From positions 36,686-98,173 of the forward strand of contig CAYTQI010000002.1 of the NCBI GenBank assembly GCA_964440235.1: a stretch of 61,488 nt of DNA, written 5' to 3'. This document shows, one piece after another, positions 1-61,488 of this stretch. The notes beneath the pieces are model-generated. The model was not told the origin of the DNA and did not search any database. It saw only the letters and a list, made by a program, of their open reading frames with translations. How positions within the stretch are numbered: position 1 is the first letter of the stretch; every line of letters begins with the position of its first letter. The translations under genes were made by a program, and so were the position numbers. This stretch comes from an uncultured Planctomycetia bacterium. Its GTDB lineage: Bacteria > Omnitrophota > Gorgyraeia > JABMRN01 > RBG-13-46-9.

Positions 1-2
1 TA

Positions 3-3000
3 ACACGAAAAAGTATCGCAAAAGAGGCGGGGCTTAGTGAGCTTACGATCACAAACCGAAAAAAAGCCAACCCCGAAATAAAAGCGGCTATAGAAAAGGC
101 ATTGGTAGAAAGAGAGCCGTTTTCCGGAGATGGAAAGTTGATCAAAGGCACGGGTTCGGGCAGTGTTTATACGAATTTTTTAGGGGCAGGAAATTTACAG
201 CACTGGGGTGGAAAGTTGTTGCAATTGTTGGTGCGGTGTATAAGGAATTATTCCGGGATACTTGTGAAAAAACTTCACTACGGTGAAGTGGGAACGACAC
301 CTTCCTACCTGTTTTCGGAAAGGAATGATGCCCGGAACGGCCGGCCTCTGGCTTCGGCCGCGGAGGACAAGTTTCCCTTTGCCGCGGATAAAAATGCGCA
401 ACAAGGCCTTGTAACTTCAACTATATCAAAGGGTTCCGACGAAGTAAAACGTCCCCAAGTCAAAACCCAAGCCAAAATAGGTTATTTGCCAGGCAATATA
501 AATAGCGCACAGAGAGAAGACAGGGCTCCGGGCGATAGGTTGCTGTTCCCTATTTCCGGACAAGAAACGATGGCAATTTGGCCTGCGAGCTTTTCTTATC
601 ATGTTGATTCTATGCTGGCACCGTTAAAAGATAAGTCGTTTAGAGACATCGTGTTAATGGAACGCAGCCCGTTTATCAATGTCCGGCTCGTCAAGAAAAT
701 AATATTTCTTTTAATGACAAGAGAAGACGCCTTCAATCCTGAAACAGGGTACATGATAACGGCGGGCGGATGGAAATCGTTGGATTTACCTTTTATTTCC
801 GGAAGAAAAATTGACAAAATTGTGCGAACACAATCCTTCCCCGGGTTTATTAATGGTGAAGGCATGGATAATAAATTCGGAACAAAAAGTTTGGTAGTTA
901 TCAGAAAGAAATGGGGGAAGATTGTAGCGGAGATCCCTGAAAAAATAATGATAGAGGAGCTAATGCGCGAGGAGAACTTCGGCTTTCAAAGAAAGTTAGC
1001 CAGGGCGTTTAGGAGAAAACGCGGCGTTGTTGGTGTATGGTTTATTGATTACGAGAGATTACGCAACTCAATGCGCCTGCCTCTTGTTACAATTGAAAAT
1101 GCCCGTGATTTTGCCATGACCCTCCAATACAACAATACGAGATTATCGAGTGGCGCATTACTGGAAAAGGAAATTAAGAAAACGCAGGATTTGGCAGAGA
1201 TTGCCCGTAAGCACGGAAAAAAGTTTGTAGGCAGGTTTGATCTGCATGACTGGGGTTTTACCGATAAGACATATAGCTTACGCCCAATGCTTGGAGAAGA
1301 GGGGGAACTTGTTGGCGTTTTCAAAAGATTTTTTCCCGCGGAAAACTGGAGTGTTAAATATTTAAAAAACGAAAACAGGGGTAGTATTGACCCATCTACA
1401 AGTGATCCGTTTGGACCTACGCTTTATGTATATACTGGCACAGAAAATGATAAGGAAAAAATCCCCATAGGAAATATGGCGGAAAGAAAAGGGCTTTATG
1501 AAAAAGTCGCGCGTGAGACGCGGGAATTCATCGCTAAACATAGAAAAAATTTTTTGAAAAACGGTTTAGAAATAGTTACGTGTATGGGGCACGCCTTTGA
1601 GGTTAAACGTAGGTTAAAAAAATACGGGATCGAATCTGATTTGTTTTTCTGGATAGATGAGAAAATGCATTTGTATCATGTATGGGCCCGGACAGAAGAC
1701 GGTTACATAATCGACGCCTATACACTTGATGAAGGCATATCCCGAATATTAAGTTTTGATGAAGACAGGGAAAGCGAATATTCAGGTATTGAGATTGCAA
1801 AGTTTCCGGGGGCAAGCGAAGATTCGGAAAAATGGAACGCAATTGCGGCAAAACTAGAAAGAGAAGAATCGGCGTATAATAACCCGGCCGCGGTGAAAAG
1901 GACAAAAAGCCATGCCCTGCGCCCGGAAAGCCATCCGGGAAGCCGACATTTAAAAACGCCTTGTAAAGATTCCGGTACCTTGCTTTCCGCTAAAGCGCTT
2001 TCCGTTGCCTTGCCGGATAGTGTTGCGGCGGAAAAAAACACTTTCATAACAGGGGCGGAAAAGCCCGTAAGAGAAATTTTTTACGCGAAGATGATGAAGA
2101 TTCTTCAAAACCATGGTTTTGAAAATGGTTTTACCCGGGAAAACCTGATAGGAATATACTTTAGCGAATTTGGCGAAAGACTTTTTATCCGGGATGCCGA
2201 TACTTTCATACTTTATGCGTTAAAAATAGGCTGGATCCGGAATTACCCGGACAGAGAAAATGTTTTTATTTTTACGCAGGAGTGGGATAAATGGGTTTTA
2301 AGGGAAGAGGAGCCGACTTTTAACGTGCAGGACGCCGGAATTTTTTCAGATGAGGCGTTGCGTTCTTATTTATGCGAAATTATTCGGCCGGGCATGGACG
2401 TTGCCGATATGGGCGCGGCTCACGGACAAAGAGCGGTAGTGTCGGCGCGTTTAGGCGCCCGCGTAGACGCGATTGAAATACATAGAATGACCCTGCTTGA
2501 AGCTATTGAGAGGTTCAAAGCCCAGCCGGCTGAAATTCGCGGGCGTATTCGCGCGGTATTAAGCGATCTTTTTGAAAATTCTTTGTTGCGTGGCAAAAAA
2601 TATGACGTGATAGTTTTTTCACCCCCGAGAGTCAATGAAAAAAAACCATCACTCGCTTCAGATTTCAGAAGGATCATTGAAGACCATGAATTCAGGCTTT
2701 TAGGCCGCTTTCTTGATGAGGCAAAACTTCACCTGAAAGGCGACGGGAAAATAGTTCTGGCATACGGCATTGACGATGAAATCGGCGATGAAGACGGCCA
2801 TGTTTTTATGGGCGGAATGCAGACTTTGGCGCGCCTCGGCAAAGATGTATGGACGATGCGTAGGGTTTCTTCAGATCCCGATGCTTTTTTCGCGATTTAT
2901 GAACTCACCTTTAAAACGGCAAAACCGTTAGGATCCGTCACGCTTTCGGAAGGAAAGGAGTCAGCTAATCCAGCGCTCCGGCGGAAAACAGCGTGGCTTG

Positions 3001-4280
3001 AAAGTAAATACGGGGATAAGTTAAGGGATTGCTATACAAAATCCCCCGATGAGTTTTTACGGTTTACAGATCCGGATAATCTTGCTCAACCATTTTTCGC
3101 AGCGATAACTACGGGAGTATCAGGCGAAGTAATTGGTTCAGAAGAAGCCGAGTTTTGCAATTACATTATAGTCCTGGATAAGATAAGAAAAAAAGCCGCG
3201 TTAATTCATACGGATAATTATAAATTTTTGACGAATGCTGAAAATGCCTTGAAAAAAACCTGTAAAATGCTGGATCTTGTTTTGGGAGAAAGAGATTATA
3301 TAGAAAAAAATACTTTAGCAATTATCGCGAAAAGGCCGGCTATATCCGGGGAAATATCCGACGTCACCGCTTCTAAGATTGAGGCACTGTTCAAAAAAGC
3401 CGCTAATAATCTTGGCCTCCCGTTGCTGGAAACAGATACAAGCAGGCACTGGATAAAAAATAAAGTAGTATTTACGGTAGATGAAGGATCGTTACTCGCG
3501 TTGTCCCCGGAAGGAACGGTTTTGCGCTCCATTGATATGTATGAGATGGAGAAAAAAGGCAGATTTGCGGAAAGAAGGCCGGTACTTCGTAACTTCAGTG
3601 AGCCTGAACAGCTGGCAGAGAACTGGAAAGAAGCGGCGATTTCTACGCTGCTTTCGGGAAGAAAAATCGCGTTGTTTTTCAGCCGTAAATTAAGGGGCTA
3701 TGATAAGCATCACCCGCAGCTGCGGGATGATATAGAAAAATGGAAAGAAAATATGACGCGAAAATACCCCCGCTCTCGCAGCTTGATGAACAATTTGATC
3801 ACAGGGGATTTTGAGACACTCGAAGAGCTGAATACGTCTCTGGAAGGGTTGCGGGAGGAGCGCGGGGTAGATTTAAGCGATCAAAGCAAAGATTTTATCT
3901 TTACATTCGAGCCGGAAAACGAGAAAGTTGGCGCGGAAAATCTACCGAGGGCATTAAGGCCCGTTTATATAAAAATTAAGGAAAAGAAAAATGGAGAATT
4001 CAGAACTAATGAATTCTATGATCCGAGCCTGGATATATTAACGATTTCGGTCATGGCCGCGTTTTTCGAACTCAATGCCGATGATATATATCGTATTTTC
4101 GAAGGTATCGGGATAAACAGGCGGAAACTCGAAGAAGATATGAACATATGCGGTATCGACGAAGATAAAAATGGAAACGCATTTCTTATCTTTACCGTTA
4201 TTCCGCGCGCAAAGGCTTATGAGCATAATGGGATGAGAAACCGCAACAAGGTCAGGGCGCAATTTACCCGCGCCGCATAA
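3..4280 (+). CDS. Large orphan multidomain protein, 5'-truncated by the window (>1425 aa): HTH, papain/transglutaminase-like C-H-D motif, class I SAM methyltransferase, CheD/YfiH-like C-H motif, C-terminal domain ending FTRAA
   Basis: The frame is open from base 3 (TRKSIAKEAGLSELTITNRKKANPEIKAAIEKAL precedes the ORF-track TTG at 102). Motifs: TCMGHA...HVW...YIIDA; DVADMGAAHG...DAIE...SDLFE...IVFSPP; EFCNYIIVLD...AALIH. Confidence 0.85.
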   Translation, partial: TRKSIAKEAGLSELTITNRKKANPEIKAAIEKALVEREPFSGDGKLIKGTGSGSVYTNFLGAGNLQHWGGKLLQLLVRCIRNYSGILVKKLHYGEVGTTPSYLFSERNDARNGRPLASAAEDKFPFAADKNAQQGLVTSTISKGSDEVKRPQVKTQAKIGYLPGNINSAQREDRAPGDRLLFPISGQETMAIWPASFSYHVDSMLAPLKDKSFRDIVLMERSPFINVRLVKKIIFLLMTREDAFNPETGYMITAGGWKSLDLPFISGRKIDKIVRTQSFPGFINGEGMDNKFGTKSLVVIRKKWGKIVAEIPEKIMIEELMREENFGFQRKLARAFRRKRGVVGVWFIDYERLRNSMRLPLVTIENARDFAMTLQYNNTRLSSGALLEKEIKKTQDLAEIARKHGKKFVGRFDLHDWGFTDKTYSLRPMLGEEGELVGVFKRFFPAENWSVKYLKNENRGSIDPSTSDPFGPTLYVYTGTENDKEKIPIGNMAERKGLYEKVARETREFIAKHRKNFLKNGLEIVTCMGHAFEVKRRLKKYGIESDLFFWIDEKMHLYHVWARTEDGYIIDAYTLDEGISRILSFDEDRESEYSGIEIAKFPGASEDSEKWNAIAAKLEREESAYNNPAAVKRTKSHALRPESHPGSRHLKTPCKDSGTLLSAKALSVALPDSVAAEKNTFITGAEKPVREIFYAKMMKILQNHGFENGFTRENLIGIYFSEFGERLFIRDADTFILYALKIGWIRNYPDRENVFIFTQEWDKWVLREEEPTFNVQDAGIFSDEALRSYLCEIIRPGMDVADMGAAHGQRAVVSARLGARVDAIEIHRMTLLEAIERFKAQPAEIRGRIRAVLSDLFENSLLRGKKYDVIVFSPPRVNEKKPSLASDFRRIIEDHEFRLLGRFLDEAKLHLKGDGKIVLAYGIDDEIGDEDGHVFMGGMQTLARLGKDVWTMRRVSSDPDAFFAIYELTFKTAKPLGSVTLSEGKESANPALRRKTAWLESKYGDKLRDCYTKSPDEFLRFTDPDNLAQPFFAAITTGVSGEVIGSEEAEFCNYIIVLDKIRKKAALIHTDNYKFLTNAENALKKTCKMLDLVLGERDYIEKNTLAIIAKRPAISGEISDVTASKIEALFKKAANNLGLPLLETDTSRHWIKNKVVFTVDEGSLLALSPEGTVLRSIDMYEMEKKGRFAERRPVLRNFSEPEQLAENWKEAAISTLLSGRKIALFFSRKLRGYDKHHPQLRDDIEKWKENMTRKYPRSRSLMNNLITGDFETLEELNTSLEGLREERGVDLSDQSKDFIFTFEPENEKVGAENLPRALRPVYIKIKEKKNGEFRTNEFYDPSLDILTISVMAAFFELNADDIYRIFEGIGINRRKLEEDMNICGIDEDKNGNAFLIFTVIPRAKAYEHNGMRNRNKVRAQFTRAA

Positions 4281-4380
4281 CAGCGTAACAATCTTATTAA
4301 TCAACGAACTATGTCAACCGTCTAGACTGAAAAGGATTAGCCGGTCGTGATTAGGATATCAAAAAGTTTGATTACCCGCC

Positions 4381-4409
4381 TTGACGCTTTTGCAGTTTTC
4401 AGGTATACT
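4381..4409 (+). promoter_or_regulatory. Sigma70-type promoter
   Basis: TTGACG (4381-4386), 17 nt spacer, TATACT (4404-4409). Confidence 0.7.
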
Positions 4410-4427
4410 TAATTTGAGCCCGGAAAA

Positions 4428-4462
4428 GCCTTTAAGTCGTTTTGACCGAAAGGCAGTTTTTT
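4428..4462 (+). terminator. Terminator-like hairpin in the leader of the 4515 gene (possible attenuator)
   Basis: GCCTTT-aa-GTC-gtttt-GAC-cg-AAAGGC followed by AGTTTTTT. Confidence 0.45.
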
Positions 4463-4514
4463 ATTTTTTGTAATTAAAAAGATTTAAAAAGTGTTTGTAA
4501 GGAAGGGGTTTGAA

Positions 4515-4874
4515 ATGAGAGAGTTAATATTCAAGAACCTGATGGCCCCCGCCGCGAAAAAAAGGGATATTTCAGTCGAGGAAATAGTGGAGAAGAACGG
4601 CCTGGTTTCCTCCACAACTAAAAGGTCCATATACTTTGTGCGCGGTTCTCACAGAATCAAGTCCAGGGATGAATTGAAGCACTGGATAGATCGGCGAAGA
4701 AAAAACGCGGGCTTGAATAAGAAATTTTTTCATATTCTACGCGAATATTCAGACCGCGACAAGAAAGACAAGCTAATGTGCAAGATGAGAGGTTCGTTCT
4801 ACGTGATTTCCGGTGAATCGGTATATAACATAGTTTTTGTGCACGCGATAAGGATAAGAATAAGTAGATCATAG
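4515..4874 (+). CDS. Hypothetical basic protein (~119 aa)
   Basis: ORF downstream of a good promoter. ATG at 4515 follows GGAAGGGG and is preferred over the GTG at 4491. No recognisable family. Confidence 0.7.
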   Translation: MRELIFKNLMAPAAKKRDISVEEIVEKNGLVSSTTKRSIYFVRGSHRIKSRDELKHWIDRRRKNAGLNKKFFHILREYSDRDKKDKLMCKMRGSFYVISGESVYNIVFVHAIRIRISRS

Positions 4875-4888
4875 CAGAAAGCGGCAAA

Positions 4889-5023
4889 ATGGATTTGTAT
4901 CATCTGCACCCGGAACACGCGAAAGGCCTGATACACATGCTGATATTTCTTGCGGTCCTTTTTAAGGTTCACGTGATCGACAGGAAAATAAGCATGCTTG
5001 AGAAAACAGTCATAAACAAATAA
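4889..5023 (+). CDS. Small 44-aa putative membrane protein (below the ORF-track cutoff)
   Basis: MDLYHLHPEHAKGLIHMLIFLAVLFKVHVIDRKISMLEKTVINK has one hydrophobic stretch and fills the gap between the 4515 gene and the terminator. Confidence 0.5.
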   Translation: MDLYHLHPEHAKGLIHMLIFLAVLFKVHVIDRKISMLEKTVINK

Positions 5024-5057
5024 AGCCCGCGAAAAATTTTTAAAACGGGGCTTTTGG

Positions 5058-5090
5058 GAGGGGCGTAAAGTTTACGCTCCTCTTTTTTTT
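5058..5090 (+). terminator. Rho-independent terminator
   Basis: GAGGGGCGTAAA-g-TTTACGCTCCTC followed by T8. Confidence 0.8.
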
Positions 5091-5188
5091 GATGAAACCG
5101 TGATTTGCGGTAGACACAAGCGGTTGCTGTAAATCATAAATTCAAACTAAACCGGACGGCGCAAAGCGCCCGAAGAATCTCATTTTAT

Positions 5189-5217
5189 TTGACTATGGCC
5201 TGTATATATGATAATAT
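5189..5217 (+). promoter_or_regulatory. Sigma70-type promoter for gpsA
   Basis: TTGACT (5189-5194), 17 nt spacer, TAATAT (5212-5217). Confidence 0.5.
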
Positions 5218-5223
5218 TTGGCT

Positions 5224-6216
5224 ATGGTGAAAACGCCAATAGCTGTTCTCGGAGACGGTGGATGGGGGACGACCGTAGCAATACTCCTTGCCAATAAGGG
5301 GTATGATATCACCGTGTGGGGGGCGTTTCCTGATCATATATCAGTTTTGAAAAAAGAAAGGATTAACCGGAAGTTTCTTCCCGGAATACAGATACCGGGA
5401 AGGATTCGCTTTACATCCGAGGCGGCCGATGTAAGAAAATGCTCGATAGCCGTAATCGCGGTGCCGTCAAAATACCTGCGTAGTACACTGAAAATATTTG
5501 AAGGAAAAATCGCCGAGAAAGCGGTTTCGCTTACGAAAGGTATCGAGGAAGATACTTTTAAGAGGCCTTCCGAGGTTATATATGATGTTTGCGGCCCTAT
5601 TAAAATAGCGGTTGTTTCTGGTCCGACAATATCATTTGAGGTAGCGCGCGATCTTCCCGCTACTGTTGTCGCGGCCTCCCCGGACAGGGCGTTTGCCGGG
5701 GAAATACAGAATATTTTTACAACTCCGAATTTCAGGGCATATACCTCCGTGGATGTGATTGGCGTGGAGCTCGGAGGCGCTTTAAAAAATGTAATAGCTA
5801 TCGCGGCCGGCATTTCTGACGGAATGGGTTTTGGCGTAAACTCAAAAGCGGCGCTTCTTACGAGAGGTTTGGCCGAGATTATTCGTTTCGGGGACAAATT
5901 AGGCGCGAAAAAAGAAACATTTTTCGGATTAAGCGGATTGGGCGACCTTGCCACGACTTGCATGAGCGACCATTCGAGAAATCGCTGGTTCGGGCAGGAA
6001 ATCGCCAAAGGAAGGAAACCGAAAGATGTACTTGGGGGAACCGATATGATAGTTGAAGGCGTGACTACGGTCAGGTCCGCTTACGAATTGTCTAAAAAAA
6101 ACGGGGTAGAAATGCCTATAACGCAGAAAATTTATGAACTTTTATATCGCGGTAAAAAGCCGGAAGACGCTGTAAGGGAGCTTATGACACGGGCTCTTAA
6201 ACAGGAGGAATTATGA
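5224..6216 (+). CDS. gpsA: NAD(P)H-dependent glycerol-3-phosphate dehydrogenase
   Basis: GDGGWGT Rossmann motif, GVELGGALKNVIAIAAG, GLSGLGDLATTC...SRN. Confidence 0.97.
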   Translation: MVKTPIAVLGDGGWGTTVAILLANKGYDITVWGAFPDHISVLKKERINRKFLPGIQIPGRIRFTSEAADVRKCSIAVIAVPSKYLRSTLKIFEGKIAEKAVSLTKGIEEDTFKRPSEVIYDVCGPIKIAVVSGPTISFEVARDLPATVVAASPDRAFAGEIQNIFTTPNFRAYTSVDVIGVELGGALKNVIAIAAGISDGMGFGVNSKAALLTRGLAEIIRFGDKLGAKKETFFGLSGLGDLATTCMSDHSRNRWFGQEIAKGRKPKDVLGGTDMIVEGVTTVRSAYELSKKNGVEMPITQKIYELLYRGKKPEDAVRELMTRALKQEEL

Positions 6217-7502
6217 GAGTTGTTAATGTCGGGCTTATAGGGTTCGGAACCGTCGGCAAGGGCGTTGTAAAGGCGCTTCTTTCCAAAAAAGGAATTCTTA
6301 AGGTGAAATCCGGTATTTCCGTAAACCTGGCCAAGATTGCCGATAAGGATTTAAGGTCAGGGCGCGGTTTTAGTGTACCGGGAAAACTTCTTACCAGGGA
6401 CGTGGACTCGGTCATAAAAGATAAAGACATAGATGTCATCGTAGAGCTGATAGGCGGAATACACCCCGCGAAAGAGATTATCCTGAAAGCGCTATCGCTG
6501 GGTAAGCGGGTTGTTACGGCAAATAAGGCGCTCCTCGCCGAATACGGGATGGAAATATTTACCGCGGCGTCGCGTTTTCAAAGCTCGGTTGGATTTGAGG
6601 CAAGCGTTGGCGGCGGCATACCCATTATCGCCCCGTTAAAAAAATCGCTGGTGGCAAATGACATACAACTTATATATGGGATACTAAACGGCACTTCAAA
6701 TTTCATTCTTAGCAAGATGTCCGAGGAGGATTGTTCTTTTATTGAGGCGCTGAAAGACGCAAAGGAAAGGGGTATAGCCGAGAAAAATCCGAAATTAGAT
6801 ATAAGCGGCGGGGATTCGTGCCATAAGCTTGCTATACTGGCCTTGATGGGATTCGGATTTAATGTCAAACTGAAAGATATCTATGTTGAAGGTATCGAGG
6901 GCCTGGATCCGACGGACATGCAATATGCTAAAAACTGGGGATATGATATTAAGCTGTTGGCTATAGGGAAAAAAATCGGCAGTGCATTGGATCTCAGAGT
7001 CCATCCGACCCTGATTTCCCTGAAAAGTATTTTGGCGGGCGTAAAAGGCGAAAATAACGCTATATTTGTCAGGGGTGACATGGTCGGGGAAACGCTTTTT
7101 TACGGCCGGGGCGCCGGCAGCCTTCCGACCGCGAGTTCCGTTGTGGGTGATATTATGAAAATCGCCGAAAGTATAACCGCGAAAATCCCGGCACAACCTT
7201 TTAAACCGGAATTCAACGGAAGTATTAAAAAAATACGAAAAATCAATGATTTGAACGTCAGGTATTATATCAGGTTTTCCGCCATTGACAGGCCCGGTGT
7301 TTTGTCCAGAGTTTCCAGTATACTGGCGCAAAACGGAATAAGCATAGCTACTGTTTCGCAGAAAGAAAGAAAAAAAGGCCAGCCGGTTCCTATAGTTATG
7401 CTGACACATTACGCGAACGAAGGCAGGATGAATAAGGCGCTGGCAAAAATAAAAAAATTACCGTTTATAACAAAAAAGCCCGTAGGAATAAGAATAGCGT
7501 GA
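6213..7502 (+). CDS. hom: Homoserine dehydrogenase with C-terminal ACT domain
   Basis: [42 protein letters not shown] motif [13 protein letters not shown]. Confidence 0.97.
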
Positions 7503-7507
7503 TAGGC

Positions 7508-8578
7508 ATGGGTGTAATAGAGAGATACAGAAAATATCTGCCCGTAACCGGTAAAACACCGATAATTTCTTTGAATGAAGGAGATACCCCTCTTGTAAGG
7601 GCCCCGCATATTGAAGAGCTGCTTGGCGGTTTTGCGGAGGTTTATCTTAAGTACGAAGGGTTGAACCCGACAGGTTCTTTTAAGGACAGGGGCATGACCC
7701 TTGCAATATCAAAAGTTGTTGAAGAGGGTTCAGGGGCGGTTATTTGCGCATCGACCGGGAACACTTCCGCTTCAGCGGCGGCTTACGCGGCCCGAGCCAA
7801 AATAAAGTGTGTTGTTCTCATACCTGAGGGTTCGATTGCCCTGGGGAAACTCGCGCAGGCGCTTATACACGGGGCCGAGGTTGTAGCGGTAAAAGGAAAT
7901 TTCGATGACTGCCTGAAACTCGTAAAAGAAATTACCGAAAAATACCCCATTACCCTGGTTAATTCCCTGAATCCTTACAGGATTGAAGGGCAGAAGACAG
8001 GCGCTTTTGAAATTTGCGATTCTTTGAAATGCGCGCCGGATTACCACGCTATTCCCGTGGGAAATGCCGGCAACATAACCGCTTACTGGATGGGATACAA
8101 AGAGTACAGGCAAGCCGGCCGGATAAATGCCCTGCCGAAAATGATCGGATTTCAGGCTGCCGGTTCCGCGCCTATAGTAAAGGGGCATGTTATAAAAGAC
8201 CCCAAAACCATAGCGACCGCGATAAAAATAGGAAATCCGGCCAGCTGGAAAAAGGCCGAGGCCGCGCGCGATGAATCGGGCGGGCTTATAGAAGCGGTAA
8301 GCGATGATGAAATTTTAAACGCGTATGAATTGGTTGCTTCGAAGGAAGGCGTATTCGTTGAGCCGGCATCGGCCGCGAGTGTCGCAGGGGTATTAAAGAA
8401 AGCGAAAGAGGGGTATTTTAAAAACGCAAACCGAAAACCGCGAGCCGAAAAACCGCGGATTGTCTGTGTATTAACCGGGCACGGATTGAAAGACCCCGAC
8501 AGGGCGATAGCGAGCGTTAAGAAACCGAGGGTGTTACCGGCAAAGTTAGACGCAATTATAAAAGAGGCCGGTTTGTGA
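7508..8578 (+). CDS. thrC: Threonine synthase
   Basis: [15 protein letters not shown] (PLP lysine), [38 protein letters not shown]. Confidence 0.97.
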
Positions 8579-8590
8579 TTATGAAGGCGA

Positions 8591-8729
8591 TTTTCACGGC
8601 GGGAATGCTTTATTAAATGCCGGGACGTAGCGCAGTTTGGTTTAGCGCGCTTGCTTGGGGTGCAAGAGGTCAGCGGTTCAAATCCGCTCGTCCCGACCAA
8701 CGGAATAGAAAACATTCCCGCCGGGAAAA
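8591..8729. repeat. 17-bp inverted repeat enclosing tRNA-Pro
   Basis: TTTTCACGGCGGGAATG (8591-8607) pairs with CATTCCCGCCGGGAAAA (8713-8729), 16 of 17 complementary. Confidence 0.8.
8621..8699 (+). tRNA. tRNA-Pro (anticodon GGG), CCA encoded
   Basis: Cloverleaf: acceptor CGGGACG/CGTCCCG, anticodon stem CTTGC/GCAAG with loop TTGGGGT, T-loop TTCAAAT. Confidence 0.97.
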
Positions 8730-8849
8730 TTTAAAGAAACGCGCTTGGGCGCAAGGAGTCAACGGTTGGAATCCGCTTAGCGGTGCCCGGTGTGATGCCG
8801 GAAAATTTTTACGAAGGGAAATTTATATTTAAGGCCGAAGGGATAAAAC

Positions 8850-10061
8850 ATGAAGTACATAGTTCTGGTCGGTGACGGGATGAGTGATCGGCCAATCGAC
8901 GAGTTGAACGGGCGTACGCCGTTGGAGGTTTCTCATTGCCGGAACATGGATGAAATTGTGGAAAAAGGCCGGATCGGCACCGCCTCTACCGTTCCAAAGG
9001 GCATGATACCGGCCAGTGACGTTGCGAATCTTTCAATACTTGGCTATGATCCAAAGAAATATTATTCCGGAAGAGGGCCGCTGGAAGCTGAGAATATAGG
9101 CGTTAATTTAGGCGAAAAAGATATTGCTTTCAGATGCAACCTTGTTACCGAAGCCGGGGATAAAATGGTAGATTATTCCGCCGGGCATATAACCTCGAAA
9201 GAGGCGCAGGTCCTCATGGAAGCGATAGATAAGGAGCTTGGCAGCGAGAGTGTAAAATTTTATCACGGCATAAGCTACAGAAACCTTATGGTTTTAAAGG
9301 CAAAATTCAAGGAAGAGGCGCTAAAATTTTCTAAAATAAAATGCATGCCGCCTCATGATATAATGAATAAAAATATTTCAAAAAACCTTCCCAGGGGTGA
9401 AGGGCAAAAAATACTGATAGGATTGATGAAAAAGTCCCGGGAAATCCTTGCGCATACGGATGTCAACAAAGTCAGAATAGACCTGGGCGAAAATCCCGCC
9501 AGCATGATATGGTTGTGGGGGCCGGGTGGAAAACCTGAGATGCCTCTTTTTAAGGATCTTTACGGCGTGAAAGGTTCGATAATTTCGGCGGTAGACCTTA
9601 TTAAGGGCATTGGCAAGATAATAGGCCTGGACGTGATAAATGTGCCGGGCGCCACCGGATATTACGATACCAATTACATCGGAAAGGGCGAATACGCGCT
9701 TAAAGCCCTTGAGGAAAAGGATTTTGTATTCGTACATGTAGAGGCGCCTGATGAAGCGGGCCATAATGGTGATATCAGAGAAAAAATCGCGGCCATAGAA
9801 AATTTCGATAAATTTGTGGTGGGAAAGATTTGGGGGGAATTTAAGAAAAAGAAGAATTTCAGGATAATGGTTTTACCGGACCACGCGACCCCGATATCCT
9901 GCAGGACGCATACTATCGACCCGATACCTTTCGCGATTTGCGGCGAGGATATCACGCCTGACGGGGCTCACGTTTTTACGGAAGCCGCTTCCCGGGCCGC
10001 CAAATTTAATGTCGGCGAAGGATGGCTTTTGATGAAATACCTGATTCACGCGAGGGTATAG
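8850..10061 (+). CDS. apgM: ApgM-family cofactor-independent phosphoglycerate mutase homolog (possible homoserine kinase substitute, TIGR02535-like)
   Basis: KYIVLVGDGMSD, PASDVANLSILGYDP, FVFVHVEAPDEAGH, VLPDHATP; located in the hom/thrC/lysC cluster. Confidence 0.9.
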   Translation: MKYIVLVGDGMSDRPIDELNGRTPLEVSHCRNMDEIVEKGRIGTASTVPKGMIPASDVANLSILGYDPKKYYSGRGPLEAENIGVNLGEKDIAFRCNLVTEAGDKMVDYSAGHITSKEAQVLMEAIDKELGSESVKFYHGISYRNLMVLKAKFKEEALKFSKIKCMPPHDIMNKNISKNLPRGEGQKILIGLMKKSREILAHTDVNKVRIDLGENPASMIWLWGPGGKPEMPLFKDLYGVKGSIISAVDLIKGIGKIIGLDVINVPGATGYYDTNYIGKGEYALKALEEKDFVFVHVEAPDEAGHNGDIREKIAAIENFDKFVVGKIWGEFKKKKNFRIMVLPDHATPISCRTHTIDPIPFAICGEDITPDGAHVFTEAASRAAKFNVGEGWLLMKYLIHARV

Positions 10062-10064
10062 TGT

Positions 10065-11702
10065 ATGGGGTCGATAATAGTAATAATAGCCGGGTCCGCG
10101 TTATTTCTTTTTGGATATCTTTTCTACAGTAAAAAAATAGAGAAATTTCTCAGGATCAACCCGGGCAGAAAAACACCCGCCTATACGAAGTACGATGGGG
10201 TGGATTATGTTCCGGCCAGGCACTGGTCGGTTCTTTTCGGGCATCATTTCGCGTCCATAGCGGGAGCGGCCCCGATAATAGGCCCGGTACTCGCTATTTC
10301 CATCTGGGGCTGGGCGCCTACGCTGATTTGGGTAGTGCTGGGAAGCATATTTATAGGCGGATTGCATGACTATCTGGCGCTTTTCATTTCAGTCAGGCAT
10401 GGCGGTACTTCCGTAGCCGATATTGCCAAAGACGCCATATCAAAAAACGCGAAAATCGTTTTTTTAATTTTTTTGTGGCTTACGCTCATTCTCATAATCT
10501 CGGTATTTGTAAATATTTGCGCCAGGACCTTTGTCGTGAAACCGGCGATAGTACTTCCGTCACTCGGGCTTATTCCCGTCGCGGTTTTCGTGGGTTTTCT
10601 GCTTTATAACCTGAGGATTAATCAGGCTGTGGCCACGATTTTGGGGCTTTTTTTTCTGGGTATCCTTATGTTTTTGGGAAAAATATTCCCGATAACGCTC
10701 GGACAGAATGCTTTGCGTATCTGGAGCGCAGTTCTCCTCATTTATGCTTTTACCGCGAGCGTTACACCGGTCAATATACTTCTTCAGCCAAGGGACTATC
10801 TTGCGAGTTACCTTCTTTTGTTCGGTATTATTTTTGGATACACCGGGCTTTTGATAACCCGGCCCGAATTAAATTTTCCGGCGTTTCTCGGACAAAGCCA
10901 GGAAATGAACGCCCTCCCTTTATGGCCTGTTCTTTTTGTTACGGTTGCCTGCGGGGCGATAAGCGGGTTTCATTCCGTGGTAGCCAGCGGTACCACGTCA
11001 AAGCAGCTTGCCAATGAAAAAGACGCGAGAAAGATAGGATATGGGGCGATGCTCGCCGAAGGTATTCTCGCCATGCTTGCCATACTGGTTATCGCGGCGG
11101 CTTTCAAGGACAGAAATATTTTAAATTCTATGGTGAATAAAGGGGCCGGTCCGGTAGGCGCCTTCGCTGTGGGTTATAGCGCGGTCACAAAAATTTTTCT
11201 TGGTAATTTTGGAGGCATTTTTGCTATGCTGATACTCAACGCCTTTATTCTTACTACGCTGGATACAGCAACGAGAATAACGCGGTATCTCACACAGGAG
11301 CTTTTTAGAATAAAAAATCGTTTCACCGCGACCATAATCGTAGTGGCGCTTTCGGGATGGCTCGGATTGAGCGGGCAATGGAATGAGATTTGGCCGATTT
11401 TCGGTTCCGCGAACCAGCTTATTGCCGCCCTTACGCTGATTGTTGTTACGAGCTGGTTTCTTTCAAGGAGAAGGGTATTTTTTTATACGCTTATTCCTAT
11501 GCTTTTCATGCTGGCTACGGCATCAGGCGCCCTCATACTGAAGATTAAGGAATACAGCGTTACAAACAATATGTTACTTCTGGTTATTTCAGTTGCGCTT
11601 TTGTTCCTTGCCGGTTTTGTTTTTTTCGAGGCGGCGATAGCGATAAAGCGCATATTTAACACGCGAAAAAATTTGTTTGGAGCGGCAAGAGCCAAACATT
11701 AA
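10065..11702 (+). CDS. cstA: Carbon starvation protein A family transporter
   Basis: DGVDYVP...[48 protein letters not shown]. Confidence 0.93.
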
Positions 11703-11722
11703 AAAGGGTAAGAACTAAAATT

Positions 11723-12943
11723 ATGGCGAAGAAACTGATAGTCCAGAAATACGGCGGATCAAGCGTGGCGAATGCGGAAAAAATCATTAGGGTCGCCAAA
11801 CGGATCGTTTCCTACAGGAATAAAGGTTACGATATTGTTGTTGTCGTAAGCGCCCTGGGGGACACTACTGATGAATTACTTGGGCTGGCTTCTGAAATAA
11901 ACCGGACTCCTTCCGAGAGAGAGCTTGACATGCTTATTTCAACAGGCGAACAGGTTTCCGTGTCGCTTCTCGCGATGGCCGTGCATAAACTGGGAAAAGA
12001 GGCAATTTCATTTACCGGCGCCCAAGTTGGAATTATAACCGATTCCTCTCATACAAAAGCGAGGATCCTTGACGTGAACGCTAAGAGGATAAGAGAGGAA
12101 CTTGGTAAGGGGAAAATAGTTGTGGTTGCCGGTTTCCAGGGCGTAAATCTTGACAGGGAAATAACCACTCTGGGTCGCGGCGGTTCCGACATGACAGCTG
12201 TCGCGCTCGCGAAGGTGCTTGGCGCCGATGTTTGCGAAATATATACGGACGTAGACGGCGTTTACACGGCGGATCCCCGCCTGGTGAAAGACGCCAAGAA
12301 ACTTGATATCATAAGTTACGAAGAAATGCTGGAACTTGCCTCGCTGGGAGCGCAGGTGTTGCAGGCTAGAAGTGTTGAGGCGGCCAGTAAATTTAATATA
12401 CCGATTCACGTTAGAAACAGTTTTTCTGATAAGAAGGGCACGTATATAACCAAGGAGGTCAAGATCATGGAAGATGTGCTTGTAAGCGGGATAACTTTGA
12501 CCAAAAATGAGGCCAAGGTAACGGTGTGTGGTGTTCCGGACCGACCTGGTAACGCTGCCCGAATTTTCGGCGAAATGGCAAAAGCCAATATTAATATCGA
12601 CATGATAATTCAAAACGTTTCGAGAACCGGCACGACTGATGTTTCATTTACCGTGGTAACGGGCGATCTCGCTAAAACCTTGAAGGTCATGAAAAAAACA
12701 GCCGCGTCCATAAGCGCTGAAGGTGTAACTTTTGATAAAGGGATAGCCAAGGTATCGGTAGTCGGGATCGGAATGCGCAGCCACTCCGGTATCGCGGCGG
12801 TTATGTTCGGCGCGCTTGCCGAGAAAAAGATAAATATAGAGATGATCTCAACCAGCGAAATAAAAATATCGTGTATCGTGAGAAAAGTAAAAAGCGAAAA
12901 GGCGGTGCGCGTTTTGCACAAGGCCTTCGGGCTGGGAAAGTAA
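11723..12943 (+). CDS. lysC: Aspartate kinase
   Basis: [39 protein letters not shown], two ACT domains. Confidence 0.97.
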
Positions 12944-12953
12944 GGGGCAAAAT

Positions 12954-14525
12954 ATGAAAGTTGAACTATATGACACGACCCTACGGGACGGCGCTCAGGC
13001 GCAGGGGGTTTCATTTTCCGTTTCAGACAAACTAAGAATTGTCGAGAAACTCAATGCCCTGGGAATCCAATATATTGAGGGCGGATGGCCCGGAGCCAAT
13101 CCAAAAGATATTGATTTTTTTAAAAAAGCGGGAAAACTCAAACTTGCCGGTTCTAAACTGGTTGCTTTCGGAAGCACGATGCGCGCCAATACCGCTGTAT
13201 CAAAAGATGCCACCATGAAAGGGTTGCTGCTTTCCGGGACGGATGTGATAACTTTATTCGGTAAAAGCTGGGACCTGCACGTAAAAGAAGTACTAAAAAC
13301 GACGTTCGGGGAAAACCTCAGGATGATCGAAGAGTCTGTTAGATATCTGAAATCCAAGGGCAAATCCGTGATGTTTGACGCTGAACATTTTTTTGACGGT
13401 TATATGAAAAATCCCGAATACGCCATGAAGACCATTTTTGCCGCCGAAAAGGGCGGCGCGGAAAGAATAATTCTTTGCGATACAAACGGAGGTATGTTGA
13501 CATCGAATATATTCAAGATAGTTAAGGATGTAAGAAAAAAAATAAAAACCCCTCTCGGGATACATACCCATAACGATAACGACATGGCAGTCGCAAATAC
13601 CATAGCGGCGGTCGAGGCGGGTTGTATCCAGGCGCAGGGAACCATAAACGGTTATGGCGAAAGATGCGGCAATGCCGACCTTGTTTCCATTATCGGTAAC
13701 CTTAAGCTGAAACTCGGCGTGGATTGCGTTTCAGATATTTCGCTTAAAGCGTTGACGGAGACGGCGTATTATATCGCAGAGATCTGTAACATGAAATTGA
13801 ATGACACGCAACCCTTTGTGGGGCAAAGCGCCTTTGCGCACAAGGCGGGTGTGCACATAAACGCCATATTGAAAAACCATAGGTCGTATGAACATGTGGA
13901 TCCTGCCATGGTAGGCAACAGAAGAACGCTTCTTATCTCCGAACTTTCGGGTAAGTCCAGCATTCTTAAAAAAGCTGAGGAAATGGATCTGGACCTTGAA
14001 AAGAAGGCGGCAAAGACAAAAAAAATCCTGAAAGCCCTTCAGAAAATGGAATATAAGGGTTATCATTTTGAAGCGGCCGGGGCGTCGCTGGAACTTTTTA
14101 TGAAAAAGTCGGTTAAAAAAATTAAAAAGTTTTTTGAACTTCAGGATTTCCGCGTCATAGTGGAAAAACGCAAAGGCCGCAAAATTACGTCGGAGGCCAC
14201 TATCAAACTGAGTGTTAAGGGAAAACTTGAGCACACGGCTTCTCTCGGTGACGGGCCTGTGGACGCTCTTGACAGGGCTCTTCGGAAGTCGCTTGAGGGT
14301 TTTTACCCGTCTTTAAACGAAATGCACCTTACGGATTTCAAGGTAAGGGTTCTGGATGAAAAGGCGGGCACGGCTGCCAAGGTCAGGGTCTTAATTCAGT
14401 CGCAGGACAAGACGCGGTCATGGTGGACCATCGGTGTATCAGAGAACGTCATCGAGGCCAGCTGGCAGGCACTTATAGATTCGGTCGAGTATAAATTATT
14501 GAAGGATAGCGAGGCATCCACGTAA
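12954..14525 (+). CDS. cimA: Citramalate synthase (LeuA/CimA family)
   Basis: YDTTLRDGAQ, IEGGWPGANPKD, FDAEHFFDG, HTHND, GYGERCGNA, FAHKAGVH. Confidence 0.9.
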   Translation: MKVELYDTTLRDGAQAQGVSFSVSDKLRIVEKLNALGIQYIEGGWPGANPKDIDFFKKAGKLKLAGSKLVAFGSTMRANTAVSKDATMKGLLLSGTDVITLFGKSWDLHVKEVLKTTFGENLRMIEESVRYLKSKGKSVMFDAEHFFDGYMKNPEYAMKTIFAAEKGGAERIILCDTNGGMLTSNIFKIVKDVRKKIKTPLGIHTHNDNDMAVANTIAAVEAGCIQAQGTINGYGERCGNADLVSIIGNLKLKLGVDCVSDISLKALTETAYYIAEICNMKLNDTQPFVGQSAFAHKAGVHINAILKNHRSYEHVDPAMVGNRRTLLISELSGKSSILKKAEEMDLDLEKKAAKTKKILKALQKMEYKGYHFEAAGASLELFMKKSVKKIKKFFELQDFRVIVEKRKGRKITSEATIKLSVKGKLEHTASLGDGPVDALDRALRKSLEGFYPSLNEMHLTDFKVRVLDEKAGTAAKVRVLIQSQDKTRSWWTIGVSENVIEASWQALIDSVEYKLLKDSEAST

Positions 14526-14535
14526 CCGGCAGATT

Positions 14536-17238
14536 ATGCAGGATATCCCAACCAAATATAACCCCAAAGATACCGAGGAGAAGTGGTACAGGTTCTGGGA
14601 AGAAAAAGGTTTTTTTCACGCTGAGGTAAATCCCGGAAAAAAACCATATTGCATCGTGATCCCGCCACCGAATATTACGGGCATCCTTCACATGGGCCAC
14701 GCCCTAAATAATACCATCCAGGACATATATATCAGGTTTAACAAGATGCGTAATTTTGAGGCGCTCTGGATGCCGGGCACTGACCACGCCGGTATCGCTA
14801 CACAGAATGTTGTCGAGAAAAATCTCGCCTCCGAAAATAAAACTAAAGAATCACTCGGCCGCGAAAAATTCCTTAAGGAAGTCTGGAAATGGCGGGAAAA
14901 ATACGGTTCGACAATAATAACGCAACTCAAGAAACTCGGTTGTTCTTGCGACTGGGAGAGAACGCGTTTTACAATGGACGAGGGTCTTTCAAACGCGGTT
15001 TTAGAGGTATTTGTAAAACTCTATGAAAAAAATCTGATCTACAGGGGAAATTACATAATAAACTGGTGCCCGAGATGCAAAACCGCTTTGAGCGATGAGG
15101 AGGCCGCGCATCGGGATATAGACGGCACGCTGTATTACATTAAATACCCGGTCAAGACGGGTGGGAAACAGAAGGTCTCAGGTGGAAAGGATTATGTGAC
15201 GGTGGCGACGACAAGGCCGGAGACAATGCTGGGCGATGTTGCGATATGCGTTAACCCGAAAGATAAGCGTTATAAACACCTGAAGGGCGCTTCAGTAATC
15301 CTTCCCGTTCTCAATCGTGAACTTAAAGTAATTTTTGATGAAAAGGTAGATATCAAGTTCGGGACAGGAGTTTTAAAAGTTACCCCGGCGCATGACCCTG
15401 TTGATTTCACCCTGGGCGTTGCGCACAAGCTTGAACCGATAAATATAATGAACGAGGACGCCACAATAAATGAAGCCGGCCGTGATTTTAAGGGTATGGA
15501 CAGGTTTGAGGCGCGCGAAGCGATTATAGAAAAATTAAAAACAATGGATCTTTTTGTAAAATCAGAACCCCACAAACATTCTGTTGGCCACTGTTACAGG
15601 TGCCATACCATGGTCGAGCCCCGGCTTTCAAGGCAATGGTTCGTAAAAATGAAGCCGCTGGCAAAACCGGCGTTAGAGGCGGTGAAAAAAAGCGAAATTA
15701 AATTTTATCCAAAACGCTGGACAAAGGTATATATTAACTGGATGGAGAATATAAAGGATTGGTGTATTTCGCGGCAAATTTGGTGGGGACACAGGATACC
15801 GGTTTATTATTGCCTCAAGTGCCAAGCGGCGAAAGAAGGCAACCGCCGCGTGAAGGATGAAAATAAGGGTGTGATTGTCTCGAAAACAAAACCCAAAAAG
15901 TGCCCGAAATGCGGCTCTACCGATATTGTGCAGGACCCGGATGTCCTTGATACATGGTTTTCCTCATGGTTATGGCCTTTTTCCACATTTGGATGGCCGT
16001 CTGACACAAAAGGCGAATTAGAATATTTTTATCCCACTGATGTATTGGTTACCGCGCAGGAAATTATATTTTTCTGGGTTGCGCGAATGATAATGGCCGG
16101 CCTTTTATTCATGAAAAAAATACCTTTCAGGGATGTTTATATACACGGCACGGTGAGGGACGATACAGGGACCAAAATGTCAAAGTCGCTGGGAAATATA
16201 ATCGATCCGCTTGAGATTATAGATCAGTTCGGAAGCGACGCCCTTCGGTTCAGCATTATTTCAATTACCGCCCAGGGGCAGGATGTTTTTCTGTCCGCGC
16301 AGAAGTTTGAAATCGGAAGGAATTTCGCCAACAAACTCTGGAATGCGTCCAGGTTCGTCCTTATGAATTTAAAAGAAGGCATGGTGAAAAAAGGCTTGCG
16401 CGGGACGGCAGCCGAACCCGGCTTAACACTCGCGGATAGATGGATATTAAGCAGGTTTTATACGGCGCTCGAAAGTGTCACGAAATCGCTCGAATCATAC
16501 AGAATAAACGACGCCGCGGCGAGAATTTATGATTTCCTGTGGCATGAATACTGCGACTGGTATCTTGAGATCGCCAAGCTTACCATGGGCGAGAGGCATA
16601 CACAGGTTACGCTTTATACGGTGCTGGAAAAATCTTTGCGAGTTTTACATCCGGTGATGCCTTTTATAACGGAGGACATATGGCAGCGCCTGCCGGGTGA
16701 ACGCAGTTCCGGTTCCGTCATGACATCAAAATGGCCTCACACGCAAAAAGCGTTTATAAACGAAAAGGCGGATTCCGAGATGAGGGAGCTGATAAGCATA
16801 ATCCAGTCAATCAGGAATGTAAGAGCGGCGTGGAATATACCGCACGGTAAAGAAATAAGCGTGTTTGTGAAAGTAAAAAATAAGAGAGTCGCCTCTTCAC
16901 TTAACGTGAATGCCACATACGTAAAAAAACTGGCCCGCGTGGAGAAACTGGAAATTTCCGCAACCGCGCAAAAACCCCCGCACGCGGCGCTCGCGGTTAT
17001 AGGTGATACCGAAATATTTGTCCCGTTAGAGGGTGTTATTGATATAGAAAAAGAAAAAAAGCGCCTGGAAAAAAAATACGGCGTTCTTCTTGCGGAACGC
17101 GAGGCGGCCGAAAAGCGCCTTAAAAACAAAAATTTTATTTCCAAAGCTCCCGAAGACGTTATTAAAAAAACCCGGATAAGAAAAGATTTTCTAAAAATAG
17201 AGTTAAGATCCTTGAAAAAAAATATGAGCGCTTTATGA
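14536..17238 (+). CDS. valS: Valine--tRNA ligase
   Basis: PPPNITGILHMGHA (HIGH), DWCISRQIWWGHRIP, KMSKSLGN, C-terminal coiled coil. Confidence 0.98.
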   Translation: MQDIPTKYNPKDTEEKWYRFWEEKGFFHAEVNPGKKPYCIVIPPPNITGILHMGHALNNTIQDIYIRFNKMRNFEALWMPGTDHAGIATQNVVEKNLASENKTKESLGREKFLKEVWKWREKYGSTIITQLKKLGCSCDWERTRFTMDEGLSNAVLEVFVKLYEKNLIYRGNYIINWCPRCKTALSDEEAAHRDIDGTLYYIKYPVKTGGKQKVSGGKDYVTVATTRPETMLGDVAICVNPKDKRYKHLKGASVILPVLNRELKVIFDEKVDIKFGTGVLKVTPAHDPVDFTLGVAHKLEPINIMNEDATINEAGRDFKGMDRFEAREAIIEKLKTMDLFVKSEPHKHSVGHCYRCHTMVEPRLSRQWFVKMKPLAKPALEAVKKSEIKFYPKRWTKVYINWMENIKDWCISRQIWWGHRIPVYYCLKCQAAKEGNRRVKDENKGVIVSKTKPKKCPKCGSTDIVQDPDVLDTWFSSWLWPFSTFGWPSDTKGELEYFYPTDVLVTAQEIIFFWVARMIMAGLLFMKKIPFRDVYIHGTVRDDTGTKMSKSLGNIIDPLEIIDQFGSDALRFSIISITAQGQDVFLSAQKFEIGRNFANKLWNASRFVLMNLKEGMVKKGLRGTAAEPGLTLADRWILSRFYTALESVTKSLESYRINDAAARIYDFLWHEYCDWYLEIAKLTMGERHTQVTLYTVLEKSLRVLHPVMPFITEDIWQRLPGERSSGSVMTSKWPHTQKAFINEKADSEMRELISIIQSIRNVRAAWNIPHGKEISVFVKVKNKRVASSLNVNATYVKKLARVEKLEISATAQKPPHAALAVIGDTEIFVPLEGVIDIEKEKKRLEKKYGVLLAEREAAEKRLKNKNFISKAPEDVIKKTRIRKDFLKIELRSLKKNMSAL

Positions 17239-18017
17239 ACCGGGCGAGCGTGATCCGCCTGCAGGTCGCTATTGCGAGGGCCGGCATTGCCAGCCGCAGG
17301 AAGGCGGCGAAAATTATTGAGGCAGGGCGCGTAAGGGTAAACGGAAAAGTAATCAGTGAAAAAGGCGCGCGTGTAGACCCGGAAAGAGACCGGATAACGT
17401 TTGGCGGCAGATCCCTTAAATTTGAGAAAAAAAAATATTACTATGCCCTGAATAAACCGCCGGGCGTTATTTCTACGGTAGAAGATGAGCGCGGCAGAAA
17501 AAAGGTTTCCGATTATGTAGGGCATGTTCGGAATGGAGTTGTTAAATGCGGCAAAGGGCATATCGGGGCGTCTGAAGGGCCGCGTCTTTATCCGGTCGGC
17601 AGGCTTGATAAGGATACGACGGGACTTATAATTCTGACGAATGACGGTGATTTGACATACCGGCTTACGCATCCAAGGTTCAGGGTTGAAAGGCTTTATG
17701 AGGTGCATGCTATCGGCCGCGTAGAAAAGGAAGATGTATCCCGCCTTAAAAAAGGGGTAATGATAGAAGGGGGCCTTGCCCGGGCGGAGAAAATTATTTT
17801 TCTAAAAAAATCCGCCGCTTTTACCCTCCTCCTGGTAAGCCTTCGAGAGGGTAAAAAAAGGGAAGTGCGAAGAATGTTCGAAGCGGTGGGGCACAGCGTC
17901 GCCGCGCTCAAGCGCATCGCATACGGCACGCTGAAACTAGGGCGCCTGGAGGCAGGAAAAGCAAGAAGACTTACGAAGGACGAAATAAAAAAACTCAAAA
18001 ATTGCGTAAAGCTTTAA
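17235..18017 (+). CDS. rluB: RsuA/RluB-family rRNA pseudouridine synthase with S4 domain
   Basis: S4 domain (GIASRRKAAKIIEAGRVRVNG), LYPVGRLDKDTTGL, LREGKKREVRRMF. Confidence 0.9.
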   Translation: MNRASVIRLQVAIARAGIASRRKAAKIIEAGRVRVNGKVISEKGARVDPERDRITFGGRSLKFEKKKYYYALNKPPGVISTVEDERGRKKVSDYVGHVRNGVVKCGKGHIGASEGPRLYPVGRLDKDTTGLIILTNDGDLTYRLTHPRFRVERLYEVHAIGRVEKEDVSRLKKGVMIEGGLARAEKIIFLKKSAAFTLLLVSLREGKKREVRRMFEAVGHSVAALKRIAYGTLKLGRLEAGKARRLTKDEIKKLKNCVKL

Positions 18018-18136
18018 TACCCCACACCGGGTTGATTTTGAGCGTAGTGAGGGGCATGGGGAATGCGGGCCCGTTAGATGTCTGCATTGAACGGGGCGCG
18101 GGAAAACCACATACGTAAGATTGTGGAGTGCAAAAA

Positions 18137-18994
18137 ATGAAATTAGATAAAAAAAGAACCCTAAATATTATCCGGGCGGCTCTCAAGGAAGACATAGGCG
18201 CCGGTGATGTTACGGCCGTAAGCGCCGTTGGCAGCCTGGAAAGCGTAAAGGCATCTGTTTTAGTGAATGAAGATTGTGTTTTGTGCGGAATAGACGTGGC
18301 CGAATGGACCATGAATGCCCTTGACTGCAGCGTGCGCTTTAAGCCGCAGGCCGGGGACGGACAGCGCATCTATAAAGGGAAAGAAATAATTTTTTTAGAG
18401 GGCCATGCCAGGTCCATCCTTTCGGCCGAAAGGACGATTCTTAATTTTCTTTCTCTGATGAGCGGCGTTGCGACAAAAACCGGTAAATTTGTTGAAAAGA
18501 CAGCCTCCTGCGCCGCCGAAATATACGATACGCGAAAAACCTTCCCGCTTTTAAGATATCTGGAAAAATACGCCGTAAGGACCGGCGGGGGCAGGAATCA
18601 TCGCTTTGGATTATGGGAACAGGTACTCGTGAAGGAAAATCACCTGAAAGCGGCGGATATAGGCACCGGAGAGAATTTTGTCCGTGATTTAAGAAAAAAA
18701 ATCACAAAAAATCTAAAAATTGAAATAGAAGTTGAGAGTTTAGAGCAATTTAAAAGCGTGCTTAAACAACGCCCCGACATTATAATGCTCGACAATATGA
18801 GCGTAAGGGACGCAAAAAAGGCGTGTTTATTGAGAGACAGGGTCAAACCCGCGGGTCCGCCGTTTCTTGAGGTATCGGGCGGAATAAACCTGGATAACGT
18901 GAAAGAATACGCCGAAACAGGCGTTGACAGAATTTCGGTGGGGTCCCTTACGGATTCGGTCGAATCTGTTGACATGAGCATGGAAATAAAATAG
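18137..18994 (+). CDS. nadC: Nicotinate-nucleotide diphosphorylase (carboxylating)
   Basis: ALKEDIGAGDVT, AERTILNFL, DTRKTFP, NHRFGL, DIIMLDNM, EVSGGI. Confidence 0.95.
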   Translation: MKLDKKRTLNIIRAALKEDIGAGDVTAVSAVGSLESVKASVLVNEDCVLCGIDVAEWTMNALDCSVRFKPQAGDGQRIYKGKEIIFLEGHARSILSAERTILNFLSLMSGVATKTGKFVEKTASCAAEIYDTRKTFPLLRYLEKYAVRTGGGRNHRFGLWEQVLVKENHLKAADIGTGENFVRDLRKKITKNLKIEIEVESLEQFKSVLKQRPDIIMLDNMSVRDAKKACLLRDRVKPAGPPFLEVSGGINLDNVKEYAETGVDRISVGSLTDSVESVDMSMEIK

Positions 18995-19001
18995 ACGCTT
19001 G

Positions 19002-20972
19002 ATGGGAAAATTTAAACTTGCCAGCGGTTATACCCCGAAGGGAGATCAACCGAAAGCGATCGATTGCCTTCTAAAAGGTCTAAGAAAAGGCGCTAAATAT
19101 CAGACGCTTCTCGGTGTTACCGGAAGCGGAAAAACATACACCCTGGCCAATTTAATTAAAAAACTGGAAAAACCTACCCTGGTTATATCCCATAATAAAA
19201 CCCTTGCCGCCCAGCTTTATACGGAATTCCGGGATTTTTTTCCCGAGAACGCCGTTGAGTACTTTGTAAGTTATTATGATTATTATCAGCCGGAAGCGTA
19301 CATTCCGCAGGCGGACATGTATATAGAGAAGGACGCTTCAATAAACGACGATATAGACAGATTAAGGCTTAAAGCCACAAGTTCGTTAATGTCCAGGGAT
19401 GACGTTATAATTGTCGCCAGCGTTTCTTGTATATATGGACTGGGTTCGCCGGAGGATTACGCAGAGATGCTTCTCACGCTGAAAAAAGGCGGCGTTTTTA
19501 CGCGTGAAAATCTTTTAAAAAAACTTGTTGAAATTCATTATGAGAGAAATGATGTGGAATTTCAGCGAGCGAAGTTCAGGGTGAGGGGGGAAACGATAGA
19601 GATTTTTCCGGCATATCTGGAAACGGCTTATCGTGTGGAATTGGATTTTGACAGGGTAAAAAGCATAAAGGAAATAAGCCCGCTTACCGGTAAGATTTTG
19701 AGACAGCATAAAAAAATAGCAATTTATCCGGCGAAACATTTTGTCACTACGCCCGGAAAGATAGGAAAAGCGCTTGGATCGATAAATAAAGAATTAGAGG
19801 AAAGGCTTGCCGTTTTTAACGCCGAAGGAAAGCTTGTCGAAGCCGAACGCCTTGCCTCAAGGACAAAATATGATATGGAGATGCTTCGGGAACTCGGGAT
19901 TTGTAACGGCATAGAGAATTATTCAAGGCACCTTTCCGGAAGGCCAAAAGGGTCGCGCCCGTGGTGCCTTATAGATTATTTCCCGGATGATTTTTTAACG
20001 ATAATCGACGAGTCACACGTTGCCATACCGCAGATAAGGGGGATGTATAATGGCGACCGAGCGCGGAAAGAAACGCTTATTGAATACGGTTTCAGGTTGC
20101 CGAGCGCGCTTGACAACAGGCCTCTTAAGTTCGGGGAATTTACGGAGCTAACGAAAGAGATGGTATTCGTTTCGGCTACCCCGGCGGAATACGAAATGTC
20201 CAAAAGCGTAAACGTAGTCGAACAAATTATACGTCCGACAGGCCTTCTCGACCCTCCCATATTAGTAAGGCCCATTGAAAACCAGATAGATAACCTTGTC
20301 GGTGAGATAGAAAAGCGCGTAAAAAGAAAAGAAAGGACTCTCATTACTACACTGACGAAGCGCCTGGCCGAAGAACTTGCCGAATATCTCAGGGGCGAGG
20401 GCATAGAAGTAAGGTATCTTCATTCGGAGATAGGCGCGATGGAGAGGGTGGAAATTTTGCGCGACCTGCGGTTAAAAAAATTTGATTGCTTGGTGGGAAT
20501 AAATCTTTTGAGAGAAGGCCTTGACTTACCGGAGGTATCTCTTGTTGCCGTTCTGGACGCCGATAAAGAAGGATTTTTAAGGAGTCATAATTCCCTTATA
20601 CAGGTTGCCGGAAGAGCGGCGCGTAACGTAAACGGAACTGTCATAATGTATGCGGATAATATTACGCGATCTATGCGAAAAACAATCGAGGAAACACAGA
20701 GAAGAAGAAAACTTCAGATTGAATTTAACAAAAAACATAATATTACGCCAAAAACAATTAAAAAAGCCGTCAGAGACAGCATTGAGTCATACAGGCGGGC
20801 CAAGGAACTCATAAAGGATGTAGCCGGTGTTTATGATGACGAGTATGAACTGCGAAGCGTCATGGATAAGCTTGAAGACGATATGCTTCAGTCGGCGCGA
20901 AACTTGCAGTTCGAAAAGGCGATTGTATTTCGCGATCAGATTAAAGCTTTAAAACGGAAACTTAAAAAGTGA
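19002..20972 (+). CDS. uvrB: Excinuclease ABC subunit B
   Basis: LGVTGSGKT, FVSYYDYYQPEAY, GIENYSRHL, DESH, GINLLREGLDLPEV, C-terminal UVR domain. Confidence 0.98.
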   Translation: MGKFKLASGYTPKGDQPKAIDCLLKGLRKGAKYQTLLGVTGSGKTYTLANLIKKLEKPTLVISHNKTLAAQLYTEFRDFFPENAVEYFVSYYDYYQPEAYIPQADMYIEKDASINDDIDRLRLKATSSLMSRDDVIIVASVSCIYGLGSPEDYAEMLLTLKKGGVFTRENLLKKLVEIHYERNDVEFQRAKFRVRGETIEIFPAYLETAYRVELDFDRVKSIKEISPLTGKILRQHKKIAIYPAKHFVTTPGKIGKALGSINKELEERLAVFNAEGKLVEAERLASRTKYDMEMLRELGICNGIENYSRHLSGRPKGSRPWCLIDYFPDDFLTIIDESHVAIPQIRGMYNGDRARKETLIEYGFRLPSALDNRPLKFGEFTELTKEMVFVSATPAEYEMSKSVNVVEQIIRPTGLLDPPILVRPIENQIDNLVGEIEKRVKRKERTLITTLTKRLAEELAEYLRGEGIEVRYLHSEIGAMERVEILRDLRLKKFDCLVGINLLREGLDLPEVSLVAVLDADKEGFLRSHNSLIQVAGRAARNVNGTVIMYADNITRSMRKTIEETQRRRKLQIEFNKKHNITPKTIKKAVRDSIESYRRAKELIKDVAGVYDDEYELRSVMDKLEDDMLQSARNLQFEKAIVFRDQIKALKRKLKK

Positions 20973-21943
20973 AAAAAGAAGACCGGATATTAAGCTTGTT
21001 TAAAAAGAGTGGAAATTCTTTCCTTTCCGGCGAAGAGGTAAGCCGCGCGCTTGGTATTTCCAGGCAGGCGCTCTGGAAACATATAGAGAAATTGCGGGAA
21101 GCCGGCTATGTGATAGAGGCGGTGCCGCATCTTGGATATAAATTAATTCAGGCTCCTGATAAAATGCTTTCTTCCGAGGTAAAATGGAATTTGAATACGG
21201 AAATTATTGGAAGCGAGATTCATTTCTATGATAGCCTCGGTTCCACTAACACCGTCGCTTATGAACTGGCTGAACATGGCGCTGGGGAAGGGGCCGTTGT
21301 TATAGCGGAAGAACAGACAAAAGGCAAGGGCCGGCTTGGCCGGTCCTGGATTTCACCTGCAAAAGGAGGAATTTATCTTTCGTGCGTCCTTAGGCCCGAT
21401 ATTTTGCCGAACGGGGTTTCAAAGATCACACTCGTGGCGGCGGTAAGCGCGGTCAAAGCCGTGCGAAAATTTTCAGGCCTGGACGCCTTGATAAAGTGGC
21501 CGAATGACATACTGGTTTCTGACAGAAAAGTCGCTGGTATACTTACGGAATTAAGAGGCGAATCCGACAAGGTGGATTTTATCATATTGGGGATTGGTAT
21601 AAACGTAAATACAGCCCGAAAAGTGTTGCCGGCGGGCGGTACCTCCCTGAAAGAAGAAAGCAAATCTTCCACGGATTTTTCAAGAGTGGAACTTGTGAAA
21701 ATCCTGTTAAAAGAAATGGAGTCGGAATACGTGAAATTCAAAAAACACGGTTTCGCGGCCGTAAGAAGCGAATTGAAAAGTTATTCCTGCGCGCTGGGAC
21801 GCCATGTCACTATAAATGCCTCAGACGGTATAAAATCGAGCGGTAAGGCAGTTGATATTAATGAGAATGGCGCTCTTGTGATAAAAACGGAAGACGGGTT
21901 GAAGAAAGCTTTTTTAAGCGGTGACGTGACACTGGTGAGGTGA
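20969..21943 (+). CDS. birA: Bifunctional biotin operon repressor / biotin protein ligase
   Basis: N-terminal HTH (SGEEVSRALGISRQALWKHIEKLRE), QTKGKGRLGRSW, IKWPNDI, KVAGILTE. Confidence 0.95.
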   Translation: MKKEDRILSLFKKSGNSFLSGEEVSRALGISRQALWKHIEKLREAGYVIEAVPHLGYKLIQAPDKMLSSEVKWNLNTEIIGSEIHFYDSLGSTNTVAYELAEHGAGEGAVVIAEEQTKGKGRLGRSWISPAKGGIYLSCVLRPDILPNGVSKITLVAAVSAVKAVRKFSGLDALIKWPNDILVSDRKVAGILTELRGESDKVDFIILGIGINVNTARKVLPAGGTSLKEESKSSTDFSRVELVKILLKEMESEYVKFKKHGFAAVRSELKSYSCALGRHVTINASDGIKSSGKAVDINENGALVIKTEDGLKKAFLSGDVTLVR

Positions 21944-22054
21944 TAACATGAGTTATTGTGAAAAAAAATTTTCATTTTTAAATCCCCGGCCGCAACTTCT
22001 TTTATCCGGTTCAGGAAAGAAAATGACTCAAAAGAGGCCTCAAAGGACTAACTA

Positions 22055-22822
22055 ATGCTATTGGCTGTAGATATAGGGAACACGAATATTAACTCAGCGG
22101 TAATAGACAACAAGGGAAAGATCCTAAAAAAATTCACAATAAACCCCCATTCCACTGACGCAGTGGAACGGGGGTTCCACTGCGTCAGTGGAACGGGGGT
22201 TTCGCGGGGTTGGGAGATAGAAGAGGTGGTTATTGTGAGTGTGGCTCCTGAAATACTTAGAAAGGTTAAACGCGGTTTGAGAAAGCAATTCAGGAGGGCA
22301 AGGATAATCATTGTTGGCAGGGACGTAAAAGTTCCGATGAAATGCCTGTATAGTAAGGGGCAAATCGGACAGGACAGGTTGATTACCGCTTTTGCCGCTT
22401 CCTCGCTTTACGGTTTACCCGCATTGATAATAGATTTTGGTACGGCTGTTACCTTTGATGTTGTTTCCGGCAAGATGACATACCTGGGAGGGCTTATAGT
22501 GCCCGGCGTGAAAATGTCGCTTGAATCTTTGCATGACAGGACGGCTATGCTCCCAAAGACATATCTCAGGAAAACACGCTTACTCATAGGTAGGGATACC
22601 GCCTCAAGCATAAGAAGCGGGATGATTTACGGTTATGGTGCCCTGTGCAAAGGGCTCGTGAAATTATTCAAAAAGAAACTGGGGAAGAACATAAAAATAG
22701 TCGCTACAGGCGGTGACGCGCCGCTTTTGACCAGACACGTGCCCTCCGTGAAAAACATTGACCTGAACCTTTCCCTTAAGGGCCTTTATCTGCTGTCCAA
22801 AAAATTTCAAAAAAATACTTGA
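22055..22822 (+). CDS. coaX: Type III pantothenate kinase carrying a ~20-aa palindrome-encoded insertion
   Basis: LAVDIGNT, IGQDR, IIDFGTAVTFD, GGLIVPG, VATGGDA. Confidence 0.93.
   Translation: MLLAVDIGNTNINSAVIDNKGKILKKFTINPHSTDAVERGFHCVSGTGVSRGWEIEEVVIVSVAPEILRKVKRGLRKQFRRARIIIVGRDVKVPMKCLYSKGQIGQDRLITAFAASSLYGLPALIIDFGTAVTFDVVSGKMTYLGGLIVPGVKMSLESLHDRTAMLPKTYLRKTRLLIGRDTASSIRSGMIYGYGALCKGLVKLFKKKLGKNIKIVATGGDAPLLTRHVPSVKNIDLNLSLKGLYLLSKKFQKNT
22141..22202. repeat. 62-bp nested palindromic element inside coaX
   Basis: AAACCCCC-a-TTCCACTGACGCAGTGGAA-cggggg-TTCCACTGCGTCAGTGGAA-c-GGGGGTTT. The two 19-mers are exact reverse complements of each other. Confidence 0.95.
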
Positions 22823-22846
22823 CAAAAACCGCTTATTTTGTATAAT
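22819..22846 (+). promoter_or_regulatory. Sigma70 promoter of groES-groEL
   Basis: TTGACA (22819-22824), 16 nt spacer, TATAAT (22841-22846). Confidence 0.85.
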
Positions 22847-22856
22847 ACAGAATTTG

Positions 22857-22883
22857 TTAGCACTCTATAATACAGAGTGCTAA
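22857..22883 (+). promoter_or_regulatory. CIRCE operator (HrcA site)
   Basis: Perfect TTAGCACTC-N9-GAGTGCTAA upstream of groES. Confidence 0.97.
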
Positions 22884-22926
22884 TTTTTACCAGTTGATTA
22901 AAAAGTGAAAAAAAGGAGGTAAAGGT

Positions 22927-23214
22927 ATGAAGGTGCAACCGTTGGGTGATCGGCTTTTAGTTGAGGTGCTCGAAGCGAAGGATAAGACAAAAGGGGGAAT
23001 AGTCCTTCCCGATACGGCGAAGGAAAAACCGCAGGAAGCTAAAGTAATTGTCGCCGGAAAAGGGAAAATTAACGAAGACGGAAAAGCGGTTCCGTTGCAG
23101 GTCAAGGCCGGGGAAAAAATTCTGTTCGGAAAATATACGGGCACTGAAATAACCGTTGACGATAAAGAATATTTGATTTTGAAGGAAGAAGACGTTTTAG
23201 CGATTGTTAAATAG
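22927..23214 (+). CDS. groES: Co-chaperonin GroES
   Basis: [44 protein letters not shown]; GGAGG Shine-Dalgarno site. Confidence 0.98.
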
Positions 23215-23227
23215 CTTTAAGTCGTAA

Positions 23228-24892
<1,665 letters not shown>

Positions 24893-24964
24893 TCAACCGG
24901 CCTTGTCGGTTGACTCGTCAATGATGCCAGCCAGACAGGTTGTGCGATAAGTTGTAAAAGCAAT

Positions 24965-24998
24965 ATAGGGCGGGTTGCCAAAACCCGCCCTATTTCTT
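24965..24998 (+). terminator. Rho-independent terminator after groEL
   Basis: ATAGGGCGGGTT-gccaa-AACCCGCCCTAT followed by TTCTTT. Confidence 0.85.
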
Positions 24999-25105
24999 TA
25001 TCCAGTTTGCCTATTTCAACCGCGGCAGCTTAACAGCTTGCCTGTGTTAGGAAAAAAATAGTAAGTAAGGTTTTACATTACCGTGACATTTCGAAAATAA
25101 ATTTG

Positions 25106-25114
25106 TGATATACT
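25106..25114 (+). promoter_or_regulatory. Candidate extended -10 promoter for the 1113-aa gene
   Basis: TG-a-TATACT about 50 nt upstream of the ATG, with no clear -35. Confidence 0.4.
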
Positions 25115-25163
25115 ACATGAAAATCGCAGTGTAAAAATTTACTAAAAGAAGAAAAATAAAAAA

Positions 25164-28100
25164 ATGAAAAAAATATCGGCAATCGTTACGATCTTGTGCT
25201 TTTTATCGGGCAATGTAAGTTTTGCGTTTGATGCCGACATAAATAACGCGCCACATTACGGCGTTAACCTGGCGGCTAATTACGCTACCGATGATATCTT
25301 ACCGGGAGACCACACCATCGGCATGATAGAGCTTGAGATGCAGCTTAGGCTTATTGAGAGTAAACGCGGCCTGATTCCGCCAGGCGAGAGTGAATTAAAA
25401 GTGGAATTCTTAAAAAACGCCAGACAGGCAAAAACATTAGGGGACGCCGGTCAAATAAGAGTAAAACACGGCGAAAACAAAATTGATATTTATCCGGCCC
25501 AACTAAAACTTATTGATGACTTAATATGCCGCATTCCCGTATCCATAACGAGAGGCAATGAGAGAACAGAGGATTTTCGATTGCTGTTTTCAATCCGGCC
25601 GTTTGAAGATGACGGAAAAACAATATACCCCATAGCACCGGATACGGATGAAGCATTGCGGTTATTAAACGAAGCCGTTGAAAGAGAGGAAAATAATACG
25701 GGCGAAAAAACAAAATCCGAAACAAGGCGCCCGGAAACAGCTGACAGCGGCCCGGAATTAAAACTCGATGCGAGCGGTGAAATCAGCCATGACAATAAGG
25801 CGACGCGGAAAAGAACCGGCCCCGGCGGGCGCAAACGTGTTACAAGCGGAACAAAACTTGTTCCCGATGAAACTTATGTGTGGAGTGAAAAAAACGGAAT
25901 AGGCCTTTTTCGCAAAGGCAGCTTTCAAACGCGGCTTACAGTGCGTTTTTGGCGCGAAGATGGCACGTATCGTGACGTGGAACTGACAAAAGCCTCATTT
26001 CTTTCAGGTGGGCTTCAACCCCTTTATCTTGCTTTGCCCGAAGACATTACAGCACTTATGAATTCTTTGAGCATAGCTGATGATAACAAAGAAAAATACC
26101 AGGAAAAACGCCGTAAAATCGGCAAAAAAGCTAACGGCGTATTAAGGAATAGCCGAGGGCCCGCCGGCGACCATATTAGCTTCCAGGTCTTTAGTTTTTT
26201 TCAGCGCATAGAAGATTATAATGCTCCGAATGTTAGCGATGGTGAACTGACAAAAGCCGAATCTATAATTAAAAAAATAGAAGATGTTAGAAAAGCGCGG
26301 GATAACGGGATTTACGATCATTTCAGGCATGCCACATCCGTGGAGAGGCTAATTATTTCCCTGTTATTATCATTTCCTATCCAAACAGTACTTTCCGTTC
26401 ATTCGATTCGGAATTATATAAAAAAACAAGGATTGAATAATTTAAAGGCAACACTTAAGGGAAAATTAAATGCGCAGGGTAAAATCAAAGATGAAGTTAT
26501 AGAAGATATTATAACAGGAACGAAAAGATTATTTCGGGAAGAAAAAAGTAATACATACGGATGGAAAGCGTGGATTGCAAAACATCATTCCGAAGAAAAC
26601 CCTTTTGACGTAATCGAACGCTGGGTAAGGGACGCGATTCCGGTTGTGGAAAGCATCCTGAAGCACGAGCTCCTGGCGGATGATCCGGCAAATCCTGCCG
26701 AAGAACAGGGGCCTGGGATTATGAATGGCGTAACGCCCGAGGGAGGCCGGCCCGATAAGAGCGCCCAAGCGCCTACCAAACCCCGCGATGAAAGAGGCAG
26801 GTATAAGGAAGAAGAAGGAAAGAGCCCGGAAGGTATTTTAAAAGTTATCGCGGTATATCTGCCGCAGCAGGCACTTTTCACAGCGCGGGATATTTTTGAA
26901 ATATATAAGGCGCATTATGAAGAGCATGGATTTGAGGCTCCCGCGGAAAATTCCGAATCGGCGCTTCGCACAATAAAAAGGGATTTGCATGAAAAATCCG
27001 ATTCGCTTGTAAATCAAGGAATTTTAGAGATTTTTCCCGAAAGGGGTAAAAATGGAGAATATCTTTATCAATTAACGCGAAAAGGCGCAGCGAAAATTGT
27101 ATCGATAAGGGGTAAATATGAGGCGGAAAGGGAAAGGTTGGCCGGAACGGCAGCCCTTACGGATTTGGCGCGAAAAGCCGTTTTTGGCGAAATACAGCTC
27201 GATAAATGCCTAAAGCACGGCAATAAACCAGAATTAAAAAAAGAGCCGGAAGTTAGAGCTCAAATTCAAAAAGCGCGGCGAGAATTTAACCAATTACTGG
27301 CAACCGTTAATGACATTGACACACTCCGGCGCGTTCTGAACTCTTTAGAATCGTTTCAAAGCAGCGCAAGCGAAAAAGAGGGAAGCGAGAAAGGTTATTA
27401 TGCGCCTTATGTCGCACAGGCGCGGTTACGAATACTGAGTGTTCCGATAGGGCAATTAGGGTTTTCAGCAAAGGCGCGTAATGTATTAGAAAAGATAGGC
27501 ATTAAAAATCTCGGTGATTTGATTGAAAAAGGAATAACTGAAGAAGACATTTTGAAACATAGTAATATCGGCCGGAAAACTGTCAGCGAAATATACGGTA
27601 TGCTCGCGCGGCTCGGCGAAAAATTACCGCCTATAACAAAAGCCGATGTTTCAATAAAGGATGCGGGCCTTTCCGTAAGGGCTCATAAAGTATTGAAAAG
27701 TATGGGTATTAAAGATCCCGCCGAGTTGCTTACGAAGGGAATAACCGAAGAAGACATTTTGAAACACAGGAATATCGGCCGGAAAACTGTCAGCGAAATA
27801 TACGGTATGCTCGCGCGGCCCGGCGAAAAATCGCTGTTTACAGCGAACCAGTCCGGCGAATCTATAACCGGCACGGTTACGGGAGAATTTCCTACGGCAG
27901 ATCTCCTTCATTTAATGCCCGGTGAAAACGCGGGTGATGTGTCAGGATCCGCAGTGTCGTATACGGATAGAGAAAAAAAGGCGCTTGCGAAGTATGATAG
28001 AAACGGATTGGATAGAGAGCGCCTGGCGGAATCGTTAAGCGCGTTATTGACGAGAGAGGTAATAATTGATGACAATTCCGCGTTTATTTTTTCCGAGATC

Positions 28101-28505
28101 GCGACTTTCGGGCGATATAACGAAAAAAACGAGTATGAATTCGGATTGATAAGATTGCTTCCGAAGCTTGCGGAAGCCGGTATTAAGGTTGCGGTTATCG
28201 CAAGAAATGACGCGCAGCGAAATTTTATATCTAAACTCAATGAGGGAAAACCTGAAAGAGAGAGAATAGGGTTCGGTAATAGTATAGCCGAAATGAAACC
28301 CGATTTACAAGTAGCCAGGTGTTATTATCTAAAGGTCGAAAACGATGAGCCGGTACCGGGTGAAAGCTTAGGCTTTGTAAGCGTTTGCGACATAACGCAT
28401 ATCGTAAAACAAATCGTTAAAAATCTGGGCAGAGCCTGCGGTGTTGTCAACGAATTATTACCGGATCTATACCGCGCGGCACAAAAATTCAGTCAGGCGG
28501 CATAA
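25164..28505 (+). CDS. Orphan 1113-aa protein: signal peptide, winged-helix-like domain, two tandem RNA polymerase alpha-CTD-like domains, C-terminal domain ending FSQAA
   Basis: N-terminus MKKISAIVTILCFLSGNVSFA. Repeats GFSAKARNVLEKIGIKNLGDLIEKGITEEDILKHSNIGRKTVSEI and GLSVRAHKVLKSMGIKDPAELLTKGITEEDILKHRNIGRKTVSEI match the alpha-CTD pattern LSVRxxNxLKxxGIxTIGDL...EEDLLKxxNxGRKSxxEI. Confidence 0.9.
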   Translation: MKKISAIVTILCFLSGNVSFAFDADINNAPHYGVNLAANYATDDILPGDHTIGMIELEMQLRLIESKRGLIPPGESELKVEFLKNARQAKTLGDAGQIRVKHGENKIDIYPAQLKLIDDLICRIPVSITRGNERTEDFRLLFSIRPFEDDGKTIYPIAPDTDEALRLLNEAVEREENNTGEKTKSETRRPETADSGPELKLDASGEISHDNKATRKRTGPGGRKRVTSGTKLVPDETYVWSEKNGIGLFRKGSFQTRLTVRFWREDGTYRDVELTKASFLSGGLQPLYLALPEDITALMNSLSIADDNKEKYQEKRRKIGKKANGVLRNSRGPAGDHISFQVFSFFQRIEDYNAPNVSDGELTKAESIIKKIEDVRKARDNGIYDHFRHATSVERLIISLLLSFPIQTVLSVHSIRNYIKKQGLNNLKATLKGKLNAQGKIKDEVIEDIITGTKRLFREEKSNTYGWKAWIAKHHSEENPFDVIERWVRDAIPVVESILKHELLADDPANPAEEQGPGIMNGVTPEGGRPDKSAQAPTKPRDERGRYKEEEGKSPEGILKVIAVYLPQQALFTARDIFEIYKAHYEEHGFEAPAENSESALRTIKRDLHEKSDSLVNQGILEIFPERGKNGEYLYQLTRKGAAKIVSIRGKYEAERERLAGTAALTDLARKAVFGEIQLDKCLKHGNKPELKKEPEVRAQIQKARREFNQLLATVNDIDTLRRVLNSLESFQSSASEKEGSEKGYYAPYVAQARLRILSVPIGQLGFSAKARNVLEKIGIKNLGDLIEKGITEEDILKHSNIGRKTVSEIYGMLARLGEKLPPITKADVSIKDAGLSVRAHKVLKSMGIKDPAELLTKGITEEDILKHRNIGRKTVSEIYGMLARPGEKSLFTANQSGESITGTVTGEFPTADLLHLMPGENAGDVSGSAVSYTDREKKALAKYDRNGLDRERLAESLSALLTREVIIDDNSAFIFSEIATFGRYNEKNEYEFGLIRLLPKLAEAGIKVAVIARNDAQRNFISKLNEGKPERERIGFGNSIAEMKPDLQVARCYYLKVENDEPVPGESLGFVSVCDITHIVKQIVKNLGRACGVVNELLPDLYRAAQKFSQAA
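27531..27831 (+). repeat. 94-nt direct repeat (27531-27624 and 27738-27831), 207 nt apart
   Basis: Four mismatches over 94 nt; encodes the C-terminal halves of the two alpha-CTD-like units. Confidence 0.95.
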
Positions 28506-28511
28506 CATGTT

Positions 28512-28553
28512 TAGCGCATAGCGCTTAACGGACAGGGAGTAGAACACAGGGCG
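28512..28553. repeat. Degenerate heptamer tandem array
   Basis: TAGCGCA TAGCGCT TAACGGA CAGGGAG TAGAACA CAGGGCG. Confidence 0.5.
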
Positions 28554-28583
28554 GGTCAAAAACGACCCGCTCTGTTGTTTTTT
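28546..28583 (+). terminator. Rho-independent terminator after the 1113-aa gene
   Basis: ACAGGGCGGGTC-aaaaac-GACCCGCTCTGT followed by TGTTTTTT. Confidence 0.8.
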
Positions 28584-28601
28584 GGCCTCTTTGCTTTGCT
28601 G

Positions 28602-28630
28602 TTGACAAGATCGGCTTATTATATTAATAT
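28602..28630 (+). promoter_or_regulatory. Sigma70-type promoter for guaB3-dnaE
   Basis: TTGACA (28602-28607), 17 nt spacer, TAATAT (28625-28630). Confidence 0.65.
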
Positions 28631-28683
28631 ATGCAGCTATAAACGGAAATCATCTTACCTGTTGTAAAAAAAGGAGTTATACA

Positions 28684-29847
28684 ATGGCGCAGTTTTATAT
28701 CGGGGTGGACAGAAAGGCGAGGCGGTGTTACGGATTTGACGAGATAGCGCTTGTTCCGGGCAGGGTGACGGTTAATCCAGCCGAGACCGATCCGGGCTTC
28801 GAATTTGCCGGAAAAAGATACAAAATTCCCATAATGGCTTCAGCTATGGACGGTGTCGTTGACGTGAAATTTGCCACGGCCATGGGAAGGTTAGGAGGAA
28901 TTGCCGTTCTCAACCTTGAAGGCGTTCAGACGCGTTATGGCAATCCAAACGAAGTACTTGATGAGATCGCGGCCGCTACCCCGGAAGAAGCGACCAAACT
29001 GACACAGTCAATATACGCTCCTCCCATAAAAGAAAAACTTATCGCTAAAAGAATAAAAGAAATCAAGAGGGCGGGCGTCCCGGCCATTGTGAGCGCGATC
29101 CCGCAAAAGGCACAAAGATACGGCAAAATAGCCGAAGAGGCGGGCTGCGATATATTTATCGTCCAGGCGACGGTTACTTCCACCAAACATATATCGAGAG
29201 AATATAAATCAACGGATCTAAAAAAACTTTGCGGATCGCTAAAAATACCGGTGATTTTGGGGAATTGCGTAACTCATAATGTGGCGCTTGAACTAATGGA
29301 AACAGGCTGTGAGGGACTCTTGATAGGAATCGGACCGGGAACTGCCTGCACGACAAGGGGCGTTTTAGGAATAGGCGTACCTCAGGTAACCGCGACGGTA
29401 GACTGCGCCGCGGCGAGAAAAAAATATTTCAAAAAGAAAAAGAAGTACGTTTCAATAATAACAGACGGCGGCATGTCAACCGGGGGCGACATATGCAAGG
29501 CTTTCGCCTGCGGGGCGGACGCTGTAATGCTCGGTAACGCTTTCGCGAGGGCGAAAGAAGCGCCGGGAAGGGGATATCACTGGGGCATGGCAACACCGCA
29601 CCCGAATTTACCTCGGGGAACGCGAATCAAAGTGGGTACGTCCGGGACGCTTGAGGAAATTTTGCTGGGCCCGGCCCGGAGGGATGACGGCACGCAAAAT
29701 CTTGTTGGAGCGCTCATGACCAGTATGGGCAATCTTGGCGCGAGTAATATTGAGGAAATGCACAGGGTGGAAATCATTATCGCGCCGTCTATACAGACAG
29801 AGGGGAAAGTTTTTCAGGCCGCGCAGCGCGTAGGAATGGGTAAATGA
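28684..29847 (+). CDS. guaB3: GuaB3-family IMP dehydrogenase-related protein
   Basis: YGFDEIALVP, ASAMDGVVD, catalytic GIGPGTACTTR, ITDGGM, HWGMATP; no CBS pair. Confidence 0.9.
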   Translation: MAQFYIGVDRKARRCYGFDEIALVPGRVTVNPAETDPGFEFAGKRYKIPIMASAMDGVVDVKFATAMGRLGGIAVLNLEGVQTRYGNPNEVLDEIAAATPEEATKLTQSIYAPPIKEKLIAKRIKEIKRAGVPAIVSAIPQKAQRYGKIAEEAGCDIFIVQATVTSTKHISREYKSTDLKKLCGSLKIPVILGNCVTHNVALELMETGCEGLLIGIGPGTACTTRGVLGIGVPQVTATVDCAAARKKYFKKKKKYVSIITDGGMSTGGDICKAFACGADAVMLGNAFARAKEAPGRGYHWGMATPHPNLPRGTRIKVGTSGTLEEILLGPARRDDGTQNLVGALMTSMGNLGASNIEEMHRVEIIIAPSIQTEGKVFQAAQRVGMGK

Positions 29848-32800
29848 AACATTCGGATTTTGTTCACCTGCACGTTCACACACAATACAGCCTGCTGGAT
29901 GGCGCCTGCCGTCTGCAGGAACTCGCGGATCTCGCGTCAAGATTAAAAATGCCGGCATGCGCCATTACCGACCACGGCAACATGTTCGGTGTTATCGAAT
30001 TTTACCAGAAAGTCGCGGCCGCGGGCGTAAAACCCATTATCGGCTGTGAGGTATATATCGCGCCGGAAAGCCGTTTTGAAAAGTCGAGCCATGGTATTCA
30101 GGAGGCGTCATTTCATCTGGTGCTTCTGGCAAAAGATGAAACCGGATACAAAAACCTGATGAAACTTGTCTCTATCGGCTACACAGAGGGTTTTTATTAC
30201 CGGCCGAGAATAGATAAAGAAGTGCTTGCCAGGCACAACGAAGGCCTCATAGGGCTTTCGGCGTGCCTTAAAGGGGAAATTCCGCATTTAATCCTTTCTT
30301 CGGGGATAGACAGCGCTAAAAAAACAGCTGATCAATTCAGGCACATATTCGGCAGGGGTAATTTTTATCTCGAACTTCAGAATAACGGTATAGACGACCA
30401 GACCAGGGTGAATAAGGCGCTTATAAAAATTTCAAAAGAACTGGATATTCCGCTGGTTGCCACCAACGACGTTCATTACCTGTCAAAAGATGACGCGAAG
30501 GCCCACGAGGCGCTGCTTTCTATCCAGACGCAAACAACGCTGGACAATCCGAACAGAATGAGATTTCAGACAGACGAATTTTATTTTAAACCGGCCGAAA
30601 TAATGAAAAAGGCCTTTGGGGAAATTGCGCCTCAATCCATAAAAAATACACTGGAAATCGCGGAAAAGTGCAACGTGGAGCTTGATTTCGGTAAAATCCA
30701 CCTTCCGCAGTATGATTCGCCGGATGGCATAACGCGCGAGGAATATCTAAGAAAACTGGTTTTTACGGGGCTTAAGAATAAATACGATATTTCCGATAAA
30801 ACCATAAAAAATAGGGTGGAACATGAATTACGAATAATTGAAAACAGCGGTTATACGAGTTATTTTCTGATTGCCTGGGATTTTGTGAATTTTGCCAAAA
30901 GAAAAGATATCCCGGTGGGCCCGGGCAGGGGTTCCGCGGCCGGAAGCGTAGTAAGTTACGCCCTCGGGATTACCGATATAGACCCGATCCGTTACGGACT
31001 GATTTTTGAGAGGTTTTTAAATCCGGAGAGGATCAGCATGCCCGATATTGACATAGATTTCTGCTACGAGCGAAGAAATGAAGTGATAGACTACGTGATA
31101 AATAAATACTCTAAAAATAATGTCGCCCAGATCATTACTTTCGGCACGATGATGGCGAAGGGGGTGGTAAGGGATGTCGGAAGAGTAATGGGAATGCCTT
31201 ACGCCGAAGTTGATAAAATCGCCAAACTCATACCGAATGAGCCGAATATATCGTTGGAAAGGGCCCTCGCCATTGAACCGGAGCTCAAGAGTTTATATGA
31301 TGATAACCCTAAGATCACGAGGCTTATAGATATTTCCCGAAAATTGGAAGGATTGACCCGCCATGCTTCGACTCATGCCGCGGGTGTTGTAATAAGCCAG
31401 CGGGACCTGACGGACTATGTCCCGCTTTTTGAAACTTCGGACGGCCAGATTACGACTGGCGTGCCCATGAATTCACTCGAAAAAATAGGGCTTCTTAAAA
31501 TGGATTTTCTTGGGCTCCGGACGTTGACTGTTATAAGCGAAGCCGTAAAAATTGTGAAGAGGACCCGTTCAATCGATATCGTTATCGAAAAGATAAAACT
31601 TGACGACAAAAAAACCTATGCCCTCCTGGCGCGCGCGGAATCCATAGGAATATTTCAGCTGGAAAGTTCGGGTATGCGCGACCTTATGAAAAAGCTTAAG
31701 CCCGAAAAATTCGAGGAGATAATAGCCCTTCTCGCGCTTTTCAGGCCCGGGCCTATACAAAGCGGTATGCTCGATGATTTTATAAAACGCAAGCATAAGA
31801 CCTCACGGATAACATATGACCATCCGTTGCTGGAGCCGATACTTGAGAGTACTTACGGTATTATCGTGTTTCAGGAGCAAATCATGAGAATCGCCTCTGA
31901 TCTGGCCGGTTTCAGTTTGGCGGAAGCCGATACCTTACGGCGGGCTATAAGCAAGAAAACCCCGGAAATTATGGCGGAGGCCAGGCATAAATTTGTGAAG
32001 GGAGCCGGCAAAAAAGGCGTTGAAAAAAATACGGCCGATAAAATTTTCAGCCTGATAGAATATTTTTCCGGGTATGGGTTTAATCTTTCTCACAGCGCGG
32101 CGTACGCGATGATAAGTTACCGCACCGCTTACCTCAAGGCCAATTTCCCGGTTGAGTTCATAACAGCCCTTCTGACAAGCGAGCGCGATAATACCGACAA
32201 GGTTGCCCTCTACATAAACGAAGCGTTCAGAATGGGTATAAAAATTTTACCGCCCGATGTAAATGAAAGTTTCGCGAATTTTACAGTAGTCGAGGAAGGG
32301 GTGCGTTTCGGCCTTGCCGCCGTAAAAAACGTGGGCCAGAGCGCTATCGATTCCATTATCAACTCGAGATCGAAATTCGGAAAGTTTAAGTCTCTTTACG
32401 ATTTTACGCAGCGCGTTGATTCAAGACTGGTTAACAGGAGGGTTATCGAGAGCCTCGTTAAGTGCGGGGCGTTTGATTCGCTTGGTATACGACGGTCCCA
32501 GCAAATGGCCATACTTGACAAGGCGCTGGATATAGCCGGGGGCATGCAGAAAGATAAAATGAACGGCCAATTTTCTTTCTTTGATACTTTTGACATGCAG
32601 GAAAGTTTTCAGAAAACCTTCAGGGAAATTCCGGATATTCCCGAGTGGCCGGAAAGCCAGCTGCTTTCATATGAAAAGGAGATGCTGGGATTCTATATAA
32701 CCAAGCATCCGCTGGCCAGTTTTGAAAAATTGCTGAAAAATTACTCCTCTTTTCCCATATCACAACTCGGGAATCTGAGGGACGGGGATGAGGTACGCCT

Positions 32801-33290
32801 CGGTGGCATTATAAGTAAGGCCAAGATCACCACTACTAGAAAAAAAGGTGAAAAAATGGCGATAGTGAGCCTGGAAGATTTGACCGGCACGGTGGGAACG
32901 CTTGTTTTTCCGAGAAGTTTTCAGAAATTTTCGAATCTCGTTAAAGTGGATTCAATGGTTTTCATAACAGGCAGGCTCAGTTTAAGGGAAGAAGAGCCGA
33001 AGCTTATAGCCGATGAGATTATCCCGCTGGAAGAAGTGAAGTCTAAATTTACAAAAGCAATGATGATAAGGCTCCAGACCCCGGGGCTGGAAAAATCCAC
33101 CTTGAGCGCTTTAAAGAGCATACTTTCGCGGCACAGGGGGAAGGTGCCGGTCCTTTTAAATTTCCAGGAATCAGACGGTAAGATGATCAGTATGTCAGCC
33201 GGCAGGAATTATTTCGTAAAGATGGATGATCTTCTTCTTGAGGAAGTTGAAAACCTGTGCGGTTCCGGAAGCGTAGGGGTTAAAACATGA
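29844..33290 (+). CDS. dnaE: DNA polymerase III alpha subunit
   Basis: HLHVHTQYSLLDGA, GPGRGSAAGS, MPDIDIDF, LLKMDFLGL, YGFNLSHSAAY. Confidence 0.98.
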   Translation: MKHSDFVHLHVHTQYSLLDGACRLQELADLASRLKMPACAITDHGNMFGVIEFYQKVAAAGVKPIIGCEVYIAPESRFEKSSHGIQEASFHLVLLAKDETGYKNLMKLVSIGYTEGFYYRPRIDKEVLARHNEGLIGLSACLKGEIPHLILSSGIDSAKKTADQFRHIFGRGNFYLELQNNGIDDQTRVNKALIKISKELDIPLVATNDVHYLSKDDAKAHEALLSIQTQTTLDNPNRMRFQTDEFYFKPAEIMKKAFGEIAPQSIKNTLEIAEKCNVELDFGKIHLPQYDSPDGITREEYLRKLVFTGLKNKYDISDKTIKNRVEHELRIIENSGYTSYFLIAWDFVNFAKRKDIPVGPGRGSAAGSVVSYALGITDIDPIRYGLIFERFLNPERISMPDIDIDFCYERRNEVIDYVINKYSKNNVAQIITFGTMMAKGVVRDVGRVMGMPYAEVDKIAKLIPNEPNISLERALAIEPELKSLYDDNPKITRLIDISRKLEGLTRHASTHAAGVVISQRDLTDYVPLFETSDGQITTGVPMNSLEKIGLLKMDFLGLRTLTVISEAVKIVKRTRSIDIVIEKIKLDDKKTYALLARAESIGIFQLESSGMRDLMKKLKPEKFEEIIALLALFRPGPIQSGMLDDFIKRKHKTSRITYDHPLLEPILESTYGIIVFQEQIMRIASDLAGFSLAEADTLRRAISKKTPEIMAEARHKFVKGAGKKGVEKNTADKIFSLIEYFSGYGFNLSHSAAYAMISYRTAYLKANFPVEFITALLTSERDNTDKVALYINEAFRMGIKILPPDVNESFANFTVVEEGVRFGLAAVKNVGQSAIDSIINSRSKFGKFKSLYDFTQRVDSRLVNRRVIESLVKCGAFDSLGIRRSQQMAILDKALDIAGGMQKDKMNGQFSFFDTFDMQESFQKTFREIPDIPEWPESQLLSYEKEMLGFYITKHPLASFEKLLKNYSSFPISQLGNLRDGDEVRLGGIISKAKITTTRKKGEKMAIVSLEDLTGTVGTLVFPRSFQKFSNLVKVDSMVFITGRLSLREEEPKLIADEIIPLEEVKSKFTKAMMIRLQTPGLEKSTLSALKSILSRHRGKVPVLLNFQESDGKMISMSAGRNYFVKMDDLLLEEVENLCGSGSVGVKT

Positions 33291-33679
33291 TTGACAGGAA
33301 GCTGGAGGAAAATATAAAAAAAGCAAAAGAATTTGCGGAAATCTGGGAAAATTTCCGCAGGATTTTTAACAATAATGACGAAAAAAACTTCTTGGCGACA
33401 AAAACCCTCGTGAATTCGCGATATGATGACTTGATGGATTCAATAGGAGAAAAGCCGATAAAAAGATTTGTCAAAAACGCTTCTCTTTACAATATTCTTT
33501 CGCTGAAAAATCTTTCCATGATGTCGGATGAACGGCTAAGAATGATAAAGGGGGACTGGGAGGAATCCCGCGCCTTTCTTTTTTCACTGATCAATAGGCT
33601 CCAGAGGAAGAAAAAACGTATAGACGAATTTAACAGATTCTTTTTTCTGTTAAAAAACGCTGTAAGGAGAAAGAGATGA
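33287..33679 (+). CDS. Hypothetical helical protein
   Basis: 130-aa ORF overlapping both dnaE and the HU gene by 4 nt (translational coupling). Confidence 0.75.
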   Translation: MIDRKLEENIKKAKEFAEIWENFRRIFNNNDEKNFLATKTLVNSRYDDLMDSIGEKPIKRFVKNASLYNILSLKNLSMMSDERLRMIKGDWEESRAFLFSLINRLQRKKKRIDEFNRFFFLLKNAVRRKR

Positions 33680-33948
33680 CAAAAAAAGAAATCATCACAA
33701 AAATATCCGACCGCACGGACATGAAACAGGTGAAGGTAAAAAAGGTTATCCAAATGGCGCTTGATATAATTGTAGAATCCCTTTCAAAAGGGGAAACCGT
33801 GGAACTTCGCAACTTCGGAATTTTTAAAATAAAATCCCGAAAAGCCCGGCTCGGCCGGAACCCAAAAACGGGCGAGAGCGTTAAAATACCGGGCAAAAAA
33901 GTGGTGGCGTTCAAGGCCGGATTGGCTATGAAGGAAAAGGCGCGATGA
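33676..33948 (+). CDS. HU/IHF-family DNA-binding protein
   Basis: MTKKEIITKIS...VELRNFGIFKIKSRKARLGRNPKTGE. Confidence 0.95.
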   Translation: MTKKEIITKISDRTDMKQVKVKKVIQMALDIIVESLSKGETVELRNFGIFKIKSRKARLGRNPKTGESVKIPGKKVVAFKAGLAMKEKAR

Positions 33949-34019
33949 CCTATGCTTAAAGCCCGGGGATGCGGGGATAGCAGAGGCCGACTCGGGCACG
34001 GGCGCTTGAGGAAATAAAA

Positions 34020-35303
34020 ATGCGATATAAATCGATAAGAGGGATGAGTGATATATTGCCGCGGGACACCGGCGCCTGGCGGCGTATCGAACAAATCACG
34101 CGACTTGAGCTTGAGTCCTCCGGATATAAAGAGATAAGAACTCCGATCCTTGAGGATACCGCTGTTTTTAAAAGAAGCATAGGCGAGACAACCGATATAG
34201 TGACGAAAGAGATGTATACTTTTTCAGACAGGAAGGGAAGGGCCCTAACGCTGCGGCCCGAAGGAACCGCGCCTGTTGTAAGGGCTTATATTGAGAACGC
34301 GCTAAATAAAATTTCGCCGGTATCGCTACTTTACTACATCGGGCCCATGTTCAGGAGCGAAAGGCCGCAGAAAGGACGATCCCGGCAATTTCATCAGATA
34401 GGCATAGAGATTATCGGATCGCGTTCTCCGCAGGTTGATGGAGAAGTGATTTACAGGTTGAACAGGCTACTTGGGGCTTTCGGCCTTACAAATGCCGTGA
34501 TAAAACTGAATAGTTTAGGTTGTAGGCAGGATAAAGCCGGATTTACGGACAAGTTGAAAAAATATTTGCGGGCCGAAAAAAAGAGGCTATGCGAGGATTG
34601 CAAGAAAAGGATAGAAAAAAACGCAATGAGAGTTCTTGACTGCAAGAATGAGTCCTGCCTTTTAGTCATAAAGAACGCCCCAAAAATCATAGACAGTTTA
34701 TGCGATAAGTGCCTTCATCATTTTTCACTTGTAAAGGCAATGCTTAGGGCCAGGGGCGGGGAAATAGATTTTCAGGAAGACCATAATCTTGTAAGGGGGC
34801 TGGATTATTATACGGGCCCCGTATTTGAGGTTACGCATCCCGGCCTGGGCGGACAGGACGCGCTGGCCGCCGGCGGCAGATATGACAATCTGGTGAAGGA
34901 ATTCGGCGGGCCGGATACCGGCGCCGCGGGATTTGCCATAGGGATTGAGAGGCTGATGCTGGCGCTGGGCGAAAAAAAAGAATTTAAAAAGCCGAAAATT
35001 TTGTATATTGCCACGCTGGGGGATGAAGCAAGATCAAAAGGTTTATTGCTGGCGGAAAGGCTTAAACAGGTTTTAAACGCATCGCAAACATTGAATTGTG
35101 TTGTTTTGCTTAATATGGAAAACGCTTCACTAAAGGCCCAGATGAGAAGCGCTAATAGAGAAAATGCCAAAATTACGGTGATTCTGGGCGCGGACGAGAT
35201 AAAGTCCGAAAAAATAACCATAAAAGACATGGAAAGCGGCGAGCAGGTTTCTATCGAGGAAAATTTTTTTTCCGGGGAAATAAAGAAAAGGATAGGCTTA
35301 TAA
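34020..35303 (+). CDS. hisS: Histidine--tRNA ligase
   Basis: LRPEGTAPVVRA, FRSERPQKGRSRQFHQIG, LVRGLDYYTG, GGRYD. Confidence 0.97.
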   Translation: MRYKSIRGMSDILPRDTGAWRRIEQITRLELESSGYKEIRTPILEDTAVFKRSIGETTDIVTKEMYTFSDRKGRALTLRPEGTAPVVRAYIENALNKISPVSLLYYIGPMFRSERPQKGRSRQFHQIGIEIIGSRSPQVDGEVIYRLNRLLGAFGLTNAVIKLNSLGCRQDKAGFTDKLKKYLRAEKKRLCEDCKKRIEKNAMRVLDCKNESCLLVIKNAPKIIDSLCDKCLHHFSLVKAMLRARGGEIDFQEDHNLVRGLDYYTGPVFEVTHPGLGGQDALAAGGRYDNLVKEFGGPDTGAAGFAIGIERLMLALGEKKEFKKPKILYIATLGDEARSKGLLLAERLKQVLNASQTLNCVVLLNMENASLKAQMRSANRENAKITVILGADEIKSEKITIKDMESGEQVSIEENFFSGEIKKRIGL

Positions 35304-37063
35304 TGCTGCGAACTCACACCTGCGGCGAATTGAATGAAAAACACATAGGTGAAAAAGCGGCGCTTACCGGATGGGTGCACACCAGGCGCGATCACGGTGA
35401 ATTGATATTTGTTGATTTGCGAGACGCCTATGGGCTTACCCAGCTTGTATTTGACCCTAAAGAGGATCGCGCGTTGCATGACAAGGCGCATGAACTTAAA
35501 AGTGAATATGTTATCCGCGCCGAGGGCATTGTGCGGACTCGGCCGTCAGGGACGAAAAACACAAAACTTCCTACAGGCGCCGTGGAGCTCCTTGTGAATT
35601 CGCTTGATATCCTGAACACTTCTCTTACGCCTCCATTTGAGGTGGGCGAGAATCAGGTAATATCGGAGGAGACACGCCTTAAATACAGGTACATAGATTT
35701 AAGAAGCCAACGCATGCAAAAAAACCTGCGCCTGAGGCACAGTATAAAATACTCCATGAGGGGTTTTCTGGAAAAAAGGAATTTTGTTGAAATAGAGACG
35801 CCTTTTCTCACGCGTTCGACTCCGGAAGGCGCGCGTGATTACCTTGTTCCTTCGCGGCTCAACGCGGGAAAATTTTACGCCCTTCCTCAATCGCCGCAGC
35901 TTTTTAAGCAGATACTCATGGTTTCCGGGTTTGACCGGTATTTTCAGATAGCGCGGTGCTTCAGAGATGAGGATTTACGAAGAGACAGGCAGCCGGAATT
36001 TACTCAGTTAGATGTTGAAATGAGTTTTGCCGATGAAAACGATATATTCGGACTATCGGAAGGCCTGATGAAAGAGGTAATCGGTACTGTATCCGGTATA
36101 GGGATTACCGTTCCGTTTCCGAGATTAAAATATACCGAAGCGATAGAGCGTTTCGGCACCGACAAACCGGATACAAGATTTGGCATGGAACTTGCCGGCT
36201 TAACAGGGGCGCTAAAAGACACGAAGTTCAAGATATTCAGAAATAATCTCGAAAAAGGCGGTTCGATTTACGCTATAAACGTAAAAGGACGTTCCAAAAT
36301 AAGCCGGTCAGGGCTTGATGGCCTCATAGAAAGGGCAAAAGAGTTGGGCGCTTCGGGACTGGCGTATTTTAAGTGCGAAAAGGGAAAGCTTTTTTCGAAC
36401 ATAGATAAGTTTTTCAGCGAAGCGGAGCTGGATTCCATAAAGGCAAAGGCCTCCGCCAAAGACGGCGATCTTATTCTTATCGTGGCGGATGCCAAAAAAA
36501 CGGCACTTGGCGTATTGGGCGTTTTGAGGACTGAAATCGCTAAAAGCGAGGGGATGATCGGCGAAGGGCAGTATAATTTTCTATGGATAACGGATTTTCC
36601 TTTGTTCAAATATAACGAAGACGAAAAAAAGTGGGAATCGGAGCATCACCCGTTCACGGCGTGCAATGATGACGATATTAAGCTGCTGGACGAAAACAGA
36701 TTCGGTGAAATACGCGCGCGTTCCTATGACCTTGTAATAAACGGCGCCGAAATCGCCTCCGGCAGTATAAGGATTCACCGGAGTGATATCCAGGAGAAAA
36801 TTTTCAAGATCATAGGGCTTGGCGGAAAAGAGGCGGAAAGGCGTTTTGGTTTTTTAATAAACGCGTTTAAATACGGCGCCCCTCCGCATGGAGGGATAGC
36901 CTTCGGCCTGGACAGGTTTGTCACGATCTTTACGAAATCAAATACGATAAGGGATGTGATTGCTTTTCCGAAAACTCAAAAGGCGGTTTGCCCCACGACA
37001 GGCGCGCCTTCTGATGTGGACGAAAGGCAGATGAAAGAGTTGCATATCCGAAAGAGTAAATAA
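35303..37063 (+). CDS. aspS: Aspartate--tRNA ligase
   Basis: LRTHTCGEL, LPQSPQLFKQ, FRDEDLRRDRQPEFTQLD, PPHGGIAFGLDR. Confidence 0.98.
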   Translation: MLRTHTCGELNEKHIGEKAALTGWVHTRRDHGELIFVDLRDAYGLTQLVFDPKEDRALHDKAHELKSEYVIRAEGIVRTRPSGTKNTKLPTGAVELLVNSLDILNTSLTPPFEVGENQVISEETRLKYRYIDLRSQRMQKNLRLRHSIKYSMRGFLEKRNFVEIETPFLTRSTPEGARDYLVPSRLNAGKFYALPQSPQLFKQILMVSGFDRYFQIARCFRDEDLRRDRQPEFTQLDVEMSFADENDIFGLSEGLMKEVIGTVSGIGITVPFPRLKYTEAIERFGTDKPDTRFGMELAGLTGALKDTKFKIFRNNLEKGGSIYAINVKGRSKISRSGLDGLIERAKELGASGLAYFKCEKGKLFSNIDKFFSEAELDSIKAKASAKDGDLILIVADAKKTALGVLGVLRTEIAKSEGMIGEGQYNFLWITDFPLFKYNEDEKKWESEHHPFTACNDDDIKLLDENRFGEIRARSYDLVINGAEIASGSIRIHRSDIQEKIFKIIGLGGKEAERRFGFLINAFKYGAPPHGGIAFGLDRFVTIFTKSNTIRDVIAFPKTQKAVCPTTGAPSDVDERQMKELHIRKSK

Positions 37064-37112
37064 GCGGACGCGAAGCGGGTGCGTTACCCGCTGTAACTAC
37101 AAGGAGGTCGCT

Positions 37113-37544
37113 ATGAGATTTTTTCCGGTCGTAATATTGTTGTTCAGCATTGTCCTGTCCGGGTGTTCAGGCGCGCGAATTTACACTTTTGAGAAAGACC
37201 GGGTTGACCAGCGAACGGAAGGAAACCGCGGCTACGTGAAAGGTACGCCTCCGCCGGAGCCGGTAAAAAAGAGTACGGCGAAAAGAACTATGATAGGTAT
37301 AGATATGGAAGTTCCTCTATTACCCGGAGAAAAAGGGTATAAGACGACGTGCGGCGGCACGGTTATTCATGCTGATGACATAAAAATGAAACCGACCCCG
37401 GCGGGTAAGAAGAAAAAAACACCCGAAAAAAAGCCCGCAGGCCCCGTATATGAGAAAAAAACCGTTATCATTGAGGAAAAAACCTCCCTGAAACAAAAAT
37501 CGAAAGAAGTGATTGTTGAAGAAGAGGACGTCTGGATCAAATAG
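37113..37544 (+). CDS. Hypothetical lipoprotein
   Basis: Lipobox signal MRFFPVVILLFSIVLSG-C; AGGAGG Shine-Dalgarno site. Confidence 0.8.
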   Translation: MRFFPVVILLFSIVLSGCSGARIYTFEKDRVDQRTEGNRGYVKGTPPPEPVKKSTAKRTMIGIDMEVPLLPGEKGYKTTCGGTVIHADDIKMKPTPAGKKKKTPEKKPAGPVYEKKTVIIEEKTSLKQKSKEVIVEEEDVWIK

Positions 37545-38498
37545 ATGGAAAAAGGCATTCGCTTAAACAACGACGCCGAGGCAAGGAGCCTTCTCGGAAA
37601 ACATGACGTTAACATGAAGCTTATCGAGAGGTCTTTCGGCATAAGTTCGGTGCTTCGCGCGGGAATCCTGAAGCTTACGGGCGCCCCGGAAGGTGTCGAG
37701 AAAGCGTCACGTGTAATAGAAGAAATTCTCATAACAATACGCGAAGGAATTTACATAAAGGCACGTGATCTTAATTACGCGATAAAATCGGTAAAGGAAG
37801 ACAAGAAGGTAAGGCTGCATGATATCTACCTCGAGAGAATAGAGGTTTCATCAAAACGGCTTTATATCATACCGAGAAGTAACGGCCAGAAGGCCTATAT
37901 TGACGCTATCCGTAAATACGATATTGTATTTTGCATAGGACCCGCCGGCACCGGAAAAACCTATCTTGCGGTAGCCATGGCCGTCAATGCTTTGAAGAAA
38001 AAAATAGTTTCCAGGATTATTCTGGCGCGCCCGGCGGTTGAGGCCGGCGAAAGCCTCGGATATCTTCCCGGGAATATGTATGACAAGGTGAGCCCTTATC
38101 TTCGGCCAATGTACGATGCCCTATACGACATGATGGAGAGCGATATGATACACGACTACATACAGAGGGGTATTATTGAGGTGGTTCCGTTGGCGTACAT
38201 GAGGGGCAGGACCCTGAATGATTCCTTTGTTATACTGGACGAGGCGCAGAATTCCCAGCCCGCGCAGATGAAAATGTTTCTGACGCGCCTGGGATTCGAC
38301 TCAAAAACGGTTATTACCGGTGACATAACCCAGAGCGATCTCCCGAAAGGTAAGGTATCCGGACTCACGGAGGCCGGGTCAATTTTGAAAAACATAAACG
38401 GTATAGAATTTGTTTACTTAAAAGGCGAGGACGTCGTTAGGCACGAGCTGGTTTGCGAGATTATAAAAGCGTATGCTGCCTTGAAAAAAACGGAGTAA
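37545..38498 (+). CDS. phoH: PhoH-family ATPase
   Basis: GPAGTGKTYLA, RPAVEAGESLGYLPG, AYMRGRTL, DEAQN, TGDITQSDL. Confidence 0.95.
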   Translation: MEKGIRLNNDAEARSLLGKHDVNMKLIERSFGISSVLRAGILKLTGAPEGVEKASRVIEEILITIREGIYIKARDLNYAIKSVKEDKKVRLHDIYLERIEVSSKRLYIIPRSNGQKAYIDAIRKYDIVFCIGPAGTGKTYLAVAMAVNALKKKIVSRIILARPAVEAGESLGYLPGNMYDKVSPYLRPMYDALYDMMESDMIHDYIQRGIIEVVPLAYMRGRTLNDSFVILDEAQNSQPAQMKMFLTRLGFDSKTVITGDITQSDLPKGKVSGLTEAGSILKNINGIEFVYLKGEDVVRHELVCEIIKAYAALKKTE

Positions 38499-38501
38499 CA
38501 A

Positions 38502-40745
38502 ATGGTAAAGATCAGGCGTTTCTTAGACCACGGTACGCTTCGGCTCAAAAAAATTCGAAAAACCCCGTATTTCTATTCCGCCGTTGTGGCGGCCTGCTTC
38601 TGTCTGACAACATTCGGCCTTCTCTATCTTGGAAGCGCGCCATTTCTTTCCGAGCTTAAGGAAGGCGACGTTTCGACAAGGACCGTCTACGCGCCATACG
38701 AATTTACCTACCCGACTACCATTGATGAAGAGGCGACAAAAAAATTAAGGGACGAATTTGAAAGTAAGGTTCTGCCTGTTTATGGAATAGATATTTCGAT
38801 ACAGGAAAAGGCTCTTGCCGGGTTGGACAGGTTTTTTGATAAGATGGAGGGAATAAAAAGCGGGCCCGGGCTGACCGAAGAAAATAAAATCGAACTTCTC
38901 GAAGAAAACGCCCCCGGTGTATCCGAAAAGGATTTGGTAAAATTGTTGAAAGCGGCTAATCCGGAAAAAAACAGAAAGGCGGCGAAAGACGCGCTGGAAA
39001 ATATATTTCTGGTAGGCGTGGTGAGCGTAAAGGATAAAAAAGAGCTCCTGGAGAAAGGGCAGCGGGAAATTTCAATGTCTAACCCTTTCTTCAAAACTGA
39101 AAGAAAAGTAAAATCCGAAGAACTTGTAGATGAAAAAGAGGCCATCAAAATTGTTAATGACACGTTGGAAAGGATAATCACGAGGGACCGTTTGGCGAGA
39201 CAGGCTGTTGAGGGCCTTATCAAAGGTAAAGCGGTTGCGAACGCGCGTTTCAACAAAGATGAAACGGAAAGACGCGTGATCAAAGCGAGAAACGAGGTTG
39301 TACCCGTTTACAAGAGGAAGGCCGTAAAAAAGAATGAACTTATCGTGGAAAAAGGCGGGAGGCTCTCAAAGGATGAGATAATCAAGCTTACGCAGATAAC
39401 GCGTATTCAGGCCATAGTAAACAGGACATCTTATCTGGCGGGCCTCACAATACTTCTGATCGGCCTTCTTTTCGCTGTCTGTATTTATTTGCTTCTTCTT
39501 GAAAAAAATCTCGTGCAGTCACCGAAAACTGTACTCCTTATCGCCATAAACGCTTTTTTGATCATTCTGATTTCCCTGGTGGTTGTCCAGTCCCAGCAGT
39601 CATTTTACCTGATACCGCTTGCGAGCATCGCGATGCTTTTAACTCTTCTTGCGGGCGCGAACGCCGCTTTCATAACAAGCCTCGCGCTAAGCGTTTACAT
39701 AGGTTTCCTGGCGGGCGGCAAGCTCGGGCTTTCTTTCATGCTTTTTATGGGAAGCATGGTGGGAATATGCGCGGTTCGAGGCGCGAGAAAGCGTTCGCAG
39801 ATATTCGTGGCCGGTTTTGCGGTTTCAGCCATAAATTTCATTTCCATAGTGGGCATAGGCCTTCTTTCCAACATGGGAAAAGAGGCGATTTTTAAAGAGG
39901 GCCTTTCCGGCGCGGTAAATGGTATCATCTCGAGCTTTATTGTCATAGGATTTTTGCCGGTTTTCGAGTATACATTTAGTCTCATCACAAACATCACGCT
40001 TCTCGAACTTTCGGATTTAAGTAACCCTATTCTCAAAGACCTTACGATAAAGGCGCCCGGTACTTATCATCACAGCATAATTGTCGGCAATCTGGCGGAG
40101 GAGGCCTGTGACTCGATCGGGGCAAACTCGCTTCTCGCCAGAGTAGGCGCGTATTATCATGATATCGGTAAAATGGAAAAGGCGGAGTATTTCGTGGAAA
40201 ACGAGATGGGCATTTCCTCAAAACACAAGAAGCTTGTCCCCTCTATGAGCGCGCTTATTATTACCAATCACACCAAGGACGGGGTGGAAATCGCCAAAAA
40301 ACACAAATTAAACACAGCGATCATTGATTTTATCAATCAGCATCACGGCACGAGCCTTATTTATTACTTTTACCAGCGGGCGCTTGAAAAAGTTAAATCA
40401 AGCGATGAGTTGAAAGAGGATGAATTCAGGTATCCCGGGCCGAAGCCGCAAACTAAAGAGACGGCAATTGTGCTCCTGGCGGATTCGGTAGAGGCGTCTT
40501 CGCGCATGTTGAGTGACCCGACTCCGTCAAGAATCAGGGGGCTTGTACAGAAAATAATAAACAACAAGTTTATAGACGGCCAGCTGGACGAATGCCCCCT
40601 TACGCTGAACGATCTTAATAAAATAGCGGAAAGTTTTGTCAGGGTCCTGACAGGCGTTTTTCACACACGGCTGGAATACCCGGAGGCAAAGTCCAGAAAA
40701 GAACGGCAGAATGTCTTTAAAAATAAGAATCAGCAATCTCAATAA
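38502..40745 (+). CDS. 7TM-HD phosphohydrolase (PgpH-like cyclic-di-AMP phosphodiesterase family)
   Basis: Extracellular domain, 7 TM segments, APGTYHHS, YYHDIGK, HHGT, VLLADSVEA. Confidence 0.9.
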   Translation: MVKIRRFLDHGTLRLKKIRKTPYFYSAVVAACFCLTTFGLLYLGSAPFLSELKEGDVSTRTVYAPYEFTYPTTIDEEATKKLRDEFESKVLPVYGIDISIQEKALAGLDRFFDKMEGIKSGPGLTEENKIELLEENAPGVSEKDLVKLLKAANPEKNRKAAKDALENIFLVGVVSVKDKKELLEKGQREISMSNPFFKTERKVKSEELVDEKEAIKIVNDTLERIITRDRLARQAVEGLIKGKAVANARFNKDETERRVIKARNEVVPVYKRKAVKKNELIVEKGGRLSKDEIIKLTQITRIQAIVNRTSYLAGLTILLIGLLFAVCIYLLLLEKNLVQSPKTVLLIAINAFLIILISLVVVQSQQSFYLIPLASIAMLLTLLAGANAAFITSLALSVYIGFLAGGKLGLSFMLFMGSMVGICAVRGARKRSQIFVAGFAVSAINFISIVGIGLLSNMGKEAIFKEGLSGAVNGIISSFIVIGFLPVFEYTFSLITNITLLELSDLSNPILKDLTIKAPGTYHHSIIVGNLAEEACDSIGANSLLARVGAYYHDIGKMEKAEYFVENEMGISSKHKKLVPSMSALIITNHTKDGVEIAKKHKLNTAIIDFINQHHGTSLIYYFYQRALEKVKSSDELKEDEFRYPGPKPQTKETAIVLLADSVEASSRMLSDPTPSRIRGLVQKIINNKFIDGQLDECPLTLNDLNKIAESFVRVLTGVFHTRLEYPEAKSRKERQNVFKNKNQQSQ

Positions 40746-41136
40746 AAATACAAAAATAGACACCCCGGCCGTAAAAAAGGCCGCTTTGAGGGTATTACGA
40801 GGTTTTGGCAAAAAAGAAGCGCTTATTGATATAACTTTCGTGGGGAATGTAAGAATAACGGCCCTGAATAAAAAATACATGGGACGGTCCGGTTCAACGG
40901 ATGTTCTTTCGTTTTTGCTGGCAAAAAACGAGGGCCGGAAAAAAAGCCGCCTCATAGGTGATATTTACATTTCTTCCGATGCGGCCCGACAGAACGCCGC
41001 GCGCTTTAAAACCGGCCTGCCGGCAGAACTGCTTCGTTATGTTGTACACGGGACGCTGCACCTTGTCGGTTTTGATGATAAAACCGCTAAAGAAAAAATT
41101 AAAATAAAAAAACTGGAAGATAAATATTTGAAATAA
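40711..41136 (+). CDS. ybeY: rRNA maturation endoribonuclease YbeY
   Basis: STDVLSF, GDIYIS, zinc motif HGTLHLVGFD. Confidence 0.93.
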   Translation: MSLKIRISNLNKNTKIDTPAVKKAALRVLRGFGKKEALIDITFVGNVRITALNKKYMGRSGSTDVLSFLLAKNEGRKKSRLIGDIYISSDAARQNAARFKTGLPAELLRYVVHGTLHLVGFDDKTAKEKIKIKKLEDKYLK

Positions 41137-41831
41137 TGCAACAGAAACTGGTTGAAAGCCTGAATAGCGCGGTGGAAGGATTTATCTACGTTCTCAAAAC
41201 GCAGAGAAACATGAGAATTCATTTTCTCGCTACCGTCTTTATTCTCGTGCTGGGGCTTTATCTCAACCTGTCGAAGGTAGAACTTCTGCTCCTCCTCGGC
41301 GCTATTTCCCTTGTACTTGTGCTGGAAATGGTCAATACTTCCGTTGAGCTTACGGTGGATCTCATAAAGAACGTGTATCACCCGCTTGCGCGTATAATTA
41401 AAGATGTAATCGCGGGGGCTGTTTTTATCTCGGCCCTAAACGCCTTGGCCGTCGGTTATGTCATTTTTTCGCGGCGCATGGGCATTCATCTTGCGGATGG
41501 AATAACTCGCGTTACGCATTCACCCTGGCACATTACTTTCATAGCGCTTCTCGTGGTATTGCTTCTTGTGTTGACAGGGAAAGTATTTTTTCATAAAGGC
41601 ACGCCTTTTCGCGGAGGAATGCCCAGCGGCCACTCCGCTTTCGCTTTTTCGCTCTGGACGGTTATAGTTTTTTCCACAAGAAACGCTCTTATAATGTTTT
41701 TGAGCTTTATACTTGCTTTTTTGATAGCCCGGCACAGGATGAAAGATCATATACATACTTTATGGGAAGTAGCCGCCGGGGCGATTCTGGGTGTACTGGC
41801 TACGGCACTTATATTTCAATTGTTACTATAG
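41136..41831 (+). CDS. dgkA: Diacylglycerol/undecaprenol kinase fused to a PAP2-like domain
   Basis: N-terminal QRNMRIH...EMVNTSVE...KDVIAGAV; C-terminal GGMPSGHS...R...IHT. Confidence 0.88.
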   Translation: MQQKLVESLNSAVEGFIYVLKTQRNMRIHFLATVFILVLGLYLNLSKVELLLLLGAISLVLVLEMVNTSVELTVDLIKNVYHPLARIIKDVIAGAVFISALNALAVGYVIFSRRMGIHLADGITRVTHSPWHITFIALLVVLLLVLTGKVFFHKGTPFRGGMPSGHSAFAFSLWTVIVFSTRNALIMFLSFILAFLIARHRMKDHIHTLWEVAAGAILGVLATALIFQLLL

Positions 41832-41840
41832 GAGGAAGCC

Positions 41841-42461
41841 GTGATTAAAAGATTTCGAAATTATTTCATAACCGGAGTGGCCCTTATTTTTCCGATTACA
41901 ATTACAATAATAATCGTGAGGTTCCTTGTCATAAAGGTCAATAGCTATATACTCAGTCCCACCGTCCGGTTTTTAAACCTGAACCCGTATTTGAGCGAGC
42001 ACAGTATCTATATCGCGAAGGCGCTTGTTTTTATTGTAGTGATAATTTTGATTTCGCTGATAGGCTGGGCGGCTAATATTATTTTTCTGCGCAAGCTTTT
42101 CGGTTTCGGTGAAAAAATATTCGTGAAGGTCCCCATGATAGGCAAGATCTATTCCGTGACAAAAGAAATAGGATCGGCTTTTCTCGGGCATGAAAAGTTT
42201 TTTTTCAAAAAAGTTGTGCTTATTGAGTACCCAAGAAAGGGACTGTATTCAATTGCTTTCATGACCGGTGAGGGCGTAGAAGCGGCAAGGGGCGCCGCGG
42301 GCAGGGATCTGGTGAGTATTTTTGTGGCTACAACACCTAACCCGACCAGCGGCATATATCTTTTGGTTCCCAAAGATGAAGTAAAATATCTCGACCTGAG
42401 CGTCGAGGAAGGGCTTAAACTCGTCGTCTCAAGCGGCGCTATTGTATCGGCCCGGGCTTAG
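41841..42461 (+). CDS. DUF502-family membrane protein
   Basis: FITGVALIFPITIT, VLIEYPRKG, FVATTPNPTSG, SVEEGLKLVVSSG. Confidence 0.88.
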   Translation: MIKRFRNYFITGVALIFPITITIIIVRFLVIKVNSYILSPTVRFLNLNPYLSEHSIYIAKALVFIVVIILISLIGWAANIIFLRKLFGFGEKIFVKVPMIGKIYSVTKEIGSAFLGHEKFFFKKVVLIEYPRKGLYSIAFMTGEGVEAARGAAGRDLVSIFVATTPNPTSGIYLLVPKDEVKYLDLSVEEGLKLVVSSGAIVSARA

Positions 42462-42476
42462 TAACGCGGTTATGAT

Positions 42477-43229
42477 ATGGCTGTTCAAAAAACACAGGGA
42501 TTTGTGCTTCGGAAACAGGACATAAGAGAGACCAGCATACTCCTTACGGTATATACACGGAATTTCGGAAAGCTTAAACTTATTTCCAAAGGGGTAAGGG
42601 CGCCTGAGGCGCGTTTTGTCAGCGCGTACGAACTGCTGGCGCTCGACGATATAGTGTTTTATGAAAGAAAAAAGAAAAACCTCTTTTTTCTTTCCCAGTG
42701 TGACCTGATAAATTATTTTCCCAGGATCAGGGAATCGCTGGAAAGGCTTTCATATGCGGCTTATTTCGCGGATTTTCTTGATTCAGCGACAGCCTCACGC
42801 GAGAAAAACCCGAGAATTTACGAGCTTCTCTCGAATTCGCTTTTTCTTTTATCGGGTAATGCCAGCCCGAAAAGGGTGGCGAGGATTTTTGAGATTAAAC
42901 TTCTGGCGATTCTCGGGCTCATGCCCAGGCTCAGGGAGTGTGTATCCTGCGAGAGGGTTCCGGGAAAAGAGAAGGCGCGTTTCAGTTTTTCACTCGGGGG
43001 CGTTCTCTGCGAAAACTGTTTCGTTAAAGACAAAAGCGCGGGCCCGGTTCTTGCCGGCACGCTTAATTTTATCTCGCACATAAGGAATTTGCCGTTTGAA
43101 AGGATAAAACAGATAAAGGTAAGCAAGAGGGTGGGCGCGGAGGTTGAAAAACTCCTTCGGGGCTTTATCAATTACCATCTTGACTTGAGGCTTAAGAGCA
43201 GGGAGTTTATCGGGAAGGTTGGCCTGTAA
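42477..43229 (+). CDS. recO: DNA repair protein RecO
   Basis: OB-fold (ETSILLTVYTRNFGKL...KGVR), zinc finger CVSC...CENC. Confidence 0.92.
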   Translation: MAVQKTQGFVLRKQDIRETSILLTVYTRNFGKLKLISKGVRAPEARFVSAYELLALDDIVFYERKKKNLFFLSQCDLINYFPRIRESLERLSYAAYFADFLDSATASREKNPRIYELLSNSLFLLSGNASPKRVARIFEIKLLAILGLMPRLRECVSCERVPGKEKARFSFSLGGVLCENCFVKDKSAGPVLAGTLNFISHIRNLPFERIKQIKVSKRVGAEVEKLLRGFINYHLDLRLKSREFIGKVGL

Positions 43230-43314
43230 AGACGGACCTACCGTATAAACGATTTTTAACGGGCCTGCGTTAACGCATGGCAGCCATCAGCAATCTTTTG
43301 AAAGGAAAAAAACA

Positions 43315-44616
43315 ATGTTTGACTTAAATACGATAGCGTCACTTTGCAAGAGGCGCGGATTTATATTTCAATCAAGCGAGATATACGGCGGCCTTGGAAG
43401 CGTCTGGGATTACGGTCCGCTTGGCGTGGAGCTTAAAAACAATGTGAAGCGGGCCTGGTGGAATAGTTCGGTTTATGAAAGAGACGATATTTTCGGTATG
43501 GACGCCAGTATTTTGATGCATCCCAGAGTCTGGGAGGCATCCGGCCATTTAGAGAGTTTCGCCGACCCTTTTATAAAATGCCCGGCCTGCGAAAAATTTT
43601 TTAGGACAGACGAAAACATAGCAGCTAAAAAGCCCTGTCCGAACTGCGGCAAGCCCCTACCGGAAAAATCCATGTCTGCCAATTTAATGTTTGAGACATT
43701 GTGCGGCCCGGTAAAGGAAACCGCTCAAAAAGTATTCTTTCGTCCGGAAACCGCCCAGGGGATGTTTGTTAATTTTTTAAATATCCTTTCCTCAAAACAC
43801 CCGAAACTTCCGTTCGGCCTGGCCCAGATCGGCAAGGCCTTTCGCAATGAAATCACAACCGGAAATTTTATTTTCAGGACCCGAGAATTTGAGCAGATGG
43901 AGATCGAGTATTTTGTCAGGCCGGAAGAGGCCCAGGCGTCCTATAAACGCTGGGTTGAAGAGAGATTTAACTGGTATGTGAAATTAGGGATAAAAACGGA
44001 AAATTTAAGAACACGGCCGCATTCAAAAGAGGAACTTGCCCATTACGCTTCGGCCTGTTCGGATATAGAATACAATTTTCCTTTCGGCTGGAGCGAACTG
44101 GAGGGCATAGCAAGCAGGACGGATTTTGATTTAAAACAGCATTCGAAAGTAAGCGGTAAGGATTTAAGGTATTTCGACGACGCTTCCAAGCAAAAGTTTT
44201 ATCCCTACATAATTGAGCCTTCGGGGGGAGTTGATAGAAGCGTATTGGCGTTTTTGGTGGATTCCTATCGCGAGGAAAAAGTAAGAAAAGAGAAAAGGGT
44301 TGTCTTAAGCTTACATAAAGATCTGGCGCCCGTGAAGGCGGCCGTTTTCCCGCTTTTAAGAAACAGGCCCGAGATAGTGAAACTCGCGAAATCTATTCAT
44401 GAGGATATAAGGGGAAAGTACAATTCTGTTTATGATGACACCGCTTCCATAGGCCGTCTTTACAGGAGACAGGACGAGGCGGGAACCCTGTATTGCGTTA
44501 CGGTTGATGTTGATTCCCTGGAAGATAAAAAAGTAACGGTGAGAGACAGGGATACAATGAGACAGGACAGGATTGACATTTCCAGGGTGAAGAAGTATAT
44601 AGAGGATAAACTGTAA
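43315..44616 (+). CDS. glyQS: Glycine--tRNA ligase, homodimeric alpha2 type
   Basis: CKRRGFIFQSSEIYGG, RPETAQG, FRNEITTGNFIFRTREFEQME, IEPSGGVDR. Confidence 0.96.
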   Translation: MFDLNTIASLCKRRGFIFQSSEIYGGLGSVWDYGPLGVELKNNVKRAWWNSSVYERDDIFGMDASILMHPRVWEASGHLESFADPFIKCPACEKFFRTDENIAAKKPCPNCGKPLPEKSMSANLMFETLCGPVKETAQKVFFRPETAQGMFVNFLNILSSKHPKLPFGLAQIGKAFRNEITTGNFIFRTREFEQMEIEYFVRPEEAQASYKRWVEERFNWYVKLGIKTENLRTRPHSKEELAHYASACSDIEYNFPFGWSELEGIASRTDFDLKQHSKVSGKDLRYFDDASKQKFYPYIIEPSGGVDRSVLAFLVDSYREEKVRKEKRVVLSLHKDLAPVKAAVFPLLRNRPEIVKLAKSIHEDIRGKYNSVYDDTASIGRLYRRQDEAGTLYCVTVDVDSLEDKKVTVRDRDTMRQDRIDISRVKKYIEDKL

Positions 44617-44709
44617 GGGCCCGCATTTGTGTGCGGGAAACGCTGCGAGGTAGCGTTAAGGATGAGAAGTACGCGGGAACGAATAGTAAAAGAAGGGAGA
44701 AAAGTGAAA

Positions 44710-47454
44710 ATGGCGGTAAGAGCGAAGAAAGCGGGATCGGGAAAGAAATACGTGTATTTTTTTGGTGATGGGAAAGCGGAAGGCAAAGCCGCGATGAAAA
44801 ATCTACTTGGCGGTAAGGGCGCCAATCTCGCCGAAATGACTAACATGAAAATACCGGTGCCGGCCGGATTTACGATATCCACCGATGTTTGCGTTTATTA
44901 TTACGAAAATAGCGAAAAGTATCCCCGGCATCTCGAAGAAGATGTCGCCTCGAGCCTGAGAAAAATAGAAAAAGCCATGGGCGCGATTTTCGGTGACAGC
45001 GATAACCCTCTTCTTGTTTCGGTGCGTTCCGGCGCGCGCGTTTCAATGCCGGGCATGATGGACACGGTCCTGAATCTTGGCCTGAATGATGTTACGGTTA
45101 AGGGGCTGGCGAAGCAGACGAAGAATGAGCGGTTTGCCTACGATGCCTACAGGAGATTCGTGCAGATGTTCGGGGACGTTGTTCTCGGGCTCAAGCCGAA
45201 AGGCAAAGACGAACATGATCCGTTTGAGGTCATAATGGATAAGATCAAAAAGGAAAAAGGAGTTAAACTGGATATTGACCTTTCAACGGAAGACCTGAAA
45301 AAACTGGTAAAGCTATATAAGGAGGAGATTAAAAATAAAACCGGAAAAGTTTTTCCAGAAGATCCGTATAAGCAGCTCTGGGCCTCAATAGGAGCGGTTT
45401 TTCAGTCATGGAATAACGACAGGGCCATTGCTTACCGGAAGATAAATAAAATACCGGATCTCTGGGGAACGGCAGTTAACGTGCAGTCAATGGTTTTTGG
45501 GAACATGGGCGAGGACTCCGGTACGGGCGTGGCATTTACCCGTGATCCGGCAACGGGCGAGAAAAGATTTTACGGGGAATATCTTCTGGACGCTCAGGGA
45601 GAAGATGTTGTTGCCGGTACACGCACGCCGCAGTCCATAGAAAAACTCGAAAAGCAGCTCAAAAAACCATACGGGGAGCTATTGAGAATTTACAGGCAGC
45701 TGGAAAAGCATTACAGAGAAATGCAGGACATGGAGTTTACCATCCAAAAAGGCAAACTCTGGATGCTGCAGACAAGGGCCGGAAAAAGAACCGGCCTCGC
45801 GGCCATCAAGATAGCGGTAGATATGGTAGGTGAGGGAATGATTTCCGAGGACGAAGCGCTTCGGAGAATAGACCCCGAACAGCTGAACCAGCTTCTCAGG
45901 CCCGTATTTGACCTCGCGGAAAAGAAAAACGCGGTAAAAAACGGAAAACTTTTGGCTAAGGGGCTTAATGCCGGGCCGGGCGCCGCTTGCGGCAAAGTGG
46001 TATTCAACGCCTCTGACGCCGAAGAAGAGGCGAAAAAAGGAGAGAATGTAATTCTTGTTCGTATTGAGACCAGCCCGGAAGATATTACCGGCATGAACGC
46101 GGCAGTCGGAATCCTGACCGCGCGGGGAGGGATGACCTCACACGCGGCGCTTGTCGCCAGGCAGATGGGAAAGGTTTGCGTGGCCGGGTGCGGCGCGCTG
46201 GACATAGATTATACCGAAAGAAAAATGCGGGTTAAGGACGCTGTAGTTAAGGAAGGCGAGTATATATCCATTGACGGAACGACAGGGGAAGTAATTTACG
46301 GTAAGATCAAGACGAAACCCTCGGAGATACTGCAGGTTCTTGACGATAAAAGCATGGATCCCGCCAAATCCGGCACCTACAGGCTCTTCAAGAAACTGAT
46401 GGGGTGGGCCGATAAAAAGCGCAGATTGAAAATAAGGACAAATGCCGACCAGGGTGACCAGGCCAGGATAGCGCTTGCTTTTGGAGCCGAGGGAATAGGC
46501 CTTTGCCGTACTGAACACATGTTTTTTGGAGAAGGCAAGATAGAGCCCATGCGGGAGATGATTCTTGCTGAAGATGCGTCCGGCAGGAAAGATGCGCTGG
46601 CAAAACTTCTGCCGATCCAGAAAAAGGATTTCGAGGGAATATTCAAGGTAATGAAAGGCCTCCCTGTTACCATACGGACGCTGGACCCGCCTCTTCATGA
46701 ATTTCTGCCTCACGAGGAGGCCGAGGTAAAAAAAATGGCCGAGATCATGGGCGTAAGCGCGGCAAAAATTAACGCAAAAATAAATTACCTTAAGGAAATG
46801 AACCCCATGCTCGGGCTTCGGGGGTGCCGGCTCGGGATTTTATATCCTGAAATAACCCGCATGCAGGCGAGGGCAATTTTTGAAGCGGCCTGCGAGGTAC
46901 AAAAATCAGGTACCAGGGTTTTTCCGGAAATCATGATCCCGCTGGTAGGGAATGTGAACGAACTTAAACAACAGCAGGATGTTGTGCGCAAGGTCGCGGA
47001 AGAGGTGACGAAAGAGTATGGCGAAAAACTGAAATATACCGTAGGTACGATGATAGAGCTTCCGCGAGCCGCCTTAACCGCGGACAAAATAGCGGCAGCG
47101 GCGGAATTTTTCTCTTTCGGGACAAATGACCTCACACAGACGACATACGGGCTTTCGCGCGACGACGCGGGAAAGTTTCTTTCCTATTACTACGATAAGG
47201 GAATGATGAAAGAAGATCCGTTCCAGACAATAGATCAGGATGGGGTCGGCCGGCTTATGGAGATAGGCGTTAAGCGGGGCCGTCAAACAAGGAAAAATCT
47301 TAAAATCGGAATTTGCGGGGAACACGGCGGCGAAACAAAATCCGTTGAATTTTGCGATCGCATCGGGCTTAATTACGTAAGCTGTTCACCGTTCAGGGTG
47401 CCCATAGCGCGGCTTGCCGCGGCCCGGGCGGTTGTAAAAAGGAAAAAGAAGTAA
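44710..47454 (+). CDS. ppdK: Pyruvate, phosphate dikinase
   Basis: [37 protein letters not shown] (phospho-His), [23 protein letters not shown] at 44710 is preferred over the ORF-track GTG at 44629. Confidence 0.97.
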
Positions 47455-48287
47455 TGGATAACATACGGCTTTACCTAAAGGACATAAAAAATCTGCCGCT
47501 ATTAAAACCGGCCGAAGAGGTTAGCCTCGCCAAGAAAATAATAAAAGGCGACAAGCGCGCCAAGCAGAAAATGATACAATCAAACCTGCGGCTTGTTATC
47601 AACATAGCGAAAAAATACAGTTATCTTGGCGTACCGATGCTTGACCTGATAGAGGAAGGCAACCTTGGATTGATGAAGGCGGTGGAAAAATACAATTACA
47701 AAAGAGGATACAGGTTTTCAACTTACGCGGCATGGTGGATAAAACAGTACATAACAAGGGCTATCGCGAACCAGGGGAAGACCGTCAGGATACCCGTTTA
47801 TGTTATTGAGCTTCTTATGAGGTTCAAGAAAGTAACGGGGCAGCTTTCCCACAAGTTTAAGAGAAAGCCGCGGCTTAACGAGATATCCAAGAGAATGAGG
47901 ATGCCTTTGAAGCGCGTCAGGCAGCTCAACAGGATGGCGAGTACGGTTTCAAGCCTGAATGCCCCTGTAGATGAAAGCGGTTCAACGGAATTTATGGACC
48001 TCATTGAGGATGAAAAAGTGGCGCAGGAAGTAGGTGAATTAAGTAATTTCCTTCTCCACGAAAGGGTAAAAGACCTGCTGCACAGAATGACACCGCGCGA
48101 AAAAAAAATTCTAAGCCTTCGTTTTGGGCTCAAGGACGGAGTGCGGCACACTCTGAGAGAAACCGCCTCCAACTTTGGGATAACGAGAGAAAGGGTCCGC
48201 CAGATCGAGAGCATAGCGATGAGAAAATTACGGGAATTGATGAAGGAAGAGGGAAAAGCGGAGGGAGGAGGAACCGTAGTAAAATGA
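47454..48287 (+). CDS. RpoD/SigA-like sigma70 factor lacking region 1.1
   Basis: Begins at region 1.2 (IRLYLKDI); NLRLVINIAKKY, DLIEEGNLGLMKAV, FSTYAAWWIKQ, GITRERVRQIE. Confidence 0.92.
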   Translation: MDNIRLYLKDIKNLPLLKPAEEVSLAKKIIKGDKRAKQKMIQSNLRLVINIAKKYSYLGVPMLDLIEEGNLGLMKAVEKYNYKRGYRFSTYAAWWIKQYITRAIANQGKTVRIPVYVIELLMRFKKVTGQLSHKFKRKPRLNEISKRMRMPLKRVRQLNRMASTVSSLNAPVDESGSTEFMDLIEDEKVAQEVGELSNFLLHERVKDLLHRMTPREKKILSLRFGLKDGVRHTLRETASNFGITRERVRQIESIAMRKLRELMKEEGKAEGGGTVVK

Positions 48288-48811
48288 AAAAAGACCTGAA
48301 GGCCATTATACGGAATGTTCCGGATTTTCCGAAAAAAGGTATTGTATTCAGGGATATTACGCCTTTGATCGGTGATAAAGAGGCATTTAAATATGTAATT
48401 GATGAATTGGTAAGGCGTTACGCGGATAACAAGGTCGACTATATCGTGAGTGTCGAATCAAGGGGTTTTATTTTTGGCGCGGCGCTTGCTTATGTAATCG
48501 GATGCGGCCTTATCCCGGTTAGAAAAAAAGGAAAACTTCCGTACAAAACTCATGAAATTACTTATGATCTGGAATACGGCCGGGACACTCTTCAAATTCA
48601 CACCGATGCGATTGAGAAGGGAAAGAGGGTGCTTGTGCTGGATGATCTTTTGGCTACCGGCGGAACAACGCTGGCCGCTATAGATCTGGTTAGAAAAATG
48701 GAAGGCGAAATTGTCGAGGCGGCTTTTGTAATCGAACTCGAATTCTTGAAAGGCCGCGAAAAAATCAAGGATACGCCGGTTTTCTCGCTTGTGAAATATG
48801 ACAAGGAATAA
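48284..48811 (+). CDS. apt: Adenine phosphoribosyltransferase
   Basis: PDFPKKGIVFRDITPL, ESRGFIFG, VLVLDDLLATGGT. Confidence 0.97.
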   Translation: MKKDLKAIIRNVPDFPKKGIVFRDITPLIGDKEAFKYVIDELVRRYADNKVDYIVSVESRGFIFGAALAYVIGCGLIPVRKKGKLPYKTHEITYDLEYGRDTLQIHTDAIEKGKRVLVLDDLLATGGTTLAAIDLVRKMEGEIVEAAFVIELEFLKGREKIKDTPVFSLVKYDKE

Positions 48812-48860
48812 ATGTTATTTCGGCAGTGAGAAATTTTTTCACAGGCCGAATTTCTAACAT
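48812..48860. repeat. Interrupted palindrome between apt and tRNA-Arg
   Basis: ATGTTA..TTCGGC..GTGAGAAATTTTTTCAC..GCCGAA..TAACAT. Confidence 0.6.
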
Positions 48861-48896
48861 CGCCCCAGCGTTAAAAATTTCTTAAGGCAAAATTTT

Positions 48897-48973
48897 GTCC
48901 CTGTAGCTCAGCTGGATAGAGCACAGGTTTCCTAAACCTGGTGTCGTCCGTTCGAATCGGACCAGGGACGCCA
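48897..48973 (+). tRNA. tRNA-Arg (anticodon CCT), CCA encoded
   Basis: Acceptor GTCCCTG/CAGGGAC, anticodon stem CAGGT/ACCTG with loop TTCCTAA, T-loop TTCGAAT. Confidence 0.97.
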
Positions 48974-48992
48974 TTAACATGAAAGGGGATCA

Positions 48993-49655
48993 ATGATAGA
49001 CCTGCATACGCATTCACTTTTAAGTGACGGCGAGCTTTTACCGAGTGAGCTTGTGAGGAGGGCGTGGGAAAAAGGCTATGAGGCGATCGCGATTACGGAC
49101 CATGTTGATTTTTCAAATATCGATTTTGTCGTGCCGCGGATCGTAAAAACCTGTAAAATTCTTAACAAATACTGGAAGATAAAATCCATTCCCGGAGTCG
49201 AGATTACACATGTCCCGCCTGAAAGCATAAAGGGCCTGGTTAAGTTCGCGCGCGCTTCCGGCGCGAAAATTATTGTCGGACACGGCGAAACTGTTTCGGA
49301 ACCTGTGTTGCCGGGCACAAATAAAGCTTTTATTGAAGCCCGCGCGGATATACTTGCCCATCCCGGAATGATAAGCGAAAGAGAAATTAAGCTGGCGAAA
49401 AAAAAAGGTGTTTTTCTTGAAATTACCACAAGAAAAAGCCACTCAAAACCCAATAAGCGTCTTGTAAAACTGGCGTTAACACTTAAAGCGCCGCTGGTGT
49501 TAAATACGGATACGCACACGCCGGCAGATTTTATTGATGATGAAAAACGCAACCGGTTCCTAACGAATTTGGGCCTTAGCGAATGCGATATAGGCCGAAT
49601 GGTTAGGAATTCCTATTTCCTGGCGAAAGTAAGAAAAACTCATTCGGCGTCTTGA
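48993..49655 (+). CDS. PHP-domain protein (histidinol-phosphatase-like family)
   Basis: DLHTHSLLSDG, AITDHVD, GVEITH, VGHGET, ILAHPG, NTDTH. Confidence 0.88.
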   Translation: MIDLHTHSLLSDGELLPSELVRRAWEKGYEAIAITDHVDFSNIDFVVPRIVKTCKILNKYWKIKSIPGVEITHVPPESIKGLVKFARASGAKIIVGHGETVSEPVLPGTNKAFIEARADILAHPGMISEREIKLAKKKGVFLEITTRKSHSKPNKRLVKLALTLKAPLVLNTDTHTPADFIDDEKRNRFLTNLGLSECDIGRMVRNSYFLAKVRKTHSAS

Positions 49656-49679
49656 CAAATCTAACTTTTGTGGTATACT
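49652..49679 (+). promoter_or_regulatory. Sigma70 promoter with extended -10
   Basis: TTGACA (49652-49657), 16 nt spacer, TG-g-TATACT (49671-49679). Confidence 0.8.
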
Positions 49680-49682
49680 TAC

Positions 49683-49815
49683 ATCGTTGTGCTGTACATC
49701 ATGGCGGTTTCGAATAACGGCTAAGAAAGGAGGGATGCAATAATTCAAGCCGAAATGAATGCCATGGTGATATAGGTATATAAGAGCGATAAAAATGGGC
49801 TTCATTGGCAAGCCC
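49683..49815 (+). ncRNA. Candidate structured leader or small RNA
   Basis: Long imperfect hairpin: ATCGTT/AGCGAT, TGTACATCATGGC/GCCATGGTGATATA, inner TTTCG or CGGCT pairing with AGCCGAAA. It is followed by a GGGCTT/AAGCCC hairpin and starts right after a strong promoter. Confidence 0.4.
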
Positions 49816-49854
49816 GCTTGGTACGTATATAAGGTTGTATAATCAGGAGGAAAG

Positions 49855-51420
49855 ATGAAATTATTAAGAATTATATGTGTTTTGGCTTTGGCGCTTTCCG
49901 TTACGACGGGCGCTTACGCCGCGACACAGAGCATAAAGCTCTCAGGGGATATCGCGATTCGCGGTTTCGCGAGAGGCGATTATGACCTCAATGCTCACTA
50001 TGAAGAGCCGGATATTCCGCAGCAGCCGGGCGCTTTCGAGCGGCAGCAGAATCCGCTGCAGGGTACCGATGACTGGCAGACATGGTTCATGAGTACCGCG
50101 GAAATTCAGCTTGACGCAGACCTTACGGACAATGTCTCTGGAACAGTAAGGCTCTTCAACCAAAGGGATTGGGATGTAAGAACAAAGAACGCGGCAGGCG
50201 CGGATCCCGCGGTGACATATGACGCTACCTATCAAAGCACGGATCCTGTTCCGGATAGTGATTATCCGAATTTGCGCGAATTTAATGTCGGCGTTGATCT
50301 CGCGTATATAGAGCTCAAAGAGTTCCTGTATTCGCCTCTTACACTGAAGATCGGCCGTCAGGATTTGTGGTTCGGAAAAGGGTTTATCGTAGGCGCGAAC
50401 ATGCGTGACTACAATAACCTTATCAACGCTGACGAATATACCTGCATGAGGTCATTCGATGCCATAAGGGCGACATTTGATTATGATCCATGGACCGTTG
50501 ACGCTGTCGCGGCGATGATATGGGAAAACGAAATCGGATCCAAAGATGATGAGACCCTTTTGGGCGTGAATGTTGGTTATCTTTTTGATTCGTTCAACGG
50601 TGAAGCGGAAGCCTACTGGTTCAATAAAACCGACAAGGGGTCAGTGCTGCCTAGAAACGTGAAGCAGCACAACTATGTCCATACCGTTGGCGCGAGAGGA
50701 AGCGCGGACCCGCTCGAATTCTTAACTGTTGCGGCAGAGGGCGCGTATCAGTTCGGGCATTTTGTAGGTTTCAGGGATCAGCTGCATAAGAGAGGCCGAA
50801 GCGCCTGGGCTGTTGACGGAAGCGTAGAATGCAGATACCTGAAAGACATAATTCCGTGGAAGCCGGTTTTAGGGGCTGAATATATACTGTATTCGGGTGA
50901 CAGGGGATATGCGCCTGATAGACGGAGCAGCGAAACATATACCGGTTGGGATTCCATGTACCGCGGCAAATTCGACACTGCATACCGTGAATATGTCGGA
51001 AGGTACAATTTCACGCATATGGGCTGGCTGGTAGGGCGGACTTTGCCATACAGGAATTACATAGACAATCAGGTCGATGATTCCCGCAATAACCAGCACC
51101 AGGTGCTGCTTTACGGAAATATTATGCCGACCGAGAGCATCACAGTGGACGGAAAACTCGGATTTTTCTGGCAGCAATATAATAGAGAGATCGAAGGAAT
51201 TCTTCTGGAGCCGAACGGGTTCATAGAAGGGGGCGTAAGAAATATGGAAAAACGCTCGCCTTTCCTCGGTACCGAATTCGATCTTGGCGTAACCTGGGAT
51301 TATACCGAAGACGTTGCGTTTGGATTTCTGGCAGCGTGGTTTTTCCCCGGAAATTTCTACTATGATCAATCAGACACTACGGCAACGGATATTGTCGGAA
51401 CCGTAAAACTCAGCTTCTAA
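49855..51420 (+). CDS. Outer-membrane beta-barrel protein (alginate export / porin-like)
   Basis: Signal peptide (…GAYA), alternating aromatic strands, LTLKIGRQDL, C-terminal GTVKLSF; AGGAGG Shine-Dalgarno site. Confidence 0.85.
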   Translation: MKLLRIICVLALALSVTTGAYAATQSIKLSGDIAIRGFARGDYDLNAHYEEPDIPQQPGAFERQQNPLQGTDDWQTWFMSTAEIQLDADLTDNVSGTVRLFNQRDWDVRTKNAAGADPAVTYDATYQSTDPVPDSDYPNLREFNVGVDLAYIELKEFLYSPLTLKIGRQDLWFGKGFIVGANMRDYNNLINADEYTCMRSFDAIRATFDYDPWTVDAVAAMIWENEIGSKDDETLLGVNVGYLFDSFNGEAEAYWFNKTDKGSVLPRNVKQHNYVHTVGARGSADPLEFLTVAAEGAYQFGHFVGFRDQLHKRGRSAWAVDGSVECRYLKDIIPWKPVLGAEYILYSGDRGYAPDRRSSETYTGWDSMYRGKFDTAYREYVGRYNFTHMGWLVGRTLPYRNYIDNQVDDSRNNQHQVLLYGNIMPTESITVDGKLGFFWQQYNREIEGILLEPNGFIEGGVRNMEKRSPFLGTEFDLGVTWDYTEDVAFGFLAAWFFPGNFYYDQSDTTATDIVGTVKLSF

Positions 51421-51435
51421 GAGAAGCATGTTTTT

Positions 51436-51496
51436 ATCCCGCCCCTTTGGTAAAATAAAGCAATGTTGATATTTTGCCAAGAGGGCGGGATTTTTT
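51436..51496 (+). terminator. Long-stem terminator after the porin gene
   Basis: ATCCCGCCCCTTTGGTAAAAT pairs with ATTTTGCCAAGAGGGCGGGAT (~21 bp, one mismatch), followed by T5. Confidence 0.7.
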
Positions 51497-51513
51497 AAAA
51501 AGGAGGCATATAG

Positions 51514-51696
51514 ATGAACGTTGCAACTGGTTGTTTGACTTTTTTAGGTTTTATTCTTTTAATCGCCGGAATCGCATCAAAATTACTGGGCATATCAGTC
51601 ATGGCTCCGTATATCTCGTCTTTTTTAGGATATTTTGTAGGCGCAAATACGTGTTTTTTACTGGCGCTTATCGTCAACAAATTCCAGAAAAGTTAG
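51514..51696 (+). CDS. Small two-TM membrane protein (60 aa)
   Basis: AGGAGG Shine-Dalgarno site; two hydrophobic segments. Confidence 0.75.
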   Translation: MNVATGCLTFLGFILLIAGIASKLLGISVMAPYISSFLGYFVGANTCFLLALIVNKFQKS

Positions 51697-51736
51697 CCCC
51701 GGCTTTTTATAGCGAACAGCAAAGCGGTATGCGTAT

Positions 51737-52459
51737 ATGAAGAAAATGTCTCACGGAAGGGGTGCCCTCACTTTAGCAATTTTTTTTATTTTTCTTACCG
51801 CAGTTTTCTTTTTTTTGAAGGGGAAGATTTCCCTAAAATGTTTTTTCGCGGGGGAGAAAACCGGTATTGAAGCTATCGTGAGGTATTTTCCGTTCTCCAG
51901 GGCGAACTCCCTTAAAGAGTGGGAGGAGAAAATACTAAAAGGAAAGGTCGTTTATGTTATAGAAAAAAACGATAGCCTTTCGTACGTCAGGGCAAAAAGC
52001 GATAAAACCGCATCGGCGTTATATTACAGGATAAAACTGGATGTGAAAAAATGTCCCGTAATAAGCTGGAAATGGCGTGTTAATGAGTTTCCCGGCAGGA
52101 AACTCCCGGAGACGATAGAAGGCAAGAAAGAGGAAGATTTTGCCTCCCGTGTTTATGTGCTTTTTCCGGCCGCGTTTTTTACCAATTCTAAATGCATAGA
52201 ATATGTTTGGGCGGAAAGCCTTTCTGCGGGCACATGCGGAAGGAGCGGGTATTCGAAAAATATAAAAGTTTTGGTGCTTGAAAGCGGAAAACAGGATGGC
52301 TGGCGGTCGGAAGAAAGGGATATAGTGGAAGATTACGTGAAATTGTTCGGAAAAAAACCAAAACTTAATGTCGGCGCCATATCGTTTATGACAGACGCGG
52401 ATTCCACGGGAACTTACGCTGACGCCGCATACGACGAAATAAGGATAGGATACAAATGA
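51737..52459 (+). CDS. DUF3047-family protein
   Basis: ISWKWRV, EDFASRVYVLF, CIEYVWA, W..EERDIVEDY..LFG, FMTDADST. Confidence 0.85.
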   Translation: MKKMSHGRGALTLAIFFIFLTAVFFFLKGKISLKCFFAGEKTGIEAIVRYFPFSRANSLKEWEEKILKGKVVYVIEKNDSLSYVRAKSDKTASALYYRIKLDVKKCPVISWKWRVNEFPGRKLPETIEGKKEEDFASRVYVLFPAAFFTNSKCIEYVWAESLSAGTCGRSGYSKNIKVLVLESGKQDGWRSEERDIVEDYVKLFGKKPKLNVGAISFMTDADSTGTYADAAYDEIRIGYK

Positions 52460-52869
52460 GAATAAGATTTATTACGAAAAATCCCCTGCAGGCCAAATAC
52501 CTTGTTTTGATTCTTATTTCCATACTGCTCCCTTTATTTATTGTGGGGGGATGCCTTTATTACCTGTTATTTCAGATCATGGCGGAGCAACTGGCCATAC
52601 CGGAGTCCATCGCCTGTAACCTGATACCCGTCGCGGAAAAAATAAATTTTCTGCTTCTTATCGGAATACCGCCCGTGGTAATTTTTCTTTTTATCTGGGG
52701 AGCGGTTTTAAGCCATAAAATGATAGGCCCGCTTGAGCGGCTTGAGGATGATTTGAGAAAAATTTCAAACGGTGATTACTCTATGCGGCTTCAGATAAGA
52801 AAAGACGATGATTTACGCCCGATAGCCGACGCAATAAACAAAATTATCGATAAACTGGAACGAAAGTGA
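52456..52869 (+). CDS. Membrane protein with two TM segments and a HAMP domain
   Basis: Two TM helices followed by SHKMIGPLERLEDDLRKISNGDYSMRLQIRKDDDLRPIADAIN. Confidence 0.85.
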   Translation: MRIRFITKNPLQAKYLVLILISILLPLFIVGGCLYYLLFQIMAEQLAIPESIACNLIPVAEKINFLLLIGIPPVVIFLFIWGAVLSHKMIGPLERLEDDLRKISNGDYSMRLQIRKDDDLRPIADAINKIIDKLERK

Positions 52870-53690
52870 AGCAAAATAGGATACACCCTACCGCCATAGT
52901 CAGCCGCCGCGCCGAACTTGACCGAAGTGTTGAAATAGGCCCTTACGCTATTGTTGAAGCCGGCTCAAAGATAGGCAAAAACGTGAAAATTTTTGCCCGG
53001 GCGCATATTACGGGCAATACCGAAATAGGCGAAGGGACCGAGGTTCATATGGGGGCCGTTCTAGGGCATGTTCCGCAGGACTTTGCGTTTAAAAACGAAA
53101 CGACTTATCTTCGAATCGGTAAAAAAAACATTATACGGGAGTATGTCACAATCCACAGGGGAACCAAAGAGGGCTCGGCCACCGAAATAGGAAATGAAAA
53201 TTTTCTCATGGCTTTCTCACACGTGGGGCATAACTGCGTTCTGGGGGATAAGGTTATCCTGGCTAACGGCGCTCTTCTCGGCGGCCATATTAATGTGGAA
53301 TCCCAGGTATTCATATCCGGAAACGTTGTGGTGCACCAATTCTGCAGAATCGGGCGTCTTGCCATTATAGGGGGTTTTTCCGGGGTAAACAAAGATGTGC
53401 CTCCCTTCATGGCGGTAAGGGGCCCGTCGGTGGTCTGGTCGGTAAATCTCGTCGGACTGAGAAGGGCCGGCTTTAAGCGCGGCGCCATAAGCGAAATAAA
53501 GGAAGCGTTCAGGCTGATTTATAAATCCGGCTTAAATACAAAACAGGCGATTGGGGAAATAGAAAAGAAAAAACCCGGCGAGGAAGTAAGGTATCTCGCG
53601 GAATTTATAAAAAAATCCGGGCGCGGCATATGTAAATACAGGTGGGCGTCCGAAGATAAAGATTTTTTTGAACATAAAAAAGGAGGATGA
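52866..53690 (+). CDS. lpxA: UDP-N-acetylglucosamine O-acyltransferase
   Basis: Hexapeptide repeats, IREYVTIHRGT, AFSHVGHNC, VHQFCRIG, KDVPPF, NLVGLRRAGF. Confidence 0.95.
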   Translation: MKQNRIHPTAIVSRRAELDRSVEIGPYAIVEAGSKIGKNVKIFARAHITGNTEIGEGTEVHMGAVLGHVPQDFAFKNETTYLRIGKKNIIREYVTIHRGTKEGSATEIGNENFLMAFSHVGHNCVLGDKVILANGALLGGHINVESQVFISGNVVVHQFCRIGRLAIIGGFSGVNKDVPPFMAVRGPSVVWSVNLVGLRRAGFKRGAISEIKEAFRLIYKSGLNTKQAIGEIEKKKPGEEVRYLAEFIKKSGRGICKYRWASEDKDFFEHKKGG

Positions 53691-53691
53691 G

Positions 53692-54039
53692 ATGGCGGTA
53701 AAGAAAAAAGATATCCAGAAGGATTTGTCGAAGTTTCTTGACCAGACCAAGGATGGTTTCAGGAGATTGGGAAAGGATCTGGGCGTTTTAGCCAAAAAAA
53801 GCGAAAAAGAAATTATCAAGGTTTCAAAAGCGGGAAAAATTCAATTTGATATTATGAACCTGGCTATGCAGAAAGAAAAGCTGTACTATGAAATAGGCAA
53901 AAAAGTCGCCGCCTTAAAACTGAAAAAAAAGCTCGACATCCCGGAATTGAGTTCATACTGGATGAGGCTGCGTAAAATCGCGTCGGGCACTAAAACAAAA
54001 AAAAGAGAACTCTCGGATTTTAGAAAAAAGAATAAATAA
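53692..54039 (+). CDS. Hypothetical basic helical protein
   Basis: AGGAGG Shine-Dalgarno site before ATG 53692; ORF fills the gap between lpxA and the M48 gene. Confidence 0.75.
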   Translation: MAVKKKDIQKDLSKFLDQTKDGFRRLGKDLGVLAKKSEKEIIKVSKAGKIQFDIMNLAMQKEKLYYEIGKKVAALKLKKKLDIPELSSYWMRLRKIASGTKTKKRELSDFRKKNK

Positions 54040-54043
54040 ACGC

Positions 54044-55150
54044 ATGCCAAGAAACCCCGAAGAAGCCGGCCGGTATAACAGGGCAAAGGTACGTTTGACG
54101 CTGTCCGGTATAATTTATACGCTTTTGTACCTTGTGTTTTTTCAAATCTTTCTCGCCCACCATTTAAAAACACTGGCATTTGCGCTTAACGCGAATTTTT
54201 ACTGCGCCCTGGCGGTATTTCTCGCCGTATTCGGGATTCTCTACTATGTTTTTGAACTGCCGTTGCGTTTTTATTCGGGGTTTATTTTGGAACACAAATT
54301 TCGCCTTTCCAACATGAGGATTTTAGCCTGGTTTAGCGATGATATTAAAAAAGGTGTTTTGTCGCTCGCTATGTTTGTCGTGTTTATGCAGGCATTATAC
54401 TTTTTCCTGAGAAATTTTGCCGCGTCCTGGTGGGTTTGGATAGCGGCATTTTACTTGCTTGCCACGGTTGTGCTTGCCAGGATAACCCCGCTTGTCGTAA
54501 TACCCTTGTTTTTTAAATATCATCCGGTGGGCGATGATCTCAAGAATAATATAATAAAACTATCCGAAAAATGCGGCATAAAGGTCCTGGATGTATACAA
54601 GATAGATTTTAGCCGAAAAACCAGCAAACTTAACGCCGCGGTAGTGGGCATGGGGCGGACGCGAAGGGTGCTTCTGGCCGATAACCTTGTTGAGAGTTTT
54701 ACCTATGATGAAATAGCCGGGGTTCTCGCGCATGAATTCGGCCATCACAAAATGTTTCACATATGGAAACTGCTCGCGTTTGGTACGCTTTCCACATTTT
54801 TTTCTTTCTTCGTGTTGTATCTGGTTTCCGCTCCGGTCGCGGCCTCACTCGGCGCGGAACGCGTTTACGACATAAGTATATTTCCGGCGTTCATGCTGAT
54901 TCTTTTTCTTGCAACGTTTGCGCTTGGCCCGCTTCAAAACGCGTTTTCCCGGCGTCTTGAGCGAAACGCCGACCTTTTCGCGCTGAAGGCGATAAAAAAC
55001 CGCGATATTTTCATATCGCTTATGCGTAAGCTCGCCGAACGGAACCTTTCAGACCCGAACCCTCCGGCATTCGTGAAATTTCTTTTTTATGACCATCCCC
55101 CGATCTCCGAGCGGATTAAAATGGCGGAAAAATTCGGCCGGAACTTTTAG
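54044..55150 (+). CDS. M48-family (Ste24/HtpX-like) zinc metallopeptidase
   Basis: Multiple TM segments, NAAVVG, LAHEFGHH (HExxH), ERNADLFA, DHPPISERI. Confidence 0.92.
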   Translation: MPRNPEEAGRYNRAKVRLTLSGIIYTLLYLVFFQIFLAHHLKTLAFALNANFYCALAVFLAVFGILYYVFELPLRFYSGFILEHKFRLSNMRILAWFSDDIKKGVLSLAMFVVFMQALYFFLRNFAASWWVWIAAFYLLATVVLARITPLVVIPLFFKYHPVGDDLKNNIIKLSEKCGIKVLDVYKIDFSRKTSKLNAAVVGMGRTRRVLLADNLVESFTYDEIAGVLAHEFGHHKMFHIWKLLAFGTLSTFFSFFVLYLVSAPVAASLGAERVYDISIFPAFMLILFLATFALGPLQNAFSRRLERNADLFALKAIKNRDIFISLMRKLAERNLSDPNPPAFVKFLFYDHPPISERIKMAEKFGRNF

Positions 55151-55173
55151 GCGGGGAAGTACGCCTTTTATGC

Positions 55174-55202
55174 TTGACAAGTTTGCGGTGACGGGGTAAA
55201 AT
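55174..55202 (+). promoter_or_regulatory. Sigma70 promoter of the riboflavin operon
   Basis: TTGACA (55174-55179), 17 nt spacer, TAAAAT (55197-55202), directly before the riboswitch. Confidence 0.8.
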
Positions 55203-55206
55203 ATTC

Positions 55207-55333
55207 TTAATCTTCGGGGCGAGGTGAAATACCTCGGCCGGTAGTGAAAGCCTACGAGCCCTGAACCTGCGCGGTTCGGGGCAGATCCGGTGAAATTCCG
55301 GGGCCGACCGTATAGTCGGGATGAGAGAAGAGA
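55207..55333 (+). ncRNA. FMN riboswitch (RFN element)
   Basis: ATCTTCGGGGCGAGGTGAAATACCTC..CCGG..GAAAGCC.ACG...GATCCGGTGAAATTCCGG..CCGAC.GTATAGTCGGGATGAGAGAAGA, upstream of ribBA. Confidence 0.95.
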
Positions 55334-55368
55334 CCGCTCGGATTTAAGCGAGTTATATGAATCGAATA

Positions 55369-55395
55369 AGCCCCGAAGAAATTCGGGGTTTTTTT
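55369..55395 (+). terminator. Riboswitch-controlled intrinsic terminator
   Basis: AGCCCCGAA-gaaa-TTCGGGGTT followed by T5, ending at the ribBA ATG. Confidence 0.85.
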
Positions 55396-56595
55396 ATGAA
55401 ATTTAACAGTATAAACGAAGTCAGCGAAGATTTAAAAAAAGGCAGGATCGTCGTTGTTATTGACGACGCTTCGCGCGAGAACGAGGGTGACCTTATTATG
55501 GCCGCTTCCAGAGTAACGGCGCCCGCGATAAATTTTATGGCCAAGTTCGGCAGGGGGCTTATATGTGTTCCGATGGAGAGAGGCGGCCTCGAGAGGATAA
55601 ACCTGAGCCCTATGGCAAGTGAATTAAAAGACCCGTACCGGACAGCATGGGCCATTTCAGTGGATGCCGCGAGGGGAATTACAACCGGCATATCGGCGCA
55701 CGACAGGGCCCATACCATCAAACTTCTTTCCGGAAAACGCTCCCGGCCGGACGATTTTATAAAGCCGGGGCACGTATTTCCGCTTTGCGCGAAGGAAGGC
55801 GGGGTCCTTGTAAGGGCCGGGCATACGGAAGCGTGTATTGATCTACTGAAGATGGCGGGGCTTCCGGCAGTAGGGGTTATATGCGAGATCATGAACGAAG
55901 ACGGGACAATGGCGAGGGCGCCTGAACTTTTGGATTTTGCCGGGAGGCACGGCCTGAAGATTTGCACAATAGAGAAATTAATTCACCACAGGCGTAAATA
56001 TGAAAAATTAGTGGAGAGAATTTCCGAAGCGGCCCTGCCTTCGAAATACGGAAAATTCAGGGCTTTTACCTATAGGTCAAAGATTACCGGAGATTGCCAT
56101 ATTGCCCTTGTAAAGGGGAATGTGGGGAAGGGGGCCCCTTTCGTAAGGGTTCATTCACAGTGTTTAACCGGTGATGTATTTCGCTCCTCAAGGTGTGACT
56201 GCGGGACGCAGCTTGAGAAAGGGTTAAACATAATCTCAAAGGCGGGAAAGGGTGTTTTGCTTTATCTGAGGCAGGAGGGAAGAGGCATAGGACTCGGCAA
56301 TAAAATGAAGGCCTATGAACTTCAGGATCATGGACTTGACACAGTCGAGGCAAACGAATATCTGGGATTCAAGCCGGATCTTCGCGACTACGGCATAGGC
56401 GCGCAGATCCTGGCCGACCTGGGGCTTAAAAAAATAAAGCTGCTTACAAATAACCCTCAAAAGATCGTGGGACTTGACGGGTACGGGTTGAAGATACTGG
56501 AGAGGATACCATTAGAGGTGAAACCTAACGGCGCGAACAGGAAATATTTAAAAACGAAAAAGGATAAATTAGGGCACGTTTTAAGGCACGCGTAA
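55396..56595 (+). CDS. ribBA: Bifunctional DHBP synthase / GTP cyclohydrolase II
   Basis: DDASRENEGDL, RAGHTEA, VRVHSQCLTGDVF, RCDCG, QEGRGIGL, LLTNNPQK. Confidence 0.97.
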   Translation: MKFNSINEVSEDLKKGRIVVVIDDASRENEGDLIMAASRVTAPAINFMAKFGRGLICVPMERGGLERINLSPMASELKDPYRTAWAISVDAARGITTGISAHDRAHTIKLLSGKRSRPDDFIKPGHVFPLCAKEGGVLVRAGHTEACIDLLKMAGLPAVGVICEIMNEDGTMARAPELLDFAGRHGLKICTIEKLIHHRRKYEKLVERISEAALPSKYGKFRAFTYRSKITGDCHIALVKGNVGKGAPFVRVHSQCLTGDVFRSSRCDCGTQLEKGLNIISKAGKGVLLYLRQEGRGIGLGNKMKAYELQDHGLDTVEANEYLGFKPDLRDYGIGAQILADLGLKKIKLLTNNPQKIVGLDGYGLKILERIPLEVKPNGANRKYLKTKKDKLGHVLRHA

Positions 56596-56610
56596 AAATG
56601 GAGGCAAGGC

Positions 56611-57075
56611 ATGAAAATAGTTAAGGGCGATTTGATCGCGAAGGGGTTAAAATTCGGTATTGTTATCTCGAGATTTAACGAGTTTATATCGGCAAAGCTT
56701 CTTGACGGCGCCGGAGACGCGCTTGTCCGGCACGGCGCGGACGAGAAAGATATTCTGGCCCTCTGGGTACCGGGCTCGTTTGAAATTCCGGCCGCTGTTT
56801 CACGGCTTGCCGGGTCAAAGAAATACGACGCCATAATCGCGCTCGGCGCGGTTATCAGAGGCGAAACGCCCCACTTCAATTACATAGCCGCCGAAGCGGC
56901 CAAGGGCGTGGCGCACGTCGCCATGTCAAGTAATACTCCGTGTATATTTGGCATTATTACCGCGGACACGCTTGAACAGGCGATAGAACGCGCGGGAACG
57001 AAAAGCGGAAACAAGGGGAGGGACGCCGCGCTTTCGGCTATAGAGATGGCGAATCTCTATAAAAAAGTCAAATAA
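56611..57075 (+). CDS. ribH: 6,7-dimethyl-8-ribityllumazine synthase
   Basis: [40 protein letters not shown]. Confidence 0.98.
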
Positions 57076-57076
57076 A

Positions 57077-57496
57077 ATGCGTAACAGGACAAAAGCGCGC
57101 GAATGCGCCTTAAAAATACTGTATTCCGTTGACGTGAGGAAGGATCCTCCGCTTGAGTGTTCCGGGATTTTCTGGGAGAGCCATCAGTTCATAAAAGGCG
57201 AAATAAGGAAATTTTCCGAGCTTTTAGTAGAAGGCGTATTTAATAACAAGGATTTTATTGATTCAACAATTTCTAAATATGCCACGAACTGGCAGATAAA
57301 GAGAATGCCGATAATTGACAGAAACATACTAAGGATAGCCACTTTCGAAATTTTGCTTTCGTCTGATATACCGCCGAAAGTTTCTATAAACGAAGCTATC
57401 GAGATGGCAAAAAGGTACGGCGATAAGGATTCGGGTAAATTCGTGAACGGCGTTCTTGATAAGATAAACAAATCCGAAAAAAAGGCCGTATCGTGA
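57077..57496 (+). CDS. nusB: Transcription antitermination factor NusB
   Basis: RTKARECALKILY, IDRNILR, VSINEAIEMAKRYG, KFVNGVLD. Confidence 0.97.
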   Translation: MRNRTKARECALKILYSVDVRKDPPLECSGIFWESHQFIKGEIRKFSELLVEGVFNNKDFIDSTISKYATNWQIKRMPIIDRNILRIATFEILLSSDIPPKVSINEAIEMAKRYGDKDSGKFVNGVLDKINKSEKKAVS

Positions 57497-58350
57497 ACCC
57501 GTTTGATTTGACCCGGAATCGATACGCGGACCTGCATGTTCACACCAATTTTTCCGACGGTACCTTTTCGCCCGAAAAAGTTGTGGATACCGCCGTGGAA
57601 AAAGGGCTTTCCGCTATCGCTATCAGCGACCACGATTGTGTTGACGCCATAGGGCCCGCGATAAAACACGCCCGGAAAATTTCCTTGGAAATCATACCGG
57701 CAACCGAGCTTACCGTAATAAAAGACGGAAAAGAAATCCACGTGCTCGCGTATTTTATTTCATGGAAAGAAAAGCGGTTTCGTGATGTGCTTAAAGGAAT
57801 ACAGGAAGGGCGTCTCCGCCGGCTTGATAAAATGCTGGAGAAGCTGAAAAAGTTCGGAATAAATCTGAAAAAGTCCAGGGTCATTGAGATAGCGTTCAGC
57901 AAAGGCTCTGTCGGCAGGCTGCATCTGGCAAAGGCCCTTCTGGAGGCGAAAGCGGTTTCGTCGATCCAGGAGGCCTTCAATAAATACATAGGCGATTTCA
58001 AACCTTGTTATGTGGAAGAAGTTGGTTTCCGGGCGGAGGAAGTGATTGAGGTTATATCGCGCGCGGGCGGGGTACCGGTTCTCGCGCACCCTAAAACCAT
58101 CGGCGATGATTCACTGGTCAGTGAATTTATAAAATTAGGCGTACGCGGAATAGAGGCTTATCATACGGACCAATCATACACACAAAGCAAAAAATACGAA
58201 AAAATGGCGAAAGATCACGGCCTCATTGTTACGGGCGGTTCCGATTGTCACGGTATGGGCAAAGGCAGAGTGCTTCTCGGCGGCGTGAAGGTACCCTACA
58301 GTGTCGTGGAACAGCTTAAACAGGAAGCGGAAAAAATAAGGCCAATTTAA
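57493..58350 (+). CDS. PHP-domain protein (TrpH/YciV-like phosphoesterase)
   Basis: DLHVHTNFSDG, AISDHD, EIHVLAY, VGRLHLA, VLAHP, TGGSDCHG. Confidence 0.9.
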   Translation: MNPFDLTRNRYADLHVHTNFSDGTFSPEKVVDTAVEKGLSAIAISDHDCVDAIGPAIKHARKISLEIIPATELTVIKDGKEIHVLAYFISWKEKRFRDVLKGIQEGRLRRLDKMLEKLKKFGINLKKSRVIEIAFSKGSVGRLHLAKALLEAKAVSSIQEAFNKYIGDFKPCYVEEVGFRAEEVIEVISRAGGVPVLAHPKTIGDDSLVSEFIKLGVRGIEAYHTDQSYTQSKKYEKMAKDHGLIVTGGSDCHGMGKGRVLLGGVKVPYSVVEQLKQEAEKIRPI

Positions 58351-58407
58351 AACCTTAAAACCTGTTATTACATGCGGTTTCTGTTTTGGCCGGACGGAAT
58401 ACGGGAA

Positions 58408-58860
58408 ATGAGTAGCGACGAAAAAAAATTCATGACGCGCGCGATCCAGCTTGCTAAAAAAGCTGAAGGAAAGACATACCCGAATCCGCTTGTCGGGGCG
58501 CTGGTTGTGAAGGATGGAAAAATCATAAGCGAAGGGTATCACAAAAAAGCGGGCGGGCCCCACGCTGAAGTCGTCGCGTTAAGGAAAGCGGGGAGAAAAG
58601 CCGCCCGCGCCGATTTATACGTTAATCTTGAACCGTGCGCTCACTACGGAAAAACTCCGCCTTGCGTGGACAGTATCATGAAAAGCGGAGTGAGAAAAGT
58701 ATATACGGCCATGAAGGACCCCAACCCCCTGGTAAACGGTAAAGGGTTGAAGATGTTGAGAAAAAACGGCGTTGAAATAAAAATAGGAATATGCCGGAAG
58801 GAAGCCCGGGAATTGAATAAAAATTACATTTCCGCCTTCCGCCGAAGGAAAAACGCGTAA
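58408..58860 (+). CDS. ribD: RibD deaminase domain only (no reductase domain)
   Basis: TYPNPLVGA, HAE, NLEPCAHYGKTPPC, DPNPLV. Stops after ~150 aa, abutting the ribE ATG. Confidence 0.9.
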   Translation: MSSDEKKFMTRAIQLAKKAEGKTYPNPLVGALVVKDGKIISEGYHKKAGGPHAEVVALRKAGRKAARADLYVNLEPCAHYGKTPPCVDSIMKSGVRKVYTAMKDPNPLVNGKGLKMLRKNGVEIKIGICRKEARELNKNYISAFRRRKNA

Positions 58861-59502
58861 ATGTTTACGGGTATAATTGAGCAAACAGCCGTTATAAAAA
58901 GCATTGCCGGCCGAGGCGGCGCGCGCAGGCTGGGTGTTTACTTTGCGAAAAACCCGGAGGCGGTAAAAATCGGGGATAGCATATCGATAAACGGCGTATG
59001 CCTTACGATAACAGGAGTGGAAAAAAAATACCTCTCGTTTGATATTACCGAAGAGACCTTTAAGAATACCACTTTCAGGCGTGCGAAAATAAATGATGTT
59101 GTTAATGTTGAGAGGTCACGCGCGTGGAATGACCGCGTAGAGGGGCATTTTGTCCTGGGACATGTTGACGGCTCGCGAAAAATAAAATCCATGATAATGG
59201 GGCATAGCCCTTACATGGACCTGGCGATTCTGCCGGCAGACAGGCTTTATCTGGCAAAAAAGGGTTCTATTGCCGTAGACGGGATAAGTTTAACGGTGGG
59301 GTCGATTGACGAAAGCGCCGTTCGCGTATTCCTGATCCCGCTGACGATCCGCGCCACAAATTTAAAATATAAAAAAACAGGTGACGAAGTAAATATAGAG
59401 TTTGATATACTGGCGAAATACACGCATAACCGCCTGTTGTACGGGAAAAATTCCGCCGGCGCGGTTACGGAAAGCGTTCTTAAAAATAACGGATTTATTT
59501 GA
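58861..59502 (+). CDS. ribE: Riboflavin synthase (alpha chain)
   Basis: MFTGIIE, GDSISINGVCLT, VNVERS, GHFVLGHVDG, IAVDGISLTV, VNIEFD. Confidence 0.97.
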   Translation: MFTGIIEQTAVIKSIAGRGGARRLGVYFAKNPEAVKIGDSISINGVCLTITGVEKKYLSFDITEETFKNTTFRRAKINDVVNVERSRAWNDRVEGHFVLGHVDGSRKIKSMIMGHSPYMDLAILPADRLYLAKKGSIAVDGISLTVGSIDESAVRVFLIPLTIRATNLKYKKTGDEVNIEFDILAKYTHNRLLYGKNSAGAVTESVLKNNGFI

Positions 59503-59551
59503 TTATGTACCAAATATATGGTATATTTATCATAAACGAAGGAGGGAAAGC

Positions 59552-59878
59552 ATGAGGAAACTCGTTTTACTTATACTTATCGCAGTTTTTCTTTTTGCGT
59601 CGGGCGTATATGCCGACACGCCGCTGAAGAAGCTTGGCAGAGGGGTTTCAAATATAATTACGTGTCCTCTTGAGATACTTTACCGTATAGGAAGGGCGAA
59701 CGATGAAAGCGGGCCTTTTGCCGCTTACACATGGGGCGTGTTAGACGGTGTTTTTCGGACGGTCACGAGAATGATTGTCGGCGGATATGAAGTGATTACG
59801 TTTCCGCTGCCTGTTCCCTCGGATTACAGGGCGGTCATTGATGACCCCGAATTCTTCCTGGAAGAGGGTTTATACTGA
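59552..59878 (+). CDS. Secreted/membrane protein, TIGR04073 (exosortase-associated)-like
   Basis: GGAGG Shine-Dalgarno site, signal peptide, KKLGRGVSNIITCPLEI...GGYEVITFPLP. Confidence 0.75.
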   Translation: MRKLVLLILIAVFLFASGVYADTPLKKLGRGVSNIITCPLEILYRIGRANDESGPFAAYTWGVLDGVFRTVTRMIVGGYEVITFPLPVPSDYRAVIDDPEFFLEEGLY

Positions 59879-59880
59879 TC

Positions 59881-61146
59881 ATGCCCTCGTTAAAACAAGG
59901 AAAAACTTTTTACCGCTGCCTGGCCGCGTTGGCCTTGTTCTTGATATTACTGTATTCTTCGGCATACGCCGGAAACGGCATTAAGCTTATCGGCTACGGG
60001 CCGGTTCAACGGGCTATGGGCGGGGCAAGTGTCGGACTCCCGTTGGACGCCAATACCGTTATAACGAATCCCGCAGGCATGCAGGATGTCGGAAAACGCG
60101 TGGACCTTGGTGTTTCCTTAATCACGGTTTCCGCCAGATATAACGCTACCAGCAATTTTGTTCTTCCGCAGATTCTCGAAAACGGCGCTACCCTCGTATC
60201 CGATACGGACCCGATACTCATACCGGCAGTGGGCGTTACTTTCCCCGTAAACAAAAATATCGCGTTTGGAATCGGCCTTCACGGAACCTCGGGTGTGGAG
60301 ACCAAATATAGGCGAAATCTGTATCGCAACATAACGTATGCCGAATACAAATGCATGCAGATAACCCCGGTGGCTTCATATTCATTCAAAGACATATTTT
60401 CGCTGGGCGCCGGCGCCTGTATAAATTATGCCACGTTGGATTTTGAGGCAGCCGGTGTCGCCGAACGCGCGCATCGTAACGGAAGCGCCTGGGGTGGCGG
60501 GTATATTCTCAGCATGCTGGTAAAACCATCCAACGGCCTGGATGTGAGGGTACCGAAAGATTTTATATCACTTGGCCTTGCTTATCAGAGTGAACAGGCC
60601 TTTGCCCCGTTCCACTACGATACCTGTTACGGCAGGGATAAACTGCAACTTAACCAGCCCCGAACGTTGACATTCGGTTTTGGCTTAAAACCCGATAAAA
60701 AGTTTCGCATGGCTTTTGACATAGAGTGGATTAACTGGAACCACGTTCTCGGAAAGAATCAGCCGGAATACAGGGAAAATCGTAACAACGCGGCGGCCTG
60801 GAACGTAAACTGGAATAATCAGGCGGTGTATAAACTTGGCGCGGAATACGATATTCTTGAGAAAATGGTTGTCGAAAAGTTGACAGTCCGCGCGGGATAT
60901 AACTACGGAAAACATCCATTGAAAAAAGACAGGCCGTTTGAAGGCATCGCTCTTCCGGCTGTAACCGAGCATCACATTACCTGCGGCCTGGGCGCTGACC
61001 TGATAGAAAATCTTTCACTTAGCGTCGCCTTCATGTACGCGCCCAAGATAAGCCATCATATGTTTAATAACGGTAATTTTCTGGAAGACGCCAACATAAC
61101 AACATACGCCTGGTCCCTTGACACAGGCCTCTCTTTTAAATTCTGA
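59881..61146 (+). CDS. FadL/OmpP1-family outer-membrane transporter
   Basis: Signal peptide, RAMGGA...NPAGM hatch motif, beta strands, YKLGAEY, TVRAGYNY, C-terminal Phe. Confidence 0.88.
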   Translation: MPSLKQGKTFYRCLAALALFLILLYSSAYAGNGIKLIGYGPVQRAMGGASVGLPLDANTVITNPAGMQDVGKRVDLGVSLITVSARYNATSNFVLPQILENGATLVSDTDPILIPAVGVTFPVNKNIAFGIGLHGTSGVETKYRRNLYRNITYAEYKCMQITPVASYSFKDIFSLGAGACINYATLDFEAAGVAERAHRNGSAWGGGYILSMLVKPSNGLDVRVPKDFISLGLAYQSEQAFAPFHYDTCYGRDKLQLNQPRTLTFGFGLKPDKKFRMAFDIEWINWNHVLGKNQPEYRENRNNAAAWNVNWNNQAVYKLGAEYDILEKMVVEKLTVRAGYNYGKHPLKKDRPFEGIALPAVTEHHITCGLGADLIENLSLSVAFMYAPKISHHMFNNGNFLEDANITTYAWSLDTGLSFKF

Positions 61147-61378
61147 AAAAGCTTTAAAACGCGTTTACGCCAGGGAGAGCCTCTTTTCTCTTTTAAACTT
61201 TCCGCTAAATAGCCGGTAAGAAAAATACCCCGGAATGTCGAAGCCCCATAGAAATCCTCTCTTCGCGGGCGATTTTTATTATCAGTTTATTGGCGGAACG
61301 CCGCCCGCGCCGCCTTTTCTTACACGCTTTTTACGCGCTTTTTCGTTGCTTTTTGCATATCGTAATGATATATTAATA

Positions 61379-61387
61379 TGCTATAAT
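61379..61387 (+). promoter_or_regulatory. Extended -10 promoter for tRNA-Pro
   Basis: TG-c-TATAAT 26 nt upstream of the tRNA. Confidence 0.6.
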
Positions 61388-61412
61388 CCTGGTGTATAAG
61401 CAGGCAGAAATT

Positions 61413-61488
61413 CGGGAAGTAGCGCAGTTTGGCTAGCGCGCTTGGTTCGGGACCAAGAGGTCGCGGGTTCAAATCCCGCCTTCCCGAC
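61413..61488 (+). tRNA. tRNA-Pro (anticodon CGG), last bases cut by the window end
   Basis: Acceptor CGGGAAG/CTTCCCG, anticodon stem CTTGG/CCAAG with loop TTCGGGA, T-loop TTCAAAT. Confidence 0.96.

Follow-up and report, generated by a model that had tools for sequence, protein, structure and literature searches.

Do the two large modular proteins encoded at this locus carry a common address at their C-termini, or is their shared ending a coincidence? The locus belongs to Omnitrophota, which are uncultured, ultra-small and probably host-dependent bacteria, and to our knowledge the long signal-peptide-bearing multi-enzyme proteins of this group are unexplained. An earlier note on the window (the whole stretch of DNA that was analysed, 61,488 nucleotides) had proposed that the two proteins are paralogues and that their F-[ST]-x-A-A ending is the sorting tag of an undescribed effector-export system. 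The endings are seen in the translations, QFTRAA in protein 1 and KFSQAA in protein 2, and an Ala-Ala terminus is found in none of the 45 other listed plus-strand CDSs. Both proteins are also mosaics as described, protein 1 with wHTH-like repeats and a weak methyltransferase match, protein 2 with two RNA polymerase alpha-subunit C-terminal domains (alpha-CTDs). The two genes do share the nucleotide ending GCS-GCA-TAA-CA, but this amounts to two Ala codons and a stop, since P0002, a homologue of protein 2, has GCG-GCG-TAA-AG.

The features of protein 2 and its flanks are as follows:

24965..24993, plus strand: terminator-like hairpin, 3' of groEL and upstream of protein 2
25164..28505, plus strand: protein 2, 1113 aa by translation, a full family member with putative signal peptide, N-domain, cargo and C-domain
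25164..25226, plus strand: signal-peptide-like N-terminus MKKISAIVTILCFLSGNVSFA, with basic n-region, hydrophobic core and S-F-A site
25260..25658, plus strand: [N/T]-L-A-x motif (VNLAANY), then N-domain of class A, residues ~33-165
25812..26696, plus strand: cargo module, residues 217-511, common to two other family members (phmmer)
26751..27113, plus strand: cargo module, residues ~530-650, matching P0002 (three times), P0035, P0057, P0103 and others (phmmer)
27426..27818, plus strand: two copies of the RNA polymerase alpha-CTD, as cargo (Pfam PF03118)
27987..28502, plus strand: family C-terminal domain, residues ~942-1113, alpha/beta (profile search and local HMM)
28488..28502, plus strand: tail F-S-Q-A-A-COOH, closing the last C-domain helix
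28546..28575, plus strand: terminator-like hairpin, 3' of protein 2

The gene of protein 2 is monocistronic. Judged by inspection, the N-terminus is probably the Sec-type signal that the earlier note saw in it, with S-F-A as the putative cleavage site in front of the FDAD that follows, and residues 2-28 are a helix in the AF2 model. Residues 1-161 are 54% identical to P0002, which has the N-terminus, the repeated module, the alpha-CTD and the C-domain in common with protein 2. The N-domain matches its HMM n0 at E=2.7e-39 and is modelled with a pLDDT of 84.9 (below 50 in the motif region), and Foldseek returned weak NTF2/VirB8-like matches only. Within the cargo, residues 217-511 are without a Pfam match and recur in P0130 (6.6e-25) and P0015 (7.2e-11), while the module at residues ~530-650, which looks winged-helix-like by eye, is present in about 13 family members and often as repeats. 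The alpha-CTD pair is matched by PF03118 in two stretches (2.2e-25; 88.6 bits versus a cutoff of 23.8) and by alpha-CTD structures in the PDB down to 8.7e-06, its copies forming a 185-nt direct repeat of 80% identity (27440-27624 and 27647-27831). In a six-frame search of the window the N-domain and C-domain HMMs matched the protein 2 ORF only.

A profile of the last ~190 residues of protein 2 retrieved 155 protein clusters at E<=1e-3 (133 at E<=1e-10), in proteins of 80 to 5057 aa, and in nearly all clusters the match extends to the last residue; the local C-domain HMM finds protein 2 at E=1e-54. In 147 of 151 proteins, 0-1 residue separates the end of the ~165-aa alpha/beta domain from the C-terminus. 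Ala-Ala ends 108 of the 151 (72%), with Phe at position -5, a small non-polar [AS][AV] ends 138 (91%), and 115 have the full F-[AS]-x-[AS]-[AV] pattern, to which the protein 2 ending RAAQKFSQAA conforms. Across 146 domains F1109 is conserved in 93%, A1112 in 83% and A1113 in 85% (protein 2 numbering), and few columns of the domain are conserved more strongly than these tail residues. The AF2 model (pLDDT 90.2, pTM 0.85) consists of three beta-alpha units followed by two strands and two helices, and places the tail within the helix at residues 158-174 of 175 (pLDDT ~82-88). Conservation covers at least 12 residues of the tail and the whole domain besides. The tail of protein 2 is thus kept beyond chance across ~150 homologous clusters, and F-A-x-A-A is the last helix of a conserved ~165-aa domain rather than a free 5-residue tag common to two orphans. 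The idea of the five residues as a sorting tag gives way here to a folded domain as the conserved unit.

The members of the family are built in one order: a signal-peptide-like N-terminus, the [N/T]-L-A-P motif, the N-domain, variable passengers and the C-domain. The hydrophobic N-terminus was detected in 83 of the 99 members of at least 700 aa, and 81 of these 83 fall into two N-domain sequence classes with [N/T]LAP in both; L36 is the sole invariant column in alignment A5. According to Pfam, the cargo includes PFK, MutS_V, PPDK, GlpX, SecA, hexokinase and PfkB, and further Glu-DH, Ala-DH, HATPase_c (histidine kinase) and IMPase. An ordinary stand-alone PPDK is also encoded in the window, and given this enzyme the cargo looks supernumerary. 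No Pfam or NCBIfam model covers the N-domain or the C-domain, and the named members come from Omnitrophica/Omnitrophota sources and are annotated as hypothetical proteins. The family is apparently undescribed, and it is large and associated with Omnitrophota, a phylum that the earlier note had guessed in agreement with these source names and with a genome match in L002.

Protein 1 gave a different picture:

1..103, plus strand: wHTH-like tandem repeat with a unit of 168 nt (56 aa), its last copy, at the 5' end of protein 1 (blastn between L004 and the window)
3..4280, plus strand: protein 1, an orphan of at least 1548 aa whose 5' end lies beyond the window
2328..2768, plus strand: class-I SAM methyltransferase-like region, residues ~776-922 (NCBIfam, PADLOC)
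4263..4277, plus strand: tail F-T-R-A-A-COOH of protein 1, which ends NKVRAQFTRAA

Contig L004, the sole assembly reaching upstream, extends the ORF by 368 nt and ends inside the tandem repeats with the ORF still open, so that the true N-terminus lies beyond this array; L005 and L006 stop deeper within the gene. The 5' repeat has a period of 168 in 2.8 copies (TRF) and sub-threshold matches to HTH_24 and DUF6262. The methyltransferase-like region is matched by NCBIfam at 2.1e-08, far below the cutoff, and by PADLOC mad2 at 1.6e-14, and its motif IV reads SPPR against the catalytic pattern (N/D/S)PP(Y/F/W). The C-domain HMM did not match protein 1 even with filters off (hmmsearch --max, E<=1000), hhalign gave a probability of 0.8%, phmmer against 150 family members found nothing similar, and no N-domain was matched in the available 1548 aa. 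Searches for homologues of protein 1 found none, and the C-terminal regions of the two window proteins do not align in BLASTP, as had been noticed before. As far as sequence comparison reaches, protein 1 is a separate orphan that shows no detectable membership in the family. The idea of a paralogous multi-cargo family holds for protein 2, which has a constrained C-terminus, a signal-like segment and cytoplasmic-type or DNA-binding passengers, and is not supported for protein 1.

Whether the common ending of the pair is more than chance was assessed by scoring tails with a PSSM from the family, in comparison with ~405 non-family ORFs and random peptides. The last 6 residues of protein 1 score 7.6 bits, the top value among the ~405 ORFs and between the 10th and 25th family percentile. 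Random peptides reach this score at 3.6e-4, i.e. ~0.02 for ~46 CDSs, and the 12-mer version gives 1.1e-3 and ~0.05; for 46 CDSs the expectation is ~0.003 occurrences of the strict pattern F-[AST]-x-A-A$ and ~0.05 of a loose one. These pairwise statistics are suggestive, not decisive, and the sharing of the last ~5 residues between protein 1 and the family is most likely due to chance or convergence, though the top score of protein 1 leaves a link to the family some probability.

For the protein 2 family, we tentatively propose that the constant ends are shared handles for sorting, anchoring or assembly after Sec, with protein 1 as a separate orphan, and we give this proposal almost an even chance. 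The signal peptide would route the protein through Sec, and a shared machinery would then recognise the invariant termini and sort, anchor or assemble the variable passenger at or beyond the envelope. Since C-terminal extensions are strictly absent, the free Ala-Ala carboxyl end may be what is recognised, with a PDZ-type or tail-binding protein as one conceivable reader. Many of the passengers are cytoplasmic-type enzymes that depend on ATP, or modules that bind DNA or RNAP, and would therefore have to act in an ATP-containing compartment; this would fit delivery into a host or prey cell, as has been proposed for Omnitrophota. Export and signal-peptide cleavage are predicted by eye, and export of ATP-dependent enzymes is functionally puzzling. 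In six genomic contexts, including the window, the family genes have housekeeping genes as neighbours, and no secretion, sortase-like, protease or PDZ gene consistently adjoins them; nor did we find export machinery, a conserved neighbour or signs of processing for the effector-export system suggested earlier. It is possible, though rather doubtful, that the N-terminal signal, [N/T]LAP and N-domain together with the C-domain tail are address labels of an Omnitrophota-specific, as yet undescribed secretion or surface-assembly pathway that would export enzymes of cytoplasmic type (glycolytic kinases, PPDK, SecA, MutS) as well as modules binding DNA or RNAP, plausibly into host or prey, with protein 1 as a possible second cargo class. 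The L017 ORF, in which the N-domain is internal and present twice, fits poorly to a pure N-terminal address.

The need of ATP-dependent cargo for the cytoplasm speaks for a family that is not exported, in which the hydrophobic segment would tether the protein to the cell's own membrane and the C-domain, a degenerate HAD/Rossmann-like fold, would be an oligomerisation, regulatory or ligand-binding module gathering extra enzyme copies into membrane assemblies. The tail would then be kept for packing: its helix belongs to the modelled fold and is packed there, and folding, not recognition, may account for its conservation. Recurrent HAD-like matches (YrbI, Nir2 LNS2, giant-virus HADs; TM 0.37-0.51) point the same way, as do the alignment of strand beta-1, IFSEKxTF, with HAD motif I, DxDxT, its Asp residues replaced, the lack of secretion genes among the neighbours in these contexts, and the cytoplasmic-face topologies of long Omnitrophota proteins that are debated in one preprint. 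However, the charges around the hydrophobic segment, basic before and acidic after, predict an N-in/C-out orientation with the bulk of the protein outside, the structural matches are all non-significant (E>=1e-3), and packing alone leaves the near-total lack of extra C-terminal residues unexplained. We consider this non-export reading unlikely on balance, while still a serious candidate.

If F-[ST]-x-A-A were a portable tag, carried by proteins whose terminal domains are unrelated (among them protein 1) and recognised by an effector-export system not yet described, this would account for the protein 1 tail topping the non-family ORFs (p ~0.02-0.05 for the window) and for protein 1 being a large modular orphan as well, whose HTH and methyltransferase modules recall part of the family cargo. 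Within the family, however, the tail is always found together with the ~165-aa domain, protein 1 has neither a detectable family domain nor homologues in which conservation could be gauged, and the strict tail is absent from other non-family proteins in ~160 kb of related DNA, all of which makes the portable tag improbable. Even less probable, to the point of being a marginal explanation, is a degron. ClpX and Tsp/Prc recognise Ala-Ala or non-polar C-terminal ends, so an SsrA-like/ClpXP or periplasmic tail-specific protease route could clear mislocalised or surplus copies or process a precursor, and the frequency of terminal Ala-Ala and of small non-polar ends in the family would suit it. Against this, the tail is predicted to be helical and inside a folded domain instead of a free extension, conservation extends well beyond the end, ClpX, Prc and CtpA are absent among the annotated window proteins (~20 of 47), and to burden ~150 large proteins with a constitutive degron would be costly.

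If the ends are export or assembly signals, as in the sorting-handle proposal, they would represent a new substrate-recognition principle in bacterial secretion, and would suggest that metabolic enzymes and transcription-related modules are sent into other cells. Two constant end modules bracket ~150 different cargo combinations, and an additional residue at the C-terminus is hardly ever tolerated. With these modules, long Omnitrophota proteins can be catalogued by HMM, a short peptide as well as a small domain predicted with confidence are at hand for pull-downs, structural work and localisation reporters, and phylogenetic profiling could be used to look for the machinery. Even if export is not involved, both end domains merit family definitions.

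Among known systems, the cargo proteins of the T9SS (type IX secretion system) of Bacteroidota are similar in that a Sec signal stands at the N-terminus, the passengers differ greatly from one another, and a conserved domain has to occupy the extreme C-terminus. Their CTD is an Ig-like beta-sandwich of ~80-100 aa according to PMC11285876, whereas the C-domain of the protein 2 family is a ~165-aa alpha/beta fold, and the family adds a conserved N-domain, carries cytoplasmic-type cargo and belongs to another phylum. T9SS-CTD models in Pfam and NCBIfam did not match protein 2 and no T9SS genes were seen, and a T9SS sorting domain was rejected on the lack of a model match and the alpha/beta fold of the AF2 model. 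Exosortase and sortase signals (PEP-CTERM, LPXTG) were rejected as well, with no NCBIfam match and an amphipathic AA-ending helix without a TM segment. The C-terminal Ala-Ala with free carboxylate resembles the SsrA tag, ClpX C-motif-1 and tail-specific protease substrates, but in the family it ends a genome-encoded folded domain, in contrast to the co-translationally added and unstructured SsrA. Foldseek found no significant PDB or BFVD structural match for the C-domain; the best, weak ones (TM <=0.51) were HAD-like folds. HAD-like Rossmannoid domains (KdsC/YrbI, LNS2) share the three-layer alpha/beta core and a strand-1 motif at the place of HAD motif I, but in the C-domain Ser and Lys stand in place of the catalytic DxDxT Asp residues, and HAD superfamily membership was rejected on the motif S-E-K-x-T (Ser 96%), the lack of a Pfam HAD match and the weak Foldseek matches.

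Another comparison lies within the phylum, where a signal peptide or TM segment heads strings of methyltransferase, histidine-kinase ATPase, radical SAM, PPDK, hexokinase and SecA modules in long proteins, as described in two preprints (West-Roberts et al. 2023, bioRxiv 10.1101/2023.11.21.568195; bioRxiv 10.64898/2026.06.07.730766). A term search in the texts of both found no mention of conserved terminal domains or of the tail. The protein 2 family resembles these multi-enzyme proteins in its signal-headed, multi-module polypeptides, but the proteins reported there are at least 10,000 aa long, whereas most family members measure 700-5000 aa and it is the two end domains that define the family.

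Across its 61 kb the window shows complete strand bias: its roughly 47 CDSs and three tRNAs are all plus-strand. The two proteins considered here and the tRNAs lie as follows.

<3-4280, plus strand: protein 1, ORF open from nt 3, C-terminus ...NKVRAQFTRAA
8621, plus strand: tRNA Pro-ggg
25164-28505, plus strand: protein 2, 1113 aa, C-terminus ...RAAQKFSQAA
48897, plus strand: tRNA Arg-cct
61413, plus strand: tRNA Pro-cgg

An earlier note, made from the sequence alone, had proposed that proteins 1 and 2 are paralogues sharing an F-[ST]-x-A-A tail as a sorting tag of an export system. As a description of the two sequences it was accurate: besides the tails, both genes end GCS-GCA-TAA-CA, none of the other listed CDSs of the window has a terminal Ala-Ala, and protein 2 opens with MKKISAIVTILCFLSGNVSFA, by eye a Sec-type signal, followed by FDAD. 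The interpretation held for protein 2 and its family, was not supported where it pairs protein 2 with protein 1, and has so far not been borne out for any export system. No meaning was given to the common gene end, since it is not kept in P0002, the closest homologue of protein 2 (GCG-GCG-TAA-AG); the nucleotide likeness simply follows from two Ala codons and a stop.

P0002 (1401 aa, from a JGI metagenome) was the sole relative of protein 2 obtained in a word-indexed search. The two proteins are 54% identical over the N-terminal 161 residues, signal-like segment included, and 35% identical over the last 145 residues, where P0002 ends ...AALLFAHAA, and they also have in common a repeated ~100-aa module and the alpha-CTD. 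A profile of both C-terminal regions, searched with HMMER against 1.84 billion representatives, matched 155 clusters at E<=1e-3, of which 133 also pass E<=1e-10, in proteins of 80 to 5057 aa, with alignments that nearly always reach the last residue. On local re-analysis, 147 of 151 proteins have no more than one residue after the C-domain envelope; the last two residues are AA in 108/151 and [AS][AV] in 138/151. The consensus of the last 12 residues is L-H-E-A-A-R-K-F-A-[QE]-A-A, and by protein 2 numbering the least variable C-domain columns include F1109, A1112 and A1113, together with F976, S977, F982, G994, L999, V1011, N1026, I1035, Y1055, I1084 and G1089. These proteins make up one family, in which variable passengers stand between two constant ends; the tail closes a folded domain, beyond which an extension is almost never tolerated. 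Members with a named source come from Omnitrophica/Omnitrophota MAGs and are annotated as 'hypothetical protein' or after one cargo domain, and neither end domain has a model in Pfam-A or NCBIfam.

The AF2 model of the C-domain (29 sequences; pLDDT 90.2, pTM 0.85) has an alpha/beta fold, beta-alpha three times and then two strands and two helices, with the tail as its last helix (158-174 of 175). Neither the C-domain nor the N-domain had a fold match at E<=1e-3 in Foldseek searches of PDB and BFVD. Weak C-domain matches were recurrently HAD-like (YrbI/KdsC, Nir2 LNS2 and giant-virus HADs; TM 0.37-0.51), and the beta-1 motif I-F-S-E-K-x-T-F (window 27987-28100, protein 2 residues ~975-982) stands at the place of DxDxT (HAD motif I) and has other residues at the Asp positions. 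The N-domain gave only weak NTF2/VirB8-like matches. Both fold resemblances are kept as leads only.

At the other end, 83 of the 99 family members of at least 700 aa open with basic residues and then a hydrophobic segment, and the long members without such a start are mostly fragment-like; further TM-like segments occur in few members. Two N-domain classes, with 63 and 18 members, cover 81 of the 83. Both consensus sequences carry an [N/T]-L-A-P motif a few residues past the predicted cleavage site, its Leu being the sole invariant column of the class-A alignment. In the AF2 model the motif region is disordered (pLDDT below 50) and is followed by a confident alpha+beta N-domain (mean pLDDT 84.9). 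The single match to the N-domain in the genome collection was a 'Candidatus Omnitrophota bacterium' chromosome (bin17, CP070780.1), where a gene at 8001-8786 of the extracted locus starts like the family, with its signal peptide and N-domain (E=1.3e-37). The 16-kb locus, in which the ORF is broken by a masked 100-N stretch, yielded no C-domain, and the gene may be an N-domain-only relative. On another contig (L017, 3-5588) one ORF of 1862 aa holds the N-domain twice, internally, and the domain is therefore not strictly N-terminal.

The passengers, assigned by Pfam, are diverse.

Cargo domains of family members (Pfam)
P0005: phosphofructokinase
P0009: MutS domain V, two copies
P0012: methyltransferase, HATPase_c
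P0013: pyruvate phosphate dikinase
P0018: PfkB kinase, hexokinase, HAD
P0021: ATP-grasp, CoA-ligase, alanine dehydrogenase
P0023: GlpX fructose bisphosphatase
P0029: SecA
P0030: glutamate dehydrogenase, LRR
Family gene on contig L013: inositol monophosphatase
Protein 2: two RNAP alpha-CTDs (88.6 bits)

Two unannotated modules of protein 2 recur in subsets of the family. Its alpha-CTD copies form a 185-nt direct repeat of 80% identity (window 27440-27624 and 27647-27831), a duplication inside the cargo. The window also encodes a canonical stand-alone pyruvate phosphate dikinase of 941 aa (44629-47454), the enzyme that is cargo in P0013, which weakly suggests that the cargo enzymes are extra copies.

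Protein 1 could not be joined to this family. BLASTP found no similarity between proteins 1 and 2, a MAFFT alignment of three C-termini was unconvincing, the family C-domain HMM gave no match to protein 1 with all filters off at E<=1000, hhalign returned a probability of 0.8%, and phmmer against all 150 family members found nothing; the two proteins are not detectably paralogous. A full-length homologue search recovered only protein 1 itself, and a search with its C-terminal 299 aa and a metagenome scan recovered none. Near-identical contigs from other samples were retrieved via the neighbouring gpsA gene. One of them (L004, 99.95% identical) adds 368 nt upstream of the window and ends, with the ORF still open, inside a 5' array of a 168-nt (56-aa) wHTH-like tandem unit (window 1-103; L004 1-471; at least 2.8 copies, 91% matches), so protein 1 is at least 1548 aa long and its N-terminus lies beyond the assembled sequence; two others (L005 and L006) break off deeper within the gene. 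The gene call of 1338 aa, P0003, begins at an internal start. A methyltransferase-like region (window 2328-2768; NCBIfam 2.1e-08, below cutoff; PADLOC MADS mad2 model 1.6e-14) has SPPR as motif IV instead of (N/D/S)PP(Y/F) and, given this, may be inactive or divergent. For proteins 1 and 2, Pfam, NCBIfam and PADLOC gave only domain-level alpha-CTD, PglW-like and methyltransferase/mad2 matches, and no known sorting-domain or defence family.

The tail of protein 1 does resemble that of the family. QFTRAA scores 7.6 bits on a PSSM of the family's last six residues, within the family's lower quartile; of the non-family ORFs in some 160 kb of related DNA, about 405 in all, none scores higher. The frequency of this score among random peptides is 3.6e-4, or about 0.02 over some 46 CDSs (about 0.05 for the 12-mer version), and the occurrences expected by chance are 0.003 for the strict tail pattern and 0.05 for the loose one. 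Protein 1 is no detectable family member; the tail score keeps a link open but is too little to claim one, and none is claimed because all other tests were negative.

The protein 2 gene is flanked by groEL and an IMPDH-family gene and has a terminator-like hairpin on each side, and other family genes neighbour tRNA synthetases, EF-G, ruvABC, fatty-acid synthesis genes and similar. Across the six genomic contexts examined, neither a recurring partner gene nor export machinery for the family was found. In the locus scan the broad C-domain alignment was too divergent and a narrower one gave 8 short contigs only. Contig L013 carries two family genes in tandem (3698-6283 and 6337 onward). Elsewhere in the window, 49855-55150 is an envelope-related run (alginate-export-type outer-membrane protein, DUF3047, HAMP-domain protein, M48 peptidase), a FadL/TodX-type porin at 59881-61146 confirms a diderm envelope, and a 25-nt tandem repeat (22150-22201, 2.1 copies) with the internal palindrome TTCCACTG..CAGTGGAA lies inside a type III pantothenate kinase gene.

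The way charges are distributed around the hydrophobic segment predicts that most of each family protein is exported. The most likely role of the constant ends is in a common post-Sec step, which could be recognition, anchoring, secretion or assembly. Passengers that are ATP-dependent or bind DNA would work in the cytoplasm of another cell, which we regard as their most sensible site. This fits the proposal that the phylum lives as host-dependent or predatory bacteria, and also fits published signal-peptide-bearing multi-enzyme long proteins.

Against a shared post-Sec step, none of the six contexts showed machinery for it, the modelled tail may be structural, and the N-domain is not strictly terminal. 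The hydrophobic start, the enzyme passengers and the replaced Asp residues could also be read as an enzyme scaffold tethered to the membrane, its HAD-like module being degenerate; we hold this possible but unlikely. That the tail is a portable tag, as the earlier note had it, seems distinctly improbable: the protein 1 tail score speaks for it, and the position of the tail in the last helix of a domain speaks against it. A degron is the least probable of these alternatives and very doubtful; it would suit the frequent Ala-Ala end and leaves the conserved domain before it aside. A shared post-Sec step is the reading we prefer.

No description of the family's end domains was found in the literature, and the two terminal domains by which this cargo-variable family is defined are apparently undescribed, their function being proposed here. 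The theme overlaps with that of the giant multi-enzyme proteins of Omnitrophota, long and signal-peptide-bearing (bioRxiv 10.1101/2023.11.21.568195; bioRxiv 10.64898/2026.06.07.730766); term searches in these two preprints turned up nothing on conserved end domains. T9SS cargo differs in fold, size, phylum and sequence, and the family falls outside it, but the likeness lies in the architecture, as both combine a signal peptide, a diverse passenger and an obligatory C-terminal domain.

Follow-up and report, generated by a model that had tools for sequence, protein, structure and literature searches.

The closest described systems are the long proteins of Omnitrophota, the same phylum as here, for which the published frame is one of mosaic multi-enzyme chains: many unrelated enzyme domains, mostly unique in sequence, carried on a single polypeptide (West-Roberts et al. 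2023, bioRxiv 10.1101/2023.11.21.568195; class 1 of Nielsen and Lui 2026, 10.64898/2026.06.07.730766). In the passages devoted to them, the 'Archaeovorin' or 'multi-enzyme' proteins and the Pfam 'module 1' (10.1101/2023.11.21.568195) draw on methyltransferase, GNAT, HATPase_c, HEAT, TPR and PPDK_N domains. [quoted passage not shown] Where these sources turn to function, West-Roberts et al. propose self-cleavage of the giant proteins by their peptidase domains (10.1101/2023.11.21.568195), and Nielsen and Lui list passengers of integrative elements as one reading of long proteins (10.64898/2026.06.07.730766).

A preliminary description of the present locus looked elsewhere, to MARTX and polymorphic toxins, in which several unrelated enzymatic modules are likewise joined in one chain and their combinations vary between relatives. 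As that description itself observed, the visible part lacks RTX, RHS and haemagglutinin repeats, and we found no YD or other repeats in the open reading frame either. The likeness goes no further: the C80 autoprocessing (CPD) domain and an N-terminal trafficking domain are absent, the visible part has neither signal peptide nor transmembrane segment, no immunity gene turned up, and the locus has housekeeping neighbours on an Omnitrophota chromosome. Moreover, it is the C-terminus that is conserved and everything before it that varies, whereas polymorphic toxins show the opposite pattern. We rejected a MARTX-type toxin on the lack of repeats and C80 domain, the C-terminal position of the conserved part and the housekeeping context.

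The reading frame and its genomic setting

Within the window, meaning the whole 61,488-nt stretch of DNA that was analysed, an open frame of 1425 codons extends from nt 3 to a TAA stop codon (4278..4280) and runs past the 5' edge; the parts of the chain described below lie, like the frame itself, on the forward (+) strand. A codon/frame likelihood for which the window's housekeeping genes served as training set prefers this frame in all 450-nt windows, by 0.14-0.30 per codon compared with 0.34 +/- 0.06 for the housekeeping genes, and nt 102-263 are the sole stretch without codon-frame preference. The database gene call (P0001) begins at a GTG at 264 and there is also a TTG at 102; both fall within a Gly/Ser/Ala-rich region (residues 36-175; 108..527) that has no match in the representative set.

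Ahead of this region, residues 1-35 (3..107) make up what lies in the window of a winged-HTH-like unit, its C-terminal half, which matches residues 36-77 of P0055 at about 60 % identity over 42 positions (E = 7e-8 in a local set). P0055 is a 3909-aa protein that also contains module B (see below), and its N-terminus matches HTH_24 at E = 3e-4, although its 20.7 bits lie below the 21.9 cutoff. The HTH-like segment noticed at 3-101 holds up, and since it is homologous to the N-terminus of a much longer relative, the gene starts upstream of the window. The HTH-like piece could nevertheless be untranslated, given the missing frame preference at nt 102-263 and the database start at GTG 264. The true N-terminus, outside the window, could bear a signal peptide or membrane anchor; none occurs in the visible 1425 residues, where the 19-residue Kyte-Doolittle mean never exceeds 1.22.

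Downstream lie gpsA, hom, thrC, apgM, cstA, lysC, valS, uvrB, birA, coaX, groEL, dnaE, hisS and aspS, and G+C content and skews are uniform from the gene through this housekeeping block of 57 kb. GroEL from the window shares 83 % identity with that of one Omnitrophota MAG and 75-79 % with those of dozens more, and every relative that carries an organism name (5/5) is from Omnitrophota. The sequence described is the 3' end (4.3 kb) of a gene on the chromosome of an uncultured Omnitrophota bacterium, and this gene starts upstream of the window.

Modules of the chain and their relatives

There is no full-length homologue among 1.84 billion representative proteins; instead, the modules recur separately, with homologues found segment by segment at E between 1e-14 and 1e-57 in this set of 1.84e9 proteins. 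Each of 232 matches at E <= 1e-3 is confined to one module, and just three of 149 have two of the query's modules. The relatives have little length in common with one another and differ in module order (P0013 has module D near its N-terminus and module A near its C-terminus), which bears out a cassette-like swapping of domains. Independent homologues for each segment, in which the proposed catalytic residues are conserved, place these features beyond chance and confirm that what was described is real. The Cys, His and Asp positions were given exactly (C527 = nt 1581, H559 = 1677, D571 = 1713, C1052 = 3156, H1069 = 3207), and the motifs TCMGHA, HVW, YIIDA, FSPPR and FCNYIIVLD...AALIH are all present in the translation. 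Four putative activities had been listed for the chain; that it joins unrelated modules stands, but their number is at least six, because those at nt 528-1484 and 3549-4277 had been overlooked.

The first of these, module A (residues 176-494; 528..1484), is a new enzyme-like domain with 10 homologous segments (E down to about 1e-45) in host proteins of 322-5021 aa, the alignment of which (A10) has invariant columns S-x-D-L, G, P, D (in RDF) and D-L-H; neither Pfam nor the PDB sequences gave a match to it. Module B (residues 488-632; 1464..1898) is a putative transglutaminase-like or papain-like cysteine peptidase core, an assignment drawn from weak matches to Transglut_core3 and from the Cys-His-Asp arrangement pointed out at the start, which is conserved among its homologues (C527 in 14/17, H559 in 15/17, D571 in 16/17, with W561 and G567 in 17/17). 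His and Asp are 12 residues apart wherever the triad is present, and Cys and His mostly 30-34. In McjB, the lasso-peptide leader peptidase, the triad C150/H182/D194 has the corresponding 32/12 spacing. Transglut_core3 (PF13471; MEROPS C96, McjB-type), which works by a Cys-His-Asp triad, is the only Pfam family matched by more than one module B member (2/16 members, E = 0.013), and the motifs G-H-A after the Cys, GI.S, H.W and G.IID are shared with transglutaminase-like cysteine peptidases. Unlike members of that family, module B never matches it significantly, has no lasso-peptide genes around it and forms part of a multi-domain chain; for the query Pfam gives no match, and for the module B profile the PDB gives none. 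A Ser/Ala/Lys/Pro-rich linker, recognised by composition and without homologues, follows (residues 633-691; 1899..2075).

Module C is a class I SAM-dependent methyltransferase of the HemK/PrmC-MTQ2 lineage (residues 771-985; 2313..2957), preceded by an N-terminal extension (residues 692-770; 2076..2312). The extension was initially taken for a possible winged helix (~2090-2290), a stretch that matches nothing in Pfam or the PDB, and it is common only to the query and P0002 (MDD5585196.1, Omnitrophota; 47 % identical over query residues 692-968). The class I methyltransferase first described is real and HemK/MTQ2-like, and its SPPR in motif IV (nt 2619-2630) proves to be a conserved sub-family variant: the nearest relatives carry F[SA]PPRxNE and DMGAA[RH]G, the query's motif I being DMGAAHG (nt 2406-2426), and retain E825 and D855, the acidic residues that bind SAM, whereas distant relatives have NPP[YF]. 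It has the class I fold motifs, and its best HMM matches come from the HemK/PrmC and MTQ2 N5-glutamine methyltransferases (NCBIfam PRK14968 at E = 2e-8; L3_gln_methyl and HemK2/MTQ2 weakly), with further weak matches to Pfam BMT5-like and to RsmC, PrmA and HemK in the PDB. It departs from those families in motifs I and IV, lacking NPPY, and scores 33.8 bits against a cutoff of 162; a glutamine amide is probably not what it methylates.

Module D (2952..3578), with candidate catalytic residues C1052 (nt 3156) and H1069 (nt 3207), had been compared with the CheD/YfiH/CNF1 fold, and structure prediction vindicates this. The AF2 model (pLDDT 91.7, pTM 0.89) shows a CheD-like fold, Foldseek against the PDB returning CheD first (2f9z_C; E = 1.1e-6, probability 1.0, TM 0.65 on target), then NTAN1, then YfiH/DUF152; a Cys/His amidohydrolase is predicted. 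The closest known group is that of the chemoreceptor glutamine deamidase CheD and the cysteine hydrolases resembling CNF1 and YfiH (CheD 2F9Z, NTAN1 6A0E, YfiH, CNF1, BLF1). As in CheD (C27/H44) and NTAN1 (C75/H92), Cys and His are 17 residues apart on a beta-hairpin, each conserved in 13/14 homologues, and a hydrogen-bonding residue six before the Cys, always S, D, N, E or Q, corresponds to Thr21 of CheD and Ser69 of NTAN1. Sequence identity is nonetheless as low as 18 %, and module D does not match Pfam CheD, has the motif C-N-Y and a variable residue at -6, and lies in a chain of at least 1425 aa in a window without chemotaxis genes. Modules C, D and E adjoin without linkers. Since C and D occur together in no other retrieved protein, functional coupling between them is unsupported.

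Module E (residues 1183-1425; 3549..4277), the second overlooked module, is a previously undescribed alpha/beta domain ending in ...FTRAA-COOH, by which a family of mosaic proteins in Omnitrophota can be recognised. Its 53 homologues, in proteins of 82 to 6334 aa, all lie within 53 residues of their own C-terminus, 13 of them exactly at the end; Ala is the last residue in 48/52 and SA or AA the last two in 46/52. The confident AF2 model (pLDDT 81, pTM 0.81) shows a new fold, with no fold match in the PDB (best E = 0.03, TM <= 0.27) or among viral predicted structures; nor is there a PDB sequence match or any match in 2.9 million viral contigs. At least 19/53 relatives begin with a helix that resembles a signal sequence and ends VWA|NPE, and many have extra transmembrane segments; some have none, and there the other domains are sigma-70 r2/r4 or XRE HTH. 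Elsewhere they include methyltransferase, GNAT, HATPase_c, HEAT, TPR, PPDK_N, CheB and PIG-L. On other contigs module E genes have housekeeping neighbours (LigT, CinA, RecA, AlaS, HisD) and no recurring partner gene; a TpsB (ShlB/FhaC) transporter is encoded 1.8 kb from one such locus, and an ORF6N protein is found near one of these genes.

Alternative explanations

The alternative that survives best, although we think it unlikely, is an exported multi-effector that would end up on the cell surface or inside a host or prey cell, module E serving as its folded C-terminal export or sorting domain and the enzymes as cargo; MARTX effector strings and the C-terminal-domain cargo of T9SS would be its closest analogies. 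Omnitrophota are described, in the passages on lifestyle and localisation, as host-dependent episymbionts or predators, with secretion or a membrane anchor predicted for most of their long proteins. The VWA|NPE leaders, the very diverse 'cargo' joined to a domain with a nearly invariant [SA]A-COOH end, the TpsB transporter at one locus, and the toxins CNF1 and BLF1 among deamidases of the module D fold would all agree with export. Yet the visible chain is without signal, membrane segment or repeats and has an HTH-like element at its N-terminal end, and signal-less sigma-70 and XRE-HTH proteins also end in module E. There are no secretion genes in the 57 kb downstream, module E genes have no recurrent partner, and nothing resembling an immunity gene was identified, the downstream 127-aa ORF having no matches.

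Module B, with its catalytic set intact and conserved, raises a second and improbable alternative: a true polyprotein, cut by this module at the low-complexity linkers into separate enzymes. The proposal of self-cleavage for giant Omnitrophota proteins (in the passages of West-Roberts et al. that treat it) offers a precedent, and the nearest weak Pfam relative, Transglut_core3/MEROPS C96, consists of processing peptidases. Modules are indeed flanked by Ser/Ala/Pro-rich linkers; however, these show no conserved cleavage motif and have no homologues, modules C, D and E lack them altogether, and most module E relatives do not possess module B.

Iyer, Burroughs and Aravind (2017) reportedly described polyvalent proteins of phages and conjugative elements, which the association of an HTH, a methyltransferase, a peptidase and other enzymes resembles. 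A protein of this kind, or a gene carried as cargo by a phage or by a conjugative or integrative element lying beside housekeeping genes, is very improbable here: the integrative-element reading listed in the relevant passages of Nielsen and Lui and the ORF6N protein near one module E gene would fit it, but PHROGs gave no match, module E is missing from the viral contigs and viral predicted structures, base composition is uniform, and other module E genes occupy syntenic housekeeping contexts. That we are dealing with an artefact, be it a pseudogene in decay, an assembly chimera or neighbouring genes fused by accident, is hardly credible, for although the codon-frame signal is below that of housekeeping genes and absent at nt 102-263, and no full-length homologue exists, the 1425 codons are free of stops with a positive signal in every window, the five modules match their homologues over their full extent and keep their catalytic residues, two module models are confident, and multi-module chains are the norm among the relatives.

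Class membership and proposed function

The gene is a small member of the mosaic multi-enzyme class already described for Omnitrophota, since it shares module E with a family of proteins whose sizes run from about 240 aa to over 6000 aa. Modules A, B, C, D and E are all shared with proteins of 2-7 kAA, and the relatives use the domain palette reported for the multi-enzyme proteins in the passages cited at the outset. It differs from the published sets in its size (at least 1.4 kAA), in its HTH-like N-terminal element and in the lack of membrane segments in its visible part. The passages of the two Omnitrophota papers retrieved by search term mention neither a shared C-terminal module E nor a VWANPE leader.

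We consider it fairly probable that the product is a soluble protein, longer than 1425 aa, of the mosaic multi-enzyme kind, in which modules shuffled independently of one another act as tethered protein-modifying enzymes. In order, these would be the winged-HTH-like element, A, B, a HemK/PrmC-lineage methyltransferase with a sub-family-specific [SA]PPR pocket, D and E. Low Kyte-Doolittle values, the HTH-like element and the existence of sigma-70 and XRE proteins with module E suggest a cytoplasmic location, and the chain may work inside the cell on one or a few protein substrates. Module B would perform peptide-bond or isopeptide chemistry, the methyltransferase methyl transfer, and module D hydrolysis of Gln or Asn side-chain amides, while the HTH may tie the chain to DNA or to a partner and module E may serve an assembly, docking or turnover function common to all family members. 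As such, the gene provides a small, tractable example of a poorly understood class of proteins.

Reading frame and genomic setting

The frame under study is open from window base 3 to a TAA at 4278-4280 on the + strand, giving 1425 codons, and runs off the 5' edge; the true start of the gene almost certainly lies upstream. The public gene call of the same ORF, P0001 (1338 aa), begins at a GTG at 264. This call is probably too short, since the frame remains open to the edge and residues 1-42 match (about 60 % identity) residues 36-77 of P0055, a protein of 3909 aa that also carries module B. The same match makes reasonable the HTH-like start proposed in the preliminary description, because the homologous N-terminus of P0055 comes close to the threshold for HTH_24, a winged-HTH family (E = 3e-4, slightly below threshold); we take the element to be a genuine N-terminal feature of the Omnitrophota mosaic proteins, judging from these alignments. 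A codon and frame likelihood trained on 18 housekeeping genes from the same window prefers the ORF frame in every 450-nt window, by 0.14-0.30 per codon compared with 0.34 +/- 0.06 for the housekeeping genes themselves. Nucleotides 102-263 taken alone are neutral, and translation from 264 therefore remains a minority possibility. The ORF contains no notable tandem DNA repeats and no internal protein repeats, and nowhere do the visible 1425 aa approach transmembrane character (maximum Kyte-Doolittle 19-residue mean 1.22).

Elsewhere the window is typical bacterial chromosome, coded entirely on the + strand, and carries gpsA, hom, thrC, apgM, cstA, lysC, a citramalate/isopropylmalate synthase gene, valS, rluB, nadC, uvrB, birA, coaX, groEL, dnaE, hisS and aspS, with uniform G+C content and skews. 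That all large ORFs lie on one strand over 61 kb is a very strong bias for a chromosomal segment, and the coding strand is purine-rich, the GC skew being positive throughout and the AT skew in all but two 2-kb bins. The GroEL encoded here shares 83 % identity with that of one Candidatus Omnitrophota MAG and 75-79 % with dozens more, against 74 % or below for other phyla. Modules A to E are absent from every other ORF of the window. Downstream of the large gene lies a 127-aa ORF (window 4491-4874, +) with no Pfam or NCBIfam match, and a terminator-like hairpin of 13 pairs with a T-run (window 5056-5084) separates it from gpsA; because this strong hairpin precedes gpsA, the large gene and the 127-aa ORF may be one transcription unit. 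Further along, a 1113-aa ORF (window 25164-28505, +) has an unusual architecture, with two RNA polymerase alpha-subunit C-terminal domains at residues ~755-885 and, in the same stretch, a weak NCBIfam match to BREX PglW; it is otherwise unannotated. An FMN riboswitch (94.9 bits; window 55206-55336, +) stands directly upstream of the ORF at 55357-56595, and tRNA genes for Pro(GGG), Arg(CCT) and Pro(CGG) are found at window 8621-8699, 48897-48973 and 61413-61488.

A mosaic of enzyme-like modules

An exhaustive HMMER search with query residues 226-1425 against 1.84 billion representatives returned 232 matches at E <= 1e-3, 17 of them at or below 1e-30, each aligning to a single segment of the query and none a full-length homologue. 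Scanning GTDB genomes and JGI metagenomes with patterns from the ORF yielded no relative, exact look-ups of gpsA and of P0001 were likewise negative, and a word-indexed protein search with the full ORF gave P0001 alone. The module borders were set by re-mapping the relatives with the whole frame: module A spans residues 176-494 (window 528-1484, +), module B residues 488-632, module C residues 692-1011 with a methyltransferase core at 771-985, module D residues 984-1192, and module E residues 1183-1425 (window 3549-4277, +), while residues 36-175 and 633-691 have no homologues in the representative set. Only three of 149 relatives have two modules in common with the query. The relatives range from 82 to 7299 aa, most having less than 40 % of their length in common with any other protein in the set, and all five with a named organism come from Omnitrophota MAGs (MBU1125106.1, MDD5585196.1, MDD5439754.1, NQT22552.1 and MBN2453875.1). 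Comparison of relatives for cassette-like swapping, as the preliminary description had proposed, reveals that module order is not fixed; the relative P0013 carries D ahead of A, the reverse of the query. We also observed a conserved N-terminal region, IIHIQDAHCN..AQ..I..I..YL....GI..V.LEGG, in six relatives (P0021, P0022, P0047, P0068, P0094 and P0108); it opens several relatives of 2.6-5.7 kAA that have module B or C and lack the leader found on many module E proteins.

The preliminary description had recognised four putative activities in one chain, and the Cys, His and Asp residues it cited are all where it placed them, but it overlooked modules A and E. Module A is a conserved domain of about 320 aa with ten homologues, in proteins of 322-5021 aa. 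Its invariant positions, S-x-D-L, G, P, D (in RDF) and D-L-H (in R.DLHDF), form a pattern that looks catalytic; it has no Pfam match and no significant PDB match by sequence or profile search.

Module B had been read as transglutaminase- or papain-like. Its candidate residues are conserved (C527 and H530 in 14 of 17 members, H559 in 15, D571 in 16, W561 and G567 in all 17), with a constant His-Asp spacing of 12 residues and a Cys-His spacing of mostly 30-34. This is an ordered Cys-His-Asp triad of the kind used by Transglut_core3 (MEROPS C96), the McjB-type processing peptidases. Transglut_core3 (PF13471) is also the sole Pfam family matched by more than one member (2 of 16, E = 0.013), although this falls short of a significant family-model match, the query itself has no Pfam match in this module, and searches of the PDB by sequence and profile gave nothing relevant. 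With the triad conserved, the Pfam matches weak and no PDB sequence match, the assignment stays likely but unproven. The top PDB profile match, to APOBEC3G (E = 0.3), was rejected, as module B reads H-A-F-E in place of H-A-E and lacks PCxxC.

Module C retains the features of class I SAM binding, with DMGAAHG at motif I and the acidic residues E825 and D855 conserved. The stretch at window ~2090-2290, earlier seen as a possible winged helix, is an N-terminal extension of this methyltransferase, common only to P0002 (MDD5585196.1). NCBIfam PRK14968, a HemK2/MTQ2-type model, matches at E = 2e-8, and the L3-Gln and HemK models match more weakly; all lie far under their curated cutoffs (33.8 bits against 162 for PRK14968, the best match). 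Weak PDB matches are to RsmC, PrmA and HemK. As previously noted, motif IV reads SPPR in place of the NPPY of HemK/PrmC-MTQ2. In the closest relatives, at 45-56 % identity, the motifs read F[SA]PPRxNE and DMGAA[RH]G; PPL.NE follows in the next tier, and NPP[YF] appears in distant stand-alone enzymes only. Decay of the motif is ruled out by the [SA]PPR of the closest relatives together with the retained SAM-binding acidic residues, and we regard the enzyme, on the evidence of these alignments, as belonging to a conserved sub-family whose substrate pocket is altered. We considered and dropped a coupling in which module D would act as deamidase and module C as carboxyl methyltransferase, the Arg of motif IV binding the carboxylate; C and D never occur together in the other proteins retrieved.

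For module D, no significant PDB match was obtained by sequence or profile search, but the likeness to CheD, YfiH and CNF1 already suspected is confirmed at the level of the predicted fold. An AlphaFold2 model built on a 14-sequence alignment (pLDDT 91.7, pTM 0.89) has the alpha-beta-beta sandwich common to CheD, NTAN1, YfiH and CNF1, and Foldseek against the PDB ranks CheD 2f9z_C first (E = 1.1e-6, probability 1.0, TM 0.65 normalised to CheD), followed by human NTAN1 (E = 1.3e-3) and then DUF152/YfiH. In the model, a beta-hairpin begins with C1052 and ends with H1069; each is conserved in 13 of 14 members, and the spacing is 17 in 12 of 14. The matched proteins are precisely the known CNF1/YfiH-like cysteine hydrolases (PMC7022378), among which CheD uses C27/H44/T21 and NTAN1 uses C75/H92/S69, so both have the same Cys-His spacing of 17 as module D. 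Six positions ahead of the Cys, the query has S and all 14 members have S, D, N, E or Q; this is the candidate for the third triad residue that orients the His, which in the family is Ser/Thr or a backbone carbonyl. A predicted Gln/Asn amidohydrolase activity is the natural inference from this model. The module E relative P0007 (3232 aa) combines a CheB methylesterase domain at residues 1411-1572 with several methyltransferases, and CheB, CheD and methyltransferase domains seem to have been recruited repeatedly into such mosaics without chemotaxis genes nearby.

The C-terminal domain and its carriers

Module E has 53 homologues, every one of them within 53 residues of the protein C-terminus and 13 exactly at the end. 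The C-terminal residue is Ala in 48 of 52 module E proteins, and the last two residues are SA or AA in 46 of 52; the query ends in FTRAA. A near-invariant free C-terminal dipeptide on a folded domain of 230 aa is unusual in itself. An ssrA-like degron for ClpXP or Tsp was considered for the terminal AA and dropped, the likeness to 'LAA' tails being superficial. The AlphaFold2 model is a confidently predicted alpha/beta domain (pLDDT 81, pTM 0.81) whose fold has no likeness in the PDB (best E = 0.03, TM <= 0.27) or among predicted viral structures, and sequence and profile searches of the PDB gave nothing significant.

To see which domains accompany module E, Pfam was run on 25 + 4 relatives; it identified multiple methyltransferases, GNAT, HATPase_c, HEAT, TPR and PPDK_N, as well as CheB methylesterase and PIG-L deacetylase, and fusions to regulators, with sigma-70 regions 2 and 4 in three to four proteins and an XRE-type HTH in three. 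At least 19 of the 53 module E proteins begin with a signal-peptide-like helix ending VWA/NPE and followed by TLQVPSFF, and many have further TM segments; neither leader nor TM segments occur in the sigma and HTH proteins of the family. The fuller form, M-K-K-...-IIA.LLIAAF.AQDIVWA/NPE...STLQVPSFF, recurs in P0005, P0007, P0011, P0018, P0020, P0023 and others, and resembles a signal peptide that has an A-x-A-type cleavage site (here at the slash) and precedes a conserved mature N-terminus.

At 13 metagenome loci, module E is always last in its gene, and these genes reach 3528 aa or more. The neighbours are LigT, CinA, RecA, AlaS and HisD, a housekeeping synteny, and there is no recurring partner gene or mobile-element signature among the 13 loci; dedicated neighbours were therefore dropped as a candidate. 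Behind some module E genes stand other giant genes in tandem, leader-bearing or secreted, and a TpsB transporter lies near one locus. Leader-bearing genes themselves form tandem arrays, for example at locus L082 (1244-1984 and 2035-3501) and locus L092 (1303-3000).

Affinities and proposed function

The preliminary description had compared the chain with MARTX and polymorphic toxins, and neither comparison holds. MARTX proteins are defined by RTX repeats, a C80 cysteine protease domain and a T1SS context, whereas the ORF has no GGxGxD motif, its Pfam matches at E <= 1 are to methyltransferase only, and no transporter genes lie downstream. Polymorphic toxins (RHS, CDI and LXG) have a conserved N-terminal trafficking region, a variable C-terminal toxin and an immunity gene next to it, while here it is the C-terminus that is conserved; the 127-aa ORF downstream, looked at as an immunity gene, has no matches. 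The accompanying remark that RTX and RHS repeats are missing from the visible part was correct, since it contains neither RTX nor YD motifs.

A closer affinity is with the giant 'Archaeovorin' or 'multi-enzyme' proteins of Omnitrophota, which two preprints (West-Roberts et al., bioRxiv 10.1101/2023.11.21.568195; Nielsen and Lui, bioRxiv 10.64898/2026.06.07.730766) describe as mosaic, about 80 % sequence singletons, rich in methyltransferase, HATPase_c, GNAT, HEAT, TPR and PPDK_N domains, and 94 % membrane-associated or secreted. GroEL and all named relatives place our ORF in the same phylum, and it likewise tiles at least four enzyme-like modules into a chain that lacks a full-length homologue. 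It differs in being short (at least 1425 aa, against 10 kAA or more in the published catalogues), in having a soluble visible part without TM segments, in its HTH-like start and in the presence of module E, of which term searches of both preprints found no mention. Since it has modules in common with members of 2-7 kAA and is built on the same principle, we file it as a small variant of the Omnitrophota mosaic multi-enzyme class.

The data above establish the architecture and its shuffling, the intact active-site residues, the predicted fold of module D, the novelty of module E, the taxon and the genomic setting. In proposing how such a protein might work, we favour, with some confidence, a chain, cytoplasmic or bound to a partner, in which several protein-modifying activities are kept together and which ends in a domain with a family-wide function. 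Module A would contribute a further activity, module B a Cys-peptidase or transamidase step, module C methyl transfer, and module D amide hydrolysis of Gln or Asn, and module E would serve assembly, docking or turnover throughout the family. The main alternative would make module E a domain for export or sorting, and the chain a delivered multi-effector. This would suit the host-dependent lifestyle of the phylum and the signal-bearing relatives, but it conflicts with the HTH and sigma-factor fusions and with the lack of a signal in the visible chain, and we consider it unlikely. Self-processing of the chain by module B is less likely, as is a mobile-element origin, as for the polyvalent proteins of phages and conjugative elements, given that no PHROGs match was found for the ORF, that module E has no match in viral contigs or predicted viral structures, and that housekeeping genes adjoin the gene on the downstream side. 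Nor is an artefact likely, when the coding frame is preferred in every 450-nt window.

A bolder and doubtful extension is that module E (~230 aa) is the address tag of a lineage-specific Omnitrophota recruitment system, with the ORF as one interchangeable string of cargo. If so, enzyme strings, giant membrane proteins, sigma factors and XRE regulators would all share one address, and each would dock to a common machine, leave for a host or prey cell by export, or pass to a common protease.

The most characteristic peculiarity of Omnitrophota is its giant mosaic proteins, whose length of 10-150 kAA puts them almost beyond study. Here the same kind of shuffled modules is packed into a soluble protein of about 1.4 kAA with domain borders defined to a few residues, and its small size and defined borders therefore make it possible to express and assay each module separately. 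The CheD-like, transglutaminase-like and HemK-like domains of this chain, and the CheB domain of a relative, suggest as a recurrent theme of the class the modification of side-chain amides and carboxyls of proteins. Modules A and E are new domain families; the latter unites proteins as different as small regulators, mid-size enzymes and giants in a single family and, with its near-invariant C-terminal dipeptide, offers a concrete handle on the assembly, localisation or turnover of such proteins.

Follow-up and report, generated by a model that had tools for sequence, protein, structure and literature searches.

The C-terminal domain of the RNA polymerase α subunit (α-CTD) binds UP-element DNA via Arg or Lys265, Asn294, Gly296, Lys298, and Ser or Thr299. 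HhH domains serve ComEA-type receptors and secreted nucleases on DNA outside the cytoplasm; in particular, ComEA-type receptors are conserved and consist of an N-terminal export or anchor signal and an (HhH)2-type domain that binds double-stranded DNA. In MARTX and polymorphic toxins, constant trafficking parts are joined to payload domains that are swapped among close relatives, and parasite effectors tend to resemble host proteins. Candidatus Omnitrophota are widespread, uncultured, ultra-small, and suspected of being predators or parasites. Genomic signs of predation or parasitism have been described in this phylum, as have Tad complexes, ATP/ADP translocases, and further traits of host dependence, and type IVa pili are common (PMC10066038). 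Moreover, one preprint reports T2SS/T4P-like loci near Omnitrophota giant genes (bioRxiv 10.1101/2023.11.21.568195).

Analysis of a stretch of 61,488 nucleotides (the window) led to a protein of 1113 amino acids from an uncultured Omnitrophota bacterium, referred to here as X, whose features are listed in Table 1; all evidence on X and its family is computational. The open reading frame is present exactly at positions 25164–28505 (+ strand) and is closed by an in-frame stop 6 codons upstream of its ATG; thus, the hydrophobic segment at its start is truly N-terminal. The X gene, which the preliminary description had placed as a separate unit between the groEL terminator and a guaB-like promoter, is a transcription unit of its own: both boundary elements were found, along with a terminator belonging to X (28546–28575, extended to 28585 in Table 1). 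A promoter-like site (25030–25059, TTAACA-18-AAAAAT) agrees with the consensus at 9 of 12 positions in a consensus scan, which is weak evidence. Comparison of the locus in a close relative, the metagenome-assembled genome (MAG) JBARPB01, showed that the flanking guaB-like and dnaE genes are kept and that the X counterpart carries other cargo.

Table 1. Features of the X gene and its boundaries, with positions counted from the first nucleotide of the window
Feature	Residues	Position	Strand	Remarks
groEL intrinsic terminator		24965-24993	+	12-bp stem, 7 GC pairs, then T-run; upstream boundary of X unit
Upstream region of X		25030-25163	+	Weak promoter-like site, then A-rich leader without strong Shine-Dalgarno
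Sec-type leader, MKKISAIVTILCFLSGNVSFA	1-21	25164-25226	+	Putative cleavage after SFA, before FD
Family N-domain	22-170	25227-25673	+	54% identical to P0002
LAPP-type motif NLAANYATDD	35-44	25266-25295	+	Aligns with NLAPPL..DD of other members
Middle module	217-511	25812-26696	+	β-hairpin then helices; ends in conserved motif AIPxVExIL
Winged-helix-like (MarR-like) module	554-650	26823-27113	+	Starts with motif GKSPE
Long helical linker	651-754	27114-27425	+	Helices with pLDDT ~70; conserved with α-CTD in P0002 and P0015
α-CTD unit 1	755-821	27426-27626	+	Best PF03118 stretch, residues 755-815
α-CTD unit 2	828-887	27645-27824	+	Second PF03118 stretch
Family C-domain	940-1113	27981-28502	+	Rossmannoid α/β fold; ends ...FSQAA
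X intrinsic terminator		28546-28585	+	12-bp stem, 8 GC pairs, then TGTTTTTTGG
guaB-like promoter		28602-28630		Downstream of X terminator

X starts with a leader that can be parsed into MKK, ISAIVTILCFLSG, and NVSFA, followed by FDAD. Its n-region carries a charge of +2, its hydrophobic core comprises approx. 13 residues, and S-F-A occupies positions −3 to −1; by the criteria for Sec/SPase I signal peptides (a positive n-region, a hydrophobic core of 7–15 residues, small residues at −3 and −1, and an acidic or neutral start of the mature chain), it conforms to this class. The leader is the sole strongly hydrophobic segment of the whole protein and shares its design with the N-terminus of an outer-membrane barrel protein predicted in the same window. 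Of 79 long family members, 68 keep it, as opposed to none of 31 proteins that share only the α-CTD, and the family leaders show a net n-region charge of +2.35, a net charge of −0.79 in the downstream flank, and SxA, AxG, or GxA in the c-region. The signal peptide proposed earlier at 25164–25226 is thereby upheld. Across 68 members (126,384 residues in all), only three internal hydrophobic segments occur, which would place the cargo and the N-domain on one side of the membrane. Taken together, these sequence features predict that X is exported and that its leader is cleaved.

Two α-CTD domains spaced by 69 amino acids had been proposed for the C-terminal half of X, and the Pfam profile PF03118 (RNA_pol_A_CTD) bears them out, matching X in two stretches with E = 2.2e-25 and 88.6 bits against a cutoff of 23.8. 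The duplication is also evident in the DNA, where 27440–27624 and 27647–27831 are 80% identical at a spacing of 207 nt, i.e., 69 amino acids. Pfam assigns the units to RNA_pol_A_CTD and not to a ComEA-type HHH domain. The top PDB matches of X are Bacillus subtilis α-CTD chains (phmmer, E ~ 9e-6), and the B. subtilis α-CTD is also the best PDB match of unit 2 (27 bits). In alignment with the Escherichia coli '265 determinant' (Arg265, Asn268, Cys269, Gly296, Lys298, and Ser299), unit 1 has Lys265, Asn268, Val269, Asn294, Gly296, Lys298, and Thr299, and unit 2 has Arg265, Lys268, Val269, Asn294, Gly296, Lys298, and Thr299; judged from this alignment only, the determinant residues differ mostly conservatively from those of E. 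coli. The hallmark residues listed in the preliminary description thus hold for Asn294, Gly296, and Lys298 in both units, but Arg265 is present only in unit 2, its place in unit 1 being taken by lysine. The '261 determinant', which contacts σ region 4, is not kept. Moreover, the α-CTD unit of P0002, the closest and only close homologue of X, reads NIGPGIV and has lost Lys298 and Ser299; hence, DNA contact is not uniformly conserved. In the full-length model of X, helices lie where an (HhH)2 fold expects them, at a pLDDT of only ~50–77.

X itself is not an RNA polymerase α subunit: the TIGR02027 profile scores 68.3 bits against a cutoff of 227.8 and covers the C-terminal part only, and the α N-terminal (assembly) domain has no Pfam match in X. 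It is likewise not a PglW protein of BREX systems: the NF033442 profile scores X at 22.9 bits, whereas its cutoff is 990, and X has no kinase domain; the PADLOC match to PglW (E = 5.9e-8) is confined to residues 705–823.

The winged helix is the weakly supported part of the domain assignments. The module recurs one to three times in many giants of the family, and a profile built from 15 sequences has a single PDB match, the MarR-family protein 2eth_A (E = 0.015), which covers the wHTH core (residues 30–117). A PHROG labeled 'transcriptional regulator' matches at E = 0.16. The wHTH segment proposed earlier (26823–27086) is weakly backed by the MarR-core match and by the H-H-H-β-β topology of a low-confidence model, but not by Pfam, where RNA_pol_A_CTD is the sole match of X besides an HTH_7 that falls below threshold. 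Stretches homologous to the middle module lie inside P0012, P0098, P0114, P0096, and P0006, and this module has no relative in Pfam or PDB.

An exhaustive search with X yielded 589 matches, and these place X within a modular family with constant ends and swapped cargo, which rules out a unique mimic. The N-domain is common to about 16–18 of the best 150 of the 589 matches (HMM on X, E = 1.1e-50) and has no relative in Pfam or PDB; its motif LA[PAT][PASQ] occurs in 41 of 68 members compared with 0.8 in controls. The C-domain (~170 amino acids; HMM on X, E = 2.3e-63) is present in 101 of the same best 150 matches, reaching the last residue exactly in 69 of the 101 and coming within a few residues of it in most others. 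In the complete open reading frames among 14 genome loci, it ends at the stop codon. The C-terminal pattern of the family is ...F[AS]xAA-COOH. Its AlphaFold2 model is confident (pLDDT 95.8, pTM 0.89); however, Foldseek found no structural neighbor at E ≤ 1e-3 in PDB or BFVD, the best values being 3.6e-3 and 2.3e-3, respectively, with TM ≤ 0.41. The best named weak matches are HAD-like in both libraries (YrbI/KdsC, the P-domain of P-type ATPases, Nir2 LNS2, and HAD hydrolases of giant viruses), and β1, a one-turn helix, and a β-hairpin in the model resemble the 'squiggle and flap' of the HAD superfamily. In contrast to that superfamily, the C-domain has FSEKxTF where motif I (DxDxT) stands, so the aspartate nucleophile is absent. 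Lacking DxDxT and matching the fold only at E > 1e-3 and TM ≤ 0.41, the C-domain is HAD-like at best. Neither end has known relatives, and to assign them a sorting role is to guess from where they lie and how they are conserved. No description of the family was found in the literature or profile libraries searched.

Family members range from 0.6 to 4.5 kaa, and their middles hold phosphofructokinase, hexokinase, aldolases, dehydrogenases, a MutS ATPase, an NtrC-like activator, and SecA-like modules, along with radical SAM, response regulator/receiver, HATPase_c, and URO-D domains; the cargo is of cytoplasmic type in all 46 members scanned. Modules related to transcription or DNA occur elsewhere in the family as NtrC-like and MutS_V domains and as α-CTD in P0025 and P0002. 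The suggestion that cytoplasm-type modules are exported in X thus received unexpected support, since the same leader and ends bracket glycolytic enzymes, dehydrogenases, and NtrC-like, MutS, and SecA-like modules. All 14 genome loci belong to Omnitrophota MAGs, three of which are auto-labeled Planctomycetia; the family is confined to Candidatus Omnitrophota. In JBARPB01, whose DNA is collinear with the window from 28599, the flanking guaB-like gene and dnaE are 89% and 88% identical to their counterparts, whereas the family gene at the position of X is only 35–45% identical at its ends and differs in its middle. The X locus has changed much more rapidly than the genes beside it, a pattern of conflict-like evolution.

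We consider it possible, at a probability of roughly 40%, that X is an exported protein with constant ends and variable cargo whose cargo binds DNA and which probably acts in a host or prey cell. The leader, the N-domain of approx. 150 residues, and the C-domain of approx. 170 residues would handle export, sorting, or delivery, and the variable middle would be the payload. In X, this payload would be a DNA-binding array of one MarR-like winged helix and two α-CTD (HhH)2 units carried on a helical stalk, the units retaining most of the putative UP-element-binding surface. Outside the cytoplasm of the producer, exported X may bind double-stranded DNA, with its two units sitting in A/T-rich minor grooves about one helical turn apart, much as a full UP element is contacted by two α subunits. 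X would most likely act in the cytoplasm of a prokaryotic host or prey, by covering DNA upstream of promoters or by competing with that cell's own α-CTD for activators. DNA binding, delivery to another cell, and an effect on transcription are what we infer from sequence. By analogy, the effectors of a prokaryote parasite would be expected to resemble prokaryotic cytoplasmic proteins. Secretion or injection machinery adjoins neither X nor the sampled family genes, whose neighbors are housekeeping genes.

These neighbors agree with a different proposal, which we regard as somewhat unlikely, namely that the family consists of membrane-tethered cytoplasmic proteins that build membrane-proximal metabolons and that X tethers DNA to the producer's own membrane or recruits transcription factors there. 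All sampled cargo is of the producer's own cytoplasmic type, phosphofructokinase keeps its catalytic motifs, and SecA-like, receiver/HATPase_c, σ54 activator, MutS_V, URO-D, and radical SAM domains have no obvious extracytoplasmic substrates or cofactors. In particular, radical SAM cargo needs Fe-S loading, and together with SecA-like, response-regulator, and HATPase_c cargo it would fit Sec export badly and be more sensible in the producer cytoplasm; the same paradox has been raised for long proteins of Omnitrophota in a 2026 preprint (bioRxiv 10.64898/2026.06.07.730766). However, the charges on either side of the leader core predict an N-in/C-out orientation, the core is apolar throughout, with no amphipathic character, and it is followed by a conserved small-residue (−3, −1) site, as in the predicted outer-membrane barrel protein. 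Moreover, no second transmembrane segment returns the chain to the inside, and fast divergence with cargo replacement at a syntenic locus is unusual for housekeeping tethers.

X may instead be exported and remain in the periplasm or at the surface, where its α-CTD units and winged helix would bind incoming or extracellular double-stranded DNA. Such a protein would act as a ComEA-like or secreted-nuclease HhH anchor, with the DNA serving as a nutrient or being taken up via type IV pili; we think this unlikely. The preliminary description had held that such domains would have no periplasmic target, which is wrong in principle, since ComEA-type receptors and secreted nucleases place HhH domains on extracytoplasmic DNA. 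A signal peptide combined with HhH-type DNA-binding domains follows the logic of ComEA, minor-groove contact residues are kept while the σ-contact determinant is not, and tandem units would provide avidity for any A/T-rich DNA. In addition, secreted DNases of halophiles carry HhH DNA-binding domains (PMC4486849), and the type IVa pili of Omnitrophota would be at hand (PMC10066038). On the other hand, Pfam finds no ComEA-type HHH, SLBB, or nuclease domain in X, which eliminates a ComEA-type receptor proper; such receptors are conserved, whereas the X locus swaps cargo between close relatives; no competence genes lie near X; and the ATP- and NAD-dependent enzymes of the sister proteins would be left unexplained. 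An artefact, in which the reading frame is a chimeric assembly or pseudogene-like fusion with a functionless α-CTD likeness, was already disfavored and is extremely improbable. The sequence does derive from a metagenome, and the N-domain and middle region have no recognizable relatives outside the family, but an identical protein is encoded on five contigs, one of which is shown with the same neighbors. Furthermore, the 3.3-kb frame is uninterrupted and is followed by a terminator of its own, the architecture recurs in hundreds of family members, and the C-domain alignment gives a model with a pLDDT of 96, which implies a conserved fold.

The reading in which X is exported and probably acts in a host or prey cell may be extended, tentatively and with less expectation that it will hold, to the family as the payload arm of an unrecognized route that places prokaryote-type proteins in the host cytoplasm, X being an α-CTD decoy on UP elements or activators. 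The donors would be ultra-small, host-dependent Omnitrophota, the recipients the bacteria or archaea on which they live, and the conserved N- and C-domains the recognition handles. Upper-glycolysis enzymes, dehydrogenases, σ54 activators, the MutS ATPase, and the tandem α-CTD/winged-helix array of X would be the payloads. If delivered into other prokaryotes, these proteins would be inter-bacterial effectors of a new class, imitating housekeeping and transcription parts of the host, and X would be the first exported α-CTD decoy; if they are retained inside, the leader would be a membrane tether of a new kind, with which a nanobacterium organizes its metabolism and DNA at the membrane. In either case, the family follows a grammar of export signal and N-domain, any payload, and a fixed C-terminal domain, and the payloads are exactly the proteins unexpected behind a signal peptide. 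The puzzle of metabolic domains in signal-peptide proteins of Omnitrophota is thereby turned into testable questions, namely whether they are exported, where they go, and what the constant domains bind. The family also offers two new conserved domains to describe, one of them with a confident fold and no structural neighbor, and a ready marker for mining Omnitrophota genomes.

Among known systems, RpoA is matched in that the units of X lie far above the profile threshold, keep the DNA-contacting residues at positions 265, 294, 296, 298, and 299, and number two per molecule, parallel to the two α subunits of RNA polymerase. Unlike in RpoA, they follow one another within a single chain that starts with a signal peptide and lacks the α N-terminal domain, and they have a 2-residue insertion before TEEDIL in addition to the missing 261 determinant. 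PglW has an α-CTD-like segment and is the sole defense-system profile that touches X, but the match is limited to the shared HhH module. With ComEA receptors, X shares an N-terminal export-type signal and a predicted (HhH)2-type domain for double-stranded DNA; it differs in the α-CTD kind of its HhH, the lack of SLBB, its approx. five times larger size, its extra modules, and its fast evolution. Like MARTX and polymorphic toxins, the members of the X family are large, apparently secreted proteins in which constant trafficking parts would be combined with exchangeable payloads that differ between close relatives, whereas their export is apparently Sec-dependent and their payloads are housekeeping-type enzymes and DNA-binding modules. 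The hallmarks of these toxin classes, namely RTX/MARTX repeats, a cysteine or processing protease, known toxin/immunity modules, and a dedicated secretion partner, were not found in X, the 46 scanned members, or their neighborhoods. The long or giant proteins of Omnitrophota treated in two preprints comprise at least 10,000 amino acids and mostly contain many transmembrane helices, in contrast to the smaller X family, which lacks internal transmembrane segments and is defined by the shared N-domain with its LAPP motif and the terminal C-domain. The terms α-CTD, helix-turn-helix, and DNA-binding have no match in the parts of the two preprints covered here, and the passages on N- and C-termini among these parts do not describe the family domains. 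Nevertheless, both groups come from the same phylum, place cytoplasm-type enzyme and SecA-like modules behind a signal peptide, and are suspected of taking part in contacts with a host or prey (bioRxiv 10.1101/2023.11.21.568195; bioRxiv 10.64898/2026.06.07.730766).

Protein X is the first case of alpha-CTD modules lying behind a predicted signal peptide. Its ORF lies exactly where the preliminary description placed it and codes for 1113 amino acids, and the frame is already closed six codons ahead of the ATG; therefore, the hydrophobic stretch at the start of X is the true N-terminus. The gene had also been described as a separate unit, and this holds: X is flanked by the groEL terminator, by a terminator of its own and by the near-consensus promoter of a guaB-like gene. 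A search of Rfam returned nothing near the gene, and a paralogue of X elsewhere in the window was sought, including with the family HMMs, and rejected. Five recorded contigs encode the identical protein; on one of them, a JGI contig from an independent assembly, the gene order coaX-groES-groEL-X-guaB-like-dnaE is the same as here. That X is an artefact is very unlikely.

Coordinates of features in the window and in two other Omnitrophota loci
Feature	Sequence	Coordinates	Strand
Large orphan ORF, 1392 aa	window	102-4280	+
tRNA gene	window	8621-8696	+
groEL terminator	window	24965-24993	
Gene X	window	25164-28505	+
alpha-CTD unit 1, second part	window	27530-27646	
alpha-CTD unit 2, second part	window	27737-27853	
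Terminator of X	window	28546-28575	
Promoter of guaB-like gene	window	28602-28630	
tRNA gene	window	48897-48970	+
FMN riboswitch (RF00050)	window	55206-55336	+
ribBA	window	55357-56595	
tRNA gene	window	61413-61487	+
Small ORF, 90-146 aa	locus L003	2120-2557	
Gene with family C-domain	locus L006	3716-6301	
Leader-bearing gene, ~2300 aa	locus L006	6355-13287	

The FMN riboswitch (94.9 bits), an ordinary one, lies directly upstream of ribBA (DHBP_synthase and GTP_cyclohydro2), and the three tRNA genes were found with Rfam. The ORF of 1392 amino acids is a second large orphan protein; it starts with TTG, has no Pfam match at 1e-5 and no hydrophobic leader, and is not similar to X or the family HMMs. 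The + strand carries all 41 listed genes. Over positions 1-61488, GC skew stays above zero (0.03 to 0.2), as does AT skew in almost every 2-kb bin; this indicates a strand bias of extreme degree, the coding strand being rich in purines.

The two alpha-CTD units claimed for X were borne out by Pfam, which assigns two stretches to RNA_pol_A_CTD (E = 2.2e-25; score 88.6 bits, cutoff 23.8), and the best PDB sequence matches are alpha-CTD chains from B. subtilis and others. Their spacing of 69 amino acids was likewise recovered, as a direct DNA repeat spaced by 207 nt with 80% identity. In particular, the second part of the units (KGITEEDILKH.NIGRKTVSEIYGMLAR) shows 84% DNA identity versus 64% in the first part, which points to partial gene conversion or to constraint that differs along the repeat. 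Against an E. coli alpha-CTD reference confirmed to be identical to PDB chains, unit 1 carries K265, N268, V269, N294, G296, K298 and T299, and unit 2 carries R265, K268, V269, N294, G296, K298 and T299; neither unit conserves the contacts to sigma region 4 at positions 259 and 261. An exhaustive HMMER search gave 589 matches at E <= 1e-3. Among the best 150 of these are many leaderless proteins of ~440 amino acids that end in a tandem alpha-CTD pair (P0076, P0085, P0095, P0125, P0126, P0136, P0138, P0142, P0146, P0151), which are also the closest sequence relatives of the units of X, and an RpoA-like fragment with three alpha-CTD domains (P0140); such arrays outside RpoA are thus widespread.

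The winged helix of the preliminary description is the weakest call. A profile of 15 sequences has a single PDB match, the MarR-family chain 2eth_A (E = 0.015), which covers its winged-helix core, and the module has an H-H-H-beta-beta topology in a low-confidence model; there is, on the other side, no Pfam match, and an earlier profile of four sequences had no PDB match. The model in question, an AlphaFold2 prediction of full-length X from two sequences, has a pLDDT of 36.6 and is usable for secondary structure alone. A single full-length alignment built from domain fragments was dropped, as MAFFT misplaced 83 of the 93 fragments.

The N-terminus of X (MKKISAIVTILCFLSGNVSFA/FDAD), claimed as a signal peptide, displays the tripartite layout of a Sec/SPase I signal, and no other stretch of the protein is strongly hydrophobic. 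A leader of this kind also begins a predicted outer-membrane barrel protein of the window (MKLLRIICVLALALSVTTGAYA/ATQ), and the housekeeping enzymes of the window are without one. A second transmembrane segment at residues 396-414 (KD 1.69) was rejected, as it lies within a conserved helical module in a family without internal transmembrane segments, and a lipoprotein identity was ruled out by the lack of a lipobox Cys at +1. A leader near-identical in design occurs in 68 of the 79 long family members that start with Met and is absent from all 31 proteins whose match is confined to alpha-CTD. Net charge around it is +2.35 on the N-terminal side of the hydrophobic stretch and -0.79 on the other side, and the motif LA[PAT][PASQ] is found in 41 of the 68 leader-bearing members (median residue 36; 0.8 +/- 0.9 in control windows). 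Moreover, these 68 members hold only three internal hydrophobic segments in 126,384 residues; thus, there is no second membrane pass that would return the chain.

A word-indexed search with full-length X found one relative, P0002, which shares with X the leader, the N-domain (54% identity), the helical linker with alpha-CTD and the C-terminal domain; it carries the winged-helix-like module in repeated copies and has lost K298/S299 from its alpha-CTD unit. The same type of search with a C-domain profile gave four short entries, and scans of genome_contigs, viral_contigs and metagenome_contigs with the alignment of X and P0002 found no relative. Among the best 150 of the 589 HMMER matches, the last ~170 residues of X occur in 101, of which 69 have a match that runs to the very last residue, where a ...F(A/S)xAA end is conserved; the N-domain occurs in about 16-18, the middle region (residues 217-511) in five, and the winged-helix-like module one to three times within proteins of 1,200-3,400 amino acids. 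A 23-sequence C-domain alignment was too diverse for patterns, and a tighter one of six sequences was used instead. The genome scan with the C-domain alignment gave 14 loci, all in Candidatus Omnitrophota MAGs (three of the 14 bear an automatic Planctomycetia label), and the domain reaches the stop codon in their complete ORFs. The grammar of the family is one of constant ends and a variable middle, and the family is restricted to Omnitrophota. In one MAG (L006), the C-domain gene, itself leader-bearing, is followed head-to-tail by a gene whose product has a leader resembling it and an LA-type motif. 'Hypothetical protein' is the only name under which any member is publicly listed.

The N- and C-domains are two previously undescribed domains. 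PDB profile searches with the N-domain, the middle region and the C-domain gave no match, and the first two have no Pfam relatives. The C-domain model (residues 935-1113; 45 sequences) is confident (pLDDT 95.8, pTM 0.89), with two helices ahead of an alpha/beta sandwich of five strands, whose beta1 leads into a one-turn helix and a beta-hairpin. Neither PDB nor BFVD gave a Foldseek match at E <= 1e-3; in both libraries, the named weak matches that rank best are HAD-like hydrolases (TM 0.35-0.41). FSEKxTF takes the place of the HAD nucleophile motif DxDxT, and the C-domain is therefore read as a new Rossmannoid domain that is probably non-catalytic. From their position and conservation, both ends may serve sorting or delivery.

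According to Pfam scans of 46 members, the variable middles are cytoplasm-type modules, and classic extracellular domains are essentially absent, LRR_4 being the sole one seen. The cargo includes enzymes of sugar metabolism (phosphofructokinase, hexokinase, glucose-6-phosphate isomerase, GlpX FBPase, transaldolase, PfkB kinases, class I and class II fructose-bisphosphate aldolase), other enzymes (alanine and glutamate dehydrogenases, ADP-forming acyl-CoA synthetase modules, URO-D, radical SAM), and regulatory or nucleic-acid modules (AAA+ domains, a complete NtrC-like set of receiver, sigma54 AAA+ and HTH_8, MutS domain V, SecA-like modules); alpha-CTD occurs in two members besides X, P0002 and P0025. 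The phosphofructokinase cargo can be aligned with B. subtilis PFK from the latter's residue 1 and retains the T(I/M)DND and GRHAG motifs. In one member (P0003, residues 193-438) it has GGDDT where ATP-dependent PFKs have GGDGS; GGDDT is a mark of PPi-dependent PFKs, so this payload may not need ATP.

The window belongs to Omnitrophota. Its products are 89% (guaB-like), 88% (dnaE) and 78% (aspS) identical to those of the closely related MAG JBARPB01, with which its DNA is collinear from position 28599 onward. A comparison of groEL-guaB synteny placed a family member of JBARPB01 immediately upstream of the same guaB-like-dnaE pair. This protein of 639 amino acids shares 35% identity with X over the leader and N-domain and 45% over the C-domain, and has a different middle with no Pfam match and neither winged-helix nor alpha-CTD modules. 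With the flanks at ~89% identity, the intervening gene retains its ends but carries a swapped cargo, a pattern that would be typical of genes under diversifying pressure. The spacer between X and the guaB-like gene is 178 nt with nothing else in it; in the related MAG (L003), an extra small ORF lies between the family gene and the guaB-like gene. The neighbours of other members are housekeeping genes, and no secretion apparatus adjoins the family genes in the neighbourhoods sampled.

The leader would drive Sec export of X with cleavage after SFA, and the cargo would bind DNA. On a full UP element, the two alpha subunits of RNA polymerase occupy minor-groove sites; the two units of X, set 69 residues from each other on a helical stalk, could sit in two such sites about one turn apart, with the winged helix adding affinity or specificity. 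The favoured site of action, at a probability of about 0.4, is the cytoplasm of a host or prey prokaryote, because the payloads are prokaryotic cytoplasmic proteins, parasite effectors tend to mimic host proteins, the phylum has host-dependent traits and the locus evolves like a conflict gene. That the family marks a new delivery route is somewhat doubtful.

SecA-like, radical SAM and response-regulator cargo would also suit a leader that merely tethers X to the membrane, with action in the producer's own cytoplasm; the charge asymmetry around the leader, its conserved cleavage-type site and the fast evolution of the gene argue against this, and it is considered unlikely. A ComEA-like role as a DNA binder in the periplasm or at the surface accounts for X alone and leaves its sister proteins unaccounted for; this reading is slightly less likely still.

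Literature searches turned up no earlier account of secreted alpha-CTD (PF03118) proteins or of signal-peptide glycolytic enzymes in Omnitrophota. For much longer Omnitrophota proteins, a related puzzle is on record, with signal peptides ahead of metabolic Pfam content (bioRxiv 10.64898/2026.06.07.730766), and roles in predation have been proposed (bioRxiv 10.1101/2023.11.21.568195; PMC10066038). A term search of these papers, in the portions of text accessible, gave no mention of alpha-CTD, and the N- and C-terminal passages that came up there do not describe the shared end domains.

A defence-system or phage origin of X was rejected, the matches being a PADLOC hit and sub-threshold PHROGs regulators alone; the PADLOC match is limited to the HhH segment of PglW, and X is not a PglW. 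Although its alpha-CTD domains are true ones, X is not an RpoA, nor is it a ComEA, and its C-domain is not a HAD enzyme. None of the defining features of MARTX-type or polymorphic toxins that were tested was found in X. X resembles polymorphic effectors in the logic of a constant trafficking part joined to a variable payload, and more broadly it can be counted among the multi-domain proteins of Omnitrophota that bear signal peptides.
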